Positions 1-64,000 are shown, counted from the stretch's first letter. The stretch is 64,000 bases of DNA from an uncultured Planctomycetota bacterium (GCA_963845755.1 CAWJTV010000017.1:9889-73888), one strand, 5' to 3'. Made by a program: numbers and translations. Notes: generated by a model from the letters alone, not told the origin.

Positions 1-137
1 TTTCAGAGTCGGCGCGAGAAAAAACCCGGTCTGGACTGGTCTGACCCCGACCTCCCCGAGCCCGACCCCGACCTCCCTTTCTGGGGGGACACAACGCGAC
101 GGTCTCGCATCAGGATTCTTTGATTGGAGGATCTGCC

Positions 138-476
138 ATGAACGACGATTCGGCGATGCCACCCGAGGCGACGGTCTACAGCTATGATTGCCGGAGCCAG
201 TTGAGCGCCGTCCGGGGGTGGAGCGGTCCGGCACCGACGGCCGAGGAGCTGACCGCCCTGGTCCTCCGCGAGCGCCCCACCTTCGCCTTCGAGCACGATG
301 CCCGCAAGGGCACCTTCCGGCTGACGTGGGCCGACGGGCGGGTCGAAGAGTTCCGGGACAAACCGGTGCGGCATCTCTCGGTGGAACCCGACGAATCCGG
401 GGCGCTGAAGCCGGTGATCCGACGCGGTGGGCCCGTGTACCTCTATCTCTGCCGCGAGGAGCGGGAGGAGCGGTGA
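138..476 (+). CDS. Small hypothetical protein (112 aa)
   Basis: GGAGG RBS before ATG at 138; plausible codon usage; no recognisable family. Confidence 0.6.
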   Translation: MNDDSAMPPEATVYSYDCRSQLSAVRGWSGPAPTAEELTALVLRERPTFAFEHDARKGTFRLTWADGRVEEFRDKPVRHLSVEPDESGALKPVIRRGGPVYLYLCREEREER

Positions 477-763
477 GTCGTCAGTGCGGCCAGTTCGTCG
501 GCCGCGCGACCGGAGGGGGGACATTGGTGTCGCTTCGTTTCTCGTCGGGGGCGTACGAGTTCAGAGCTTGTGAAAGGATCGGATTCCAGATTCCGAATTC
601 CAGATTCGAGAAGCCCAAGCCTCTGATATATCAGGCTTAACATCCATTCGGAATCTTGAATTTGTGATTTTGAATCGATTCTTTCACAGCATCTCAGTTG
701 CCAGGTTTCGGGGTTTCTCGAATCGCCGTCGATTCGACGGCGTCGAAACCTCCGACGTGCTTA

Positions 764-1671
764 GAGCGCTCGGAAAAAATGAGTTCACTGGCCCAGGAGC
801 CTCAAACAGATCAAGGAACATGCTAACTTGAGGAACGCGTCTTGAATCTCGGTGAGCCGATCCAAACGGCGGCGCAGCCGGCCGAAGGAGTGCAGCCACG
901 CGATGGTCCGCTCTACGTACCAGCGGGACTTGCCCAAACCGCTGCCGTGCTCCGTATTGCGGGCCGCCAGCACCGGCGTGGTCCCCCGGCCGCGCAAACC
1001 CTGCCGCACCGGTTCCGAGTCGTAGCCCCGATCCCCCTGCAAGCGGTCGGGCTTCTGCCGCTTCGGCCCCGGCTTGCCGCCCACCGGCGGCATGTCGTCG
1101 AGCGTCGTGAAGACCTGGGTGATCTCGGGGACGTTGGCGGCGGTCACCGTCGCCGCCAGCGGCACGCCTTGGGCGTCGGTCATCACGTGGTGCTTGCTGC
1201 CGGATTTGCTCCGGTCCGTCGGATTCGGGCCGGTATCCTCGCCCCCTTCCGGGGCCTTGGCGAAGGAGGCGTCGATCAGCGCCCGCTCCCAGTCGATCGC
1301 GTCAGCGCCGTTGAGCTCGGCCAGCAAGACGGCGTGCAACTGGCGCCAGACACCGGCCTGCTGCCACGCCTGCAGGTAGGACCGGCAGGTCTTGCCGCAG
1401 CCGCAGCCGAGGTCGGCGGGCAAGTCGTCCCAGGCGATGCCGGTCTTGAGCACGAACAAGATGCCGGTGAGGATCTTGCGGTAGTCCAGGGGTTTGCGTC
1501 CCGGGAAGCGGAAGCGGTGCGGAGGCGGGGGTGGCAGCAAGGGCTCCAAGCGCTTCCACAGCGCATCGGAGACAAGGGGTTTCATGGTGGTCCTCCTTCG
1601 GTTCGGGAGATCACTCTCCGAAGGACTCAAGAGCAGACAGCGTGCCAGTGGATTCATTTTTTCCGAGGCCC
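764..1671 (-). mobile_element. IS5-family insertion sequence, apparently complete
   Basis: Imperfect terminal inverted repeats GAGCGCTCGGAAAAAATGAGTTCACTGGC (764-) versus the reverse complement of GCCAGTGGATTCATTTTTTCCGAGGCCC (-1671); TTA direct repeat (within CTTAG) on both flanks; single transposase inside. Confidence 0.88.
785..1585 (-). CDS. IS5-family DDE transposase
   Basis: LWKRLEPLLP...GRKP...ILFVLKTGIAWDDLP N-terminus; IDAS, GDRGYD and RWYVERTIAWL DDE motifs; AGGAGG RBS before ATG at 1585. Confidence 0.93.
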   Translation of the reverse strand: MKPLVSDALWKRLEPLLPPPPPHRFRFPGRKPLDYRKILTGILFVLKTGIAWDDLPADLGCGCGKTCRSYLQAWQQAGVWRQLHAVLLAELNGADAIDWERALIDASFAKAPEGGEDTGPNPTDRSKSGSKHHVMTDAQGVPLAATVTAANVPEITQVFTTLDDMPPVGGKPGPKRQKPDRLQGDRGYDSEPVRQGLRGRGTTPVLAARNTEHGSGLGKSRWYVERTIAWLHSFGRLRRRLDRLTEIQDAFLKLACSLICLRLLGQ

Positions 1672-1699
1672 TTAGAAAGCCCAAATCTAGGGGCCGATC

Positions 1700-1760
1700 G
1701 GGAGGGCGAGGCTCCGTCCCAGCCCCCGGAAAAGCGGCTCGGACGGAGCCTCGCCCTCCC
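1700..1760. repeat. REP-like palindrome, GGGAGGGCGAG...CTCGCCCTCCC family
   Basis: Long inverted repeat; second copy at 6264-6325 and a degenerate copy near 33550-33617. Confidence 0.8.
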
Positions 1761-1801
1761 AAATCCTGCCTTGTTCTAGGCTGCTCTGATCGTCTCAACC
1801 C

Positions 1802-3403
1802 ATGAGTTCACGATCGCCCCGAATCGCCCTGAAGACCGTGCCGGCGTCCTCCCGACTCCGACTCGCGCGGAAGATTCTCTTCGCCTCGGCGCACTCGATC
1901 GTCGACTTCTCCAACGGCGCCGCGGTGGCCTCGCTCGATCTGCTCCAGGAACTGGCCGTCTCCGGGTTCGAATGCCAGGCGTTCTGCACGCCGAAGCTGG
2001 ATTTCCCCCAGGAGGTCCCCTTCGAGCAGATCATCGGCGACTTGCACGAGCCTTACCAGGTCCGACCTTCCATGTGTGGCGGCCATCGGGCGCAGGTCCT
2101 CTACACGCGCCGGCGCGACGTGCCGATCACGGTCATCCGGTTGGAGTCCACGCGGCATATCCGGCAACAACCCGAGGAGATTCACGCCATCCTGGAATTC
2201 TTCGGGAAGTACCTGGAGATTTACCAGCCTGACGTGCTGCTCACCTACGGCGGAGACCCCATCTCGCAGGGAATGATGGCCCTGGCCAGGCAGCGCGGCA
2301 TCATCGTCGTCTTCGGGATCCATAACTTCGGGTATACGGGCCGAGCGGCGTTTTCGCACGTCGATCATTGCCTCGTCGCGTCGGAGTTCGCCCGCCGGCA
2401 TTATCGAGATAAGCTCGACCTCGACTGCCATGTCTTGCCGTATGCGATCGATTGGGATCGGGTGTGGGTTGCCGGTGCTGGGCGCGATCCCCAAAAGGGG
2501 GACAGGCACCTCGAAGACTCGGAGCCAGTCCCCGTTTTGGGGATCGCCCGAAATCCGCGGTTCGTCACGTTCGTCAACCCGGTGCTGGAGAAAGGCGTTT
2601 GTGCGTTCGTCCGGATCGCGCAGGAGCTGGGGCGGCGGCGGCCGGATATCCCGTTTCTCGTGGTCGAGAGCCGGGGAGACCGCCGGACGCTGTCGGCGCT
2701 CGGCCTGGGTCGTGATGGCGATGTCAACGTTCAGGTCATGGCCAATACCAACGATCCCCGCAAGTTCTACGCCCTGTCCCGGATCGTCCTGCTGCCGTCG
2801 CTCTGGTGGGAGAACCAGCCGCTGGTCGCGATCGAGGCGATGATCAACGGCATCCCGGTGATCGGCTCCGATCGCGGCGGGATCCCCGAGGTGCTGGGGG
2901 AGAGTGGGTTCGTCCTGCCGCTGCCGGAGCGCTTGACGCCGGTCAGCAGGGAGGTTCCGGAGGCCGGGGAGGTCGAGCCGTGGGTTGAGACGATCGTCCG
3001 GCTGTGGGATGATCGGGCCTTGTACGAGGAACAGAGTCGTCGGGCGCGCGAGGAGGCCCGGCGCTGGCATCCCGATCGGCTCCGGCCGTTGTATGCCGAG
3101 TTCTTCCGGAACGTCGTGCGCCAAGCCGGGCCATCCCAGGCATGTCCTCCCGCGGCCCGAGGGGCCGTAGGAACCCAGCCCGGGGTGGAGCTTCAGGACT
3201 CGGCCGCTCCCACTCGGCTGGTGCACCCTAACGCGGCCTTCGGCCGCAACCCAAGAGGGATTCGAGATTCGAGATTCCGGATTCCAGATCCCGAAATCGT
3301 TCCGTTGGGAATCTCGAATATCGAATCCGGAATCTCGAATCCGGAACCCAGGATTCCTCAGATGCGCGGCACGGCGCAAAGATCCTACGGAGGACGACTC
3401 TAA
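1802..3403 (+). CDS. GT-B (GT4) glycosyltransferase; C-terminal tail is repeat-derived
   Basis: FVNPVLEKG and LLPSLWWENQPLVAIEAMINGIPVIGSDRGGIPEV GT4 signature. Confidence 0.88.
   Translation: MSSRSPRIALKTVPASSRLRLARKILFASAHSIVDFSNGAAVASLDLLQELAVSGFECQAFCTPKLDFPQEVPFEQIIGDLHEPYQVRPSMCGGHRAQVLYTRRRDVPITVIRLESTRHIRQQPEEIHAILEFFGKYLEIYQPDVLLTYGGDPISQGMMALARQRGIIVVFGIHNFGYTGRAAFSHVDHCLVASEFARRHYRDKLDLDCHVLPYAIDWDRVWVAGAGRDPQKGDRHLEDSEPVPVLGIARNPRFVTFVNPVLEKGVCAFVRIAQELGRRRPDIPFLVVESRGDRRTLSALGLGRDGDVNVQVMANTNDPRKFYALSRIVLLPSLWWENQPLVAIEAMINGIPVIGSDRGGIPEVLGESGFVLPLPERLTPVSREVPEAGEVEPWVETIVRLWDDRALYEEQSRRAREEARRWHPDRLRPLYAEFFRNVVRQAGPSQACPPAARGAVGTQPGVELQDSAAPTRLVHPNAAFGRNPRGIRDSRFRIPDPEIVPLGISNIESGISNPEPRIPQMRGTAQRSYGGRL
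2484..2547. repeat. Palindromic element (AAGGGGGACAGGCACC...GGAGCCAGTCCCCGTTTT) inserted in frame in the GT4 gene
   Basis: Stem GCGATCCCCAAAA/TTTTGGGGATCGC; same core at 5116-5204. Confidence 0.8.
3228..3402 (+). mobile_element. MITE-like non-autonomous element, copy 1 (heptamer-hairpin core)
   Basis: Ends CTAACGCGGCC..CGGCCGCAACCCA and GCGGCACGGC...GATCCTACGGAGGACGACTCTA are shared with the inverted copy at 34136-34291; core (ATTCGAG)n/(CTCGAAT)n; CTA at both ends. Confidence 0.75.
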
Positions 3404-3407
3404 AGGA

Positions 3408-4427
3408 GTGCCGGAGGGTTCTCCCGCGGCCCTTCAGGCCGCCGGATTGGGGGGTTGTCCCGCGGACCCCGGGTTTCACCCGGGGCTGGGCTGCTGCGAC
3501 CCTTCGGGCCGCCAAAGATCGGCTGTCCGTGTGCCTGCGACCCATCCGTTCAGCGTTCTCACTGGGGTGATCCCGCTTTCCTTCGTGGTCTGCGTGTCGG
3601 ATACGGCGATTCTTCACGACAACCTGCTCGGGTCGCCCTGCCTCGAAAACGGGTCGCCGCACGAGGTGATTTCGGTCCTCCAGGCGCCCGACGCGGCGGC
3701 CGGTTTGAATGCGGCCCTGGAACGCGCACGGCACGAGTGGGTCGTCCTCGTGCATCAGGATGTCGTCCTGCCGGACGGCTGGGATCGGTGCGTCGGCCGG
3801 CAACTCCTCGCGGCCGAGCGACGATTTGGGCCACTGGGGATCGCGGGCGTGTATGGGGTCGGTGGAGTCGAGCGGCCGGAGGGTGGTTCGCTCCAGGCCG
3901 AACGCATCGGCTGGGTCGTCGATCGGGGACGTTCCCTCCGCCAGGGGCCCGAGCTTCCGGCGCCGGTCGCGACCCTCGACGAGTTGCTGTTGATCCTGCC
4001 GCGTCGCACGCCACTCCGGGCCGATCCGGAGCTGGGGTTCCATCTTTACGGCGCCGACCTCTGCCTCCAGGCCCGCGAGCACGGCCTGGCTGCCATCGCC
4101 CTGGGAGCGCTCTGCCACCACAACTCGCGGAGGCTCGGGCTGGATGACGCGTATTTTGCCAGCGCCCGGACGTTCGTCCGCAAGTGGGCCGAGCGGCTGC
4201 CGATCGCGACGCCGTGCGCCGTGTTCGACAAGACGGGTGAGGTCTTCCTTCTCGGCAACGCGGAGGGCGAGACATCGGTTGCCCGAGCGGAAGGTCGGTG
4301 CGTCTACCGGGTCCCACTCGAGCTGTGGATGAATGAGACTCCTCGCTGGACACCACCACGATTTGCCCCGAGGGGGCCAAACAAATCAGCCCGGGGCAAC
4401 GCCCCGGGAACCGAGAAACCCCCATGA
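3408..4427 (+). CDS. GT2-like glycosyltransferase domain, probably the separated C-terminal half of the upstream GT4 protein
   Basis: SFVVCVSD...AAAGLNAALERARHEWVVLVHQDV...TLDELLLI...GFHLYGADLCLQA; in frame with 1802 once the 172-bp element is removed. Confidence 0.75.
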   Translation: MPEGSPAALQAAGLGGCPADPGFHPGLGCCDPSGRQRSAVRVPATHPFSVLTGVIPLSFVVCVSDTAILHDNLLGSPCLENGSPHEVISVLQAPDAAAGLNAALERARHEWVVLVHQDVVLPDGWDRCVGRQLLAAERRFGPLGIAGVYGVGGVERPEGGSLQAERIGWVVDRGRSLRQGPELPAPVATLDELLLILPRRTPLRADPELGFHLYGADLCLQAREHGLAAIALGALCHHNSRRLGLDDAYFASARTFVRKWAERLPIATPCAVFDKTGEVFLLGNAEGETSVARAEGRCVYRVPLELWMNETPRWTPPRFAPRGPNKSARGNAPGTEKPP

Positions 4428-4562
4428 ACAAGCCCTGAAAGGGCGGCACAGGCGAAGGCTCCGACCCAGCCTGTTTCGCCCTGTCAGGGCTGCCCTCGGG
4501 GTGGTCGTCGCCACCGTCCCGGGGCGTTGCCCCGGGCTGGTATGTTTGACCCCTTCGGGGCC
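4366..4562. repeat. Composite REP/BIME-like palindrome (CAGCCCGGGGCAACGCCCCGGG, CCCTGAAAGGGC)
   Basis: Nested inverted repeats; related composites at 3151-3511 and 8600-8657. Confidence 0.75.
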
Positions 4563-4664
4563 ACGACCCGCTTCGGCCAGCCCCGGTCCTGGTGGTATTG
4601 GGCGAGAAGTCTCGAGTGAATCCTCGCAAAGACGAAGGTCCGACATTCCTCGGCGATCCGAATC

Positions 4665-5894
4665 ATGAACTCCCATATTCCACCCGCGCTGGCATCGATC
4701 GTCGTCCCTTGCTTCAACCAGGTGGAGTTCACTCAGCGATGCGTCCAGGCTCTCTTTCGACACAGCCGGCGCCCCTGGGAACTGATCGTCGTTGATAATG
4801 GGTTGACCGATGGGACTGGTCACTACCTGGACGGCGTCGGGGATGCCGCCTCGACGCCGGTCACGGTCATCAAGAATGCGGAGAATCGGGGGTTTCCCGC
4901 GGCGGTCAACCAGGGTTTGCAGCAGGCTCGGGGAGAGTACCTCGTCTTGCTCAACAACGATGCGGTCGTCACCGATGGCTGGCTGGATCAGCTTATTGCG
5001 TTGACGGCGTTGCGGGCGGAATCCGACGATCGGGAGAGCTCCGGTCCGGACTGTGGCGGCGAACCTTCGGGTGCCCGGAGACCCGCGCCCGACGCGATGC
5101 GGGGTGGTGCTCTCGCGGAAAAAGGGGACAGGCACCCGGCCTCGGTCGATGGTACGCGCGAAAGTCCCGTTCCGGGCGGGCCGGGAGCCAGTCCCCGTTT
5201 TCCGTCCCCGGGCGCCGTCGGGAGGCCCGCGCCGCGACGGATCGGCCTGGTCGGGCCGATGTCGAATTACGCGACGCCGCCGCAACTGGTCGAGAATGTG
5301 CCGTATCGCGATCTCGACGAGATGCACGAATTCGCCCGGCGATGGCGCGATGAGCACCGGGGAAAATGGTTCACGGTGCCCAAGCTATCGGGGTTCTGCG
5401 TGCTCATGACGCGAGCCGTGTATGACGCACTCGGCGGCCTGGACGAGCGGTTTGGGTTGGGTCTCTTCGATGATGACGACCTGGCCGAACGGGCGCGACG
5501 GGCCGGGTTCACGCTGGCGGTGGCTCACGACCTCTTCATCCATCACTTCGGCAGCCGGACCTTCGTCGGCAACGGCATCGATGCGTCGGCCCTGCTGGAT
5601 GAGAACGCGCGGCGGTTCGCCGCCAAGTGGGGCCAGGACACGCCCCGAGGCCGGCGCGTCGCGCTGCAAGCCTGGTCGAGTGCTCCAGGCTTTCTCGTGG
5701 AATCCCAGCGCGCGTTTGCCCGGCAGATTGATGACGGAGTGAGGTCGGCGAAGGTCCCTCCGGGTGGGCGAGCGGAAATCTCAGACCCCCTCATCCGCCC
5801 TTCCGGCACCTTCTCCCCGGGGGAGAAGGGGACGATCCGGCCCCCTCGCCCCATCGGGGAGAGGGTTGGGGTGAGGGGGTCTGCCGATCCATAA
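4665..5894 (+). CDS. GT2 glycosyltransferase with an in-frame palindromic insertion
   Basis: SIVVPCFN, LIVVDNG, NRGFPAAVNQG, LLNNDAVV, LSGFCVL, GGLDERFG motifs. Confidence 0.88.
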   Translation: MNSHIPPALASIVVPCFNQVEFTQRCVQALFRHSRRPWELIVVDNGLTDGTGHYLDGVGDAASTPVTVIKNAENRGFPAAVNQGLQQARGEYLVLLNNDAVVTDGWLDQLIALTALRAESDDRESSGPDCGGEPSGARRPAPDAMRGGALAEKGDRHPASVDGTRESPVPGGPGASPRFPSPGAVGRPAPRRIGLVGPMSNYATPPQLVENVPYRDLDEMHEFARRWRDEHRGKWFTVPKLSGFCVLMTRAVYDALGGLDERFGLGLFDDDDLAERARRAGFTLAVAHDLFIHHFGSRTFVGNGIDASALLDENARRFAAKWGQDTPRGRRVALQAWSSAPGFLVESQRAFARQIDDGVRSAKVPPGGRAEISDPLIRPSGTFSPGEKGTIRPPRPIGERVGVRGSADP

Positions 5895-5938
5895 ACCCCC
5901 ATCCGCCCTTCGGGCACCTTCTCCCCGGGGGAGAAGGG
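5785..5938. repeat. REP cluster (CCCCTCATCCGCCCTTC.GGCACCTTCTCCCCGGGGGAGAAGG x2 plus GGGGAGAGGGTTGGGGTGAGGGG)
   Basis: Two direct copies flanking an inverted partner, located at the junction between two GT ORFs. Confidence 0.8.
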
Positions 5939-5953
5939 AAGGTCCGCGTCACC

Positions 5954-7752
5954 TTGACCATGATCGTCAGAGACGAGGAAAAGAACCTTCCGAAGTGCCT
6001 CGAGTCGGTGCGGGGGATCTTCGATGAGATCGTCGTCGTCGATACGGGGAGCGTCGACCGGACGATGGAAATCGCCCGGGATTTCGGGGCCCGCGTGTTC
6101 GAGTTCGCCTGGATCGATGACTTCGCCGCCGCACGGAACGAGGCGCTCGCCCACGCCACCGGCGATTACGCGTTCTGGCTCGACGCCGATGACGTGGTCA
6201 ACCCACCTCAGCGTGAGAACCTCCGGGCATTGCTGGACGGTCTCGAAGACTCGTTACATCCGTGGGAGGGCGAGCCTCCGTGCGAGCCGAATTCGGGCGC
6301 GGCTCGCACGGAGGCTCGCCCTCCCCGGCCGCCTCGATCGCCTGAAGACGTCGCGGCCTACGTCGTGCGATGCGCCTGCGACCCGAGCCCCGATGGCAGC
6401 GGCGGCGACACCGTCGTCGATCACGTCCGGCTGTTCCCGATCCGGCAAGGCATCCGCTGGACTTATCGCGTCCACGAGCAGATCATGCCCGCCCTGCGCC
6501 GGGCCGGGATTCCCGTCCGCTGGACCGACCTGATCGTGCGGCACACCGGCTACGTCAACGTCGCCTTGCGAGCGCGAAAGCTCGATCGCGACAGCCGGAT
6601 TCTTCAAGAAGAGTTGAAGCACCGTCCCGATGAGCCGTTCATCCTGTTCAACCTGGGCGCGATCGCCATCGAGCGGCGCGACTGGCATGGGGCGCTCGAT
6701 TACCTGCGCCAGAGCCTGGCGCGGTCGGCGCCGAGCGACTCGATCACCCGAAAGCTGTTCGCCCTGATCGCCCGGTCGCACCAGATGCTGGGCGAGACCG
6801 CCGAGGCGCTGCGGATCTGTGCGGAAGGATTATCGCTCGACGCCCAGGACGCCGAGCTGTTGTTCCGCAAGGCGGTGGTGCATCGGAATCGGGGCGAATC
6901 GGCCGAGGCCGAAGCGTGCTGGCGGCGAATCCTGGGGCTGCGGCGTCCCGAACAGTTCGCCAGCCTGGACATGGGCATCTACGGCCACCTCACCCGGCGC
7001 AATCTGGCTGTGCTGGCCGCGGAACGAGGCGACGGGACGGAAGCGGCCAGGCTGTGGGCCGAGGTGCTCCGGGAGTGTCCCGGCGACCGCGAGGCGCTCG
7101 CCGCGCTGGAAGCATCACGCGCCACCCCGCAGCCCCGGCGCTGGGCCGAGAGCCCGACGGGCCATGGCCCCTGGCTGGTCGCCGGCTCTCATCAACGGGT
7201 CGTCCCGGATCCGGGGACGACGGACTTCGGTCCCTATGCCGAGCTGGCCAGGGAGTGGGTCGTCGCCCTTCAGGCCCAGGTGATCCTCGAGCTGGGGGTC
7301 CGCTTCGGAGACGCCACGCGCGCCTTGCTTGCGGCGCGCACCGGGTCGGCGGTCACGTCTGGGGCATCGATCCCCTGGAGCGCCACGACGTCCTCGACCC
7401 TCGGTTCACGTTTCTCAAGTCCAGCCCTCTCGACGTTGACGACCGCTGGGAGCGGATCGATTTCCTCCACATCGATATCGATGCGCATTGTGAGGACGAC
7501 GCGCGGCGATGGTTGGATCGTTATGCCGGGCGCTGCCGGGCGATTGCCGTGCACGACACGCATCATCCCCGGTTTCAACTCGGCTCCATCGTCGTCGCAT
7601 TGGCCGGCAAGGGTCGGTGGCGCATATTCGAATACCGGGGCAACCCCGCGGGTTGGACCGTCCTGGTCCGTCCTGGCGAGCCCTGTCCGCCAGACCCTTT
7701 CAACGACGGGGCAACTCGCGAGGCCGGCTCGGTCCCCGGACCCACGGCTTGA
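5954..7752 (+). CDS. GT2 glycosyltransferase with TPR repeats and a C-terminal class I SAM methyltransferase domain (frameshift near 7335)
   Basis: LTMIVRDEE...VVVDTGSVD...DFAAARN...WLDADD...VHEQI; TPR-like helices; ILELGVRFG continuing in another frame as VWGIDP...IDFLHID...AVHDT, stop at 7752. Confidence 0.82.
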
Positions 7753-7788
7753 CGACACGCTGGCACCTCAAATTGATTGGGCTTGCCG

Positions 7789-8520
7789 ATGGACGCCGGG
7801 CGAGACCTTTACCTCGACCTGATGATGCGATGTCTCACGGACTCCCTGTACGATCCGTGCGATGAGACGATCCGGGCCGAAGGGCTGGACTGGCCGGTAC
7901 GAGCGCACACGATGATCGGCCGGAAGCGGCTGGAGAACGTGCAGAGCTGCATCGAGGACGTGCTGGCACATGGGGTCCCTGGCGACCTGATCGAGACGGG
8001 AGTCTGGCGTGGTGGGGCGACGATCTTGATGAGGGCCGTCCTGAAGGCGCACGGAGTGACCGATCGCCTGGTCTGGGTCGCCGACTCCTTCGCGGGGTTA
8101 CCCGCGCCGGACTCGAACCGATATCCCCGAGACGAAGGGGACCAGTTGCACACGTTCCGTCAACTGGCCGTGTCCTTGGAGCAGGTCCAGGACAACTTCC
8201 GGCGCTATGGCCTGCTAGATGACCAGGTCCGGTTCCTCAAGGGCTGGTTTCGCGAGACGCTGCCCTCGGCGCCGATCGACCGGTTGGCCGTGCTGCGCCT
8301 CGACGGCGACCTGTATCAATCGACAATCGAGGCATTGGAGAGCCTCTACGACAGGATCTCCGTCGGCGGTTACGTCATCGTGGACGACTATGGAAACGTC
8401 GCGGGGTGTCGCCAGGCGGTCCACGATTTCCGTAAGGCGCGGGGGATCTCCGACACGATTCGGCCGATCGATTGGGCCGGAGTCTACTGGCGTCGCTCAT
8501 CGCCCACCGCGCCGGGATGA
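7789..8520 (+). CDS. TylF/MycF/NovP-family sugar O-methyltransferase
   Basis: HTMIGRKRLEN, PGDLIETGVWRGG, VADSFAGLP, LKGWFRETLP, LRLDGDLYQST, IVDDYG. Confidence 0.93.
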   Translation: MDAGRDLYLDLMMRCLTDSLYDPCDETIRAEGLDWPVRAHTMIGRKRLENVQSCIEDVLAHGVPGDLIETGVWRGGATILMRAVLKAHGVTDRLVWVADSFAGLPAPDSNRYPRDEGDQLHTFRQLAVSLEQVQDNFRRYGLLDDQVRFLKGWFRETLPSAPIDRLAVLRLDGDLYQSTIEALESLYDRISVGGYVIVDDYGNVAGCRQAVHDFRKARGISDTIRPIDWAGVYWRRSSPTAPG

Positions 8521-8804
8521 GGGGTGATACCCTGACTCCTGCGAAGGACTCCCAATCGGAACCATCGTGGCTCTGCCGCAGGGCGCGGGGGCTGGCAATT
8601 ATACCCAGCGTGCGCCTGCGGCGACCCTGGGCTCTGTTCTGCAACGCCTTCGGCGTAGAGAACTCCGTCGAACCGAGCTGGCGTCGGATTCTGGATTTTA
8701 TTACGGCGGACCGGCCGGCCGGAGTCGTTGTCGTGGGGAACGAGACGTTGGTGGGGCGCGTCTCAGGGGGATGCCTTCTTTCACGTCTGATGCCCCGGGC
8801 CGGG

Positions 8805-10267
8805 TCAATTCCTGTCCTTTCCGGATCGATCCCATCGACGCAAGACCGCCCTCGCGGCGTGGTAACCACAGAGGCCGTGCACGCCTCCACCTGGCGGTGT
8901 CGAGGACGAGCAGAGATAGAGCCAGGGCAGGGGGGTCGAGTAAGGAACAGCGCAGCGCCACGGGCCGCGTGAATAACTGGCGAAGGTCCTGCGCGCCACC
9001 GTTGATGTCACCGCCGATGTAATTGGCGTTATAGGACTGAAAGTCGCGCGGAGCCATCACGTGTCGCTTGAGGATTCGGCCGCGGAATCCGGGCGCGAAC
9101 CGTTCGACCTGGGCTTCGATCGGGTCGGTCATGTCGACCGTCGAGCTGTTGGGGACGTGACAGTAGGCCCAGGCGGTGTGATGGCCCGGCGGAGCACGCG
9201 TCGGGTCGAAGAGGCTGGGTTGAGCGAGGAGCACGAACGGGCGTTCCGGGTGCTCGCCGTGGCCGACGGCCGACTCGGAAGCGGCGACCTCCTCGAGCGT
9301 GCCACCGAGGTGCACGGTGCCGGCCCGGGCAGCAATCCCGCGACGTCCAGGGGATGGGTCCGCTCAACGCCCAGTCGAGCTTGAAGACGCCTGCACCGTA
9401 TCGGTATCGATTGAGCGCGCGGAGATAACGGGCGGGCAGGCGATGGCCGGCCATCGCGACGAGCTGTCGGGGCGTGACGTCGAGCAGGACGGCGCCGGCT
9501 TCCGGCAGCTCGTCGATCGACTCGACTCGCCAACCGGTGACGATCTCGCCTCCGAGGGAGCGCAGATAGGCAGCTAGGCTCTCGGCGATCCCCTGGGAAC
9601 CACCGCGAACGATCGGCCATCCGACGCTGTGTCCGGCGATTCCCAGCACGAGGCCGATTGCGGCGGTCGTCCACCATTCCAGGGGAAGGATCGAGTGGGC
9701 GGCCAGTCCAGCCAGGAGTGCGCGCTGCTCGGGCGCGGAGAACCATCGACTGGCCAGCCTCGTTGCGGGCTGGATGGCCTGGAGACCGAATCGAGCCGCC
9801 GAGATCGGGTGACCCGGCAGTCGGAGGGGACCGAGCAGGTCGGCGAAGAGCAACTCGGCATCCTCGGCCAGAGGTTCCATCAACCGGCGATAGGATTGGG
9901 CGTCCGGACCGAGCGATCGGGCGGTCTCCTCGATGGACCGTTCGAGCACGGCGGTGGTGCCGTCGTCGAGCGGGTGGGCGAGCGGCGCCGGCGGGTGGAT
10001 CAGCTCCAGGCCATGCGCGACGAGCGGAATCCTCTTGAAGAACGGCGAGGCCACCGCGAAGGGATGAACCGCCGAGCAGACGTCGTGCACGAAGCCGGGC
10101 AGCGTCAGCGGCGCCGACCGTGTGCCGCCGCCGATTGTGGCCGCCGCCTCGATGACGAGGACCGAGAGACCTTCGCGCGCCAGCGTGATCGCAGCCGATA
10201 GCCCGTTAGGACCGGATCCCACGACGACGCCGTCGTAGCGCGACCGACTGCACCGCGACTCGCCCAT
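8805..10267 (-). CDS. Phytoene desaturase-like FAD-dependent oxidoreductase (frameshifts near 9325 and 8955)
   Basis: VVGSGPNGL Rossmann fold, [45 protein letters not shown] spread over three frames. Confidence 0.88.
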
Positions 10268-10375
10268 GGTTGGCCTTTCTTCCGGATTTGGTTTATGCTG
10301 GTCGTCCTGGGACTGCATGATGAGTCAGGATGCGCGAGACCACTCCAGAGAACAACCCAAGACGACCCGGAGAAC

Positions 10376-10717
10376 ATGGAAAACACGCTCGTCGGTCTCC
10401 CGGTGATCGATTCCTGCGACGGCTGCGGTGTGTGCTGTCTGGTCGTCACTCACCCTCCGTTCTACAGCGTTTTCGACGACTTCGGCGAGGAGGCGTGGGA
10501 ACGCCTCAAGCGAGAGCGACGCGATCTATTGCTGGGGATCGTGGCGGACTACAGGGCTCGTCGCGCAGATGGAAGTCCTCTCGTCGGAACGCCCTGCCTC
10601 TGGTATGACGCCGAATCCAGGCGCTGTCGTCACTATGAATACCGGCCGCTCGCTTGCCGAGAGTTCGAAGTCGGTGGCGAGGATTGCCGCGACGCCAGAC
10701 GGCGGGCGAGGATCTGA
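10376..10717 (+). CDS. YkgJ-family cysteine-cluster (CxxCxxCC) protein
   Basis: CDGCGVCC...PCLWYD...CRHYEYRPLACREF. Confidence 0.85.
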   Translation: MENTLVGLPVIDSCDGCGVCCLVVTHPPFYSVFDDFGEEAWERLKRERRDLLLGIVADYRARRADGSPLVGTPCLWYDAESRRCRHYEYRPLACREFEVGGEDCRDARRRARI

Positions 10718-11051
10718 AGGCGATTCCGGAAGGTCCGGTTCGCAGCCCAGGTGTCGGTGAAACCCACCGACATCAGCCGCTGGCTTGTGGTGCGTTTCAT
10801 CCACCCTGCGAAAAATGGCGGGCGAACTCCGGACTACTGTCATTTTGGCAGTCGATGCCGCTGCGCATGTCCAGGATGTTCTGGGCTAACTTCAAATGTT
10901 CCAAATGGTTAAGTAGAATAATCCGACCGGTACGCAGCTTGCTTATGAGGTCCTTCTGCGTCGTCAACGGGAACGGCTGACCCCGCGCCCAGCCGGATCC
11001 GAGCGGCGAGCGGCCCTCATCGTCAGGACTCTCGAGGAATGGGGAAGCGCA

Positions 11052-12959
11052 ATGGCTACCGTGAGCGATCGCCAGGAATTCAAGTTTCAAGCCGAGATCA
11101 AGCAGCTCTTGCATCTCTTATCGCACTCGCTGTATCAGAGCCGTGAGATTGCGGTTCGCGAGTTGATTTCGAACGCCTCCGATGCGCTCGACAAGATGCG
11201 GTACGTGACCCTCACCGACGAGTCACAACGCGACGCCGGACCGCTCGAAGTTGTCATCGAGGGACGGGAGGCGGATCATCAACTCATCATCCGGGACACC
11301 GGAATCGGGATGACCCACGACGAGCTGGTCACGAACCTGGGGACGATCGCCCACAGCGGGTCGGTCGAGTTCCTCAAGGCCATGGCCTCGAACACCCAGG
11401 CGAAGCCGGAAGTGTCGCTGATCGGCCAGTTCGGTGTCGGGTTTTACTCGTCGTTCATGATCGCCGATCGCGTCCGGGTCCGATCGCGAAGCTACACGGA
11501 GGAAACCGGCTGGGAATGGGAGTCGGATGGGACCGGGAGCTTCAGCATCACGCCGGCCGACGCGCCGTTGTCGCGCGGCACCGAGGTGATCCTCCACCTC
11601 AAGGAGGACGCCAAGGACTTCGCGGCACAGTGGCGGATCCAGGACATCGTCCGGCGCTTCTCAAGCTTCGTCCCGCATCCGATTCGCCTCGGCGAAGGCG
11701 GCGAGATCCTCAACGATCAGAAGCCGATCTGGGTCGAGCCCAAGAACCAGGTCACCGACGAGCAGTATGCGCGGTTCTATCAGCATTTGACGCACCACCC
11801 TGAAGAGAAGCCGCTCTGGCATCTCCACATGGCGGCTGACTCGCCGATCCAGTTCCGTGCGATCGTGTATTGCCCGCCGACGAACCTCGAGCGTCTCGGA
11901 TTCACCCGGCTTGAACACGGTCTGAGCCTCTGCGCAAAGCGCGTGCTCGTGCAGTCCGAGTGCCGGGAACTCGTGCCGGACTATCTCCGCTTTCTCCGCG
12001 GCCTGGCGGATTCCGAAGACCTGCCACTGAATGTCTCGCGCGAGACGCTCCAGGACAACAGCGTGATTCGACGGATTCGGACCTCGCTGATCAAGGCAGT
12101 CCTCGACCGCCTGGACCATCTCGCTCGGGAGCAGCCCGACACGTTCAAGACGTTTTACGAACAGTTCGGCGCCCTGTTGAAGGAGGGTTTGATCGTCAAC
12201 CCTCTGAACAAGGAGCGAATCGCCAAACTGCTGCGATTCGCGTCAACTCGGGGCGAGTCGCCCACGGAGACCGTTTCGCTCGACGATTACCTCGCGCGGA
12301 TGCCGGAGGGCCAGAAGCGGATCTATTACCTGGGCGGACCGGACTACGCCTCGATCGCCAAGAGCCCCAACCTCGAAATCTTCCGCAGGCGTGGGTTGGA
12401 GGTGCTCTATCTAACCGAGCCGATCGACGAGTTCGCCATCACCGCACTCCAGTCGTTCCAGGGCAAAGAGCTGACCTCGATCGACTCGGCCGACCTCGAT
12501 CTGCCGGACGTGGGCGAGACCGCCTCGGGGACGACTGTTGAGGAGCCGAAAGCCATCGAGAGCGGCTTCGCCCGGGTCCTCGATCTGTTCCGCGCCGCGC
12601 TGGGAAATCGCGTCAAGGAGGTCCGGGAATCCAAGCGGCTGATCGACAGTCCCTGCTGCCTGGTCAATGCCGAGGGGGGACTGAGCACCCAGATGCAGCG
12701 CATGCTGAAGATGGCCAACAAGGAGTTTCCCGAGACGTCCCGGATCCTCGAACTCAATCCTTCGGCGCCGTTGATCCGACGACTCTCCAACCTCAGCGGC
12801 AACGATCAGCACGAGGCTTTCATCAAGCAATGTGCCTTGCAGCTCTGGACCAACGCGCTGATCCTCGAGGGCGTGACACCCGACCCCGAGGATCTGGTCG
12901 CGAGAGTTCAGGCGTTCATGGCCGAGGCCGCCGAGAAACGGTCGCCGCTGATTCTGTGA
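11052..12959 (+). CDS. htpG: Molecular chaperone HtpG (Hsp90)
   Basis: FQAEIKQLL, RELISNASDALDK, DTGIGM, NLGTIAHSG, IGQFGVGFYS, DLPLNVSRETLQ. Confidence 0.97.
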   Translation: MATVSDRQEFKFQAEIKQLLHLLSHSLYQSREIAVRELISNASDALDKMRYVTLTDESQRDAGPLEVVIEGREADHQLIIRDTGIGMTHDELVTNLGTIAHSGSVEFLKAMASNTQAKPEVSLIGQFGVGFYSSFMIADRVRVRSRSYTEETGWEWESDGTGSFSITPADAPLSRGTEVILHLKEDAKDFAAQWRIQDIVRRFSSFVPHPIRLGEGGEILNDQKPIWVEPKNQVTDEQYARFYQHLTHHPEEKPLWHLHMAADSPIQFRAIVYCPPTNLERLGFTRLEHGLSLCAKRVLVQSECRELVPDYLRFLRGLADSEDLPLNVSRETLQDNSVIRRIRTSLIKAVLDRLDHLAREQPDTFKTFYEQFGALLKEGLIVNPLNKERIAKLLRFASTRGESPTETVSLDDYLARMPEGQKRIYYLGGPDYASIAKSPNLEIFRRRGLEVLYLTEPIDEFAITALQSFQGKELTSIDSADLDLPDVGETASGTTVEEPKAIESGFARVLDLFRAALGNRVKEVRESKRLIDSPCCLVNAEGGLSTQMQRMLKMANKEFPETSRILELNPSAPLIRRLSNLSGNDQHEAFIKQCALQLWTNALILEGVTPDPEDLVARVQAFMAEAAEKRSPLIL

Positions 12960-13057
12960 GTCGCTCTGCTCCCGTGTCCAGTTTTCAGCAACAGACGGCA
13001 CTCGGGGCCATGCTGAAGACCGAAAACTGAACACGGAAAACTGGTACGAGGCGAACG

Positions 13058-13636
13058 TCAACCACCATGGTCCCAGTTGAAGTAGAAGGGGAATGGAAAG
13101 GGGCCCGGTCCCGGCGCAATCGGATCGAGATCGTAAATGGGGACGTAGGTGCCCATCTGATAGTACATGCCGACCGGACGCCAGGGATGCGCCAGACCCT
13201 GGAAGAAACGCAATGGTCTGGGCCACGGCTTGCTGGAAGAATCGATGGTGTTCTGGCCGGGCGAGCCATACCAGAACGGGTAGATGCTTTGCGTGTCGGG
13301 TGTCTTCCAGCCCAGGCCATAGAGACCCTGAGATCGGAACCAGTTGATATGGGTGAGCAAGCCCCGGTCGCCGTATCGGGTCCGGTAGAAGTAATCGCGG
13401 CGCGGGTCGGGTGGCAGGAACTCGGGAGTTCCAGCATCGCGCATCACCAGGCCACTGCGCTCGGTAATTTCGGGGACCTGGGGAACGGGCGGCTGTGCCG
13501 AAGCGGAGGTCGGCAGTAACATCCAGAGCCCCAGTACGACGAAGCCGGCACGCAGGAGCGAATGCCGGCTCTCCTCATCTCGGCCGCTTGACGGCCTGAA
13601 GGTGGTGATCCCACACCTGAGTCTTAGTCGTTTCAT
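13058..13636 (-). CDS. Hypothetical exported protein, aromatic/Pro-rich
   Basis: AAGGAG RBS; hydrophobic segment ending SASA-Q; no known domain recognised. Confidence 0.7.
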   Translation of the reverse strand: MKRLRLRCGITTFRPSSGRDEESRHSLLRAGFVVLGLWMLLPTSASAQPPVPQVPEITERSGLVMRDAGTPEFLPPDPRRDYFYRTRYGDRGLLTHINWFRSQGLYGLGWKTPDTQSIYPFWYGSPGQNTIDSSSKPWPRPLRFFQGLAHPWRPVGMYYQMGTYVPIYDLDPIAPGPGPFPFPFYFNWDHGG

Positions 13637-13897
13637 GGATCTCGACTCCTTCCTCGACGTTCCCATCCTGGGAAGGGGAATTCATCTCACAGCAAAGTCC
13701 GGCGTGGGAGACGTGCCCCGCAGGGGCGTCCACGCCGTCGCCGTCGTCTCAAGTCCATCCAGGTTGTATCCGCCGCGATCCGATTGACCGTCCGAGCCCG
13801 GCCGGCCGCCCCGCCCGCCGTCCGCCGCCGGGAGGCGATGGACGAGCAGGCGGATTGGGATCGGTCGGTGTGCCTCCCACGGCATCGAGCATCCCGC

Positions 13898-14794
13898 TCA
13901 CGGATCGAACGGATTCATGGGTGGGAAGGCAAAGAATTCGCGCGGCGACCGCGTGGGTACGACATAGGGGACGTACCCCGGGGTAATCGGGACCGGGCCG
14001 CCCGCGCCGACGAAGTAATCCACCTTTTGCCGATGGAGCAATCCGGTCAGCATACCCAATTTACCCTGGAGTCCGGAGAGACAGTGGGAGCAACCCTTGC
14101 CCCCGCAGAACGAGCAACCATGGCCCCGGCCTCGACCGCCGCACAGGTTGCACCCCGGATCCCCGCAGCCATTGCCGGCGTGAGACCCTTTGCCGTGGTG
14201 ATGTTTGCCGCGAATCGCACAACCGGGATCGCCGCACACCGACTGGCCGGACGGTTGGACCACAGCGGTGCCGATTGGTGCGGACTGAGTGGTCGCGAGG
14301 ACGCACTGTCCGATAGGCGCGCCGCCATGGTGCTTCCCGAACCCGTGACCGCAATTCGTCCCACTCTCACACCCGGGGACCACGCATGCGGAGCCCGGGT
14401 CAATCGGCGCGAAACGACCGGCTCCGTGGTGTCCCCAGCCGTGACCGCCGCCACATCCCGGTCCATCGCAATCCGCCCCGTGAGCCCCGTGACCGAACAA
14501 TCCCTTCAAGCAGCCGGACCCCGGTCCATGTCCACAGCCCAGGCAGCCCAGGAGTGCGTGCCTCCGGCAGCCCGCGCAGCCCAGCAGGCCACCCTTGGCA
14601 TAGTGGCCATACGGGATCGGCGGCGCCTTCATCTCCTGGCCCGTTGACAGATCGACGGCCGCGACCGTCCTGGGAACCGTGTAATGGAGGCGGTAGCCAT
14701 CCGCCCGGGTCATACTGACCCAGCCCTGGCTCAGTCCCATGACGGCGGCCAGTGCGATCGTCAGTGGCATCCCTCGCCTATTCTCGAAGCGCAT
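13898..14794 (-). CDS. Hypothetical exported Gly/Cys/His-rich protein
   Basis: Signal-peptide-like N-terminus; CxxC motifs (CAGC, CLGC, CNLC, CSFC, CSHC) and His clusters. Confidence 0.75.
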   Translation of the reverse strand: MRFENRRGMPLTIALAAVMGLSQGWVSMTRADGYRLHYTVPRTVAAVDLSTGQEMKAPPIPYGHYAKGGLLGCAGCRRHALLGCLGCGHGPGSGCLKGLFGHGAHGADCDGPGCGGGHGWGHHGAGRFAPIDPGSACVVPGCESGTNCGHGFGKHHGGAPIGQCVLATTQSAPIGTAVVQPSGQSVCGDPGCAIRGKHHHGKGSHAGNGCGDPGCNLCGGRGRGHGCSFCGGKGCSHCLSGLQGKLGMLTGLLHRQKVDYFVGAGGPVPITPGYVPYVVPTRSPREFFAFPPMNPFDP

Positions 14795-15269
14795 GGTCTA
14801 TCCCTTACTTGACTTCCATGAGGCCCTCCTGGAATATTCCGAATCCGGCGAGCGACGGACGTGTCCCAGCCTTCCTGCGCCGGACGACACGATCAGCCCG
14901 GCCCACACGAACCGATCCTTCCGGCCCGAGGATCATCGATCCGACCGGTCGGGGTCTCGGCCCTACCGCTCGACGACGCGACCCCATGCCGATTGACCCG
15001 ATGGAACCTGGACGCGCAACGAAGGTCTCGTTCGATCCAGGCGCCGGTGCTACGTCAACCGGAGGAAACGATCGGTCAGAGTTGAGTACCGGCTTCCGCC
15101 GGTGTTCTCCGCAGGACTGCGGGACCCCAACCGATCGATTGAAGATTGACGGATCACCAGGCGGCTCGCCGGGTTCATGGCGCGGCGACGGCTTCGGTCC
15201 GTGACTTGGCCTTGTGTCTCTGGATCGGTTCAGAACCCCGCTCTTCTCGATCGAATCCCAGCGGCGGCG

Positions 15270-15314
15270 AAAAAATAAAGACCGGTCCCCCGTCACAAGC
15301 GAAGGGACCGGTCT
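15270..15314 (-). terminator. Intrinsic terminator downstream of the 15408-16367 gene
   Basis: Stem AGACCGGTCCC/GGGACCGGTCT followed by TTATTTTTT on the minus strand. Confidence 0.7.
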
Positions 15315-15407
15315 ACTCTCTCCTGGGCCGCCGGAATCCGAGCCGCCAGGTCGTGCGAGGCGGCTGATCCCGACGCTCCCGATCGCGTCCACATGACGGC
15401 TCGTGGG

Positions 15408-16367
15408 TTATCGACTCGTCCCTTTGCCGTAAACCACCGAGGCCGGCAGCTCCGTCACCTTCTGGGTGGGATCTCCGTAGGCGATCGCCGCGTGTTTCTC
15501 GCGTTGCCGCTCCTCACGCTCTTCGCGATGCGCCCCGAATCGAGGGATGGAGAACACGTGGCTGAGAATATGCGGCCGGTCGTGTCCAGGACCGGACATG
15601 GCACTCTGGGCGGGAGGCAAGGCGGAGGGGACGACTGCGGGGTCGTAAGGCCCTGCGCCCGGCCGAGGTGACATCGCGGCCATCCGGGGATCTGCCCAGG
15701 GATTCATCCCGCCACGGGCCAGACCGATCGGCGTCGGTTCGGCCGACGATCCTGGTCCGCCCACGATGGCGTAGCCGGCCGCATCCTCGGGTCCGCCAGG
15801 ACCGATCACGGCGTATCCGGCCTCCTGCGATCCATTCACGACCACGCCCCGAGGATCGTTCATGACCATTGGACCGGTCACCATCGCCGGTCCCTGATAG
15901 ACCATGCCCGCTTGACTGGGGGGCGGCGGAATATCGATCCCGTCGTGCGCCTTCACCCGGGCGCGCTGGCACTCCACGCAATGCCTCCAACCGAACAGCC
16001 CTTTATGATGGTGCTGGGCGGGCACCGGCTGGTTCTCCCCGACAGCGGTGGGAGTCGAGGATAGATAGCCGACCGAAGGCTGAGAACCCATCGCCGATGG
16101 ATTACCACCGGATGACTGGTAGCCTACAGGTAGAGGATAGGCGCCGACCGGCTGGGAGCCGGCGGATGGCACATAGCCCGACGGCTGGTAACCCGCCGAC
16201 TGAGGATACCCGCCGGAGGGCGAGGGCATCGGCGCGGACTGCAGGCGGATCGTGGGCTGCGCCACGGCGCCTGCTTGGCCGTCGTCGGGTGCGGCCCAGA
16301 CGGGTAGGGTAGGGACCGCCAGCGCCAGCCCGCAAAGACTCACGGCCAACCGAGAACGTGAAAGCAT
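15408..16367 (-). CDS. Hypothetical exported Pro/Gly-rich protein with short internal repeats
   Basis: MLSRSRLAVSLCGLALAVPTLPVWA signal peptide; SxGYxP-like hexapeptide repeats; HHH..CVEC. Confidence 0.75.
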   Translation of the reverse strand: MLSRSRLAVSLCGLALAVPTLPVWAAPDDGQAGAVAQPTIRLQSAPMPSPSGGYPQSAGYQPSGYVPSAGSQPVGAYPLPVGYQSSGGNPSAMGSQPSVGYLSSTPTAVGENQPVPAQHHHKGLFGWRHCVECQRARVKAHDGIDIPPPPSQAGMVYQGPAMVTGPMVMNDPRGVVVNGSQEAGYAVIGPGGPEDAAGYAIVGGPGSSAEPTPIGLARGGMNPWADPRMAAMSPRPGAGPYDPAVVPSALPPAQSAMSGPGHDRPHILSHVFSIPRFGAHREEREERQREKHAAIAYGDPTQKVTELPASVVYGKGTSR

Positions 16368-16723
16368 GAGGGAACTCCTTTCCCCGGTTCGCGGCCGGCC
16401 ACGCGCCGAATCTCTGCGCGGGCCGGGACCTTCCGAACCAAAGCGGTGAACGGTGGCTCGGCCATCCTGTGAGCTCAGACCTGGCCCGGCCAAGAAGAGG
16501 GAATCCATCCCCGGACCGAGACGCCGCGGCGCGACACGCGCCTCGCCGTGACGATAGCGCGCGATCACGCCACTTCGAAATTCGGCCTTTTCCTATATCC
16601 CCTATGATCGGCACAACCTGGCTGGTTCTTGCGAGATTCCTCCCGACTCACCGGCTGTGCCAGGTGCTCATCTTGGCTGTCATGGTCGAATGGGAATCGG
16701 GATCAGGGCCATGCACGCCCAGG

Positions 16724-17783
16724 TCAGAAGCTGTCCGCGCTGATGACCTCGCCCCCATTGCGACTCCCCAATCCCTGCCAGACGAGTACGCTGACGGTAT
16801 TCTTGATGAACTGGACATGACCGTCACAGGACAACGCATTGACGCCGCCGGGATGCAAGCTCCGTGAGGTAATGTTCTGCGAGAGCCAGTTCCAGATGGG
16901 ATCGGTCCGATTGCTGTGGGGGAGACCGCCTCGGCAGTCGGGCCGGGGATCGTTGGGAGGGCGCCGGTGGTTGTACAGGCTATGCCCCGGGGCTCCGTAG
17001 TGCCATCGAACGCCCCGCGTGTCCTGGAACTGAGTCGTCGATGACGGAAGGCTCAGGCACATCGAGACATAGTCGGCGTCGGAAGTGATCGGCGGCCCGG
17101 TCGTGCTGTTGTTGCCCGTGATCAGAAAAACGTTCAGCGGATTGTTGGCGTAGGTCGAGCCCAGGGTCGAACGGATCGTCTCGGCAACGGCGACCGTATT
17201 GGACATGCCGTCGATGATCGCCGCTGGCGAGAGAGCCGTGTTCTCGAAGAGGACTCCGTTCGGGAGATCGGTCAGAGGCGCCGCGGGTCTCGGCACGACG
17301 GAATAACCCGAGCCGGTATTCATCGGATAATTATGGGTCGCATACGAGCCGTTGCTGACCGGGATCAGCACCGCCGCCGAGTCGCTCGGACAGATCAGGG
17401 CGTTGAGGAACGTGGTGAACCCAGTCACGTTCGCGGCGGCCAGGGTTGTCGTCGGGTCGGTATCGGGCGGCAGGTTGAAATTGAAGCAGTTGAACAAGAC
17501 CTGTTCCTCGAGCTGCGGTAGGATCTCGGCGTAAGCCCCCCAGCAATTCCCCTGGCCGGTGATGTGGCTATTCACGCGACCCGGAGGAAAGACGTTGTAG
17601 GCCGACATGTAGTTGTTCAGGGCCAGGCCGATCTGTTTCAGGTTATTGACGCATTGGGCGCGTTGCGCGGCCTCGCGCAGCCTGGACGGCCGGCAACAGC
17701 AGTGCGATCAGCACGGAGATGATCGCGATCACGACCAGAAGCTCGATCAGGGTGAATGCGGTTCGGGCCCGTTTCGGAAGCAT
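16724..17783 (-). CDS. DUF1559 prepilin-type N-terminal cleavage/methylation protein with H-X9-DG motif (frameshift near 17675)
   Basis: [27 protein letters not shown], then [33 protein letters not shown]. Confidence 0.93.
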
Positions 17784-17811
17784 TGAACATACCTCGCTCA
17801 GAAATCTGGAA

Positions 17812-17914
17812 GACAGGATGATGTCAGTGATGGACATGATCGTGTCGAGAGGTCGAAATTGTAGGACTTTCCCGTGCGTGATACAATCGTGTAGTGCTGG
17901 AACATGATCCTGGC
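17812..17914. promoter_or_regulatory. Four GACA-N6-TGTC-like palindromes (putative XRE operators)
   Basis: GACAGGATGATGTC 17812, GACATGATCGTGTC 17833, GATACAATCGTGTA 17880, AACATGATCCTGGC 17901; 21-bp spacing within each pair. Confidence 0.6.
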
Positions 17915-17925
17915 GAGTGATTCCC

Positions 17926-18119
17926 ATGCCGGTGAATGAGGTACGGGCCCACCGGATTCGCCGAGGCTGGTCGCAGGAAGATCTGACGAAGCGGGCGGGG
18001 ATCAGCGCGATCGAGACGGGCCGACTGGTGCTTTCGACGGCGGCCGCTCTTGGGCTCGACTCAGCCCTGGCGTGTACCGTCGAGGCCCTCTTTGGGTTGC
18101 CGGGGACGCCGCCAGTGGA
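17926..18119 (+). pseudogene. Truncated duplicate of the XRE-HTH regulator at 27601
   Basis: About 270-bp paralogy with 27526-27809; 15-nt deletion removing SGLSR from the HTH; ligand-binding domain absent. Confidence 0.85.
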
Positions 18120-18163
18120 AAAACGTGAGGGGCGACTCGTGTTCCAAAGAATGTGCCAGATCG

Positions 18164-18406
18164 ATGTCCGCACAAGCTTCCGTCAAGCGACTGATCATCG
18201 ACTTGAGCTCGGACCAGCCGAGGGTGCGCCAGGCCGAGGCGCGGGCGGTCTGGGGGCGGTATAGCCAGGAATTGCTCGCCCGGGCCCGCCATCATCTCTC
18301 GGCGAGGATTCGCGGCAGGGTGGACGAGGAAGACGCCCTCCAGAGCCTGGACAAGAGTTTCTGTCTCCGCCCGCGCCGGGGAGACTTCGATCACGCCAAC
18401 CGCTAA
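18164..18406 (+). pseudogene. ECF sigma factor N-terminal remnant
   Basis: AVWGRYSQELLARARHHLSARIRGRVDEEDALQS matches sigma region 2 of planctomycete ECFs; stops early. Confidence 0.7.
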
Positions 18407-18688
18407 TATCGTGAGACGACTCCTCTGATGAACCAGTTTGGCGTGTGGTGATCGTATCGACAGAGGTGGCACTTGGCCCCGCGAATCCTTTGTCAAATCG
18501 CTCCGATTTCCTCGCTCTGCGTCAGGCCGCTGACGGTGCTCGCCCACGTCCCGGTCCCAAAACCATCATGTCCGACTTCTCCGGCTGCTTCCGGCCCGAT
18601 TCCACATGGTAGTCTGTTCGGTTCTTTTCTGCGCGTTTCTTGTCCCCAATCCCCGGGGCCGTCCGGTTAAAGGGATATGGTGGCAATC

Positions 18689-19330
18689 ATGGCCGAGTTA
18701 CCCGACAGAAGCGACACGACGCGGTTGATCGAGCAGGCCGTGCGGGGCGACCAGCAAGCGCTCGGAAAACTGCTGAGCCGCCATCGCGAGCGGCTGCGTC
18801 GCATGGTCGCCCTGCGGCTCGACTGGCGGTTGCGGGGGCGCGTTGACCCATCTGATGTCCTCCAGGAGGCGTGTCTCGATGCGGCCCGACGACTGCCGGA
18901 GTACCGCAAGAACCCCACGATGCCGTTCTTCCTCTGGCTCCGGTTCCTGGCCGGCCAGCGGCTGGTGGACGAGCACCGGAAACACCTGGGCGCCGGCCGC
19001 GACGCCGGCCGCGAGATCAGCCTCTACCATGGCGCCCTGCCCGAGACGAGCTCCGCCGCGCTGGCGGCCCAATTGCTCGGGCGCCTCACCACGCCGAGCC
19101 AGGCCGCCATCCGGGCGGAGCGGAAGATCCGCCTCGAGGAGGCGCTCAAGCGGATGGACCCGATTGACCGCGAGGTCCTGGCCCTGCGCCACTTCGAGGA
19201 GCTGAGCAACACGGAGGCGGCCGCGGTGCTCGGCCTGGACAAGTCGGCCGCGAGCAAGCGCTATGCCCGTGCCTTGCTCCGTCTCAAGGAGATCCTGACC
19301 TCCATGCCCGGTGGCCTCGACGAGGTATGA
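18689..19330 (+). CDS. ECF sigma-70 factor, planctomycete type
   Basis: RLRRMVALRLD..LRGRVDPSDVLQE, TPSQAA, DREVLALRHFEELSNTEAAAVLG. Confidence 0.93.
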   Translation: MAELPDRSDTTRLIEQAVRGDQQALGKLLSRHRERLRRMVALRLDWRLRGRVDPSDVLQEACLDAARRLPEYRKNPTMPFFLWLRFLAGQRLVDEHRKHLGAGRDAGREISLYHGALPETSSAALAAQLLGRLTTPSQAAIRAERKIRLEEALKRMDPIDREVLALRHFEELSNTEAAAVLGLDKSAASKRYARALLRLKEILTSMPGGLDEV

Positions 19331-19333
19331 GCC

Positions 19334-22300
19334 ATGAGCGATTCCACCTCCGACCGTGACCCGATCGAGATGCTGGCCGACTCCTTCCTGGCGCGGTTCC
19401 GCCGCGGCGAGCGGCCCAGCGTCGAGGACTATGCCGCCCAGCATCCCGAGCTGGCCGACGAGATCCGCGAGCTGCTGCCGGCGTTGGTGATGCTGGAGCA
19501 GGACAAGCCCGCCGCCGGGCCGGCTGCCGACACCATCGGCAGCCCGGATGCCACGGCCTCGGGTCCGGCCCCGCACCAGCTCGGCGACTACCAGATCCTT
19601 CGCGAGATCGGCCGGGGCGGCATGGGGGTGGTCTACGAGTCGGTGCAGCAATCGCTGGGCCGCCACGTGGCGCTGAAGGTGCTGCTGAACCAGGTGCTGT
19701 CCGGCTCATCGCAGTTGGAGCGGTTCCGGCTGGAGGCCCGCGCCGCGGCCCGGCTGCATCACACCAACATCGTGCCGGTCTTCGGCGTGGGCGAGTGCGA
19801 GGGGGTGCACTACTACGCCATGCAGTTCATCGAGGGCCAGGCCCTGGATGTCGTCATCGACGCCTTGCGGAAGCTCCGCGACGGAGGACCCGCCATCGGC
19901 GCCGGCAGCGAGACTCCGGGAACAGCCGGCGGTGACGATCAGCCCCTGACTGCCGTCCTGAGCCGGGCTCTCTTGACAGGCCGATTCGCCGCGGCGCAGC
20001 CGGGGCCCGAGCCGACTGCCGCGACGGACGAGTCATTCAGTTCGCCACCGTCGCAAGGTCCGCCGGGTCCGGCATCACCGGACCGTGCGAACGGTCCACC
20101 CCCGACCGATGCCGCCAGCTCCTCCGAACTGTCCTCCGGTCAGGCCGGCGCGCCGTACTTCCGCAGCGTCGCCCGCGTCGGGGTCCAGGTGGCTGAGGCG
20201 CTGGCCCACGCCCACGGCCAGGGGATTCTCCACCGCGACATCAAGCCCTCCAACCTGCTGCTGGACGGCAAGGGGACCGTGTGGGTCACCGACTTCGGGC
20301 TGGCCAAGGCCGAGGGGAGCGACGGCCTGACGCGGACCGGCGATATCGTCGGCACGCTGCGGTACATGGCGCCGGAGCGGTTCGACGGCTGGTCCGACCC
20401 GCGGAGCGACGTCTACTCCCTGGGGGCGACGCTTTATGAGCTGATGACGCTGCGCCCGCCGTTCCGAGAACCTGACCGGGTGAAACTGATCGAGCAGGTG
20501 ATCCATGAAGAGCCGACGCCACCTCACAAATTCGACCGGCGCATCCCGCGCGACCTGGAGACGATCGTGCTCAAGGCACTGGCCAAGGAACCCGGCCAGC
20601 GGTACACGACCGCCGAGCAGATGGCCGAGGACCTGCGGCGGTTCGCGGCCGACCGGCCGATCCTGGCGCGGCGGATCGGCCCGGCGGAGCGGACCTGGCG
20701 CTGGTGCAAGCGCAACCCGATGCTGGCGGGCGCGGCCGGCGCCGTGGCGGCGTCACTGGTCGCCATGGCGTTGATCTCGGTGATCTATGCCACCGAGCAA
20801 GCGAGGGCAGCCGACGAAATCCGCGGCTTGGCGGCTGACCTGGGCAAGGAGCGCGAGAGCCTCAGGAAGTCACTCGGTGAATCGAATCGACTCCTGGCGA
20901 TCCGCAATTTCGACCGCGGCCAGGCCGCGTTCGAGAAGGGCGAGATCGCCCTGGGTATGCACTGGATGATCGAGAGCTGGCGGTCGTCCGTCAACGCCGG
21001 GGATCCCGCCTGGCAGCACGCCGCGCGGGCCAACCTGGCCGCCTGGCGCGCGCACTACCCCCGGCTCAAAGGGGTCTTATCGCACACGATGCCCGTTCAC
21101 AGTGCGGCATTCGGCCCCGATAGCCGCACGGTGATCTCCGGCGGCATTGACGGAACGGCACAGCTCTGGGATTCCGCCAACTTCAAGAGGATCGGCTCGC
21201 CATTGCAACAAGGAGGCGAGTGGATTCGAGTGGGATTCAGCGCGGATGGCAAGACCGCGTTTACCTTCTCGGAGGGTAAGCCGACACGGCTCTGGGATGC
21301 GACCACCGGCGAACCGCTCGGCCACCCTCTGCGCCTGCCGCCTGAAGTCCACATCTTGACCGTTGCGATCCAGCCTGAGAGGAAGATCGTGCTGGCGGGG
21401 GTTGAGGGCACCGCGGACGGAATAGTGCGGTTCTGGGACGCGGCCACGTGCAAGCCCATAGATCCGCCCCTTACCCATCACGGCCATGTCTATCCTCCCG
21501 TGTTCAGTCCCGACAGCCGGATCATCCTCACTCCGAGTGTAGACGGCACGGCATGGCTCTGGGACGTGGCCACGTGCCAGCCCATCGGTCTTCCCCTGAA
21601 GCATCAAGGCGGTTTCTGGAGCGCGGCGTTCAGTCTCGATGGCAAGACCATCCTGACCGGAAGTCGCGACGGCACGGCGCAGCTCTGGGACGCGGCCACG
21701 AGTCAGCCCCTGGGACCGGCCCTGCGGCACGACAGTGAGGTGAGGAGCGTCGCGTTCAGCCCCGATGGCAAGACCATTCTCACAGGTTGTCAGGACAAGG
21801 ACGCGCGGCTCTGGGACGTCGCTACGGGCCAGTTGATCGGGCTCCTGGGGCATCAAGGGGGGATCACCGCCGTGGCGTTCAGCCCCGACGGCAGGTCCAT
21901 CCTGACCGGCAGTCTCGACGGTACCGTGCGGCTCTGGGATGCTAGCCCGCGACCACCGGTCGGGCCGGTCCGGGAGATCCCCACCATGGATTCCCTCCAT
22001 AGCGTGAGCCCCGACGGCAAGGTCCTCCTCACCCTCCCGCGATGGGCTAACCCGCGATACACCCAACTCTGGAACGCGACCACCGGCCGGCCCATCGGCG
22101 CGCGTCTTCCGCAACCCGGCGTGCACTGTGACGAGGCGTTCAGCCCCGACGGCAAGGTTGTCTTGACGATCGATGCGAACGCGGAGGCCCGGCTCTGGGA
22201 CGCGACCACGGGAGTAGCCCTCGGGGCAGCGGTTCGGCTGCCCAGCCCGGTTTTGCCCGAGGGGGCTTCTAGCCGTCTCGGTCCCGACGGCAAGACCGTC

Positions 22301-23758
22301 TTGTTCATGGATAAGGATCTGACGATCTGGATCTGCGATGGGGCCACGGGCACAGTTCGCGGCCACACTCCGGTCCTGGGCGCACGCCCCTACGGCTTGG
22401 AGTTCAGTCCTGACGGCAAGACCTTCTTCACCGGGCTCGCCAACGGCGAGGCTCGGTTGTGGAATGTGGCAACAGGCACGCCGCTTGGAGACCCCATTCG
22501 GAATACCGCCGGCGCCATTATCGCGGGGAAGTTCAGTCCCGACGGCAAATCACTCCTCCTCGCCTGCGAGGACGGCAGCGTCAGGCTCTGGGACCTCGCG
22601 AACCGGAAACAACTCATCTCGCCGCTGCGCCATCCAGGCCCTGTCTCTGGCCTGGAGTTCAGCCCCGACGGCAAGATTCTCGCCACCGCGGCTTCCAGGC
22701 AGAGCAGGGACAAAACCAGGCGACTGTGGGATGTCGCCACCGGCCAACCCATTGGCCCGGTCCGGGCTTCGCTGATCCCTAGCGAGGAAGGCGTATCCGC
22801 GCCGGACTTGCCAGACGAGCTAGAGCGTGTCGCCGCCTGGGTGGAGGTGATCACGGGCCTTACACTCGACAAACAGGAAGGACAAGTCTGGGTCCTTGAC
22901 AACGCGGCCTGGCTCGGGCGCCGCGATCGGCTTACGCGGTTGGGAGGTCCACCCGAGACCGGGCCCGAACAACGGCTCGATCCGATCACCTTGGGTCCTG
23001 ATCCCACGGCCCGCGCCAAGAGCTTCATGGAGCGGAAGCAGTGGGACGCGGCCGAGGCCGCTTTCGACGAAGCCGCGCGTGCGCGGCCGTTTAACCTATC
23101 GATTGTCGGAGAGTGGGGTGATCTGTACGTCCGTCGTGGTCTCTGGAAGGAGGCCGCTGCCTACTATGCCAGAGCCGTCAACCAGTATCCCGACGTCGCG
23201 TTGCTGCACTATCAACTGGCGATCGCGCGACTGATCGCGGGAGACCTCCCCGGCTACGGCTCCGCCTGCACCGACATGTTCGAGCGGTTCAACGCGGACG
23301 ATGACCCTCTGGCTGCCAATCGCCTGGCCTACGCTGGCGTCTACGCCTCGAACGCCCTGACAAACATGCCCGCTTTTATCCGGGTCTGCGAGCGATCCGT
23401 GCCGGCACTGGCCGGCGGCGAGCGAGTCGTGGGCGCCGCCCTTTATCGCGCCGGACGCTATGACCAAGCCCTGGAGCGTTTCCAACAGTCGCACAAGGTC
23501 ATCCAACCTCGCGCCTGGGACTGGCTGTTCCTGGCGATGATCCACAGCCGGCTGGGTCACCCGAGCGAAGCCGGCGAGTTCCTACGGCGGGCCAATCAGT
23601 GGATCGCCGAGGCGGATAAGGCGCCGTCAACAACGGAAAAGACGGGCCCGAGTTGGATGAACCTGATCGAGAGACCCACGATCCTGATCCTCCGCCGCGA
23701 GGCCGAGGCGGTCCTCCGATTCGATCCGGTCTTCCCGGCCGATCCGTTCGTCCATTGA
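19334..23758 (+). CDS. Ser/Thr protein kinase with WD40 repeats and C-terminal TPRs
   Basis: IGRGGMGVVY, VALK, HRDIKPSN, DFGLA, GTLRYMAPE; one TM segment; many FSPDG...LWD repeats. Confidence 0.95.
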   Translation: MSDSTSDRDPIEMLADSFLARFRRGERPSVEDYAAQHPELADEIRELLPALVMLEQDKPAAGPAADTIGSPDATASGPAPHQLGDYQILREIGRGGMGVVYESVQQSLGRHVALKVLLNQVLSGSSQLERFRLEARAAARLHHTNIVPVFGVGECEGVHYYAMQFIEGQALDVVIDALRKLRDGGPAIGAGSETPGTAGGDDQPLTAVLSRALLTGRFAAAQPGPEPTAATDESFSSPPSQGPPGPASPDRANGPPPTDAASSSELSSGQAGAPYFRSVARVGVQVAEALAHAHGQGILHRDIKPSNLLLDGKGTVWVTDFGLAKAEGSDGLTRTGDIVGTLRYMAPERFDGWSDPRSDVYSLGATLYELMTLRPPFREPDRVKLIEQVIHEEPTPPHKFDRRIPRDLETIVLKALAKEPGQRYTTAEQMAEDLRRFAADRPILARRIGPAERTWRWCKRNPMLAGAAGAVAASLVAMALISVIYATEQARAADEIRGLAADLGKERESLRKSLGESNRLLAIRNFDRGQAAFEKGEIALGMHWMIESWRSSVNAGDPAWQHAARANLAAWRAHYPRLKGVLSHTMPVHSAAFGPDSRTVISGGIDGTAQLWDSANFKRIGSPLQQGGEWIRVGFSADGKTAFTFSEGKPTRLWDATTGEPLGHPLRLPPEVHILTVAIQPERKIVLAGVEGTADGIVRFWDAATCKPIDPPLTHHGHVYPPVFSPDSRIILTPSVDGTAWLWDVATCQPIGLPLKHQGGFWSAAFSLDGKTILTGSRDGTAQLWDAATSQPLGPALRHDSEVRSVAFSPDGKTILTGCQDKDARLWDVATGQLIGLLGHQGGITAVAFSPDGRSILTGSLDGTVRLWDASPRPPVGPVREIPTMDSLHSVSPDGKVLLTLPRWANPRYTQLWNATTGRPIGARLPQPGVHCDEAFSPDGKVVLTIDANAEARLWDATTGVALGAAVRLPSPVLPEGASSRLGPDGKTVLFMDKDLTIWICDGATGTVRGHTPVLGARPYGLEFSPDGKTFFTGLANGEARLWNVATGTPLGDPIRNTAGAIIAGKFSPDGKSLLLACEDGSVRLWDLANRKQLISPLRHPGPVSGLEFSPDGKILATAASRQSRDKTRRLWDVATGQPIGPVRASLIPSEEGVSAPDLPDELERVAAWVEVITGLTLDKQEGQVWVLDNAAWLGRRDRLTRLGGPPETGPEQRLDPITLGPDPTARAKSFMERKQWDAAEAAFDEAARARPFNLSIVGEWGDLYVRRGLWKEAAAYYARAVNQYPDVALLHYQLAIARLIAGDLPGYGSACTDMFERFNADDDPLAANRLAYAGVYASNALTNMPAFIRVCERSVPALAGGERVVGAALYRAGRYDQALERFQQSHKVIQPRAWDWLFLAMIHSRLGHPSEAGEFLRRANQWIAEADKAPSTTEKTGPSWMNLIERPTILILRREAEAVLRFDPVFPADPFVH

Positions 23759-23794
23759 GGCCGGCCGAAGGCGGTAATTCGATCTGACAGATGT

Positions 23795-23897
23795 CACGCG
23801 CTGGGAGGGTCACGCGCTGAACGGGATAGCGCGCTGAAAAGGGTCAGCGCGCTGGAGGGGTCAGGAACCGAAATCTCATTTCGGTTCCAGAGCCTTT
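23795..23897. repeat. Four ~17-bp CGCGCTG...GGG tandem units followed by a GGAACCGAAAT/ATTTCGGTTCC hairpin
   Basis: Directly visible between the kinase and adhesin genes. Confidence 0.6.
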
Positions 23898-24043
23898 CCG
23901 GTCCCAGATTTTATGAAAATAATTATAATATTAATGAGTGATAATTTTGACCAATTGCTCCACGGCCGGGAATCGAAGTATGCCACGAGGGCGTCCGTGA
24001 CGATGTGACCGAGTTCCTTGATCACCAGGGGAGCCAGAGCACC

Positions 24044-27000
24044 ATGAATCGCAATGCAGCGAGGGGTCTTCGAAAGGGGGGGGCGAGGACCGCCGCGGGC
24101 CGCCGCCGCCTCACGCCGACGTTGATGACGCTGGAGGACCGCCGCTTGCTGTCGGCGATCGTCGTGAACAATCCCACCGACTCGCCCGTCCTGGGCCAGA
24201 CGGATCTCCGCCAGGCCATCATCCAGGCGAATACAAACGGGGGCGATCAGACGATCGTCTTTGACATGACGGTGTTCCAGACCCCGCAGACGATCGCCCT
24301 GACGGGCGGCCAGCTCGAGCTGTCCGACATGACCGGGACGGAGACGATCAACGGCCCGCAAGCGGGAGTGACGATCAGCGCAGGTGGGGCCAGCCGGGTG
24401 TTCCAGGTGGATGGCGGAGTGACGGCCGACTTCACCGGCCTGACCATCACGGGGGGCTCGACCGGCAGCGGCGGCGGCGGCGTGCTCGTCAACGGGGGCA
24501 CGGCGACCCTGACCGACTGCACGATCACCGGCAATTCCTCCGGGGTCGGCAGCCAATTCGGCGGCTACGGCGCCGGTGTGTGCAACCAGGGCGGCAACGT
24601 CACGCTGACCGGCTGCACGATCAGCGGCAACAGCGCCGAAAACAGCCTCGCCGGCGGCGGCGGCGGTTTGGCCACGCTGACCAACGGCACGACGACGCTG
24701 ACCGATTGCACCGTCAGCGATAATTCGTGCGTTGCGTTCAGTGCCGAAGGCGGGGGCGTCCTCGAAACCGGCGCGAACTCGTTGACCACGCTGATCGACT
24801 GCACGATCAGCGGCAACTCAGGCGGCGGGGGAACCGGCGGCGTGGGTGCCTACAACGGCGGCACGGTCGTCCTGACCGGCTGCACCGTCAGCGGCAACTC
24901 CACCGGCTTCTTCGGCGGAGGCTTGTCCATTCTTGGTGCCACCGCGGTGCTCACCAATTGCACGGTGAGCGACAATACCGCCGGGGCGGACGGCGGCGGC
25001 GTGTGCAACCTTGGCGGTTCGTTGAGCCTGACCAACTGTACGATCAGCAAAAACACCGGTTTAGACGGCAGCGGGATTTTCGCCAACTCCAGGACGCTCA
25101 ACATATTGAACAACACGATCGTCGCCGGCAACACCCAGTCCGACTTCACCGAGATCGGCGGGAGCCCCAACGGGTCGAACAACCTGATCGGCGGGGACCC
25201 CGTGCTCGCCCCGCTGGCATCCTACGGCGGGCCGACCCAGACCATGCCCGAACTCCCCGGCAGCCCGGCCCTCGGCGCCGGTAGCGTCGCCCTGGCCGTC
25301 GATCCCCAGGGGAATCCGCTGACCACCGATCAGCGCGGCCTGCCTCGGCTCACCAACGGATCCGTCAACATCGGTGCCTTCCAGAGCGCGGGCTTCACCT
25401 TCACGGTTGTTCCCGGGGGCAGCCCGCAAACCGCGAAGATCGGTACGGCATTCGCCAACCCGCTGGCCGTGACCGTCACGGCGAAGAACCCGATCGAGCC
25501 GGTCAATGGTGGCCGCATCACCTTCGTCGCCCATCCCGCGCCCAATGGAGCCGCGGCGATCTCCGTGGTCCCCTTTGCGGTCGTCACCAACGGCACGGCC
25601 GCCCTCGTCGCCGCGCCCAACAACATCACCGGCCGCTACACCCTCGTCGGGTCCGCCCCGGGCTTTTCCGCCTCGTTCCACCTGACCAACGTCGGCACGC
25701 CCTTCGCGGCCCTGGTCGTGAATTCGACCAGCGATTCCATCGCCCCGGGCCCAGGCCTCCTGAGCCTGCGTGAGGCGATCGGCTTCGCCGACACCGCTCC
25801 CTTGGGGAACTCGATCATCAGCTTTGACAAGAAGGTGTTCAAGACGCCTCAGGTGATCACCCTGACCGGAACCCAGTTCGAGCTGAGCAACACGACCGGG
25901 ACCGAGACGATCGTGGGCCCGAAGGCGGGAGTGACGATCAGCGGCGGCGGGGCCAGCCGGGTGTTCCAGGTGGACGGCGGGGTGACGGCCAACATCAGCG
26001 GCCTGACCATCACGGGGGGCTCGATCGCCGGGGATGGCGGCGGCGTGTACAATGACGGGGGCTCGGTCACGTTGATCGATTGCACGGTGAGCGGCAATTC
26101 AGCCTCCGTGGAAGGCGGCGGCATCGACCAGACCTCCGGTTCGCTGACACTGACCGACTGCACGATCAGCGGCAATACCGTTTCTTACCTCGGCGGCGGC
26201 ATATACACGTACAGTGGCACGGCCACGCTGACCAACTGCACGATTAGCGGCAATACCGCCTTCGAGTTCGGCGGCGGCGTGTCCCTGTACGGCACGAACA
26301 CACTGACCGACTGCACCATCAGCGACAATACCGCCTCCGGGTTCGGCGGCGGCGGCGTGTCCCTGTACGGCACGAACACACTGACCGACTGCAAGATCAG
26401 CGGCAACTCCACCTCGGGATACGACGGAGGTTTGGCAGTGCTTGGCACGACCACGCTGACCGGCTGCACCATCAGCGGTAATACCGCCTCGGGCATCGGC
26501 GGCCTGGAAAACGCCGGCACGGCCACACTGACCAACTGCATCATCAGCGACAACTCCACCACTTCGCCTTACGTTGGCGGCGGCGGAGTGGCCATCTACG
26601 GCCCGACCACGCTGAATGGCTGCACCATCAGTGGCAACTCGGCCCGGGCCAACGCCGGCGGGTTGTTCAACGCGTACTCCGGTCCGGTCACGCTGACCAA
26701 CTGCACGATCAGCGGCAACTCCGCCGGCGGCAACGGTGGCGGCCTCGACAACTCCTACGGCGGTTCGGCGACGCTGACCAACTGCACGATCCGAGGCAAC
26801 TCGGCCGGCGGCAACGGTGGCGGCCTGGTCAATTCCTACGGCTGTTCGGCCACTCTGACTAACTGCACGATCCGAGGCAACTCGGCCGTCGCCGGCGGCG
26901 GCATTTTCAACCAGGGCACACTGCAAGTCACCTCCAGCACCATCAACAACAACCAGGCGACGTCCGAGGGTGGTGGCATCGCCACGACATCCGGCAGCGT

Positions 27001-27340
27001 GACGATCACCGATTCCGATGTCAACAAGAACCAGGTCGCATCGTCCGGTACCGGCTCCGGCGGGGGGATCTTCAGCGCGAACAGCCTCGTGTCACTGACG
27101 GGCGACACGATCAAAGCCAACCAGGCGATCGGGGCCAATGCCTACGGCGGTGGCCTCTATGCGCTGGACAGCACGGTGAACATTCAGGGTTGCACGGTCA
27201 GCGGCAACGACGCGAATGGCACGGTGCTGGGCGAGGGCGGCGGCATCTTCAGTGAGGGGAGCATCCTGACTCTCACGTCCAGCAAGGTGAAAGGCAACAA
27301 GGCCTCCACCGCCGGTGACGATCTCTTCATCCAGCCGTAG
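24044..27340 (+). CDS. Large extracellular right-handed beta-helix repeat protein (adhesin-like)
   Basis: Planctomycete LEDRRLLS motif; many LTxCTISGNxA..GGG repeats; LASYGGPTQT..DQRG (choice-of-anchor Q-like); SLREAI. Confidence 0.9.
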   Translation: MNRNAARGLRKGGARTAAGRRRLTPTLMTLEDRRLLSAIVVNNPTDSPVLGQTDLRQAIIQANTNGGDQTIVFDMTVFQTPQTIALTGGQLELSDMTGTETINGPQAGVTISAGGASRVFQVDGGVTADFTGLTITGGSTGSGGGGVLVNGGTATLTDCTITGNSSGVGSQFGGYGAGVCNQGGNVTLTGCTISGNSAENSLAGGGGGLATLTNGTTTLTDCTVSDNSCVAFSAEGGGVLETGANSLTTLIDCTISGNSGGGGTGGVGAYNGGTVVLTGCTVSGNSTGFFGGGLSILGATAVLTNCTVSDNTAGADGGGVCNLGGSLSLTNCTISKNTGLDGSGIFANSRTLNILNNTIVAGNTQSDFTEIGGSPNGSNNLIGGDPVLAPLASYGGPTQTMPELPGSPALGAGSVALAVDPQGNPLTTDQRGLPRLTNGSVNIGAFQSAGFTFTVVPGGSPQTAKIGTAFANPLAVTVTAKNPIEPVNGGRITFVAHPAPNGAAAISVVPFAVVTNGTAALVAAPNNITGRYTLVGSAPGFSASFHLTNVGTPFAALVVNSTSDSIAPGPGLLSLREAIGFADTAPLGNSIISFDKKVFKTPQVITLTGTQFELSNTTGTETIVGPKAGVTISGGGASRVFQVDGGVTANISGLTITGGSIAGDGGGVYNDGGSVTLIDCTVSGNSASVEGGGIDQTSGSLTLTDCTISGNTVSYLGGGIYTYSGTATLTNCTISGNTAFEFGGGVSLYGTNTLTDCTISDNTASGFGGGGVSLYGTNTLTDCKISGNSTSGYDGGLAVLGTTTLTGCTISGNTASGIGGLENAGTATLTNCIISDNSTTSPYVGGGGVAIYGPTTLNGCTISGNSARANAGGLFNAYSGPVTLTNCTISGNSAGGNGGGLDNSYGGSATLTNCTIRGNSAGGNGGGLVNSYGCSATLTNCTIRGNSAVAGGGIFNQGTLQVTSSTINNNQATSEGGGIATTSGSVTITDSDVNKNQVASSGTGSGGGIFSANSLVSLTGDTIKANQAIGANAYGGGLYALDSTVNIQGCTVSGNDANGTVLGEGGGIFSEGSILTLTSSKVKGNKASTAGDDLFIQP

Positions 27341-27600
27341 GATCGGCACGGCCTGAGCCAGTGCCGGGTCCTCCAGGTCGGGCCGGGAATCGCCTGACGA
27401 CATCCCGCTCGCGAACCTCGTCACTGGAGCTTCCTCATGAGTTGATCTCCTTCGGTCCAGAGCGCGCTGCAGGCTTTCCTCTCGTCTTCCGGCGGCGCGT
27501 TCAGGACCATCCCGTCATGCCGGGAGGTCAAAATTGTGGATCGATCCCATTCCTGATACAATCGTGTAGTCCTGGAACACGATCCTGGCGAGTGGTTCCC

Positions 27601-28693
27601 ATGCTGGTGAACGAGGTACGAGCCCACCGGATCCGTCGAGGCTGGTCGCAGGAAGAGCTGGCGAAGCGGTCGGGGCTCTCGCGGGCGGGGATCAGCGCGA
27701 TCGAGACGGGCCGACTGGTGCCTTCGACGGCGGCGGCTCTGGGGCTCGCCTCGGCGCTGGGATGCACTGTCGAGGCGCTTTTTCGGCTTCCGGGGACGCC
27801 GCCGGTGGACGATCGTGAGGAGTGGGCGTGGGCTCCGCCTTCGACCGATTGGCGATACTGGCGGGCCGAGGTCTGTGGCCGGCGGTATCGCTTTCCGGTC
27901 GAGGTCTCGCCGCTCGGTCTACTCCCGCACGATGGGACGGCGCAGCGGAAAGCAGCGACGAGTCCTGTCGTGTTGATCCGTCGCGGACTCTCGTGCTGGC
28001 CTGCTGCGACCCGGCGGCAGGCTTGCTGGCCGCGGAGTTGGCCCGGCAGACGGAAGTCCGTTTGATCGTCCTGCGGCGCACCAGTCGGGCAGGACTTGAC
28101 CTGCTGGCGCGAGGGTTGGTGCATGCCGCGGGAGTCCACCTGCGCCGCACCGACCAGACGGATGGGAACGTGGGGCCGATCCGACAGCACCTCGGCGAAG
28201 AACCTGGCCGGCGCGAAGGTTATCAGGTCCTGCGCAGTCGCCGACTGGGACGAAGGGATCGCGCTGCGGCCGGGCCTGGGTCTGAGCACGATCAAAGATG
28301 TCGTGGCCGCCAAGTTGCGGCTGGGTCCTGAGACAGCCCGGGTCGGGTGCCGGTCAATGCCTCGACGAGCTCCTCGAGGGGTCGCGGGGGCCGAGCCGCC
28401 GATCGCCACGCGCCATGGACCATCGCGGCGTCGCCGAGGTCATTCGTGCCCAGAGCGCCGACGCCGGGATCTGCCTGCGGCTGGCCAGCGAGGAGGCGGG
28501 GCTCGGCTTCCTCAGCGTCCGGCACGAGGCGTATGAGATCTGCCTGCCGGATTCCGTACTCGCCGATGGCCGCGGCCGTGCCCTCCTTCAGGTGGTGCGT
28601 TCTTCCGCATATCGCCGGCTCCTCGCAGATCTGCCGGGATACGACGCGGCCAAGACCGGGGACCTGCGACCGGTGCACTCTCCGCACGGATGA
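27601..28693 (+). CDS. XRE-family HTH regulator with C-terminal PBP-like ligand-binding domain (about three frameshifts)
   Basis: [57 protein letters not shown] segments across frames. Confidence 0.82.
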
Positions 28694-28834
28694 CCGGCTA
28701 GCCGGTCGATCGGGCCGAATTCGGACGGCGGCATCCCCCCTTGACTTCGGCGCGTCGTGGTCTCACGATGATCTGGTTGTTCATGGACCGGGATGATTAT
28801 CCCGATGCAATCGACCCTGATGCTGGAGTACCCG

Positions 28835-29257
28835 ATGAGATCGTTGATTTGCGTGGCAAGCGTTCTCTGCTTCCTGGGCGTCGCTGGCTGGCTCTCTCAC
28901 ACCGCGGGCGCCACGAACCAGGATGATATACCCACGATCGAGAAGATCATGAAGACCTTGCACGGGAAGAAGGGGAATCTCAAGGCGGCCCAGGCGGAGG
29001 TGAAGCGGGAATCGCCCGACTGGGCCAAGGTCGAGAAGGAGGCCAAGGTCATCGTGAAATATGCTGGTTACCTGAGTAAGAATGATCCGCCGCGGGGCGA
29101 GAAGTCGTCGTTTGAGAAGCTCGCCAAGTCCTACGAATCGCACGCGAAAGCCCTCGAGAAGGCGGCCAAGAAGGAAGACCTCAAGGGCGCGCGGGAAGCA
29201 ACGAAGAAGCTTGGCGCTTCCTGCAAGGCCTGCCACACAGCGCACAAGGAACAATGA
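28835..29257 (+). CDS. Class II cytochrome c (c'-like)
   Basis: Signal peptide, Lys-rich helical body, C-terminal CKACH haem motif. Confidence 0.88.
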   Translation: MRSLICVASVLCFLGVAGWLSHTAGATNQDDIPTIEKIMKTLHGKKGNLKAAQAEVKRESPDWAKVEKEAKVIVKYAGYLSKNDPPRGEKSSFEKLAKSYESHAKALEKAAKKEDLKGAREATKKLGASCKACHTAHKEQ

Positions 29258-29425
29258 GGAAAAAGCTCCGGTCGCGGGTGCGTCGGACTTTGGAGTCCGA
29301 TGCACGACCGGTTCCCCCATTCTCCATGGCGAGGGTCGAGCCGACTCCCCTTGGCGAGACCCTCGGTGATTTCATCCACTGGCCCGGAATGACCCTTCAC
29401 TCCCCATCACGGCGCCGGACTGCCC

Positions 29426-30594
29426 ATGCAACTCCCGCTCATCTCTCACAAGACCGCGCGGTTCACGGAGAGCGTGATCCGGGGTATGTCGATCGAGGCC
29501 AATCGCCACGGCGCCGTGAACCTGGCGCAGGGCATGCCGGACTTTCCGGCCCCACCCGAGATCAAGGCGGCGGCATGTAGGGCAATCGAGGCCAACATTA
29601 ATCAGTACGCGATCACCTGGGGTGCGCGAGGACTGAGAGAGGCGGTCGCCGAGCACGCCGAATGGTACCTTGGTCTTCGAGTCGATCCCGAGACCGAGAT
29701 CACCGTCACTTGCGGATGCACCGAGGCGATGCTGGTGGCACTGCTTTCGCTGATCAATCCCGGCGATGAGGTGATCCTGACGCAGCCGTTCTACGAGAAC
29801 TACTGGCCCGATTGCGCACTGGCCGGTGCGACGCCGCGATTCGTCCCCCTCCGGCCGCCCCACTGGCGGTTCGACCCGGATGAGCTGGCCTCGGCATTCA
29901 ATGACAAGACCAAGGCGATCATCCTCTGCAACCCCAACAATCCGACCGGCACGGTATTCACCCGTGCCGACCTCGAGGCCGTCGCGGCGCTCTGTCTCAA
30001 ATGGGACGTGATCGCGATCACGGACGAGATCTACGAGCATATTATCTATGATGGTCGCAGACACGTCGCGATGGCCGGCCTGGAGGGCATGTGGGAACGA
30101 TCGGTGACGATGAGCGGGATGTCCAAGACCTATGCGGTAACCGGTTGGCGGGTCGGAACGATGCTGGCCCCTCCGAACCTGACTCACGCGTTCCGCCAGG
30201 TTCACGATTTCGTCTCGATCGGCGCGGCGGCGCCGTTGCAAGAAGCCGGCGCTGTCGCCTACCGGATGCCGAGGGAATACTACGCCAAGCTCGCCGGCGA
30301 TTACCAGGACCGCAGAGACCGGTTCTGCCGTGTGCTCGATGAGGTCGGCTTCGACCTCGAACCTCCGGCCGGTGCCTATTACATCATGGCCGGCACCGCG
30401 GCGTTCGGCGTCACCGACGACGTGGAGTTCGCACGGTACCTCGTCCGAGAAATCGGCGTCGCGACCGTGCCAGGATCGAGCTTCTTCCAGGACAAGACAC
30501 TGGGCCGTCCCTATGTCCGCTTCTGCTTTTGCAAGCGAGATGAGACACTCGACCTGGCTGCCCGCGGTTACGCAGGCTGCGCGTGCTCGCGTGA
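29426..30594 (+). CDS. PLP-dependent class I/II aminotransferase
   Basis: NLAQGMPDF, CNPNNPTG, TDEIYEH, SKTYAVTGWRVG, VRFCFCK; probable true stop at 30594 after a frameshift near 30562. Confidence 0.9.
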
Positions 30595-30641
30595 CGCAGC
30601 GCCCGAGAGATCGTTGGTTTTGGCCAAGAGCCGGGTTAGGC

Positions 30642-32757
30642 TCAATCACCCGACTTGGCTCGAGCGCCGGCTCGGGCCGGTTTCGTCCCTTCGGTCTTGG
30701 CCGAGGCTCGCGCGGCAATCCCATCGGCGAGGCCGCGGAGCATGCGAAGTTTGACGTTCGACTTGGACTGTTTCTGGATCCAGTCCAGAACGACCGCAGG
30801 ATCGCCTTGCTCGGCCTGTCGTCTGGCGACCCGTTCCAGGAAGGGTGCCTTCGCATCGGAGAGCTGGTCGGGTAGGAGGAAGTTGCCGTCCGAATCCTGC
30901 TCCGCAGGGATGTAAGTGGGCATGGCATTCGAATCGTCGATCACGTCGATCGCCTTGCGAGCACCGGTCAGGTCGCCAACGGCGAGGCGGGCCTCAACGA
31001 TCTGGCCGAGGGTGCTATTCCGATTGTACATCAACCATGGTGATGCTCCCATGGCCGCGACGGTCTTGAGGGCACCGTCGAGGTCATCAGCACGGGCCTG
31101 GGCCGGGGCGAGGATCTGTAAAACAGGGAGCATCGGGTCGATAGCTGGGGCGAAGGGAGCCGGCGGGCCGTACTGGGCAACATCGGACCAGAGTGTGTCG
31201 TCGGGCACGTTTCGGGCGGCCTCGAGCGCGACGCGGATCGTATTGCGCGCCTCCTCGCGCCGGTTTTCCCTGGCGTATCCCGCGGCGACCTCGCCGAGGA
31301 CCCTGACCTTGGACATGCCGGAATTCAAGACCGCAGCGGTCCGCACCGCACCGGTAAGGTCGCCCGCCTTGGCCTGGAGCATACCGAGCTCCGTCAGGGG
31401 GAAATACGACTCGGCATCCCCGTCGGGCAGCGGAGCGATCATCTCCAAAGCGACGAGGATCGTGTCCCGTGCGGCCTCGCGATCCTTGGCCTTGAGCTGG
31501 GCTTCCGCCACGGCTTTCATGACGTGGATCCGAGCAAGGGTCGCGCGGAAAACATCCACGTTGTTGGCCGGATGCGGCATGCCGACACTTCGGTAAGCCC
31601 CTTCGTAATCGCCGAGACGTGCCTGGGCATCGGCAAGTCGCCGGAAGACCTTCATCTTCCGGGGAGCATGATCGAATCGGGCTTTCGTCGCGAGCTCGAG
31701 GAGCCGGGTCATGGACTCGGGTGCGAACGGACGATCGCTGGACGCGACGGCATCGGCTACAACCCAGAGTGCATAGTGTTGAAGGTTTCCGCCAAGTCGC
31801 TTGGCGATCAGCGTCAACACCTCGTCAACCTGAAGGGCGCGGACGCGGGCGCGGAGAACCGTCTCGATCGCCTTGGCCTTGAAGAACTCCGTCTTCTGGG
31901 ACATCGCAATTTCCAGCGACTGGGACACGGCGGATTTCGCGACTTCGGCCGGCTCTGCCGGCGCGAGTCTTAGTAGTGCCGTGATCCGGTTCAGAGGCTG
32001 TTCGATCGCGTTCGCCGCCTCGAGAGCCTGGCGGATCGTGTCCGCAGCCGCCGCGCCATCGCCCATCCGGGCCTGGACCTGGGCGATCTGTCGCAGCGCG
32101 TCGGCTTTCCTGGCCAGATGATCCGAAGGGAATCCCACAACGATCATGGGCTGCGGGAAGTTGCTCGGTTGACCGTTAATCAAGCGAACCGACTGAAGAG
32201 CCTGTCGTAGCGTGAATCGAACCTCATCCCGGTCGCCCCCTTCGAGCTGCGCGCGTGCGATCTCGACGTAGAGTGCCGTGCGCCGATCGGGGCTGTAGCC
32301 GATCTCCGCGGTCGCATCGAGAGCGGCCTGCCAGGCGGCCTTCGCGCCGGCGCGATCGCCCAGATTTAGTCGGGCACGGCCGATCCGCAGGTCCGTATCC
32401 GCCTGGATCTCCTTCGATAATCCTTGCGGCATCACGATCGACTGTCCCGGAAAGGCTGCCAGGGCCGGCGGATCAAGCCGCATGTTCGCCAGTGCGCGGA
32501 TAATCGAGAGGGACTCATCGAGGATCGACTTGAGCTGTTCCGGAGACGGGGATGGGCTCTTTCCCGGGGCGTCCGTTTTTTCCGAGGAACCTCGGGTCTT
32601 CGGGGTCGCCGCCGGCGTGTCCTGGACCTCGACGGCCCGAACGGGGAGGGCCGGCAGCATGAGAGTGGTAAGGGCCGAAACGACCAGAGACGCGCACATC
32701 AGTGGACTCCGTTTCCATCTGGAGGCTACGGCAAAGGAGGGCTTCCGCCCCCTCATT
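30642..32757 (-). CDS. Hypothetical exported TPR-like helical repeat protein
   Basis: Repeating IAxxQAxxGDxxGA pattern; signal-like N-terminus; start uncertain. Confidence 0.7.
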
Positions 32758-32846
32758 ATCACGCGCACCACCGTCGGTGCAAGCGGGGGCTGAGATTCCC
32801 CCGTGCATAGTCGATGGGACGGGACTCGTCGCGACATGCGAGCTCG

Positions 32847-33317
32847 TCAGGGCATCGCGTTGCGGGCTTTCCAGCGCTCGTAGACCTTGATTCCATCCGG
32901 GTGAGGCTGATGGACCATCGGCATGCGCCGCTGATCCCAGGGCTTGCCGAATTCGGCGTAGAAGTTCGATAGAGTGAAATACCGCCGGTCGTCCACGTAG
33001 AACCGCGAATAGTCATCCCGGGTGGTGATGAACACAACGCGGTCGGGACTGCAATAGTACATGGCGGCGAGGCACATCGGGCAAGGGTGCGCAAGGATAT
33101 AGAACTCGCAGCCGCGGAAGTCCTCGGACTGGAGCTTCGCCGACGCCTCACGAATCGCGCAGATCTCGGCGTGCGCGGTCGGGTCGTGCGTCTGCGCGAC
33201 GAGATTGACGCCCTCCGCGAGGATCTGGCTGTCCTTGACAATCAGGCAGGCGAACGGCCTTCCGCCTTGCTCGACGTTGGACAAGGCAAGTTCAATCGTA
33301 CGGCGTATGAAATCCAT
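32847..33317 (-). CDS. Nucleoside/guanine deaminase (cytidine deaminase fold)
   Basis: RPFAC, HDPTAHAEI, HPCPMCLAAMY. Confidence 0.9.
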   Translation of the reverse strand: MDFIRRTIELALSNVEQGGRPFACLIVKDSQILAEGVNLVAQTHDPTAHAEICAIREASAKLQSEDFRGCEFYILAHPCPMCLAAMYYCSPDRVVFITTRDDYSRFYVDDRRYFTLSNFYAEFGKPWDQRRMPMVHQPHPDGIKVYERWKARNAMP

Positions 33318-33670
33318 GTCGGCTCGATCCGAAAGGCGGTGGCGCTCGAGAATCGGGTACCGGACGAGCGAGAGTCGATCGCGAACGATCCACCGCGAGG
33401 CCGAGCGTCATCAACCCTCCATGACCAGTATAGGCGAGCCACCTTCGCGTGCCTACAGCGCGCGAGACTCGATCGGCCATGGGGCTTTCATAGCGCGGAG
33501 GTTCCACGACCGTCTCGCTCCCCGACTCGGAGCAGAGGCCCAGGAATCCCTCGGTAGTGCGAGCCGTCGTGCGAGCCGACATCGGGTAGCGGCTCGGAAG
33601 GCGCCTCGTCTTCCCACAATCCGATCCCCATATCCGTGGTGCACTACCCCAGACTTACCTTGCACTGGGA

Positions 33671-33943
33671 TCAATGACACGCGAGGCTTCTCCGGCTCAA
33701 GTACGCTTCAACGTCGTACTTGGCCTCCGCCAGGCCGACTCCCGTCGCCTCGCGATGAAGCTTGATCGCGCCGATCTTGTCCCCTTGATCGGCCCGTGCT
33801 CGCGCCTCTGTCGAGAGGTTCCAGGTCTCGGTATAGTCGATTCCCAGTTTCGCGAGGATCAGATCGATCTTCTGCTCGACGCGCCGCAGACGCACTGCAT
33901 CCTCATGCGAAAAATCGGACGACTGGCCAAGAATATCAATCAT
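33671..33943 (-). CDS. Small protein with ribosomal L7/L12 C-terminal-like domain
   Basis: GDKIGAIKLHREATGVGLAEAKYDVE. Confidence 0.75.
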   Translation of the reverse strand: MIDILGQSSDFSHEDAVRLRRVEQKIDLILAKLGIDYTETWNLSTEARARADQGDKIGAIKLHREATGVGLAEAKYDVEAYLSRRSLACH

Positions 33944-34135
33944 GGGTGTTTCCCCATCTCTCTCTGTGCACGATTGGATCCGACAGTCCATTCGTCGGAT
34001 GGGCCGCGAGATTGCCGGGAATCGCCGGTTTGGTGTCACGAATCTCGGTCATTTCCACCGCGAGCCGACTTGTGGTAGAAGCGATGCACGTGGGTCGCGA
34101 CGACGACTTGACATGCAGAGTTCTCCCCAACACTC

Positions 34136-34291
34136 TAGAGTCGTCCTCCGTAGGATCCCTGCCGCCGTGCCGCACCTCTGGGGATTCCGAATTCCGGATT
34201 CGCGATTCCGGGTACCCGGATCATTCCCCTTCGGGAATCCGGAATCGCGAATCGGGAATCCCGATTGGGTTGCGGCCGCGGGCCGCGTTAG
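34136..34291 (-). mobile_element. MITE-like non-autonomous element, copy 2
   Basis: Inverted relative of 3228-3402, same termini with a different heptamer core. Confidence 0.75.
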
Positions 34292-34340
34292 GACATACGA
34301 CCCGACAATTTGTTTGAGTCTTCCGGCGAGGAGCACCACG

Positions 34341-36399
34341 ATGGCGATGAAGCGACTGATTCTGGACACTCTGGCTCGAACGGGGATAATCGCCGTTACG
34401 GTCATGGTCATGGCAATCGCATCGGCGAACGCACAGCCTCCTCCCACACCACCGGCAGGGCCGATCGGCCGATCTCCGGTAGCCGGGACATCTTCGACCT
34501 CTTCGACCGCGATCGCGCACAATCCTCTCGATCCTCTGGATCCAGCCGAGATTCAGACCGCCGTCGAGATCCTCCGTAAAGACAAGAGACTGCCGGACTC
34601 ATTCCGGTTCGTGACCGTCACTCTGAAAGAACCTCCCAAGGAGTGGATTCTCCAACCACGATCGGAGAGCCGCTGCCCGCGCGAGGTCTTCGTGATCCTG
34701 CTGGACAATGCGGCCGGACGCGGTTATGAGGCGGTGGTCGACCTCGGCCGTCGAGCTGTGGTCCGATACGATATGCTCCCGGAGGGAGTGCAGCCTCCGA
34801 TCATGATCGACGAGTTCGGCGAGTGTGAGGAGGCTGCCCGGCGGTCGCCCGAGTTCCGCGCAGCGTGCCGGAAGCGGGGGATCGAGGACTTGAGCCTCGT
34901 GATGGTCAACGCCTGGTCGGCGGGCCACTACGGGAATGAACCCCCCGAGGACCGGGGCAAGCGGCTCTGCCGCGCTTTGTGCTGGGTGCGCTCCGAGCCC
35001 AGCGATAACGGCTACGCGCGGCCGATCGAGGGACTCGTCGTGGTGATTGACCTCAACCGCAAAGAGGTCCTCCGTGTCGAGGATTTCGGCGCGATCCCCC
35101 TCCCTCCCCAGGCCGGTAACTGGGTGCGTCAGTACAACAAGGAGACCCGCACCGATCTCAAGCCCCTGGAAGTCATCCAGCCGGGAGGGTCGAGCTTCAA
35201 CGTTCGCGGCCAGGAGCTCTCGTGGCAGAAGTGGAACCTGCGCATCGGCTTCAACCCGCGCGAGGGACTCGTGCTTCACACGATCCATTACGACGGACGA
35301 CCCGTGCTGTACCGCGCGTCGATCTCGGAGATGATCGTGCCCTACGCCGACCCGAAGGAATGCGCCTACCGCAAGAACGCGTTCGACCTCGGCGAGTATG
35401 GCGTGGGGATGATGGCCAACTCGCTCGCGATGGGGTGCGATTGCCTCGGCGCCATCCGCTACTTCGACGGCCACCTCGCCGACAGTCGTGGCCGGGGCAT
35501 TACCATCAAGAATGCCATCTGCGTCCACGAGGAGGATTTCGGCATCCTCTGGAAGCATTCGGATTGGCGGACGAGCCAGTCCGAGGTCCGTCGGTGCGCA
35601 CCGGTTGTCCGTATCGATGGTCGCAACCGTGGGCAATTACGACTACGGGTTCTACTGGTACTTCTACCAGGACGGCACGATCCAGATGGAGGTGAAGCTC
35701 ACGGGGATCATGAACTCGTCCGGATTGAAGTCGGGTGAAAAGCCGCGGTTCGGGACGGAGGTCGCCCCGCAGGTGAACGCCCCGAATCATCAGCACTTCT
35801 TTGGCGCACGGCTGGACTTCTCCGTCGATGGAGAAGACAACACCGTCTACGAAGTCAACACGAAAAGCGTGCCTTCCGGCCCCGAGAATCCGCACGGCAA
35901 CGCGTTCTTCGCCGAGGCGACGCCCCTCTTGAAAGAGTCGGAAGCCCAGCGAACGACGAACCAGCCCTCATCGCGGTTCTGGCGAGTCGTCAACCCCGGC
36001 CGCAAGAACAGCCTGGGCCAGCCCGTCGCCTATCGTCTCTGTCCGGGTGAGAACGTCCTACCGTACGCCCTGCCCGGGGCGGCGGTGCTCCGGCGGGCGG
36101 GATTCCTCACGAAGAACCTCTGGGTCACGCCTTATGATCCCCGCGAGCGTTACCCGACCGGCGACTACCCCAATCAGAATCCCGGCGTCAACGGCCTGCC
36201 GAAGTGGACCCAGGCCGATCGTGACATCGGCGCTCGCGACCTGGTTGTCTGGTACACCTTCGGCCAGACCCACATCCCGCGAATTGAAGACTGGCCCGTC
36301 ATGCCCGTGGCCTCGGTCGGCTTCTTGCTCCGGCCCGACGGCTTCTTCGATCGTAACCCGGCCCTGGACCTACCGCCGCCATCGACCGCGGCGAATTGA
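34341..36399 (+). CDS. Copper-containing primary amine oxidase (frameshift near 35590)
   Basis: HNPLDPL, NAFDLGEYG catalytic Asp, TVGNYDY TPQ consensus, HQH Cu ligands, HIPRIEDWPVMP; N-terminal signal peptide. Confidence 0.93.
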
Positions 36400-36484
36400 G
36401 TGGGAAGTCGCCGTTGACGGCGTCATTCTCGCTTGGGGACAGGGCCTGCCGGTCGTGCTCCCGCGCGATGTTGTCGCCATGCGT

Positions 36485-39330
36485 CTACCGTCCGCCCCCG
36501 GCGGCGGGTTCGGTCAATGGATTGCCCTCCGCGTCGAGCCGCCGCACCGACTTCACGAACGGGAGAGTCTTGAGCGGCCCCTCGATTCTTGACCGGTCCC
36601 CGACGATCAGGACCGTCATGTTGTCGGGCGTGATGTATTTCGTGGCGACGCGCTCGATGTCAACCCGATTGAGTGCCTCGATTCGGGCCTGATAGCGGTC
36701 GAGCTCGTCGTCGGGCAAGTCATAGGCGACCAGGTTGGCGAGCTGGCCGGCGACGCCGAAGGTCGTCTCGAACCGGCTGGGGAAGCCCAGGACGATCCGC
36801 TCCTTGGCGAAGGCGAGCTCGCCGTCGGTGGCGGGCCGGTTGCCGGCGATGTCGGCCAGCTCTTTGAAGATCTCGACCAGCGATTCCTTGGTCACCGTGG
36901 TCTCGACCGTGCCTCCGACTTCGAACGGTCCCGGGCCCCGGTCGAACGAGAAACCCGAGTCCACCCCGTAACTGTACCCTTTCTCAACGCGGAGGTTCCG
37001 GTTGAGCCGGCTCTCGAACTGACCGCCGAGGATCGCGTTGAGCACGACCAGGGCGGAGTAATCGAGCGAGGTTCGCGCGGCGCCGATCCGTCCGACGGTG
37101 AGGACCGACTGTGCCGCGGCCGGCTTGTCGATCAGGAAGAGGGTCCGCGACGAGTCGGGCGGCGCCAGAGGCTCGAATGAGGGTTGCGGTGGGATCTGGC
37201 CTGCCGCGCCATGTGCCAAATCGGGCCTCGATTGCGGCTGTGATTGCATCGGGTCGCGCGTCGCCGACGATCACCAGCACGGAATTTCCCGGCACCATGA
37301 TCCGCCGGTAGAACGCAACGACATCATCGCGTGTGATCGATTTGATCGAGGTCGGCGTGCCGAGGTCGGGGCGGCCGTAAGGATGGTCGGGCCCAAAGAT
37401 CAACTGGGTGAAGACCGCGGTGGCGGTCAACTCTGGGTCGTCGGTGCGCGCCTTGAGGAAGGACAGCCGCTCGATCCTTGCCCGGTCCAGGGCTTTGTCA
37501 GAGAATGAAGGATCCCTCACCACGTCCACGAAGAGGTCGAGGGCACGGTCCTGATGTCGCGTCAAAGTCGTCAGACTGATGGCGGTCGATTCCAGTCCTC
37601 CCGAGCACGAGAGGATGGCACCGATCTCCGATAAGTCGCCGGCCAGTTGAAGCGCGGTGCGCCGCCTTCGTCCCTTCTTCGAGGAGGCTGGCGGCAAGTG
37701 AGGCCAGTCCCTCTTTCCCCTTGGGTGCGAGAGATTCTCCGGATTTCACGACCAGCTCGACCGTCACGATCGGCAGTTCATGTCGCTCGATGATTCGGAG
37801 CTCCAGGCCGTTGGAAAGTCGTCGGCGTTCGAATCGGGGAGCTCGGTAACGAGGCGTCGGACCGAGGTCGGGCATGATCGAGCGATCAAAGTTGTCCGGG
37901 ATTTCCGCCAGCGGTGGAGCGGGAGAAGTCGCGGTCTGTGGATGGACCGCGGCGGCGACGGGCGGCCGGTTCGCCGCCTCGCCGGGTGAGATGTCGAGCT
38001 CGACTCGATTGGGCCCGAGATACTTCAGTGCGACGCGCCGGACGTCCTCGGGCGTGACCGCGAAGACCTTGTCCAGCTCGGTCCGATAGGCCAACGGATC
38101 GCCGAAAACCGCCTGATACTGGTTGAGCACAGCGGCCTTGCGGGCCACCGACTGGAGTCCCATGATCAGCTCGCTCTCGCGTTGGTTCTGCACCTTGCGG
38201 ACCTCCAATGCGGTAGGGCCTTCGCGCCGGAGCCGCTCGATCTGGGCATCGGCGATCTTCACCAAATCGTCGAGCCGCCCATCGGAGTGGGCGGAGAGCT
38301 CAACCTCGAAGGTTCCGGCCAGCAATCGGGTTGGATGCGCGGCCGCCACGCCGGCTGCGAGCTGCCGGTCGTACATTAACTCGCGGAAGAGCCGATTCTC
38401 CTTGTCGAGCCCGCCCAGGACAGCGGCCAGCATGTCGAGCGCGGGTTCGTCCGGGTGTCCGGCGGGCACGGTGGGCCACACCAACTGGACGCGCGGCAGG
38501 CTCACCGCGTCGGTCAGTCGGATCTGCTTGGGTGCCGAGAAGCTCGGCACGGCCGGCTTGGGCGGTATGAGTCGCGGACCGCGGGGCAGCGGGCCGAAGT
38601 AGCGCGCGATCCACGCCCGGACCTGTTCGGGAGCAAAATCACCTGCGACGCAAAGGATGGCGTTGTCGGGGGCGTAGTAAGCCTGGAAGAACGCCGACAC
38701 GTCCGCCAGGCTCGCGGCCGACAGATCGGCCATCGACCCGATGACGCTGTGACGGTAGGGATGATCCTCGGGATAGAGTGCCTCCCGGATGGCCTCATCC
38801 GCCTGGCCGTACGGCGCGTTGTCAACCGTCTCCCTCCGTTCATTCTTGACCACGTCCCGCTCCCGGTCGAGTTTCTCCTGCGTCATCGCCGGCAGCAGGA
38901 AGCCCATCCGATCGGCCTCGAGCCAGAGGGCTCGTTCCAGCGCATTGCGGGGAACCCGCTCGTAATACTCGGTCCGGTCCTCGTCGGTCGTTGCGTTGCT
39001 CTCGGCGCCGAGCCGCTCCAGCGGTCGGGAGAAATCCTGGTTGTGGTGCTTGGAACCCAGGAACATCATGTGTTCGAACAGGTGGGCAAACCCCGTGCGG
39101 CCGGGCTTCTCGTCCTTCGACCCGACCTGGTAATAGACGTCAACAGCCGCCACGGGCGTCGTGTGGTCCTCGTGGAGCAGGACGGTCAAGCCATTCGGGA
39201 GCGTGTATTTCTCGATCTTCAGGTCGGGAATCTGGGGTTTCCTCGCTTCGTCAGCCCCCTGGACAAATCGCGTCCATAAGACAATCCCTGCCAGTGCCAG
39301 GCTGGCCCGCCGGCGCATGTTCCGACTCAT
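36485..39330 (-). CDS. M16-family zinc peptidase, four-domain (frameshifts near 37665 and 37210)
   Basis: TGFAHLFEHMMF (HxxEH), ERDVVKNERR, second LSNGL lobe, RLNRNLRVEKGYSYG; AAGGAGG RBS. Confidence 0.9.
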
Positions 39331-39397
39331 CGAATCGAACCCTCCTTGAACGTGGTGGCTGGCCAAGCGGCTGACCGAATGGCCCGCGTCATCGGTC

Positions 39398-40911
39398 TCA
39401 GTGCCCATGCGCTGTCGCGGCCGGTTCCTCATCGGCATGCGGCCCGGGCGAATCGCTCTCGGCCTCGCCGTTTCCGGACGTCTGGCGCGGAGGAAGCCAT
39501 AGAAGAACCGCAGGGCCGTCTGGAAGAAGCCTTTCTCCAGCCGGGTGGCCAGGAACTGGTCGGCCAGGCTTCGCGCCGCGCCGGCATAGGTCGGATAGAT
39601 GGGAACGGCCGCGGCGATGTCGGCGAGTCCGAGGCCCTTCTCCATCGCGAGGACAAATGGCTGGAGGATCAACGCCGCCTCATCGCCGACAACGGTTACG
39701 CCCAGGATTTTTCCGCCCGGTGTCGCGAGCACCTTGGCGAAACCGGCGGTCCGCCGGTCGATCCGGGCGCGGTCGACCTCCGTGAATGGGACCCGATAGA
39801 CCCGGTGATCCCGAGACTCCGCGACGGCCTGAGCCTCGGAGATCCCCACGGAGGCCACTTCCGGATCCGAGAACGTGGCCCTCGGGATCGACTCGTGGTG
39901 GAGCTTCTTGTACTTCCGCAGCACGGCGTTCTGAAAGACAATTGCAGCCTCTTGCTCCGCCGCGTGTGCCCACTGCTCGCGCATCAGGACGTCGCCGACG
40001 GCGTAGATTCGGCTCGAGTGCGTCTGGAAATAGTCGTCCACCTCGATCCCATGCTGCGCATCCGCATGAACGCCGACTGCTTCCAAGTTGAGCCCTTCAA
40101 CCTGCGCGACCCGGCCGGACTCGACCAGGATCTCCATGCTGGCCACCTCGCCAGTCGAGCCCGTGACCGTGTCGCGAAAGACACAGGCCTTCTTCCCAGA
40201 TCGAACTTCGACCTTCGCAATCTCGACGTTCAGGTGAATGGTCATTCCCTCCGCCTTCAGGACCCCAGCCAGGCATTCCGATGCTTCGAGATCCTCCTGC
40301 GGCAGGATTCGCGGGGAACTGGCCAGGATCGTCACCTGCGAGCCAAACCGCGCGAAGCTCTGGGCGAACTCGATCGCCGACGGCCCGGAACCGATCACCG
40401 TGAGGCTCTCCGGCAAGCGCTCCAGAGACCCGATCCGGATGTCATCGAGGTACCCGGCTTCGGACAGACCCGGGACCTCGGGGATGGCTGGCCGCGACCC
40501 GGTGGCGATCACGAACCGTTGGCCGAGGACGGTCGTCGTTCCGTCGATCCGGACCGTGTCATAAGCCTCAAACGCCGCTGAACCATGGTAGATCTCGATC
40601 CCTCTCGCGCGCAGCACCTCGTCCGACTCGTCGACGGCGAAACCCTCCACGACCGATCGCACGTATTTCATCACGGCGGGGAAATCCACGTCCACCGTCC
40701 CCGTCCTCAGCCCGAATGATCCGGCCGAGCGGACCTGGCGGACGAGCTTCGCCGCTTGCACCAGCCCTTTGCTCGGCACGCAACCAGCGAGCGTTCCCTC
40801 GCCACCCAACCGCTTCTTCTCGACCAAGGCCACCCGGGCGCCCACCCTTGCGGCAGCCGTCGCGACACGCAACCCGCCCGACCCCCCGCCGATCACCACC
40901 AGGTCGTACAT
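39398..40911 (-). CDS. Pyridine nucleotide-disulfide oxidoreductase-like flavoprotein (mercuric reductase/Lpd family)
   Basis: YDLVVIGGGSGG, GCVPSK, IATGSRP, IYAVGDV, FSDPEVASVG; probable stop at 39398 after a frameshift near 39490. Confidence 0.85.
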
Positions 40912-41005
40912 TGCTCGCTCGCTTCGATAGTAGTCAGTAGTCAGTGGTCAGTTGTCAGCAGTATAAAGGAGCAGGGAGCACGGACCAAGCACCAGGGGAC
41001 CGCTA

Positions 41006-42523
41006 ATGCCCAAGAAAGTCGCCATCTTCTGGCCGGGAGATTATCGCACCAGGCCGAACGAGTGGGCGCTGGCGCAGTCGCGCGAGACGACCGACCAGTT
41101 GGTCACGGCCCTTCGGAAGCTCGGCAGATCGCCCTATGTGGTGGAGGGCTACTTGACTCGTCCCGACGAGGCGATCCGCAAGCTGGGACCGATCGACGAT
41201 CCGATGATCGGCGTGTTCGTCCACTGGACGTATGCACCTCACACCGTGGACGGGGTCGTCGGGAAGGACAACCCCCTGTTGCTGGCCTCAAACTTCTCGG
41301 GCACCTGGCCGGGTCTGGTGGCGCTCTTGAACACCGGGGCCTCGCTGGAGAGCGTCGGCCGCGCGGCATCGCGGGCCTGGACCGACTCACCGAACTGGTC
41401 GGCCGACACCCGCTTTATGGATCGACTCGACGAATGGTGTACGACCGGGCAGATCCGCTACGAGACCGGAGAACTGCGCGGAGCCGGCGCCGTGTCCTCG
41501 GAGTCCGTCCAGATCGCCGAACACGTCCTCGACGGAATCCGCCGTCGCCGCATCCTGGCGCTGATGCTCGGCGACACGTCGATGGGTATGATCAACGGCT
41601 ACTTCGGTCCCCGTCTGCTGTACCGGATCGGGTTCAGCGAGCATAAGGTCGATCAGGCCTGGTTGATCGATCGGCTGCGATCGGTCGCCGATGACCGAGT
41701 AGAGCAGGCATTTCGATTCGTCCAGGACCGCGGTGTGACGTTCCACTGGCAGGAGGAAGACGCTGAGGACTTCACGGCGGCCTCGACGCGCGAGCAACTC
41801 CGCGGCTACCTGGCCGTGCTCGACTTACTCGCCGAATTCCAGGCGGATTGCCTGGGCTGGCAATACCAGCTCGGTCTCTTGAAACTGCTACCACCCAGCG
41901 ATTTCGCGGAGGGTCTGTTCAACTCGCACGCACGGCCGGAGGGCGACGGCGAGGTCGTGATCACGGGCACCGAGGCCGATCAGGGTAACCTGGTGCCCAT
42001 GGAACTGATGAAACGCGTGCTCCTGGCCCGGGGCCTGCCGGCTGCGGTGATGTTCCACGACGTCCGATGGGGTGCGCGGCATGACGGTCGATTCCTCTGG
42101 GTCCTGTTGAATTCGGGGAGCTGCGGCGCCTACGCATTCAACCACGATGTGACGAGTCTGGCGGGCGTACACAGTTACCGTCAGCCATCGGGATACTTCC
42201 CCGTGCCGGGTGGAACATTTGCCGGAGTGAGCCTGCCCGGCCCGATCACGTGGGCACGCTCCTGGATCGACCGGACCGGTCAACTCGTCATGGATCTCGG
42301 CCGTGGCGAGTCGGTCGCCTTGCCGGAGGATGTCCGCGAAGCCTGGTGGCGCGGTACCACCCGGCAGTGGCCGTTCATGGCCGCCGACCTCGGCTGCTCG
42401 ATGGAAACGATCATGGCCCATTACATGAGCAACCACATCGCCGTCGCGTATGGGGACATCTTCGGAGAGATGGTTGCGCTGTCGCAATCGCTGGGATTCC
42501 GGGTTCGGATTATGGCCTCGTGA
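41006..42523 (+). CDS. L-fucose/L-arabinose isomerase-like protein
   Basis: NFSGTWPGLV, GWQYQLG, EADQG, HDVRWG, NSG, NHIAVAYG. Confidence 0.75.
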   Translation: MPKKVAIFWPGDYRTRPNEWALAQSRETTDQLVTALRKLGRSPYVVEGYLTRPDEAIRKLGPIDDPMIGVFVHWTYAPHTVDGVVGKDNPLLLASNFSGTWPGLVALLNTGASLESVGRAASRAWTDSPNWSADTRFMDRLDEWCTTGQIRYETGELRGAGAVSSESVQIAEHVLDGIRRRRILALMLGDTSMGMINGYFGPRLLYRIGFSEHKVDQAWLIDRLRSVADDRVEQAFRFVQDRGVTFHWQEEDAEDFTAASTREQLRGYLAVLDLLAEFQADCLGWQYQLGLLKLLPPSDFAEGLFNSHARPEGDGEVVITGTEADQGNLVPMELMKRVLLARGLPAAVMFHDVRWGARHDGRFLWVLLNSGSCGAYAFNHDVTSLAGVHSYRQPSGYFPVPGGTFAGVSLPGPITWARSWIDRTGQLVMDLGRGESVALPEDVREAWWRGTTRQWPFMAADLGCSMETIMAHYMSNHIAVAYGDIFGEMVALSQSLGFRVRIMAS

Positions 42524-42689
42524 TCGACGTGAAACGTCCAGGCAGCCGGTCGGTCGGACGCTTCGGCCGAACGGGAGACTTTCATTCCGAATTCTTGCGG
42601 GGACCGGCTTTCCGATCGCAAAGAGGCTTGATACACTCAATGAATCCCCCTCGGGGATACCGAAAGGCATGAAGAAGGAACCCGTGATC

Positions 42690-44280
42690 ATGCCGTCCGC
42701 GACCTCAACTCGTGACGAATCCAATTCAGGCAAGATTCCACTAGGCTGGTACGGCTTCGGTCGGGATCCTGATCCTGGCCCTGGTTTTCGGACTCGTCGA
42801 ATCGGGGCGGGTCCGGGCCCAATCGCCGGACGACACGCGACCCCCCGCAGGATCAGCCAGGAAGAGCAGCCTGGTCCGCTCGGCGCGTCCCGGCTCCATC
42901 GCCGGTACGAAGCTCTCCAGAGTTCAGGCGACGCCGTCCAGAACCTCGAAAACCGTGGCGAAGCCGCCTCCCCAGTCCACCGCACTAGTACCTCCGGCGC
43001 CCGTCGCCTCCGACGCCAGGCGGTTCCGGATCCGCGACGATCTGGGGCAATGTGTCGTGGCGCGCCAGTACGGCGAATATCAGGGCAAGACGGCGCTTCT
43101 CCAGCCGGACGGCCAGATCGGCATCTGGAGCACGCTCGTCCCGACCGACAAGCCGTTCGTACCCGTGACGAGCGACGACTTGCGGAAGCGATTGCAAGCG
43201 GGCCCTTACGCCGAATACCAGGTGCTGACCACGCAGCACTACGTGATCTTCTATCAATGTAAACACACCTACGCCGAGCAAAGTGGCCGCTTGCTGGAGG
43301 ACCTGTACCGGGGCTTGATTGAAGTCTGCCTGAAGCATGAGATCCCGGTCCACGAGACGGAATTCCCCCTGGTGGCGGTGATCTTCGCGACCGAGCGCAA
43401 CTTCCGGGCCCACAAGCAGGTAGAGCCGGAGGTGCAGGCGTATTACGAGATCTTCACCAACCGGATCTTCTTCTACGAGCAGTCGGACCTCGACAAGAAC
43501 AATCCCAGGATCTCGTACCTGCGTAAGCCGCAAACCGTGGCCCATGAGGGGGCACATCAGATCCTGGCGAACATTGGGGTGCAACCCCGGCTCAGCGCGT
43601 GGCCCTTATGGCTGATCGAGGGACTGGCCGAGTATTGCGCGACGCCGGCCCACACGAAAAAAGGGCTCGTCTGGGACAAACTGGGGATGATCAACTCCTT
43701 GCACATGGCGACGCTTCGCGAACTGGCGGACCCGCTCGCGAACGAGGTCGATGTTCACGAACACGCTGCCAGACCCGTCCGCCGGGATCGCTTCCTGGTC
43801 CAGGCTGAATCCCTGGTCCCCAAAGATCGCCTGACACCCACGGACTATGCTCAGGCCTGGGCGTTGACGCACTACCTGGCCCTGAGACGCGGCGGCGACT
43901 TCGTCCGGTTCCTCAAGGCGATGAGCCAGGTGCCGCCTCTGGTGCCGCGTACGCCAAAGGACCACCTGGAAGAGTTCCGCAAGTTCTTCGGAGACGACCT
44001 GGTCAAGATCGACAAGGAAGCAGACAAGCACATCCGTAAGATCAGTATGGACAAGAGATACGACCCGCTCCTCTATTATGCGGTCATTTTCGAACAACCG
44101 CTCGGCGGCGGGATGGTCCGCCGTGCGGCCTGGATCAGCCAGTCGCCCCAGATGATCGAGCAATGGGTGGAACAGATGACTTCACCCATGGGCGGCATCC
44201 GCCAATGGCAAGCCTTCTCCTATCCGACGAAAACCCAGGCCACCGTAGCTGCCGAGCAATGGATGAGAAGCAACCAGTAA
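42690..44280 (+). CDS. DUF1570-domain putative zinc metalloprotein (frameshift near 42760)
   Basis: TVAHEGAHQILANIGV..PLWLIEGLAEY, YAQAWALTHYL; hydrophobic segment upstream of 42955 in the same frame. Confidence 0.82.
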
Positions 44281-44424
44281 TCCCGATCGCCAGCATCCGC
44301 ACGGCTCACCGATCATTCACGAGTCCACCGACCCATGTCGGACTGGTCAGATCGACCAGAACACGCTATCATTAACCGAGTCGCGGAGCGGTTTTCCCCA
44401 GAGAACTGACGAGTCATACCGCAA

Positions 44425-44497
44425 GGGGACGTAGCTCAATTGGGAGAGCGCCTGGTTTGCAACCAGGAGGTTGCCGGTTCGATCCCGGTCGTCTCCA
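44425..44497 (+). tRNA. tRNA-Ala(TGC)
   Basis: Acceptor GGGGACG/CGTCTCC with G3:U70, anticodon arm CCTGG-TTTGCAA-CCAGG, T loop GTTCGAT; CCA not encoded. Confidence 0.97.
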
Positions 44498-44612
44498 CTC
44501 ATCATAAGTCCCAGTTTTTCTTCGGCTTGCGTAGGCTGATTTGACTGGCGACACAGAATTACCCCTGGAAGAAAAACCGGTAACGAAGCCGGTAGAACCA
44601 GGGGTTACATCC

Positions 44613-45779
44613 ATGCAGCGACATCGTAAGATCCGCATTCCCTCTTACAGACTCCACAAACCGAGCGGCCAAGCCGTTGTCACGATCCGGGGCCGCGACC
44701 ATTACCTTGGTCCCTTCGGATCCGGACCGTCCCGAACCGAGTACGACCGGCTGATCGCCGAATACCTGGCCGGGCAGACGACCGGCCATGCTCACTGTGG
44801 GACGCCCGCGGATCTGACAGTCGCGGAGTTATGCTCAAGATATGTTGATCACGCCGAACAATATTACGTGAAGCGTGGTCGTCCGACCTCCGAGATCCAC
44901 ACGATCCGGAAGGCTGTTAAGACCCTTCGTACGCTGTATGAGCACACGCTGGCGGATGAGTTCGGGCCGCTGGCGCTCAAGACCTGCCGGACACAGTGGG
45001 TCGATGAGGGATTGACTCGACGCGGGGCCAACCGCCTAGCCCAGACCATCAGGGCCATCTTCAAATGGGGCACGGAGAATGAAATCGTTCGCGTGACCAC
45101 ATGGCAAGCACTCACCACGGTAGCGGGGCTGAAGCGGGGCCGAACTCCGGCACTCGATCCCGACCCGGTGCGACCCGTGCCCGAGGATCACCTCAATCGG
45201 TCACTAAATGCCGCGCACCCCATGATCCAGGCAATGATCCGCATCCAGCTCAAGTCCGGAATGAGACCGGGAGAACTGATTCTGCTCCGGGGTGCGGACA
45301 TCGATACCAGCCGCCCCGTCTGGGTCTTCACTCCTTTGACTAACAAGCTCGAGCATCAGGGACGCGAGCGGATAATCCACATCGGTCCCGAGGCCCAGGC
45401 CGAACTGAAACCCTGGCTGCGTTGCGATCCTTGGCAGTTCATTTTCGGACCACGACACCGCCGTGAGTACGATCTTCGTGACCGACTCGCGCCGCGACCA
45501 CGTACCGCTTGGGAAAAGCGAAACCGGAAGCGAAGAGTATTGCGAAGTGTCTATACGGTCAATGGGTACCTGCAGGCGATCCGACGCACCTGCGACCGGG
45601 CCGGAGTGACAAGGTGGACCCCCAACCAGTTACGCCACAACGCTGGAACGCTGTTGCGGGCCAAGTACGGGGTGGAGGCTGCACGTACCGTTCTTGGCCA
45701 CAGCAACATTGGGACGACACAGATCTACGCCGAAGCTGACCTGAATCGAGCTGCAGAGATCATTGGGGAGATCGGCTGA
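44613..45779 (+). CDS. Tyrosine recombinase/site-specific integrase
   Basis: PSYRLHKPSGQAVV..DHYLG N-terminus; GMRPGE, NQLRH, LGHS, TQIY catalytic motifs. Confidence 0.95.
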   Translation: MQRHRKIRIPSYRLHKPSGQAVVTIRGRDHYLGPFGSGPSRTEYDRLIAEYLAGQTTGHAHCGTPADLTVAELCSRYVDHAEQYYVKRGRPTSEIHTIRKAVKTLRTLYEHTLADEFGPLALKTCRTQWVDEGLTRRGANRLAQTIRAIFKWGTENEIVRVTTWQALTTVAGLKRGRTPALDPDPVRPVPEDHLNRSLNAAHPMIQAMIRIQLKSGMRPGELILLRGADIDTSRPVWVFTPLTNKLEHQGRERIIHIGPEAQAELKPWLRCDPWQFIFGPRHRREYDLRDRLAPRPRTAWEKRNRKRRVLRSVYTVNGYLQAIRRTCDRAGVTRWTPNQLRHNAGTLLRAKYGVEAARTVLGHSNIGTTQIYAEADLNRAAEIIGEIG

Positions 45780-45780
45780 C

Positions 45781-46756
45781 ATGGCCAAACGTACGGGAAA
45801 AGGGGCTAAGAAGCGTTCAGGTGGGTCACGGGCCCGAACCCGAGAGCAGGGGTTAGTGACTGCGGGCCAATCCGGCGAGACCCAGCCCGAGACAGGAGTG
45901 CAACCGCCAGTCCCTGAACTCGGAGTTCCAACGAAGAAGTTTCCGTTTCGCCCCGCAAGGCTATTGGTCCACAACCATTCGCCCTCTGATCCAGCGCCTT
46001 ACGCCGTACGCATCGACGCTCCCTATGATCAAGATGACACAGACACGGTCGCCCTTTACTTCACGCCGGAGTCTAGCGAACACCAGGATGAGAATCAAAT
46101 CGTATTGAGGCGATATGATCGAGTATTGACCGCCATTCGTACTTGGTCGGTAAATGCATGCTTAGTTGGAGGATTGCGTGAACAATATCTCCTATCGAAG
46201 GATAACATTGATGTTAAAAAATTTTCACATAGTTGTAATATCTTAGCCGCAGCTCTGGGGGAATTCCTCCCCGATGTCGAAGTCTTTAGTTTCGTGCTGG
46301 TCTCCCGCACTTGCTTGGCTACTCTCTTCGGCCAGCCACTCGAGCAGGTTCCCGAGTGGCTCATGCTCGAGATGCTCTACTGGGCTGCGTGGGGCAAGGT
46401 CAGGCGGTTACGAGGGGAGATCCTTAAGTGTATGGAAGAGATAGCCCCCGTCAAAGCTAGGTGGGAAAAAAAACTACAGGAATTCGAAAGACAACAGGAC
46501 GACCGAAAAATCATATATTGCTACTTTGAGGGAAATCGCTAAGGTTATTGAGAATAAAAAAACTCCACTTACCCAATCTCAGATCGTGACGTATTCCAAA
46601 TATAAGAACTTGGATGAGAATGCGATCAAAAGACCCTTGGCCTGGGCAGTGAAAGCACGACTCTTGAATAAGTATCGCGATCCGCGAGGCTACTACCTTC
46701 CGTACCTTGACCCAGAGCCCAATTGGAAGGCCGCGAGAAGGGGGAGTACACGATAG
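45781..46756 (+). CDS. Hypothetical lower-GC protein with probable C-terminal winged-helix domain (frameshift in an A run near 46508)
   Basis: Removing one A from GACCGAAAAATCA joins 45781-46542 to 46526-46756 (DRKSYIATLREIAKV...LAWAVKARLL...GYYL). Confidence 0.6.
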
Positions 46757-46879
46757 CTCCTCGAAATCAAGTCACGGGCTTCAAGTAATCCAGCAGTCGG
46801 GCGGCAACTTATGGCTTCCCGGTACGGTTAGAAAATGTAAATCCATCACGAGAATATGCAAAGATGGTGTGTACAACAA

Positions 46880-48320
46880 TTCCTATCTTGCTTGACCTTC
46901 TCGGCCGGCGTGTCGTCGAACGCCCGGAGCGGGCGTTGATCAGCTCGTACAACAAGGAGGGCGCATGGGGCGATTCCGGGCGTTCCACCCCGTTGAAGCC
47001 GATTTCGTCGAGGATCGTCAGGTCGAATTCGAAGTAGTAATGCAACCGACGCGGCAGGGTCTGGTCCGCCGGGGCCGCTGTCAGGTATTGCAACCCGGAT
47101 GCGATGGTCTCGTAGCGCACCCGCAAGCCCAGCACACCGGCAGGCTGGCCGATGGCCTTAATCACATGGGTCTCCGACGCCGCTCTGGACTAACCAGACC
47201 AGGTTCTGGCGACGGTGGATGAACTCGGCCCCGGCCAACGCCTTGATCCTCGGCCGATCGATCGCTGCCGCGTTGAACTGCCAATCGAAGTTGGCCAGAG
47301 TCTTGATCTTCGCGAAGTCGTCGGCGCCGATGAAATGGGCGATCCGCCGCTCGCGACGGCCGTCGGCCTGCTCGCTGATCAGCAGCCGTAAGAATTCCAG
47401 GTGCGACAGTCCTTCGCGGTCGGTGCGGCTCAAGGCCGCGTCGAACTGATCGGGCGAGAGCTGGATGCCTAGCGCCTGGAAGTGCTAGTGGGTCATTCGG
47501 CTTGCTCGTGGCCATAACGCTGTCGTTTAAACGCCGGAAAATCACGGCTTGACCCTTCGGTAGACGACTTCGGGAATGGCCACGAGCAACGCGAATGACC
47601 CACTAGCGGACCTTCGGGCAGAACTCCATCCCCTGCAGCGTCTTCTGAGATGATGTTTCGAAGCTTCATCGGGATGCGACTCCCAGTCGCGGAGTTGTTG
47701 GTAATCCGATGTCGTTCGGGGATGATCAAGTCCATGACCAGCCAGGGCGGCAGCCGTTGCTCTTCCTCGGCCAGCGACTCCAGGATGCTCTCATGCCGGG
47801 TCTGGACCGTTAGGCTGCGCGCTCCAGGACCGCGCGGGCTTACTCACCATAGCGGACCGCCCGCTCCAGGCGCCGCGATCAGGTCCTGCGGGGTGTGGAT
47901 ACCTAGCAACACCAGGACGCACTGCGCCTGGACCCTGCCGTAATGCAGCGCCTCGAGCACGCCCTCATGGAGCCGACGGCCTGGCTCGCCCAGGTTTACG
48001 AACGGCTATGCCAAGTCCGCCCGCCACGGTCCATCCTCGCCGGGCCGGTACTCCTTGAGTACGCTCCGTTCCGCCCGGACTTGCCCCGCAACAGGGCATG
48101 CCGCGAATCTCCCCGAGCAGCCGTAGGCGACCAGTTCCTCCTCAAGGAGCCGCGTCGGCAGGACACTGCCGATGTACTACCATGGCACCGAGTAGCCGTT
48201 CTGGCCGTAGGTGATGAGGCCCGCGACATCGACCGTAAGGTAGATCACCGGGGCGACGTCATAGGCGCGGTCCGGCAGCGCGATCGGATCTGTGGGAGGT
48301 GGGAGAGTTCCTCCTGATGC
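46880..48320 (-). pseudogene. Decayed IS21-family element (istB and istA fragments)
   Basis: LSHLEFLRLLISEQ..KTLANFDWQFN..QNLVWLVQSGVG, LTILDEIG, LLYELINAR in broken frames; the istA assignment upstream is weaker. Confidence 0.75.
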
Positions 48321-48463
48321 AACTGCACCGGCGTTTTGCCGATGGAGCGCACATTGTGCGCACCAACAGAGCTAAAGGGCTCACTGACCGATCCTCACCG
48401 ATCTGATCCAATCATATCTGATGCAGCCGGCAATGGTGCCACGGGCATCAGGAGAGTCCTCTC

Positions 48464-48793
48464 ATGATCGATGTCTCAACAGAGCATACATTCCCTTTAT
48501 CGAGACCGCCCAATTGGCTGGTGGGACGTACCGGGCGGCCCGTCTCCAGAACGACTTTGGAGCGATGGGCTAAGGTCGGTGTCCGGGGTGGCATCAAGCT
48601 GGAAACCTGCCTGCTTGGATACACGAGAGTTAGCAGCCTGGAGGCGGTAAATAGGTTCATGGCCTTCCTGAACGGGGGATCGCCGGCTGAAGACCACACC
48701 TTAGCTCCGACTCCGCGACCGAACCGAACGCTTCGCCAGAGACGCAAGGCGAGCGAAGAGGCTGCCCAGAAACTCCAGAGGGGCGGTTACTGA
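48464..48793 (+). CDS. DUF1580 HTH protein (excisionase/AlpA-like)
   Basis: TLERWAKVGVRGGIKLET..G..RVSSLEAVNRF; AGGAG RBS. Confidence 0.85.
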   Translation: MIDVSTEHTFPLSRPPNWLVGRTGRPVSRTTLERWAKVGVRGGIKLETCLLGYTRVSSLEAVNRFMAFLNGGSPAEDHTLAPTPRPNRTLRQRRKASEEAAQKLQRGGY

Positions 48794-48833
48794 CACTTCC
48801 TACAACCGTTTCGAGGCCTCTTTCCCCAAATCA

Positions 48834-48875
48834 TTGACGGCCGCCCCTCCCCACTAAGAGATAGGCGGCCGTCAA
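48834..48875. other. 12-bp inverted repeat downstream of DUF1580
   Basis: TTGACGGCCGCC...GGCGGCCGTCAA. Confidence 0.6.
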
Positions 48876-48893
48876 GAGTCAGGAGCTCGTCAC

Positions 48894-49214
48894 ATGACCC
48901 GATTTGCCATCCTACCGCGTCTGGTCCCACACCGCAACCCCGGATCCCGCGATACAAGCTCCTGCGGGTGTCGTCCCCGGGAGTCAGTGGCCGACCGCTT
49001 TCGTGCCCGCCAGCAGGCTGAGGCTGAGCCCGAGGACTCTAGAGAGTTGCAGAGCAAGGTCTACGATCCGACGGCGACACGATTCCTCGAACATCTCGAG
49101 CCGGCGATCGCAAGCCAATACTGGCGACGCCAGCGCCATCTCTTCGGTTGGCCGCCGGCCCGGCGTCGATCCCGCCCGGGTACCGTGGGCGTCACGACGT
49201 CCAAGTCCGCGTGA
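48894..49214 (+). CDS. Hypothetical protein
   Basis: AGGAG RBS, in the operon direction; no family recognised. Confidence 0.45.
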   Translation: MTRFAILPRLVPHRNPGSRDTSSCGCRPRESVADRFRARQQAEAEPEDSRELQSKVYDPTATRFLEHLEPAIASQYWRRQRHLFGWPPARRRSRPGTVGVTTSKSA

Positions 49215-49567
49215 TGCGACATGCACCACGCCGCCACCATGACGGCCCCCGGGCAGGTCAGAGGTGGCCCGCTGTCTTCCCGGGCCGCCCATCACCAGGC
49301 CGGCCACGCCAAGTCCGAGGCCAGCCGTCGCCGTTGGGAAGGACTCGGCCTGATCGTGCTTGCCATTGATGCGAGACTCCACCCGGGGCCGCGTCATCGG
49401 CCACCAGTGTCGCCCAACCTGCAGGAGCCTGTCGAGGGCTCACCCAGTCCAGGTCGGCATCGTGGTTGCCTTGACCTCGTACCCGACTCGTCGTCACGAC
49501 TTTTCTGACCTACATCGAATCGACGTTTGACTTACTGATTTACCTCCTGATTGGAAAGGGCTCTCCC

Positions 49568-49915
49568 ATGCGCCTCAAAGTTTCATCCGGCGCTGTGCCG
49601 CCAGGCATGTACCACGCCAAGTTCCTCGGAGTCGAGGCCGTGACCAACGATCAGTACGGTGCAGGTCTCAAGTTCACTTTCCAGGTCGTGCGTGGGCCGC
49701 ACTCCGGCCAGAAAGTGGCCCGTACGACGGGCTGCTCGCCTTCCCTGAAAAACAGCCTCGGCAGGCTCCTGAGCGGAATGCTCGGCCGCTCGTTGAGCCT
49801 GGACGAGGAGATCGACGACAATGACCTCGTCGGTCGCGAGTACATGATCGTTGTCGGCACCACCGAGAGCGGAGGATGCCGTATCGAGACCGCAACGCCG
49901 CCGCCGACCGAGTGA
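49568..49915 (+). CDS. Putative phage-type ssDNA-binding protein (DUF669-like)
   Basis: VPPGMYHAKFLGVE..LKFTFQVVRGPHSG beta-rich pattern; directly upstream of the primase. Confidence 0.6.
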   Translation: MRLKVSSGAVPPGMYHAKFLGVEAVTNDQYGAGLKFTFQVVRGPHSGQKVARTTGCSPSLKNSLGRLLSGMLGRSLSLDEEIDDNDLVGREYMIVVGTTESGGCRIETATPPPTE

Positions 49916-49927
49916 GTCGGCTTTAGT

Positions 49928-49964
49928 GGGCGGTCGGGCGATGGCAGTCGCCCGACCGCCCTTT
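49928..49964 (+). terminator. Hairpin terminator/attenuator between the SSB-like gene and the primase
   Basis: 14-bp stem GGGCGGTCGGGCGA/TCGCCCGACCGCCC plus TTT. Confidence 0.55.
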
Positions 49965-49993
49965 GCCCCCGTGTCTCACCAAGAGGGTCAGCT

Positions 49994-52551
49994 ATGAGTG
50001 TACCCGAACCGATAGCCGAGAGCCAAACGCTCTCAACCGCCCGTTCGTACGCCGAGCGCGGCTGGTCCGTCCTGCCCGTGCACACTATCCATGAGGGTCG
50101 GTGCACCTGCGGCGACGATCGATTGCGATAGCATCGGCAAGCATCCGCTGACACCCAATGGCCTGAAGGACGCCAGCGCGGACAGCCGAGACGATCGAGC
50201 GATGGTGGACCGAAGCCCCGCCCGCGAACGTCGCCATCCTAACCGGCCCCGAGTCGGGCCTGTGGGTCCTGGATCTGGATGGGCAGGCAGGTGTCGCAGC
50301 CCTGGCGGAGCTCGAGGCGGAGCATGGTCCGTTGCCGTGGACGCCGACGGCGCGAACGGGCGGAGGCGGCAAGCATCTCTACTTCGCCTTGCGGGCCGGC
50401 AACGAGATCCGGAACGCGGTCAAGATCGGCGGGAAGCCGATCGACACCCGAGGATCGGGGGGGTATGTCCTCGCGCCTCCGAGCCTGCACGCCTCCGGCA
50501 ACCAATACGAGTGGGTGATCTCGCCCGACGAGACCCAGCTGGCCGAGGCGCCCCCCTGGCTGGTGGACTGGGTAACCTAGACTCGCGTCCGGATCACGAG
50601 CGTCGGAAGCGTCACCGGGAAACGGGATCGGGAAGCTCCGCGTCCGAGCCGACGACATGGAGACCGCGCCAGGGTCGTCCGAGGGTCGACGTCACGACGA
50701 AGCCGCCCGACTGGTCGGGGCGGCCCTTGCCCACGGCTTGCCCGCCGACGTCATCGAGGAACAGGCCGTCGAATGGGGTGGCCGTTGCACGCCGCCGCTC
50801 CCGGGGCTGGAGATTCGGCGGATCGTCCGGGACCTGGCCAAGAAGCATGCCGCCAGGGAGGCCGGGCCGGCCCGACATGTTGTCGCGAAGATCGACTGGG
50901 AGCCTCCGCTTCCCCTCGACGAGTGCGCAGCGTCCGGGTTTTCCGACCTGGGCCCTGACGGACTGGCTCCGGGATTTCGTCGAGGCGGAAGCTGAGGCGA
51001 CGCAGACCCCGCCCGACCTGGCCGGCATGCTCGTCCTTGCCGTCCTTTCCGTGACGTCCGCTCGAATCGTGGTGGTACGCATCAACGACGGGTACAGCGA
51101 GCCTCTCAACCTGTACATCGTGGTCGCTCTCCCTCCGGCCAACCGCAAGTCACCGGTCTTCCGCGATTGCACTGCCCCCATCTCCGAGTTCGAACGCGAG
51201 CAGGTCAAGTCCCTCACGCCGCAGATCGCCGAGGCCAGCACCCGACTGGCGATCAACGAGGTACGGCTCGCCAAGGCCCAATCCGATGCCGCCAAGGCAG
51301 ACGCCCAGAACCAGGAGACGCTGATGCAGCAGGCCGTCGAGCTCGCCAGGGAGATCGCGGAAACGAGAGTACCCAAACCCCCACGCCTCCTGGCCCAGGA
51401 TGCCACGGCCGAGAAGGTCAAGAGCTTATTACATGAGTATGTGGGACGCATTGCGATGATGGGCGCCGAAGGGGACCTGTTCGACACCATGGCCGGACGA
51501 TACGGCAACCGCGGTAGCGCGAATTTCGGCGTCTACCTGGATGCCCATAGCGGCGATGATATCCGCGTGGATCGCGTCGGCCGGCCCACCGAGTACGTCC
51601 GGAATCCTGCGCTGACCCTCGGACTCACCGTCCAGCCCGAGGTGATCCACGGCCTCTCCGAGAAGCCGGGATTCCGAGGATTGGGACTTCTGGCCCGGCT
51701 CCTTATCGTGATCGCGGAGAGTCTGGTCGGCCGCCGGAAGTCGAACCCTCCTCCCGTCCCGCCCAAGGTCCGGGACACCTACGCCCAGAATGTGCATTCC
51801 CTTCTGGAGTTGCGCCCCGAACAGGCGAGTTGCTCCGAGTACGACCCGCACGAGTTGCGGCTCTCGCCGGAGGCCGAGCGGCTGCGGCTGGATTTCGCGG
51901 ATTGGCTCGAGCCTCAGCTCGCGCCGACCGGCGAGTTGGGGCACATCGCCGACTGGGCGGGCAAGCTGGCCGGCCAGGTGCTCCGGATTGCCGGCAACCT
52001 GCACCTGGCCGACCACGCCGGTCACCCGGCACCGTGGGATCTGCAGGTCGCGGGGGAGACCCTGGAGCGGGCGATCGCGATCGGTCACTACCTGATCGCC
52101 CACGCCCGGGCGGCCTTCGCCCTGATGGGCGCCGATCCGGTCATCTCGGATGCCCGCCACATCCAGTCCTGGATCCTCCGCACCGGGATGGACTCGTTCA
52201 CCCGGCGCGACCTCTTCGAGGCCACCAAAGGACGGTTCAAGGAGGTACGCCGCCCTGGAACTGCCCCTGGACTGCCTGATCCGCCACGGATACCTCCGGG
52301 AACGCCCGGAGGATTCTCGATCGGGCCCTGGCCGGAGGCCCTCAACAACCTACGACGTGAACCCCCTGGCCCGATCGCAGAATTCGCAGTATTCGCACAA
52401 TCTGGCGGGGAGGCCCGGCGACGGGCTGTCCGACCAGGTTTCAGCGAGTAGTGCGAATAGTGCGACGGGGTCGGCGTGCGAGGGTCGGCCGCCCTCGCCC
52501 TCGCCCTTGCCCTCGGTCGTCCAAGATGAGTTCGAAGAGGGCGTTCTCTGA
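49994..52551 (+). CDS. Bifunctional primase/polymerase (Prim-Pol) + PriCT-like + DUF3987 (YfjI) helicase-like protein, several frameshifts
   Basis: YAERGWSVLPV, GKHP, NVAILTG..VLDLD, TGGGGKHLYF, DTRGSGGYVLAPPS; GRRHD..CTPPL; EPLNLYIVVALPPANRKS, IRVDRVGR, GLLARL. Confidence 0.85.
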
Positions 52552-53569
52552 TCGCCCTCACGACGGTTACCAACCATCGCCTCGCCGCACTTCTCCTCCA
52601 TGTTCGACATCCGCTCGGCGGGACTTGGGGCCGGTCCCGGCAACCCATCCTCGCCGCGGTGTCGAGATGGTGGTCATCGGTGTGGTCGCTGATCGAGACA
52701 CCGTCGCACTATTCGCAGAATTGGCGGATCGGGATCAGGTCGAGTTCGGAGAGCCATTCTGCGAATTGTGCGAATTGTGCGCAGGGGTCTTCACGTGCAC
52801 GACCAAGGAGGGCCCCCTCCTCGCGCGTCGCCTTGAGGATGCGTGCGATTGCGGCGATTCCGCCTGGGCTCAGGTCAATCTCGATTGGCCGGATCACGAG
52901 ATTCGGAATGATCGTGGTCTACGAACTTGCTCTATCTTAGGAGGATATTCCTATTAATAATATCATTCATGATATTATTAATCCCTTAATTCCCACTCAG
53001 GGCCCGCTCGAGTCGCCCGCGGAGTCGCTCCTGGAGCAGCTCCGCGAGCTTGGGATCGACGTGAAGGCCGAGGGAGGGAACCTTCGCTTCCGTGCCCCGA
53101 AGGACGCCCTGACGATCGGGCTGAAGCAGCAGATCGTCGAGCACAAGTCCGAGGTCCTCGCGCTCCTCGGCCGCGGTGATGGACCTTCAGGGGCAACACG
53201 AAGTGCAGGTCCCGGATCGGAACCGTTGCCCGAGAAGGCGGACCGGGCGGTTGATCGTCCACGAGACCGATCCGATCCCACCGGGCCCGGCGAGGCTGTC
53301 CCGATTTCCGGAGTGATGGGACATTCGCAGAATTCGCAGAATGGGGCCGAGGCCAGGACCGCGGTCCGGTCCGAGGCCGGCGAAGGCCCCCTCATTCCGA
53401 TTAGCTCAGGCCCTTCGCAGAATTCGCAGAATTCGCAGAATCTTGGGGCATCGAGCCCGACGGTCGATTCTGCGAATTGTGCGAATACTGCGAACGGGTC
53501 GCCCGCCCCTCAGGACCGGGTTGGGCCATGGCCTACCGCCCTTTTTGCGAATTGTGCGAATAATGCAAA
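52374..53569. repeat. Iteron cluster 1: inverted triple 9-mers (TTCGCAGAA)
   Basis: Arms at 52374/52439, 52703/52756, and nested 53323, 53414 / 53467, 53542. Confidence 0.9.
52953..52982. other. AT-rich perfect 14-bp inverted repeat
   Basis: ATTAATAATATCAT-TC-ATGATATTATTAAT. Confidence 0.85.
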
Positions 53570-55959
53570 GGGCTTGCGCACTCTTCTCGCCGATATCCAC
53601 TCTGATGGGGGAGATGATCCGGCGAATCGTTCGACGACGACGTTGGAGTCGCCGCCCGAATCCGGGCTGGCCGGCGGCTCGATGAGCGAGATCTGCGTCC
53701 CTTCGTCGGATCATGCCATCGTCGAACTGGCGAACGAGAGATTCGTCTACCAGAAGAACTGGTCAGGCACCCGCCTCGCAGGCGACTGGATCGCAATCGA
53801 CACCGAGACCGCGAAAATCCAGGACCATGAAGTCCCGCCTCTGGCCCTGGCTTCGGTCAGCTCCGGGCAAGCTCACGCCCTGGTCCATCCCGATCGGTTC
53901 GCGCAATTCATCCTGGTACACCGCCATTGCCACTTCGTCACTTTCCACGTGGGCTTCGATTTTTGGGTCGTCCATCAACACCTCGAGCAGCGTGGCGAGG
54001 TGGAGGCGATCGAATGCTGGTGGGCGATCGCGGAGGAGGGCCGCCTGCACGACTCGATGCTCCTCGACGCCCTGGTCCGCCTGGCCCGGTCCGGTGCTTA
54101 TCCCAACCATCGCGATCTGGGCACCGTCGCCGGGGAGTACGCAGGGCTCGCGATCAACAAGGACGACCCGTACCGGCTTCGTTACGCGGAGATTATCGAC
54201 CGGCCGTGGGATCAGGTGGATCCCGGATTCTTCCGTTACGCGATCGGCGACTCCATCGCGACCTGGCGGACGGATTCGATCCTCCGACCCATGGCGATCG
54301 ATCTGGCCCGAAGCCATGGCGTCACCGACCAGGCGATTGCGAAATATGGGCCCCTGACGGAAACGATCCAGGTCAAGGCTGCGATCGTCCTCGCGGCGAT
54401 CACCAGGCACGGGATACACCTCGATCTGGCCGAGGCGGCGAAGGTCCAGGGGGTCCTCCGAGAGCGTCTGGATGAGGTCGTGGGCCATTTACGGGCCTGC
54501 CCCGAGACGGCCCACTTATTCAAGACCGATCGCAAGGGGGGGCTGCAAATGACCGCAGGGGGACTACCGAGCCTGAGCAGGAAAACGCTCCAGGAGATCC
54601 TCCTCGGCGTGGTCGATGAGATCCGTGCCGACCAAGAGGGCTTCGAATTCGAGATCCCGAGGACGCCGAAGGGCGAGGTCTCTACGGCCACGGAACAGTG
54701 GGCGGAGCTCGCCGAGCACCATCCGTTCCTCCGCGACTGGTCTGCGATGGCCGAGACGTCGAAGCTCTGCCAGTTCTTCGGCGGCCTCCAGTCGAAGATC
54801 GTCCACCCGCGGTACACGACTATGGTCCTCACCGGGCGGACCTCATGCAGCGGGCCGAATATCCAGCAGATGCCACGCAAGGCCGGATTCCGGGAGATCT
54901 TCCGGCCTTCGCCGGGCCACTTCTTGCTGGCCGTGGACTACAAATTCATCGAGTTGGTAGCCCTGGCGGCGATCTGCGAGGCCCGCTTCGGCAAGTCAAC
55001 ATTGGCCGACGTCATCCGCGCCGACCGGGATCCTCATGCCTATACCGCGGCGATTCTACTGGGACTGGACCCGGATCAGTTCCTCGCCCTTCGCGAGACC
55101 GATCTTGCGAAGTTCAAGGAATGGAGGCAGATGGCCAAACCCCTGAATTTTGGAATCCCGGGTGGGCTCGGGCCGGCGACGCTCGTGGCGTACGCCCGGC
55201 GAACCTACAACGTCCCGATGACCGTCGAGCAGGCCGGGGAATTCCGCCGGCGGATGATCACGGAGGTCTACCCCGAGTGGGATCAGTATTTGGCCGATGA
55301 CCCGATGACGAACCTGGCCTCGAGCCTCGGGACCACCGCCGACGCCTGCTGGGCCCTCCTCGACTGGAAGGGCGACCGGTCGCCGGCCCTGGTGCATGCG
55401 ATTCGGCGGGTCGTCCTCGGCGCGACGCTTCGCGCGGACGGCCAACCGTATAGCCCGCGATTCCTCGAAGGCATCTGGAACGGTCTGAATATGCTCAATC
55501 GCTCCGAGTCTCGCGCGCCGCTCCTTGCCGGCCGCCGAGGGAGCGTGGAGCTCTGTCGCCGCCTCTTCGATTCCGGGGTGGCGACCCTGACGGGTTGGAT
55601 ACGGGGCCGTGTCACCTACGCCCAGTGCCGGAACACCCCGTTCCAGCACCTGGCCGCGGCCGGCGGGAAGCTGGCGCATCTGGCGGCTCATGCGGGAGGG
55701 CTACAGGATCATCGGCTTCGTCCACGACGAGATCCTCGTCGAGTTGCCCGATGAGGGTGGATTCGTCTATGAGGGAGTTGTGGATCGCGTCGTCGAGATC
55801 ATGTGCTCGGAGATGGCGGACGTGCTCGGCGGCAAATTGCCGGTCGGCAGCGAAGCGACGTTGTCCACGTGCTGGAGCAAGGACGCCAAGCCGATCGAGC
55901 CTCGTGACGGCAAGATCTATCCATGGCACCCGGATGCGGATGGAGGCGGTCCGACGTAA
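53061..55959 (+). CDS. Family A DNA polymerase with 3'-5' exonuclease (frameshift near 55678); alternative start at 53682
   Basis: IAIDTET ExoI, TGRTSCSGPNIQQMP, AVDYKFIELVALA motif A, RQMAKPLNFG motif B, FVHDEILVE motif C. Confidence 0.92.
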
Positions 55960-56323
55960 GCGTAACGTCGTCGTCTCCGGTGCGATCCGCCGTCGCCCTC
56001 GTCTCGGCCTGGTCCAGCGAGCGACCGGCGACGCGCCGATACCGCCATCGGGCGCTGCGAACCATCTTGCACGACGGCTTGTCGATCACGGCCGGGCACC
56101 CCTGATCGACGAGCCGACGCGCTTAAACGCTGTCGCGCCTACGATTCGCACGTTGCTTGGGGGACCCTTCATCGCGGACGGGATTGTGAACGAGGGGCTG
56201 CAATCGTTCGCGACCCGGGGGCGCGCTCGTCTGGCTGAGACATCCGCAGAACGCCACTCGCTGGACTCGCTGTTTCTTGATGTCCGAAGGGCATCCTTTC
56301 CGAGACAGATAGATGAGAGGGCC

Positions 56324-56674
56324 GTCGCATTATTCGCAGAATTCGCGAAATTTCCGGACGGACGAGCTCTCGTAGGTCGTAAGGGGGATTCTGCGAATTC
56401 TGCGAATTCTGCGAAGGGGTTTCCAAGGATAGCTCTGAGATTCAGGGCTTCGCACGCCGTGGGCGTAGCGAGGCTCGATGGTCTTCGGGAGGCGACGATC
56501 GACGACCCCCGTGAGGAGGTGAGCGGCTGGATGGAGCATGATATCATTCGATGTTTGGCTCTCCTCCGACCACGAAACCTGCCCGCGAAATCCGCAGAGT
56601 TTGCAAAAATGCTGGCGGGCCGACCTCCGAACGCTCCCAAGACCGAATTTCGCGAATTCTGCGGATTTTGTTGA
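56324..56674. repeat. Iteron cluster 2 (two units)
   Basis: Arms at 56324/56388 and 56582/56647. Confidence 0.9.
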
Positions 56675-56841
56675 CGGTTTCAGGTAGCGATTATCCAGAT
56701 AGCCCGACCTCGCCGCGCCACGGTGCCCGCCAGGACCTTCCTCCCGATCACGGACTCGTCGCGAGATCAGAGCGAGTGGACCTCCAACTCGCGGTTCCCG
56801 ACAAAAATTCAGGAAAAATCGCGCGAATAAACTTTAGAGCC

Positions 56842-56869
56842 TTGACGTCTATATGATATTGATTATACT
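56842..56869 (+). promoter_or_regulatory. Sigma70-like promoter
   Basis: TTGACG-16 bp-TATACT upstream of the RHH gene. Confidence 0.6.
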
Positions 56870-56921
56870 GAAAGAGAGGAGTATGCCGCTTTGCTCGGCC
56901 TCAGACATGGAGGATAGGGTT

Positions 56922-57122
56922 ATGCCCCTTAGTCGGACCTGTATCCCGCTGCGATCAACCCAGCTCGAGACGCTCAGGAGCCTGTCGAAAGACAGCGGCG
57001 CGCCCGTGTCGGAGCTGATCCGACGGGCAATCGATGCCTACCTGGCGACGCGTCTTGCGGGCTCCGTCCCGGGAAGGGACATCCCTGCGACCTGCCAGGA
57101 GGGACCTGTTCCAGCATCTTGA
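56922..57122 (+). CDS. Ribbon-helix-helix (CopG-like) regulator
   Basis: RTCIPL..QLETLRSLSKDSGAPVSELIRRAIDAYL; GGAGG RBS. Confidence 0.85.
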   Translation: MPLSRTCIPLRSTQLETLRSLSKDSGAPVSELIRRAIDAYLATRLAGSVPGRDIPATCQEGPVPAS

Positions 57123-57305
57123 GCATCTCGCTTGTTCCTGACGGCAAGGAGGCCGCACGGATGGCATCGGACTCGTATTTCTGGCTCGCAGCGATCATCA
57201 TCCTGGCGATCCTGTATCGCCGGGAGTACAGAAAACTGCTCGCTCCGACCAGAGAGCCGCGAACTTTCGACAGAACGGAGTGCGACAGATCCAGGGAGGG
57301 AGATC

Positions 57306-57950
57306 GTGCCGACGAACCGGAACGCCCCTGAGGCACCTCGCGATGGCGAGGACCCATCCCGCGCAAGAGACGGACTGCCCGCCGAAAAGGGATCGGAGGA
57401 CACTGCAGGACAGCCTACGCCCACGACGACCGAGGTGTTGAGACCGGCTGAGCATTTTGCCGGGCATTTGCGGGAGACCGCCGTTCCGCTGTTCTTGCAG
57501 GCGACCCTGCGAAGCGCCTTGCCGCAGGTCGACCTGGTCGCCTTCAAGCTGTATAGGGACCAGTTCCTGGCCGATTGCGGCAATCCCACCGATCCGATCG
57601 AAATCATCCTGATCGAGCAGATCGTGATGGCGCACCTTATCACAGGCCATCTCCAGGTCAAGGGCGCACACGAATCGTCGGCCGAGTGCGCCGGAGTCTA
57701 TCTTGGAGCAGCGGCACGCCTGACGGGCGAGCTGAGGCGGACCGCCCTGGCCCTGCAGGTGTTCCGGGCGACCGCCCGGCAACTGAAAAAGCGGCCGGGA
57801 CGGAGACCGTCATTCCGGCCGAACTGGTCGAAGAGGTTGAGAGCGAATGCGCCGAAGAATGGGGCCGGCACCGAAAAGGAAACCGTGTCCGGGAGTACCG
57901 ATCAAGATGGACCACTCGTCCTCCCGTTGCGCCGATCCGCAACGAGTTGA
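57306..57950 (+). CDS. Hypothetical helical protein
   Basis: DPIEIILIEQIVMAH...AARLTGELRRTALAL; GGAGG RBS before GTG 57306. Confidence 0.6.
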   Translation: MPTNRNAPEAPRDGEDPSRARDGLPAEKGSEDTAGQPTPTTTEVLRPAEHFAGHLRETAVPLFLQATLRSALPQVDLVAFKLYRDQFLADCGNPTDPIEIILIEQIVMAHLITGHLQVKGAHESSAECAGVYLGAAARLTGELRRTALALQVFRATARQLKKRPGRRPSFRPNWSKRLRANAPKNGAGTEKETVSGSTDQDGPLVLPLRRSATS

Positions 57951-58207
57951 ACAAGCTCGACGGGCTGGGCGGAGCCCGAAGACCTGGAGCTCCGAAGGGC
58001 TGGAACGGCTCCGCACCGCCGTGTTGGCGAAGCGGCCCTGGGAGCTGACCGCGCGGTCCGAAGACGACCGAAGGGAGGGCCCGCTCGGCCCGGAACGGCC
58101 GCTGCGGGCAAAAAGGCCAGAAGTCGGTCCGTGAGGTGAGGGCAGAGGTCGCCGGAGTCTTCGCGTTGATTCACGAGATGATCGCCGCCCGCAGGCCGCT
58201 GAAGTGA
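57907..58207 (+). CDS. Small basic protein with a GP(K/R)TxEG(K/R)ARS motif (HGGxSTG-like; frameshift near 58050)
   Basis: SSEGLERLR..AKRPWEL then RGPKTTEGRARSARNG in the next frame. Confidence 0.55.
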
Positions 58208-58306
58208 GGTCGCCTTGAGGCCGGTTTCAGTCGTCTTAACATCCTGGCGATCGTTTGGACCACGTCCTGATCGCCCTTTCGTTCGGAGGATTCGCCCGTG
58301 TCAAGG

Positions 58307-58711
58307 ATGACCGTGACCATCCCGCTTCCCGACTCGAGGATCTTACACGACGTGCTTCGGCTGTGCGATTGCGTCGATGCAGTCCGGGCTCGCCAGCCGG
58401 CAGGCCCTGGGGGCTATTGCCCGGCCGACGACACCATCGATCGGGAGCCCCGGGAGATCGCCGATCTCCGCGATCACCTTCGGGTCCTCCCGGACGATCA
58501 TCAGGCGCAGATCCACGCGATCTACTGGATCGGACGCGACCTGAAAGCCGGCGCGGACCAATACGCTCAACTTCACCGATACGCCCTGGTCACCGATCTC
58601 GGGGATTCCGGAGCGGCCTATCTGGCCGGTAAGGTCAATCTCGGTGATGGCCTGCGGTGCGGCTTGCAGAAGCTCGGACTCCTCAACGGCCGGATGCCGG
58701 TACGGCCTTGA
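58307..58711 (+). CDS. DUF3775-like protein
   Basis: LRVLPDDHQAQIHAIYWIGRD...YLAGKVNLGDGLRCGL. Confidence 0.65.
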   Translation: MTVTIPLPDSRILHDVLRLCDCVDAVRARQPAGPGGYCPADDTIDREPREIADLRDHLRVLPDDHQAQIHAIYWIGRDLKAGADQYAQLHRYALVTDLGDSGAAYLAGKVNLGDGLRCGLQKLGLLNGRMPVRP

Positions 58712-58747
58712 GGACACCTGTTTCCCAACTTACTGGAGGTTGACGTC

Positions 58748-59134
58748 ATGATGGATACAGTGATCGGATCTCCCGAAACCGACTTGGCCTCGGCTGAACT
58801 CTCGTCCGTGGTCAAGCGACTTGTGACCATGATGGACAGTGACGATGAAGCACAGGCCGGTGGGGCGGCCAGCGCCGTCCTCCATGTTGGATATGGGATC
58901 GCCCGGGCCGCGCTCTCGGTTCTCCATCGCAGCAAGGTCACCTTCCACCGGCTGAACCTGATCGCCGTTCTCGCCGAATTCGGATTGTACGCGGGCGACG
59001 AGGCGGTCAGCGTGCTCGGCGAGATCTCCGTCTACGACCCGGACGAGGATGTCCGCTACCGTGCCATGCTGGCCCGCGATCTGATCAAGGGCCGACAGCG
59101 GCTGGACGAGGATTATGACGCTCTATCAATGTGA
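58748..59134 (+). CDS. Small HEAT-repeat-like protein
   Basis: LVTMMDSDDE..AASAVLHVG and DPDEDVRYRA; GGAGG RBS. Confidence 0.6.
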   Translation: MMDTVIGSPETDLASAELSSVVKRLVTMMDSDDEAQAGGAASAVLHVGYGIARAALSVLHRSKVTFHRLNLIAVLAEFGLYAGDEAVSVLGEISVYDPDEDVRYRAMLARDLIKGRQRLDEDYDALSM

Positions 59135-59830
59135 TCGACGGGGCTACCGCCGGGGCACGGCGAGGACAACGACGCTGGTGGCTGGGCCCTTAAGGCCCGG
59201 CACAATGTCCTGCGACACCAACGGCTGGAGGAGGTTCTCGATTGATCATGGCGTGATGGTCCTGGCCGGTGGCGATGCCTGAATGGCAGGCTGCCGGCCG
59301 GCCAGATACGGTAATGTCGGCAACACGCAGGAATGACCAGGGTCAGCTACCTATAAGGGAGGTGACGGAGGGAGGGGTATGCGCCGAGGACGGCGGCCCT
59401 TACAGCACTTGATCAGCGGTTGGTCTGTCCACTGAGAGTCGGTCCCGTCGAGGAATGGGTCCTTTCCCGATCGAGTTACGAGGCCGCAGAGGCCGACCCA
59501 GGAGGGACTGCTCCCGTCGGTGTTCGCTGAAGCGAGAAGGGGGTCGGACTGGGCCTTGGGCGTCCCAGCCTCGTCGGAGCTCGCATCGCTCCCGGCCGAT
59601 CTCGGTGCGGTCGTCTTGATTGGACGTTGCGGGTCGGGTCGCTGCCCACAGTCGATCGGGCTCGGCAACACCGGGGTAGGCGGATGCGAGACCATGCTGG
59701 GCCCTACCCCCGGCAATGACCACCGGGTAGCCTGACGGGAATCCCGGCGCGGCTTGCCTGACCGGCGCGTCGCCCGGCTGTTGCTGTCCTGACGATCGTG
59801 TGACGCCATTCCGTGACGGGATAAACGGCC

Positions 59831-60805
59831 ATGAACCGCCGCGAGTTTGTCGGGAGTTCCTTATCCACTGCCGCCGTCCCGCAGGCGTCCCAACGCGTCG
59901 CCTCCGACGTCGACGCCAACGCGGGCGGGGCCATCGTCATCGAACGCCACTCGGACGGACGACCGCATCGCGACCGGGTGCTCGCCGTCGTCTCGCCCCA
60001 TTCCGACGACTTCACCATCTTCAACGGCGGGCTCGTCGCCAAGCTGATCGACGAGGGCTACAAGGCCTATCTGATCCGCGTCACCAACGACGACATGGCG
60101 GGCCCGGGCTCGGTCGGCCATACCGTCCTCGCGAACGAGGAGGACAAGGACCGCCTCGTCAGGCTCTTCGGATTCGCGGGCTCGTTCGACCTCAACTACC
60201 CGAACCACAACATGGACAACACGTCCAGGGCCGAATTGAAGAGCCGGTTCATCTTCCTCATTCGCCTCCTCAGGGTCGATACGGTGATCAGCTTCTCGCC
60301 GTGGGCCCACTACGAGGAGAATCCCGACCATTACATCACGGCCAGTTGCGTCGAGGCGGCCTGCTGGATGGCGGGCCGCGACAAGGATTATCCGGAGCAC
60401 TTCGCGGCCGGCCTGACGCCCCACGTCGTGAGCGAGAAGTATTACTACGGCCGATGGGATCCGCGCTCGGATCGGGTCGTCGACTGGGCGATGAACCGCA
60501 TCGTCGACATCGGCCCGTACGTCGAGAGGAAGATCGACGCGCTCATTGAGAACCGGGCCCAGGGCCCGGCCGGAGAGAACGGGGCCCGGCTGCGCCGCCG
60601 CCTCGCGGCGCAGGGGCTGAAGCTCCCGCTCCTCGGCGATGACGACGACTCCGCGAACCGGGCCTTCATCCGCGAGTTCGTCCTGCGCTTCAATCGTGCC
60701 CTCGGCCAGCGGCATGGCCTCGCCTACGCCGAGCCCTACTTCCACATCGGTCGCGAGCCCGACCTCGTCGAGGAGTACGTCCACCAGCACGCCGTCAAAC
60801 GATGA
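59831..60805 (+). CDS. PIG-L/LmbE-family deacetylase with Tat-like signal
   Basis: MNRREFVG; SPHSDD; NPDH; VDIGPYVERKIDAL. Confidence 0.88.
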   Translation: MNRREFVGSSLSTAAVPQASQRVASDVDANAGGAIVIERHSDGRPHRDRVLAVVSPHSDDFTIFNGGLVAKLIDEGYKAYLIRVTNDDMAGPGSVGHTVLANEEDKDRLVRLFGFAGSFDLNYPNHNMDNTSRAELKSRFIFLIRLLRVDTVISFSPWAHYEENPDHYITASCVEAACWMAGRDKDYPEHFAAGLTPHVVSEKYYYGRWDPRSDRVVDWAMNRIVDIGPYVERKIDALIENRAQGPAGENGARLRRRLAAQGLKLPLLGDDDDSANRAFIREFVLRFNRALGQRHGLAYAEPYFHIGREPDLVEEYVHQHAVKR

Positions 60806-61210
60806 CGCGCGCTCGCCCGGCATGAGCAATATTCCCGACGCCCGGGATACGCGACTGAACTCGATCGATAGCCGACGAGCCACCGGGCCGACCTGAATCC
60901 CTGGGAGGCCCGGAAAGCCCTGGAGCGACGCTGGACCGGGCCCAGGCGAGGTCTACCGGCTCCTGCCATGCGCGCCGTCGTGCGAGCCCCCGGAAACCGA
61001 CCAGGTTCCTTCCGTCGAGAATCGCCGCCCCAGTTGGTCGGGTGCCGGACGCTGGCCGCAATCCGGGTCAGCGACGGGCGTGGGGTCCGTGATGCCTGGC
61101 ACCGGAAGCCTCGCCAGGGTCGTCCTCCCGGCTTCTTGGAACCCTGGGCGGGACGCCGGTCATGCATGGTTGCGGGCTTCGAATTCCCAAATTCTTTCTT
61201 TCGGAAACCC

Positions 61211-61520
61211 GTCAGCAAAATCCGCGATATTCGCGAAATTCGGTCCGCAGGGCATTATCGCGAATTACGCCGGGCCTTTCGGAAGGTGATCGGGACCACC
61301 TTCACGTCCCCCTGACTCTTCAGGAACCGTCAGCAAAATCAGCAATATCAGCGAAATTCGGTCCGACGGGGCATTTTCGCGGATTTTGCTGATTCTGCTG
61401 TCACGACCCAGAGTGATTCTCTCCCTCGGCCCCAAAGTGACTCAGATGCATCACCGAGTTCCTCGCGGCACCGGTCCGATGAGCCCGGCGGGAATCTCGC
61501 GAGTAACGCGAATCCTGCGG
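61211..61520. repeat. Iteron cluster 3 (two tandem units plus an extra inverted arm)
   Basis: Arms at 61211/61254, 61329/61373 and 61494. Confidence 0.82.
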
Positions 61521-61783
61521 ACGATTCTTCCGGCAGGTGCTGGCCGACCTGAGCGCCGTGATCGGCGTCTCTTGGCGCCGGATGGCATGCCAGCCGCGTA
61601 CCCGGATTAGCAGCCGAAGGAGTCCGGCGTCGGACGTCGGTGGGCTACTATCGCATCCCAGCGCAGGCCCCGCAGACGGCTCCGAGCCTGTTACGGCCAC
61701 TCGTAGTAGTGGTTGGAGAACGAATCGGCTATCCTGGGCCGATTCGTGCGATGGAATCGTCGCTCTCCCACCCCGGAGGTCCC

Positions 61784-63020
61784 ATGCATCGGCTCCCCTC
61801 TGTGATGGCGTCCCTGCTGGCGATCGCACTGATCGGCCTTTGCCACCCGGCGAACGGGCAGGATCGCGTCCGTCCCGCTGGCCGCCAGCCCCTGATCCGT
61901 GGCGACCAGCGGGTCGTCATCGCGATGATCGACGGTTTCGGCACCGATTATCTCGCGTCCAGCGACATGCCGGCCCTGAAGGGCATCATGGCCAGGGGGT
62001 TCTCCAAGACCGTCCGCGGCGTGATGCCGTCGGTCACGAACGTCAACAATGCGTCGATCGCCTGCGGCGCCTGGCCCGAGGAACACGGGATCACGGGGAA
62101 CTCGTACTACGACGCGGCCCGAGACGAGCTCGATTACATGGAGAGTGCGGCCTACATCCGGGTGCCGACCGTCTTCCAGCGCGCCGCGAGCCGGGGCGTC
62201 AAGTCGGCCCTGCTGACGGCCAAGAAGAAGACGCTGTCGCTGCTGTCGCCCGGGACCGAGATCGCAATCGCCGCCGAGACGCCGACGCCCGAGGCCGTGG
62301 GCCGCTATGGGCCGGCCCCGCCGATCTACAGCCGCGAGATCAATTACTGGCTCTGGGAAGTCGCCGTCGACATCCTGAAGAACCGCCCCGAGATTCGCGT
62401 CGTGTACGTCCACACGACCGATTACCCGATGCATACCTGGCCGCCGTCGGCCGCCGAGTCGAAGGAGCACCTGGCGCGGCTCGATGCCCTCATCGGCAAG
62501 GCCGTGGCCGCCGCGCCGACGCCGCCTTCCTGATCACCGCCGATCACGGGCTCAATGCCAAGACCCGCGGCTGGGACCTGGCCAGGGCCTGCAAGAAGCG
62601 GGGGCTGGAGCTGCGGTTCGCGTTCTCGGCCGAGCGCGACCGGTACGTGAAGCACCACCGGAACCTCGGCGGGGCCGCCTGGGTCTGGCTCAGGTCGCCG
62701 CGGACGCGCCGCGTGCCACCGAGATCCTGCGGGGCCTCGAGGGCGTCGAGGCCGTCCTGACGAGGCAGGAGGCGGCCCGGCGATTCCACCTGATGCCCGA
62801 GCGGATCGGCGAGCTGATCGTCCTGGGCGACAAGGACACGGTCTTCGGGGACCTCGATGCCGACTTCGAGGCCCTGCCACCGACCTTTAGGACCCACGGC
62901 TCGCTCCACGAGACCGAGATCCCCATGATCATCTACAACGCGTCGGGGACGCTCCCGCCAGCGGATCGCCTCCAGTATAACTTTGATATGACGCGCGACC
63001 TGTTCCAGGGCGGCCGATGA
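61784..63020 (+). CDS. Alkaline phosphatase superfamily enzyme, phosphonoacetate hydrolase (PhnA)-like (frameshifts near 62515 and 62700)
   Basis: MIDGFG, MPSVTNVNN, HGITGN, TTDYPMH, ITADHG, RTHGSLHE; N-terminal signal peptide. Confidence 0.82.
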
Positions 63021-63330
63021 CGGTATCGGCCGCCGCCTGGGCTCCCGGAAGCATCCTCCGCTGGGTCGCCCCCGGTACTCCTGGCCACGCCGAGGACATC
63101 TCATTCGCATCCCCGTGGACAGGTGGCGAGCGAGGCCAGGTCTTCCGAGGTGAAGTGGTCGGAGGCACGTGATCGGCTCGCCCCGAACGGGGAATCGGCT
63201 AGCGCCTTTGCCTGCGCGGGTCGGCCTGGTCGACGACGCACCAGGGAGCTCTCTTCGCGGCCCGATGCCCGCCGATACGCCGTTCGCTCTCAACTCGTCA
63301 ACGGTTACCGCCGGTCAGACCGCGACGCCC

Positions 63331-63768
63331 CTCGCAATATTCGCACAATTCTCAGAATTCAGGTCGCGACACGCTCGCGATCCTCGAAGGTCCGAGAACG
63401 CCTCCCGGAACCATGACCACCGCCCCATTTCTGCGAATTCGGTGAATTCTGCGAGTGGGTCCGCAGGTCGAGGATTGGCGGATCGCCGACCGTATGCCGC
63501 CGGGGGCTGTCGGTCGCCGATTTCATGATGGCGCGAGATCGCCGCCGCCGGGCCAGCCACCGAAGTAGTCCGGTCCTCGGAGTCGTCTCCGCGCCGTCCG
63601 GGCGGACCATGACCTCGGGCCCACCACCGATCCGGAAAGCGATGCCCGTCGCAATATTCGCACAATTCGCAAATTCCATGTCCTGGCCGGCTCCCGCCCC
63701 TCGCCATGCTGGGGACCCGCCTGCATCGAGGCCGCCGCCGTTTTCGCGAATTCTGCGAATTCTGCGAA
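63331..63768. repeat. Iteron cluster 4 (two units)
   Basis: Arms at 63331/63428 and 63648/63741. Confidence 0.9.
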
Positions 63769-64000
63769 GCAGTCCTCCGGTCGGGGAGTGAGCGCCCTGA
63801 TCGATGAATGGAAACAGGGCGGGCTCGACCTTCCGGGGTTCGGATGCGGCCCTCGTCCTCGTCCCTGGATCCCGACCGTCCTCAGGCGGCGTAATAGCCG
63901 ACGACCTTGCGGATGGCCGCGGCCACGCTCCGGACGTACGCGCGTTCATCCCCTCGTGGATCGTCACGCGGACACACGTCTTCAGGATCGCCTCGGCCTC

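Follow-up and report, generated by a model that had tools for sequence, protein, structure and literature searches.

Gene content of the left part

The window analysed here is the whole 64,000-nt stretch of a planctomycete-like genome, and from position 44425 to its end it holds the left part of an integrative island. Its insertion site is the 3′ half of tRNA-Ala(TGC), the sole tRNA gene within the window, where a tyrosine integrase placed it, and the island comprises at least 44.4 kb of assembled DNA plus an unassembled gap. The features of the left part are as follows.

44425-44498, +: tRNA-Ala(TGC), the integration target (ARAGORN)
44456-44499, +: attL core, 44 bp, an exact match to C5:822947-822990 (attR)
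44541-45779, +: tyrosine integrase, 412 aa, intact ORF (Pfam PF00589 Phage_integrase, E 2.4e-16; phrog_1, E 9.8e-34)
45763-46542, +: 259-aa ORF in a low-GC stretch (GC about 0.50)
47484-47607, no strand: 32-nt inverted repeat, 94% complementary, with a 60-nt spacer
48464-48793, +: DUF1580 helix-turn-helix protein (Pfam E 8.3e-10)
49568-49915, +: OB-fold, DUF669-like single-strand-binding-type protein, 115 aa
49994-52551, +: PrimPol-PriCT-DUF3987 primase-helicase (DUF3987 E 6.4e-99, ORF 50091-52451)
52375-53573, no strand: origin-like region, iterons around an AT-rich palindrome
53001-55959, +: PolA, with a TubC_N-like docking domain, iteron-bearing linker, 3′-5′ exonuclease and polymerase domain
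56325-56680, no strand: second iteron cluster, 3′ of PolA (convergent pair 56325/56388; weaker copies at 56581 and 56648)
56853-57122, +: ribbon-helix-helix (CopG-type) protein (Pfam RHH_1, E 1.5e-5)
58298-58711, +: DUF3775 protein (Pfam E 4.6e-9)
59831-60805, +: PIG-L family deacetylase, cargo
61206-61526, no strand: degenerate iteron-like repeats, also resembling stretches of contigs C2 and C47
61640-63020, +: type I phosphodiesterase/nucleotide pyrophosphatase in two frames (61640-62533 and 62484-63020)
63332-63767, no strand: two further convergent iteron pairs, 63332/63428 and 63649/63741
63795-64000, −: gene end truncated by the contig end, 86% DNA identity to C7:34901-35104

The genes named in a preliminary description of this DNA (tRNA-Ala, integrase, DUF1580 helix-turn-helix protein, SSB-like protein, PrimPol-DUF3987 and PolA) are all present, the protein genes all on the + strand. 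The 259-aa ORF has no match in Pfam, PHROGs, NCBIfam or PADLOC. The inverted repeat separates leftward from rightward small ORFs in GC3-based gene calls and is a candidate regulatory switch. The PIG-L deacetylase has a paralog on C5, the contig that carries the far end of the island (39-59% identity). The ORF adjoining the C7 match of the truncated gene is at most tentatively a sugar aminotransferase, and the gene end itself has no Pfam match. The Pfam scan covered 33 ORFs in the window and 24 in the C5 part of the island (57 in total); in this frameshift-ridden, high-GC assembly ORF calling can overlook broken genes, and many island ORFs are without any match.

Ends and extent of the island

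Position 64000 is a contig end, at which the element is cut. Both ends of the insertion at tRNA-Ala are now located through the 44-bp attL/attR core: the repeat of the tRNA 3′ end that the preliminary description had proposed to seek past 64000 exists as an exact copy of the 3′ half of the gene, but on the separate contig C5, at a site where no tRNA is called. The two contigs were joined into one island on the basis of synteny in the congener G401, where a single contig carries both tRNA-Ala and the genes of the C5 right flank, separated by 8.4 kb that is free of island genes. The 19.5-kb extent first assigned to the element is thus too small, since BREX and an Mrr-type type IV restriction enzyme lie on the far side, beyond the assembly gap. 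There is no suffix-prefix overlap between window position 64000 and the C5 end, and the gap could contain virion genes, transfer genes or a second att site. Neither assembled part has an internal copy of the 44-bp core or a second integrase. The one public sequencing run located comprises four 151-nt pieces.

On the C5 part, PADLOC recognised PglZ (1226 bits), PglX (1126 bits), BrxC, BrxB, BrxA, BrxD and BrxHI, which together supply the PglZ, PglX methyltransferase, BrxC ATPase and accessory Brx proteins expected of a BREX system. Most of these genes are split into several frame pieces. Besides BREX and Mrr, the island cargo includes a PDC-S36 candidate among its defence genes, and also enzymes that act on sugars and phosphates.

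Frameshifts

Neither the PrimPol-helicase gene nor the PolA gene is a single ORF in the present assembly. The former falls into 6 pieces with 5 frame changes, while in the latter a 1-nt insertion near 55655 displaces motif C (HDE) to the frame 55666-55959. Such frameshifts, which the preliminary description had singled out as a possible sign of inactivation, are real features of the assembly but are equally dense in host genes: rpoB has 1 break, rpoC 2, dnaE 1, carB 1 and the four uvrA copies 1, 1, 2 and 2, with none in host polA. This amounts to about 11 in ~27 kb of host genes and about 15 in 44 kb of island. Because rpoB, rpoC, dnaE, carB and uvrA are broken at similar density, the frameshifts in PrimPol and PolA are assembly noise and not decay, and pseudogene calls anywhere in this genome assembly are unsafe. 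The 5 frame changes within 2.6 kb of PrimPol are, however, above the genome average, so this one gene may be truly damaged.

Replication proteins

The primase-helicase combines a Prim-Pol domain at 50167-50577 (Pfam E 3e-38), in a frame other than that of DUF3987, with a PriCT_1 domain at 50576-50992. One study reports PriCT-DUF3987 to be a 5′-3′ helicase binding its own PrimPol (PMC11724360). The helicase ends in the C-terminal tail DEFEEGVL, and 10 of 21 homologs likewise terminate in EEGxx. Just upstream, the 115-aa protein matches DUF669 below threshold in Pfam (E 0.0023). Its AlphaFold model is an OB fold (pLDDT 81), which Foldseek aligns with PrgE of pCF10 (E 8e-4, TMq 0.61). In the viral library 83 entries match it at E<=0.001, including DUF669 proteins and one annotated SSB.

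The polymerase belongs to family A (PF00476 and phrog_17). Its main ORF, 53061-55754, matches DNA_pol_A (E 1.8e-18) and TubC_N (E 5.1e-9) and holds the exonuclease motifs AIDTET, HVGFDF and YAIGD together with polymerase motifs A and B. Across 22 aligned homologs, DxE, FD and YxxxD are invariant in the exonuclease, as are D..E in motif A, RQxxKxxNFGxPGG in motif B and HDE in motif C. Among the 120 PolA homologs listed, TubC_N is present in 27, and 13 are either DNA methylase fusions or annotated under that name. Among the closest solved structures are PREX polymerases (E about 1e-9 for 5dku and relatives). A separate PolI is encoded by the host genome on C41. What the island encodes is a trio of helicase-primase, polymerase and SSB-like protein that lacks a clamp and clamp loader, and to call it a near-complete replisome was an overstatement.

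The TubC_N-like domain of PolA may dock the FEEGVL tail of the helicase. A complex prediction for the two scored 0.32, against 0.06 for the best control, with at least 82% of contacts agreeing between runs and a partner pLDDT of at least 52. Among 157 solved complexes, 116 passed the mark applied to this score, as did 2 of 215 mismatches; scores of 0.60 or less while passing it came from just 18 of the 157 solved complexes and from both passing mismatches. The prediction therefore lends weak support to the contact.

Iterons and a likely origin

A 27-bp iteron, built as 9 bp x 3 and free of stop codons in all six frames, occurs in 10 copies (<=5 mismatches) in the 14.27-Mb genome, only in the island, where the copies form 5 convergent pairs. 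All 10 belong to the left part; the C5 part has none. In the origin-like region, iterons start at 52375, 52441, 52697, 52756, 53322, 53415, 53467 and 53543, around an AT-rich palindrome (52923-53000) between the helicase and PolA genes. The same iteron recurs in L115, a relative at 70% identity, at matching positions, within the linker of PolA and beyond its 3′ end. In a paralogous element on C2, different iterons flank an AT-rich palindrome just 5′ of PolA. Judged by this sequence pattern, the iteron and palindrome region is likely a replication origin. In P4, the iterons of ori and crr are bound by the alpha protein. Since the island iterons also occur where gene ends converge and ahead of the ribbon-helix-helix gene, which is itself preceded by an AT-rich stretch (56825-56884), they may instead be operator or partition sites.

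Virion genes and related loci

As the preliminary description had reported for capsid, terminase, tail, relaxase and T4SS genes, Pfam and PHROGs matched none of the 33 window ORFs to a family of head, tail, packaging, lysis, relaxase or T4SS proteins. The PHROG scan that it had proposed for the downstream part gave no virion-category match in the 24 C5 ORFs either, and Pfam likewise gave none across the 44.4 kb assembled. All 57 ORFs were also negative for Pfam families of relaxases, coupling proteins and type IV secretion, and for capsid-redirection, small terminase and cos/pac functions. In a genome-wide six-frame search TerL_ATPase and Phage_capsid had no match, and Terminase_6N matched only on other contigs (C28, C37 and C11). 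TerL and portal proteins of PolA phages, used as tblastn queries, found nothing in the genome.

Primase-helicase and PolA loci recur, as a search suggested at the outset for loci with an added integrase has borne out: C2, G328 and G518-B contain integrases, and G518-A has a serine recombinase nearby. With 20-40 kb of context scanned at the loci other than the window, none of the five genomic loci (window, C2, G328, G518-A and G518-B) has a credible virion match. The sole packaging-category match among them, a Sak4-like ATPase in C2, was read as a P-loop cross-hit.

Relatives of PolA with 38-43% identity are nevertheless present in IMG/VR contigs carrying terminase, portal and tail fibre (terminase in 3 of 4 contigs scanned), and in one of these modules, L082, a primase-DUF3987 helicase lies immediately upstream of PolA, as in the window. 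Because such relatives sit in viral contigs with terminase, the helicase-PolA pair is a standard phage module. These relatives would fit an ordinary temperate prophage, whole or defective, whose virion module lies in the gap or was deleted and whose BREX and Mrr genes are morons or later insertions. The succession of integrase, small regulators, SSB-like protein, helicase and polymerase is the classic order of a phage early region, and the gap is of unmeasured size. We consider a prophage fairly improbable, given the lack of virion-category matches in the 44.4 kb flanking the gap, the fruitless TerL and portal queries with terminase and capsid matches confined to other contigs, and the four further PolA loci that also lack virion matches; moreover, about 20 kb of virion genes and roughly 15 kb of BREX would bring the total above 65 kb.

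Our preferred reading, held at slightly better than even confidence, is that the window contains the left part of a non-viral integrative island of at least 44.4 kb that would replicate itself after excision by means of a phage-derived, T7-style trio. An initiator would bind the island-specific iterons around the palindrome, the DUF3987 helicase would be loaded, and the fused AEP PrimPol domain would prime. The proofreading PolA would then elongate, probably tethered through its TubC_N-like domain to the helicase tail, while the OB-fold protein would coat single strands. The island could travel by hitch-hiking in the manner of a satellite, or it may have lost its mobility. The original proposal of an integrative element or satellite built on PolA thus keeps its own replication genes and the lack of virion matches in the assembled DNA, but its central gene pair is of common phage type.

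Comparison with known elements

P4-like satellites and PICIs resemble the island in their tRNA-adjacent tyrosine integrase with flanking att repeats, in a primase-helicase with iteron-type sites (here a putative cognate origin) and in the absence of virion genes. Unlike the island, with its own proofreading PolA and OB-fold protein, they rely on the host polymerase, measure about 7-20 kb and carry helper-hijacking genes (capsid redirection, small terminase, cos/pac) that were not found in the island. Anti-phage cargo, as on the island, is outlined for these satellites (PMC9122126).

T7-type replisomes and the PolA phage modules L036, L038 and L082 share with the island a helicase-primase, an exonuclease-proficient PolA and a small ssDNA-binding protein, and L082 also the gene order. 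T7 gp4 has an acidic-aromatic C-terminal tail, to which the island helicase tail is alike. In contrast to T7-type systems, the island has an AEP PrimPol and a DUF3987 helicase in place of the Toprim-DnaB type, and its PolA has a TubC_N-like N-terminal domain. The island is integrated, and terminase, portal and capsid are absent from its assembled parts.

SCC elements, too, are mobile elements of the chromosome in which a recombinase and a helicase are combined with an A-family polymerase and a small OB-fold protein. Their CcPol-MP pairs are outlined as PolA-SSB primases, in which a truncated CcPol, missing most of the exonuclease domain, acts as primase jointly with MP (Rice 2023, PMC10061031). 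The island PolA, however, retains all exonuclease motifs beside a separate AEP primase, its OB-fold gene precedes that of the helicase instead of adjoining the polymerase gene, and its recombinase is of the tyrosine and not the serine type. Some marine satellites carry DNA polymerase genes as well (PMC9618062). The contrast drawn in the preliminary description, in which known elements use host or family B polymerases, needs correction, as elements with A-family polymerases are already published (PMC10061031, in outline; PMC9618062).

Casposons and pipolins are likewise integrated with their own DNA polymerase and integrase, but they are characterised, in the accounts cited, by family B polymerases that are protein-primed or primer-independent (PMC5695915, PMC4779613). 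The island differs from casposons, pipolins and polintons in its family A polymerase and dedicated primase. The term self-synthesizing, which denotes such PolB systems, does not suit an element with an AEP primase and an ordinary proofreading PolA.

The Hot Spring/Aquificae-like/apicoplast PREX cluster of PolA is outlined as including AEP primase-polymerase fusions in Planctomycetota (Czernecki et al. 2023, PMC10201439). The likeness here is one of matches to solved structures, PREX polymerases being among the best solved matches of the island PolA. By contrast with that cluster, motif B of the island subfamily invariably contains NFGxPGG, about a quarter of the homologs listed have a TubC_N-like domain, and the primase is fused to the helicase, in a gene separate from PolA.

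Replication genes and defence cargo

Defence-type cargo lies downstream in three of the five genomic loci, and immediately 3′ of PolA in G328 and G518-A; the modification-based systems of relatives are Dpd-like and DUF1156/DUF499. This recurrence, like the lack of an internal att core or second integrase, speaks against a tandem composite of two or more unrelated islands at tRNA-Ala, in which a small replicative element of satellite type, running from the integrase to about 59 kb, is joined by a separate BREX/Mrr island and the polymerase would be unconnected with the defence cargo. Such a composite is a serious contender, if on balance unlikely. It accords with the confinement of the iterons to the left part, with GC3 that climbs to host-like values past 59.8 kb, and with the tendency of tRNA genes to gather tandem islands, as in G518, where a PolA element lies beside a tRNA-Phe 3′ fragment and an extra 19-kb segment separates it from the intact tRNA.

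The methylase-linked PolA homologs and the modification-type genes downstream would also suit a role of PolA and helicase in host repair or defence, or within adjoining DNA-modification systems, and repair activities are outlined for one MGE-derived PrimPol (PMC11724360). We regard this as highly improbable: the iterons with their palindrome, the adjoining integrase and the phage homologs in replication modules all point to replication, and PADLOC matched no known defence family in the replication genes.

The usual view of integrated islands and satellites is that they rely on a host or helper polymerase. A recurrent virion-less island with its own helicase-primase, PolA and SSB-like protein would, if true, imply wider replication autonomy in non-viral mobile elements, which matters especially as the cargo consists of large defence systems. 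More speculatively, and with doubts that outweigh our confidence, the non-viral island favoured above may represent a lineage of integrative elements, met here in a planctomycete-type order, whose minimal replisome makes them a vehicle for modification-based defence (BREX here, Dpd-like and DUF1156/DUF499 in relatives). In such a lineage an [FY]EEGxL tail would dock into a TubC_N-like domain of NRPS provenance, the origin would be written through the linker-coding sequence of both proteins, and induced replication would amplify the cargo. Two of its elements lend themselves to testing: the predicted link of helicase and polymerase by tail and docking domain, and the origin-like iterons inside the linker-coding parts of the two genes.

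Gene content of the island in the window

On balance, we lean towards reading the element at tRNA-Ala as an integrated, non-viral replicative island that combines defence cargo and an iteron origin with a module of phage descent (helicase-primase, PolA and OB-fold protein). The gene list of the preliminary description (a tRNA-Ala followed by co-oriented integrase, DUF1580, SSB-like, DUF3987 and PolA genes) is confirmed by ARAGORN and Pfam, and for the SSB-like protein by its predicted fold. The window covers C17:9889-73888; contig C17 has 73,888 bases, so the sequence stops at window position 64000.

Features of the island in the window
44425-44498: tRNA-Ala(TGC), sole tRNA of the window (ARAGORN)
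44541-45779, +: tyrosine integrase (Pfam, E 2.4e-16)
48464-48793, +: DUF1580 HTH protein (Pfam)
49568-49915, +: weak DUF669 match (Pfam, E 0.0023, under the cut-off)
within 50091-52451, +: DUF3987 (Pfam, E 6.4e-99)
within 53061-55754, +: DNA_pol_A with an N-terminal TubC_N domain (Pfam)
56853-57122, +: RHH protein (Pfam)
downstream of tRNA-Ala, +: DUF3775; PIG-L deacetylase (Pfam)

Pfam and PHROGs were run on the same 33 window ORFs. The only PHROGs categories matched were integrase, DNA helicase and DNA polymerase; none for head, tail, packaging or lysis appeared, in line with the absence of virion genes claimed earlier. The 115-aa ORF at 49568-49915 has a predicted OB fold (pLDDT 81, from a model built on 5 sequences) and resembles the plasmid SSB-like protein PrgE (E 8e-4, TMq 0.61); its 83 viral-library matches at E<=0.001 include DUF669 proteins and an annotated SSB. 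For two ORFs, of 272 and 259 aa, the protein atlas gave nothing informative. A 32-nt inverted repeat (47484-47607, 94% complementary, 60-nt spacer) lies between small ORFs that point in opposite directions and may serve the element as an operator or switch. Elsewhere in the window, a 1137-aa ORF (37498-40911, minus strand) encodes in a single chain an M16 peptidase pair and a pyridine-nucleotide-disulphide oxidoreductase complete with dimerisation domain, an unusual fusion if real.

Extent and ends

When the tRNA region was compared with the genome by BLAST at a short word size, a single further strong match came up, the repeat of the tRNA 3′ end that the preliminary description had proposed to look for. 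It is an exact 44-bp copy, on the minus strand at C5:822947-822990, of the stretch that runs from the anticodon loop to one base beyond the tRNA 3′ end; contig C5 ends 24.9 kb away. ARAGORN calls no tRNA there, and the copy is a classical attR. In a congener, G401, the left-flank genes, tRNA-Ala and the C5 right-flank genes stand together on one contig. The distance from the tRNA to the shared flank is 8.4 kb, with no island gene and no integrase in between, and this gene order supports the apparent linkage of C17 and C5. Because attR lies 24.9 kb inside C5, the 19.5 kb assigned to the element at first is an underestimate: the island measures at least 19.6 + 24.9 = 44.4 kb plus a gap. No suffix-prefix overlap joins the C17 end to the C5 end, and among contig ends only that of C17 is iteron-rich. 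A tandem composite of two islands, which would be compatible with the preferred reading, is somewhat unlikely.

Read from the C5 end towards attR, the far part opens with a protein of ~74-residue repeats, whose gene likely caused the contig break. This gene (C5:845800-847600) reaches the contig end and has no Pfam match; its units begin ILAWADAH...GRWP... and the internal repeats are ~65% identical in DNA. Next comes a BREX system, in which PADLOC recognizes BrxA, BrxB, BrxC, PglX (1126 bits), PglZ (1226 bits), BrxD and BrxHI, mostly in several frame pieces, followed by an intact Mrr-type type IV restriction enzyme and a PDC-S36 candidate. No virion category was matched by PHROGs among 24 far-part ORFs. 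Just outside attR is an IS element (C5:821400-822800) with seven further genome copies at 93-95% identity (on C1, C3, C6, C20, which has three, and C21), and after it a 1020-aa kinase-nSTAND1 protein.

Frame breaks

The primase-helicase is split into six pieces in the assembly.

Pieces of the primase-helicase
1: N-terminus, from the ATG at 49994
2: short, carries GKHPLTPNG
3: Prim-Pol, 50167-50577 (E 3e-38)
4: PriCT_1, 50576-50992
5: DUF3987
6: C-terminal, 52252-52551

PolA carries a 1-nt insertion at KLA/LWRL, judged against the paralog on contig C2; homolog P0005 (70% identity) reads through this site without interruption. Beyond the insertion, frame 55666-55959 carries motif C (HDE); phmmer of the 97-aa C-terminal piece against PDB gave no match. 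The phase shift is +1 in all six frame changes of the helicase (49994-52551) and PolA (53001-55959) genes, consistent with single bases having been inserted during sequencing or assembly. Frame changes in rpoC go in both directions. Breaks in conserved genes were counted by six-frame family searches of the whole genome.

Conserved host genes with frame breaks
rpoB, C34:79366-83015: two frames
rpoC, C34:567489-571586: three pieces
dnaE, C33:84022-87148: two pieces
carB, C11:563330-566394: two pieces
uvrA, four copies on C1, C33 and C36: 1, 1, 2 and 2 breaks

Only host polA, among the conserved genes checked, stays in one frame. The density is ~11 breaks in ~27 kb of conserved genes (about one per 2.5 kb) versus ~15 in the 44-kb island. 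Decay of the island, considered on account of the ~15 breaks in PrimPol, PolA, BREX and other genes, was therefore dropped, as essential genes are equally broken. Since rpoB, rpoC, dnaE, carB and uvrA show similar breaks, the island frameshifts are attributed to assembly noise and are silent on function. Some real damage in the PrimPol region is still conceivable, as breaks there are denser than average. Essential genes are split throughout the assembly, which makes pseudogene and split-gene calls in this genome unsafe. Synteny of the host part with G401 spans only window 41006-44499 and is thus too short to gauge the error rate. The public run X1 (labelled soil metagenome, 0.07 of words) held only four identical 151-nt pieces and short unlike pieces.

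Origin-like DNA

A 27-nt iteron consists of a 9-mer repeated three times in tandem; with <=5 mismatches allowed, the 14.27 Mb contain 10 copies, every one of them inside the island. The copies form five convergent pairs (52375/52756, 53415/53467, 56325/56388, 63332/63428 and 63649/63741), with weaker copies near the main ones. The interval that separates the stop codon of the helicase (52551) from the start of the PolA docking domain (~53019) contains an AT-rich palindrome (52923-53000), reaching 85% A+T in a 64% G+C genome. As read from its sequence, the 9-mer is stop-free in all six frames, so the iterons pass through coding sequence. They encode a C-terminal linker of the helicase (SQNSQYSHN ... 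SASSANSATG) and an N-terminal linker of PolA (SQNSQNSQN ... ANCANTANG), and traces of the same linker peptide are found in homologous proteins from other samples. In L115, a relative with 70% identity, the DNA shows the identical iteron at the same two places. The paralogous element on C2 has a different iteron, which flanks an AT-rich palindrome immediately ahead of that element's PolA. Such an arrangement is the layout of an iteron origin, and the island may have a putative origin here. It is reminiscent of the lambda ori, which sits inside gene O, and of the ori/crr sites of P4. The iterons could instead be operator or partition sites, given that two of the pairs sit where converging genes end and that one cluster is found ahead of the RHH gene.

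The polymerase and its helicase

The PolA subfamily is abundant in metagenomes, with 318 proteins at E<=1e-10 among 8000 candidates scored. Exonuclease and polymerase catalytic residues are invariant in 22 aligned members, in which motif B reads NFGxPGG. Among solved structures it comes closest to a Pol I (8jrb, E 1e-16) and to apicoplast PREX polymerases; a PREX-related PolA cluster is described in PMC10201439 as virus-linked and fused to AEP primases in Planctomycetota. Among the 120 homologs listed, thirteen are either fusions with DNA adenine or N6/N4 methyltransferases or carry the name of such an enzyme (P0026, P0030, P0034, P0035, P0044, P0048, P0056, P0058, P0061, P0063, P0067, P0107 and P0109).

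A TubC_N-like docking domain is present at the N-terminus in 27 of the 120 PolA homologs listed, and the literature covered describes no TubC_N-bearing PolA. The helicase homologs end, after a variable linker, in [FY]EEGxx in 10 of 21 aligned sequences, a pattern shared by the window helicase, whose C-terminal piece ends DEFEEGVL. Matching contig sizes and sources suggest that at least six helicase/PolA pairs probably lie on common contigs. Complex prediction for the PolA domain and the helicase tail scored 0.32 against 0.06 for the best control, with at least 82% contact agreement between runs and partner pLDDT of at least 52; the tool rates this score as weak support. Of 157 solved complexes, 116 attain the mark, as do 2 of 215 mismatched pairs; at 0.60 or under it is attained by only 18 of the 157 and by both passing mismatches. 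We hypothesize that the docking domain may contact the tail.

Related loci and comparison with known elements

Relatives are encoded in 252 of 311 candidate IMG/VR stretches. Terminase was found in three of the four closest contigs scanned (L036, L038 and L082); L038 also has a portal and tail fibre, and in L082 a primase-DUF3987 helicase stands directly upstream of PolA. As these relatives sit with terminase, the module is of phage type. A match at E<=1e-40 occurs in 14 of 120 genomes of the same order, and one at E<=1e-20 in 3 of 400 genomes of a phylum sample, under a stricter filter; a contig scan with a single PolA protein as query found one distant locus only. Context of 20-40 kb was read at four further genomic loci.

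Loci read for context
C2: tRNA-Gly, integrase pieces, DUF1580, Sak4-like ATPase, primase-helicase, PolA
G328: integrase, ligase, nuclease, HTH, primase, PolA, then SNF2, GmrSD, DUF1156 methylase, HEPN-DUF499
G518-A: RecT-like protein, primase-helicase, PolA, then QueC, DndB-like proteins, helicases
G518-B: tRNA-Phe fragment, integrase, excisionase-like HTH, primase-helicase, PolA

None of the five loci, the window island included, has a credible virion match in this context, and three carry defence-type genes downstream. The sole packaging-category match, the C2 Sak4-like ATPase, is read as a P-loop cross-hit. Genome-wide six-frame searches confined Terminase_6N to C28, C37 and C11 and found no TerL_ATPase or HK97-type capsid, and tblastn of TerL and portal proteins from PolA phages had no match in the genome. 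A prophage whose virion genes fall in the assembly gap, as the phage relatives might suggest, is accordingly judged unlikely.

The suggestion of a self-synthesizing element does not hold in the established sense: the polymerase is PolA, and the island belongs neither to the PolB-based self-synthesizing elements nor to the CcPol-MP type (PMC10061031). By analogy, the replicative island would work like P4/PICI-type elements but additionally brings its own polymerase, and it differs from that family in size and helper hijack. Polymerase genes in satellites are catalogued in supplements of PMC9618062. The literature covered contains no paper on such an island type or on such islands in Planctomycetes.

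The C2 element (C2:18000-34000; L016, L017, L116) adjoins tRNA-Gly(CCC). Its Sak4-like ATPase is AAA_24, its primase-helicase zinc-finger/Toprim-DUF3987, and its PolA, which is 47% identical, has an open frame of 927 aa; these genes are followed by an IS200-like gene and an FG-GAP protein of 2805 aa. In G518-B no att repeat was found for the far end. Between the intact tRNA-Phe and the integrase of the PolA element, 19 kb of metabolic genes (G518:C1:3163900-3183200; L143, L144) are flanked by an ~88-nt direct repeat that comprises the tRNA-Phe 3′ part and the 49 nt next to it. A third tRNA-adjacent element of the studied genome (C7:12100-36000; L019, L020) has tRNA-Arg(ACG), then an integrase 42% identical to that of the window, and mostly unannotated content with a reverse transcriptase (RVT_1); C7:34901-35104 has 86% DNA identity to the last 204 bases of the window.
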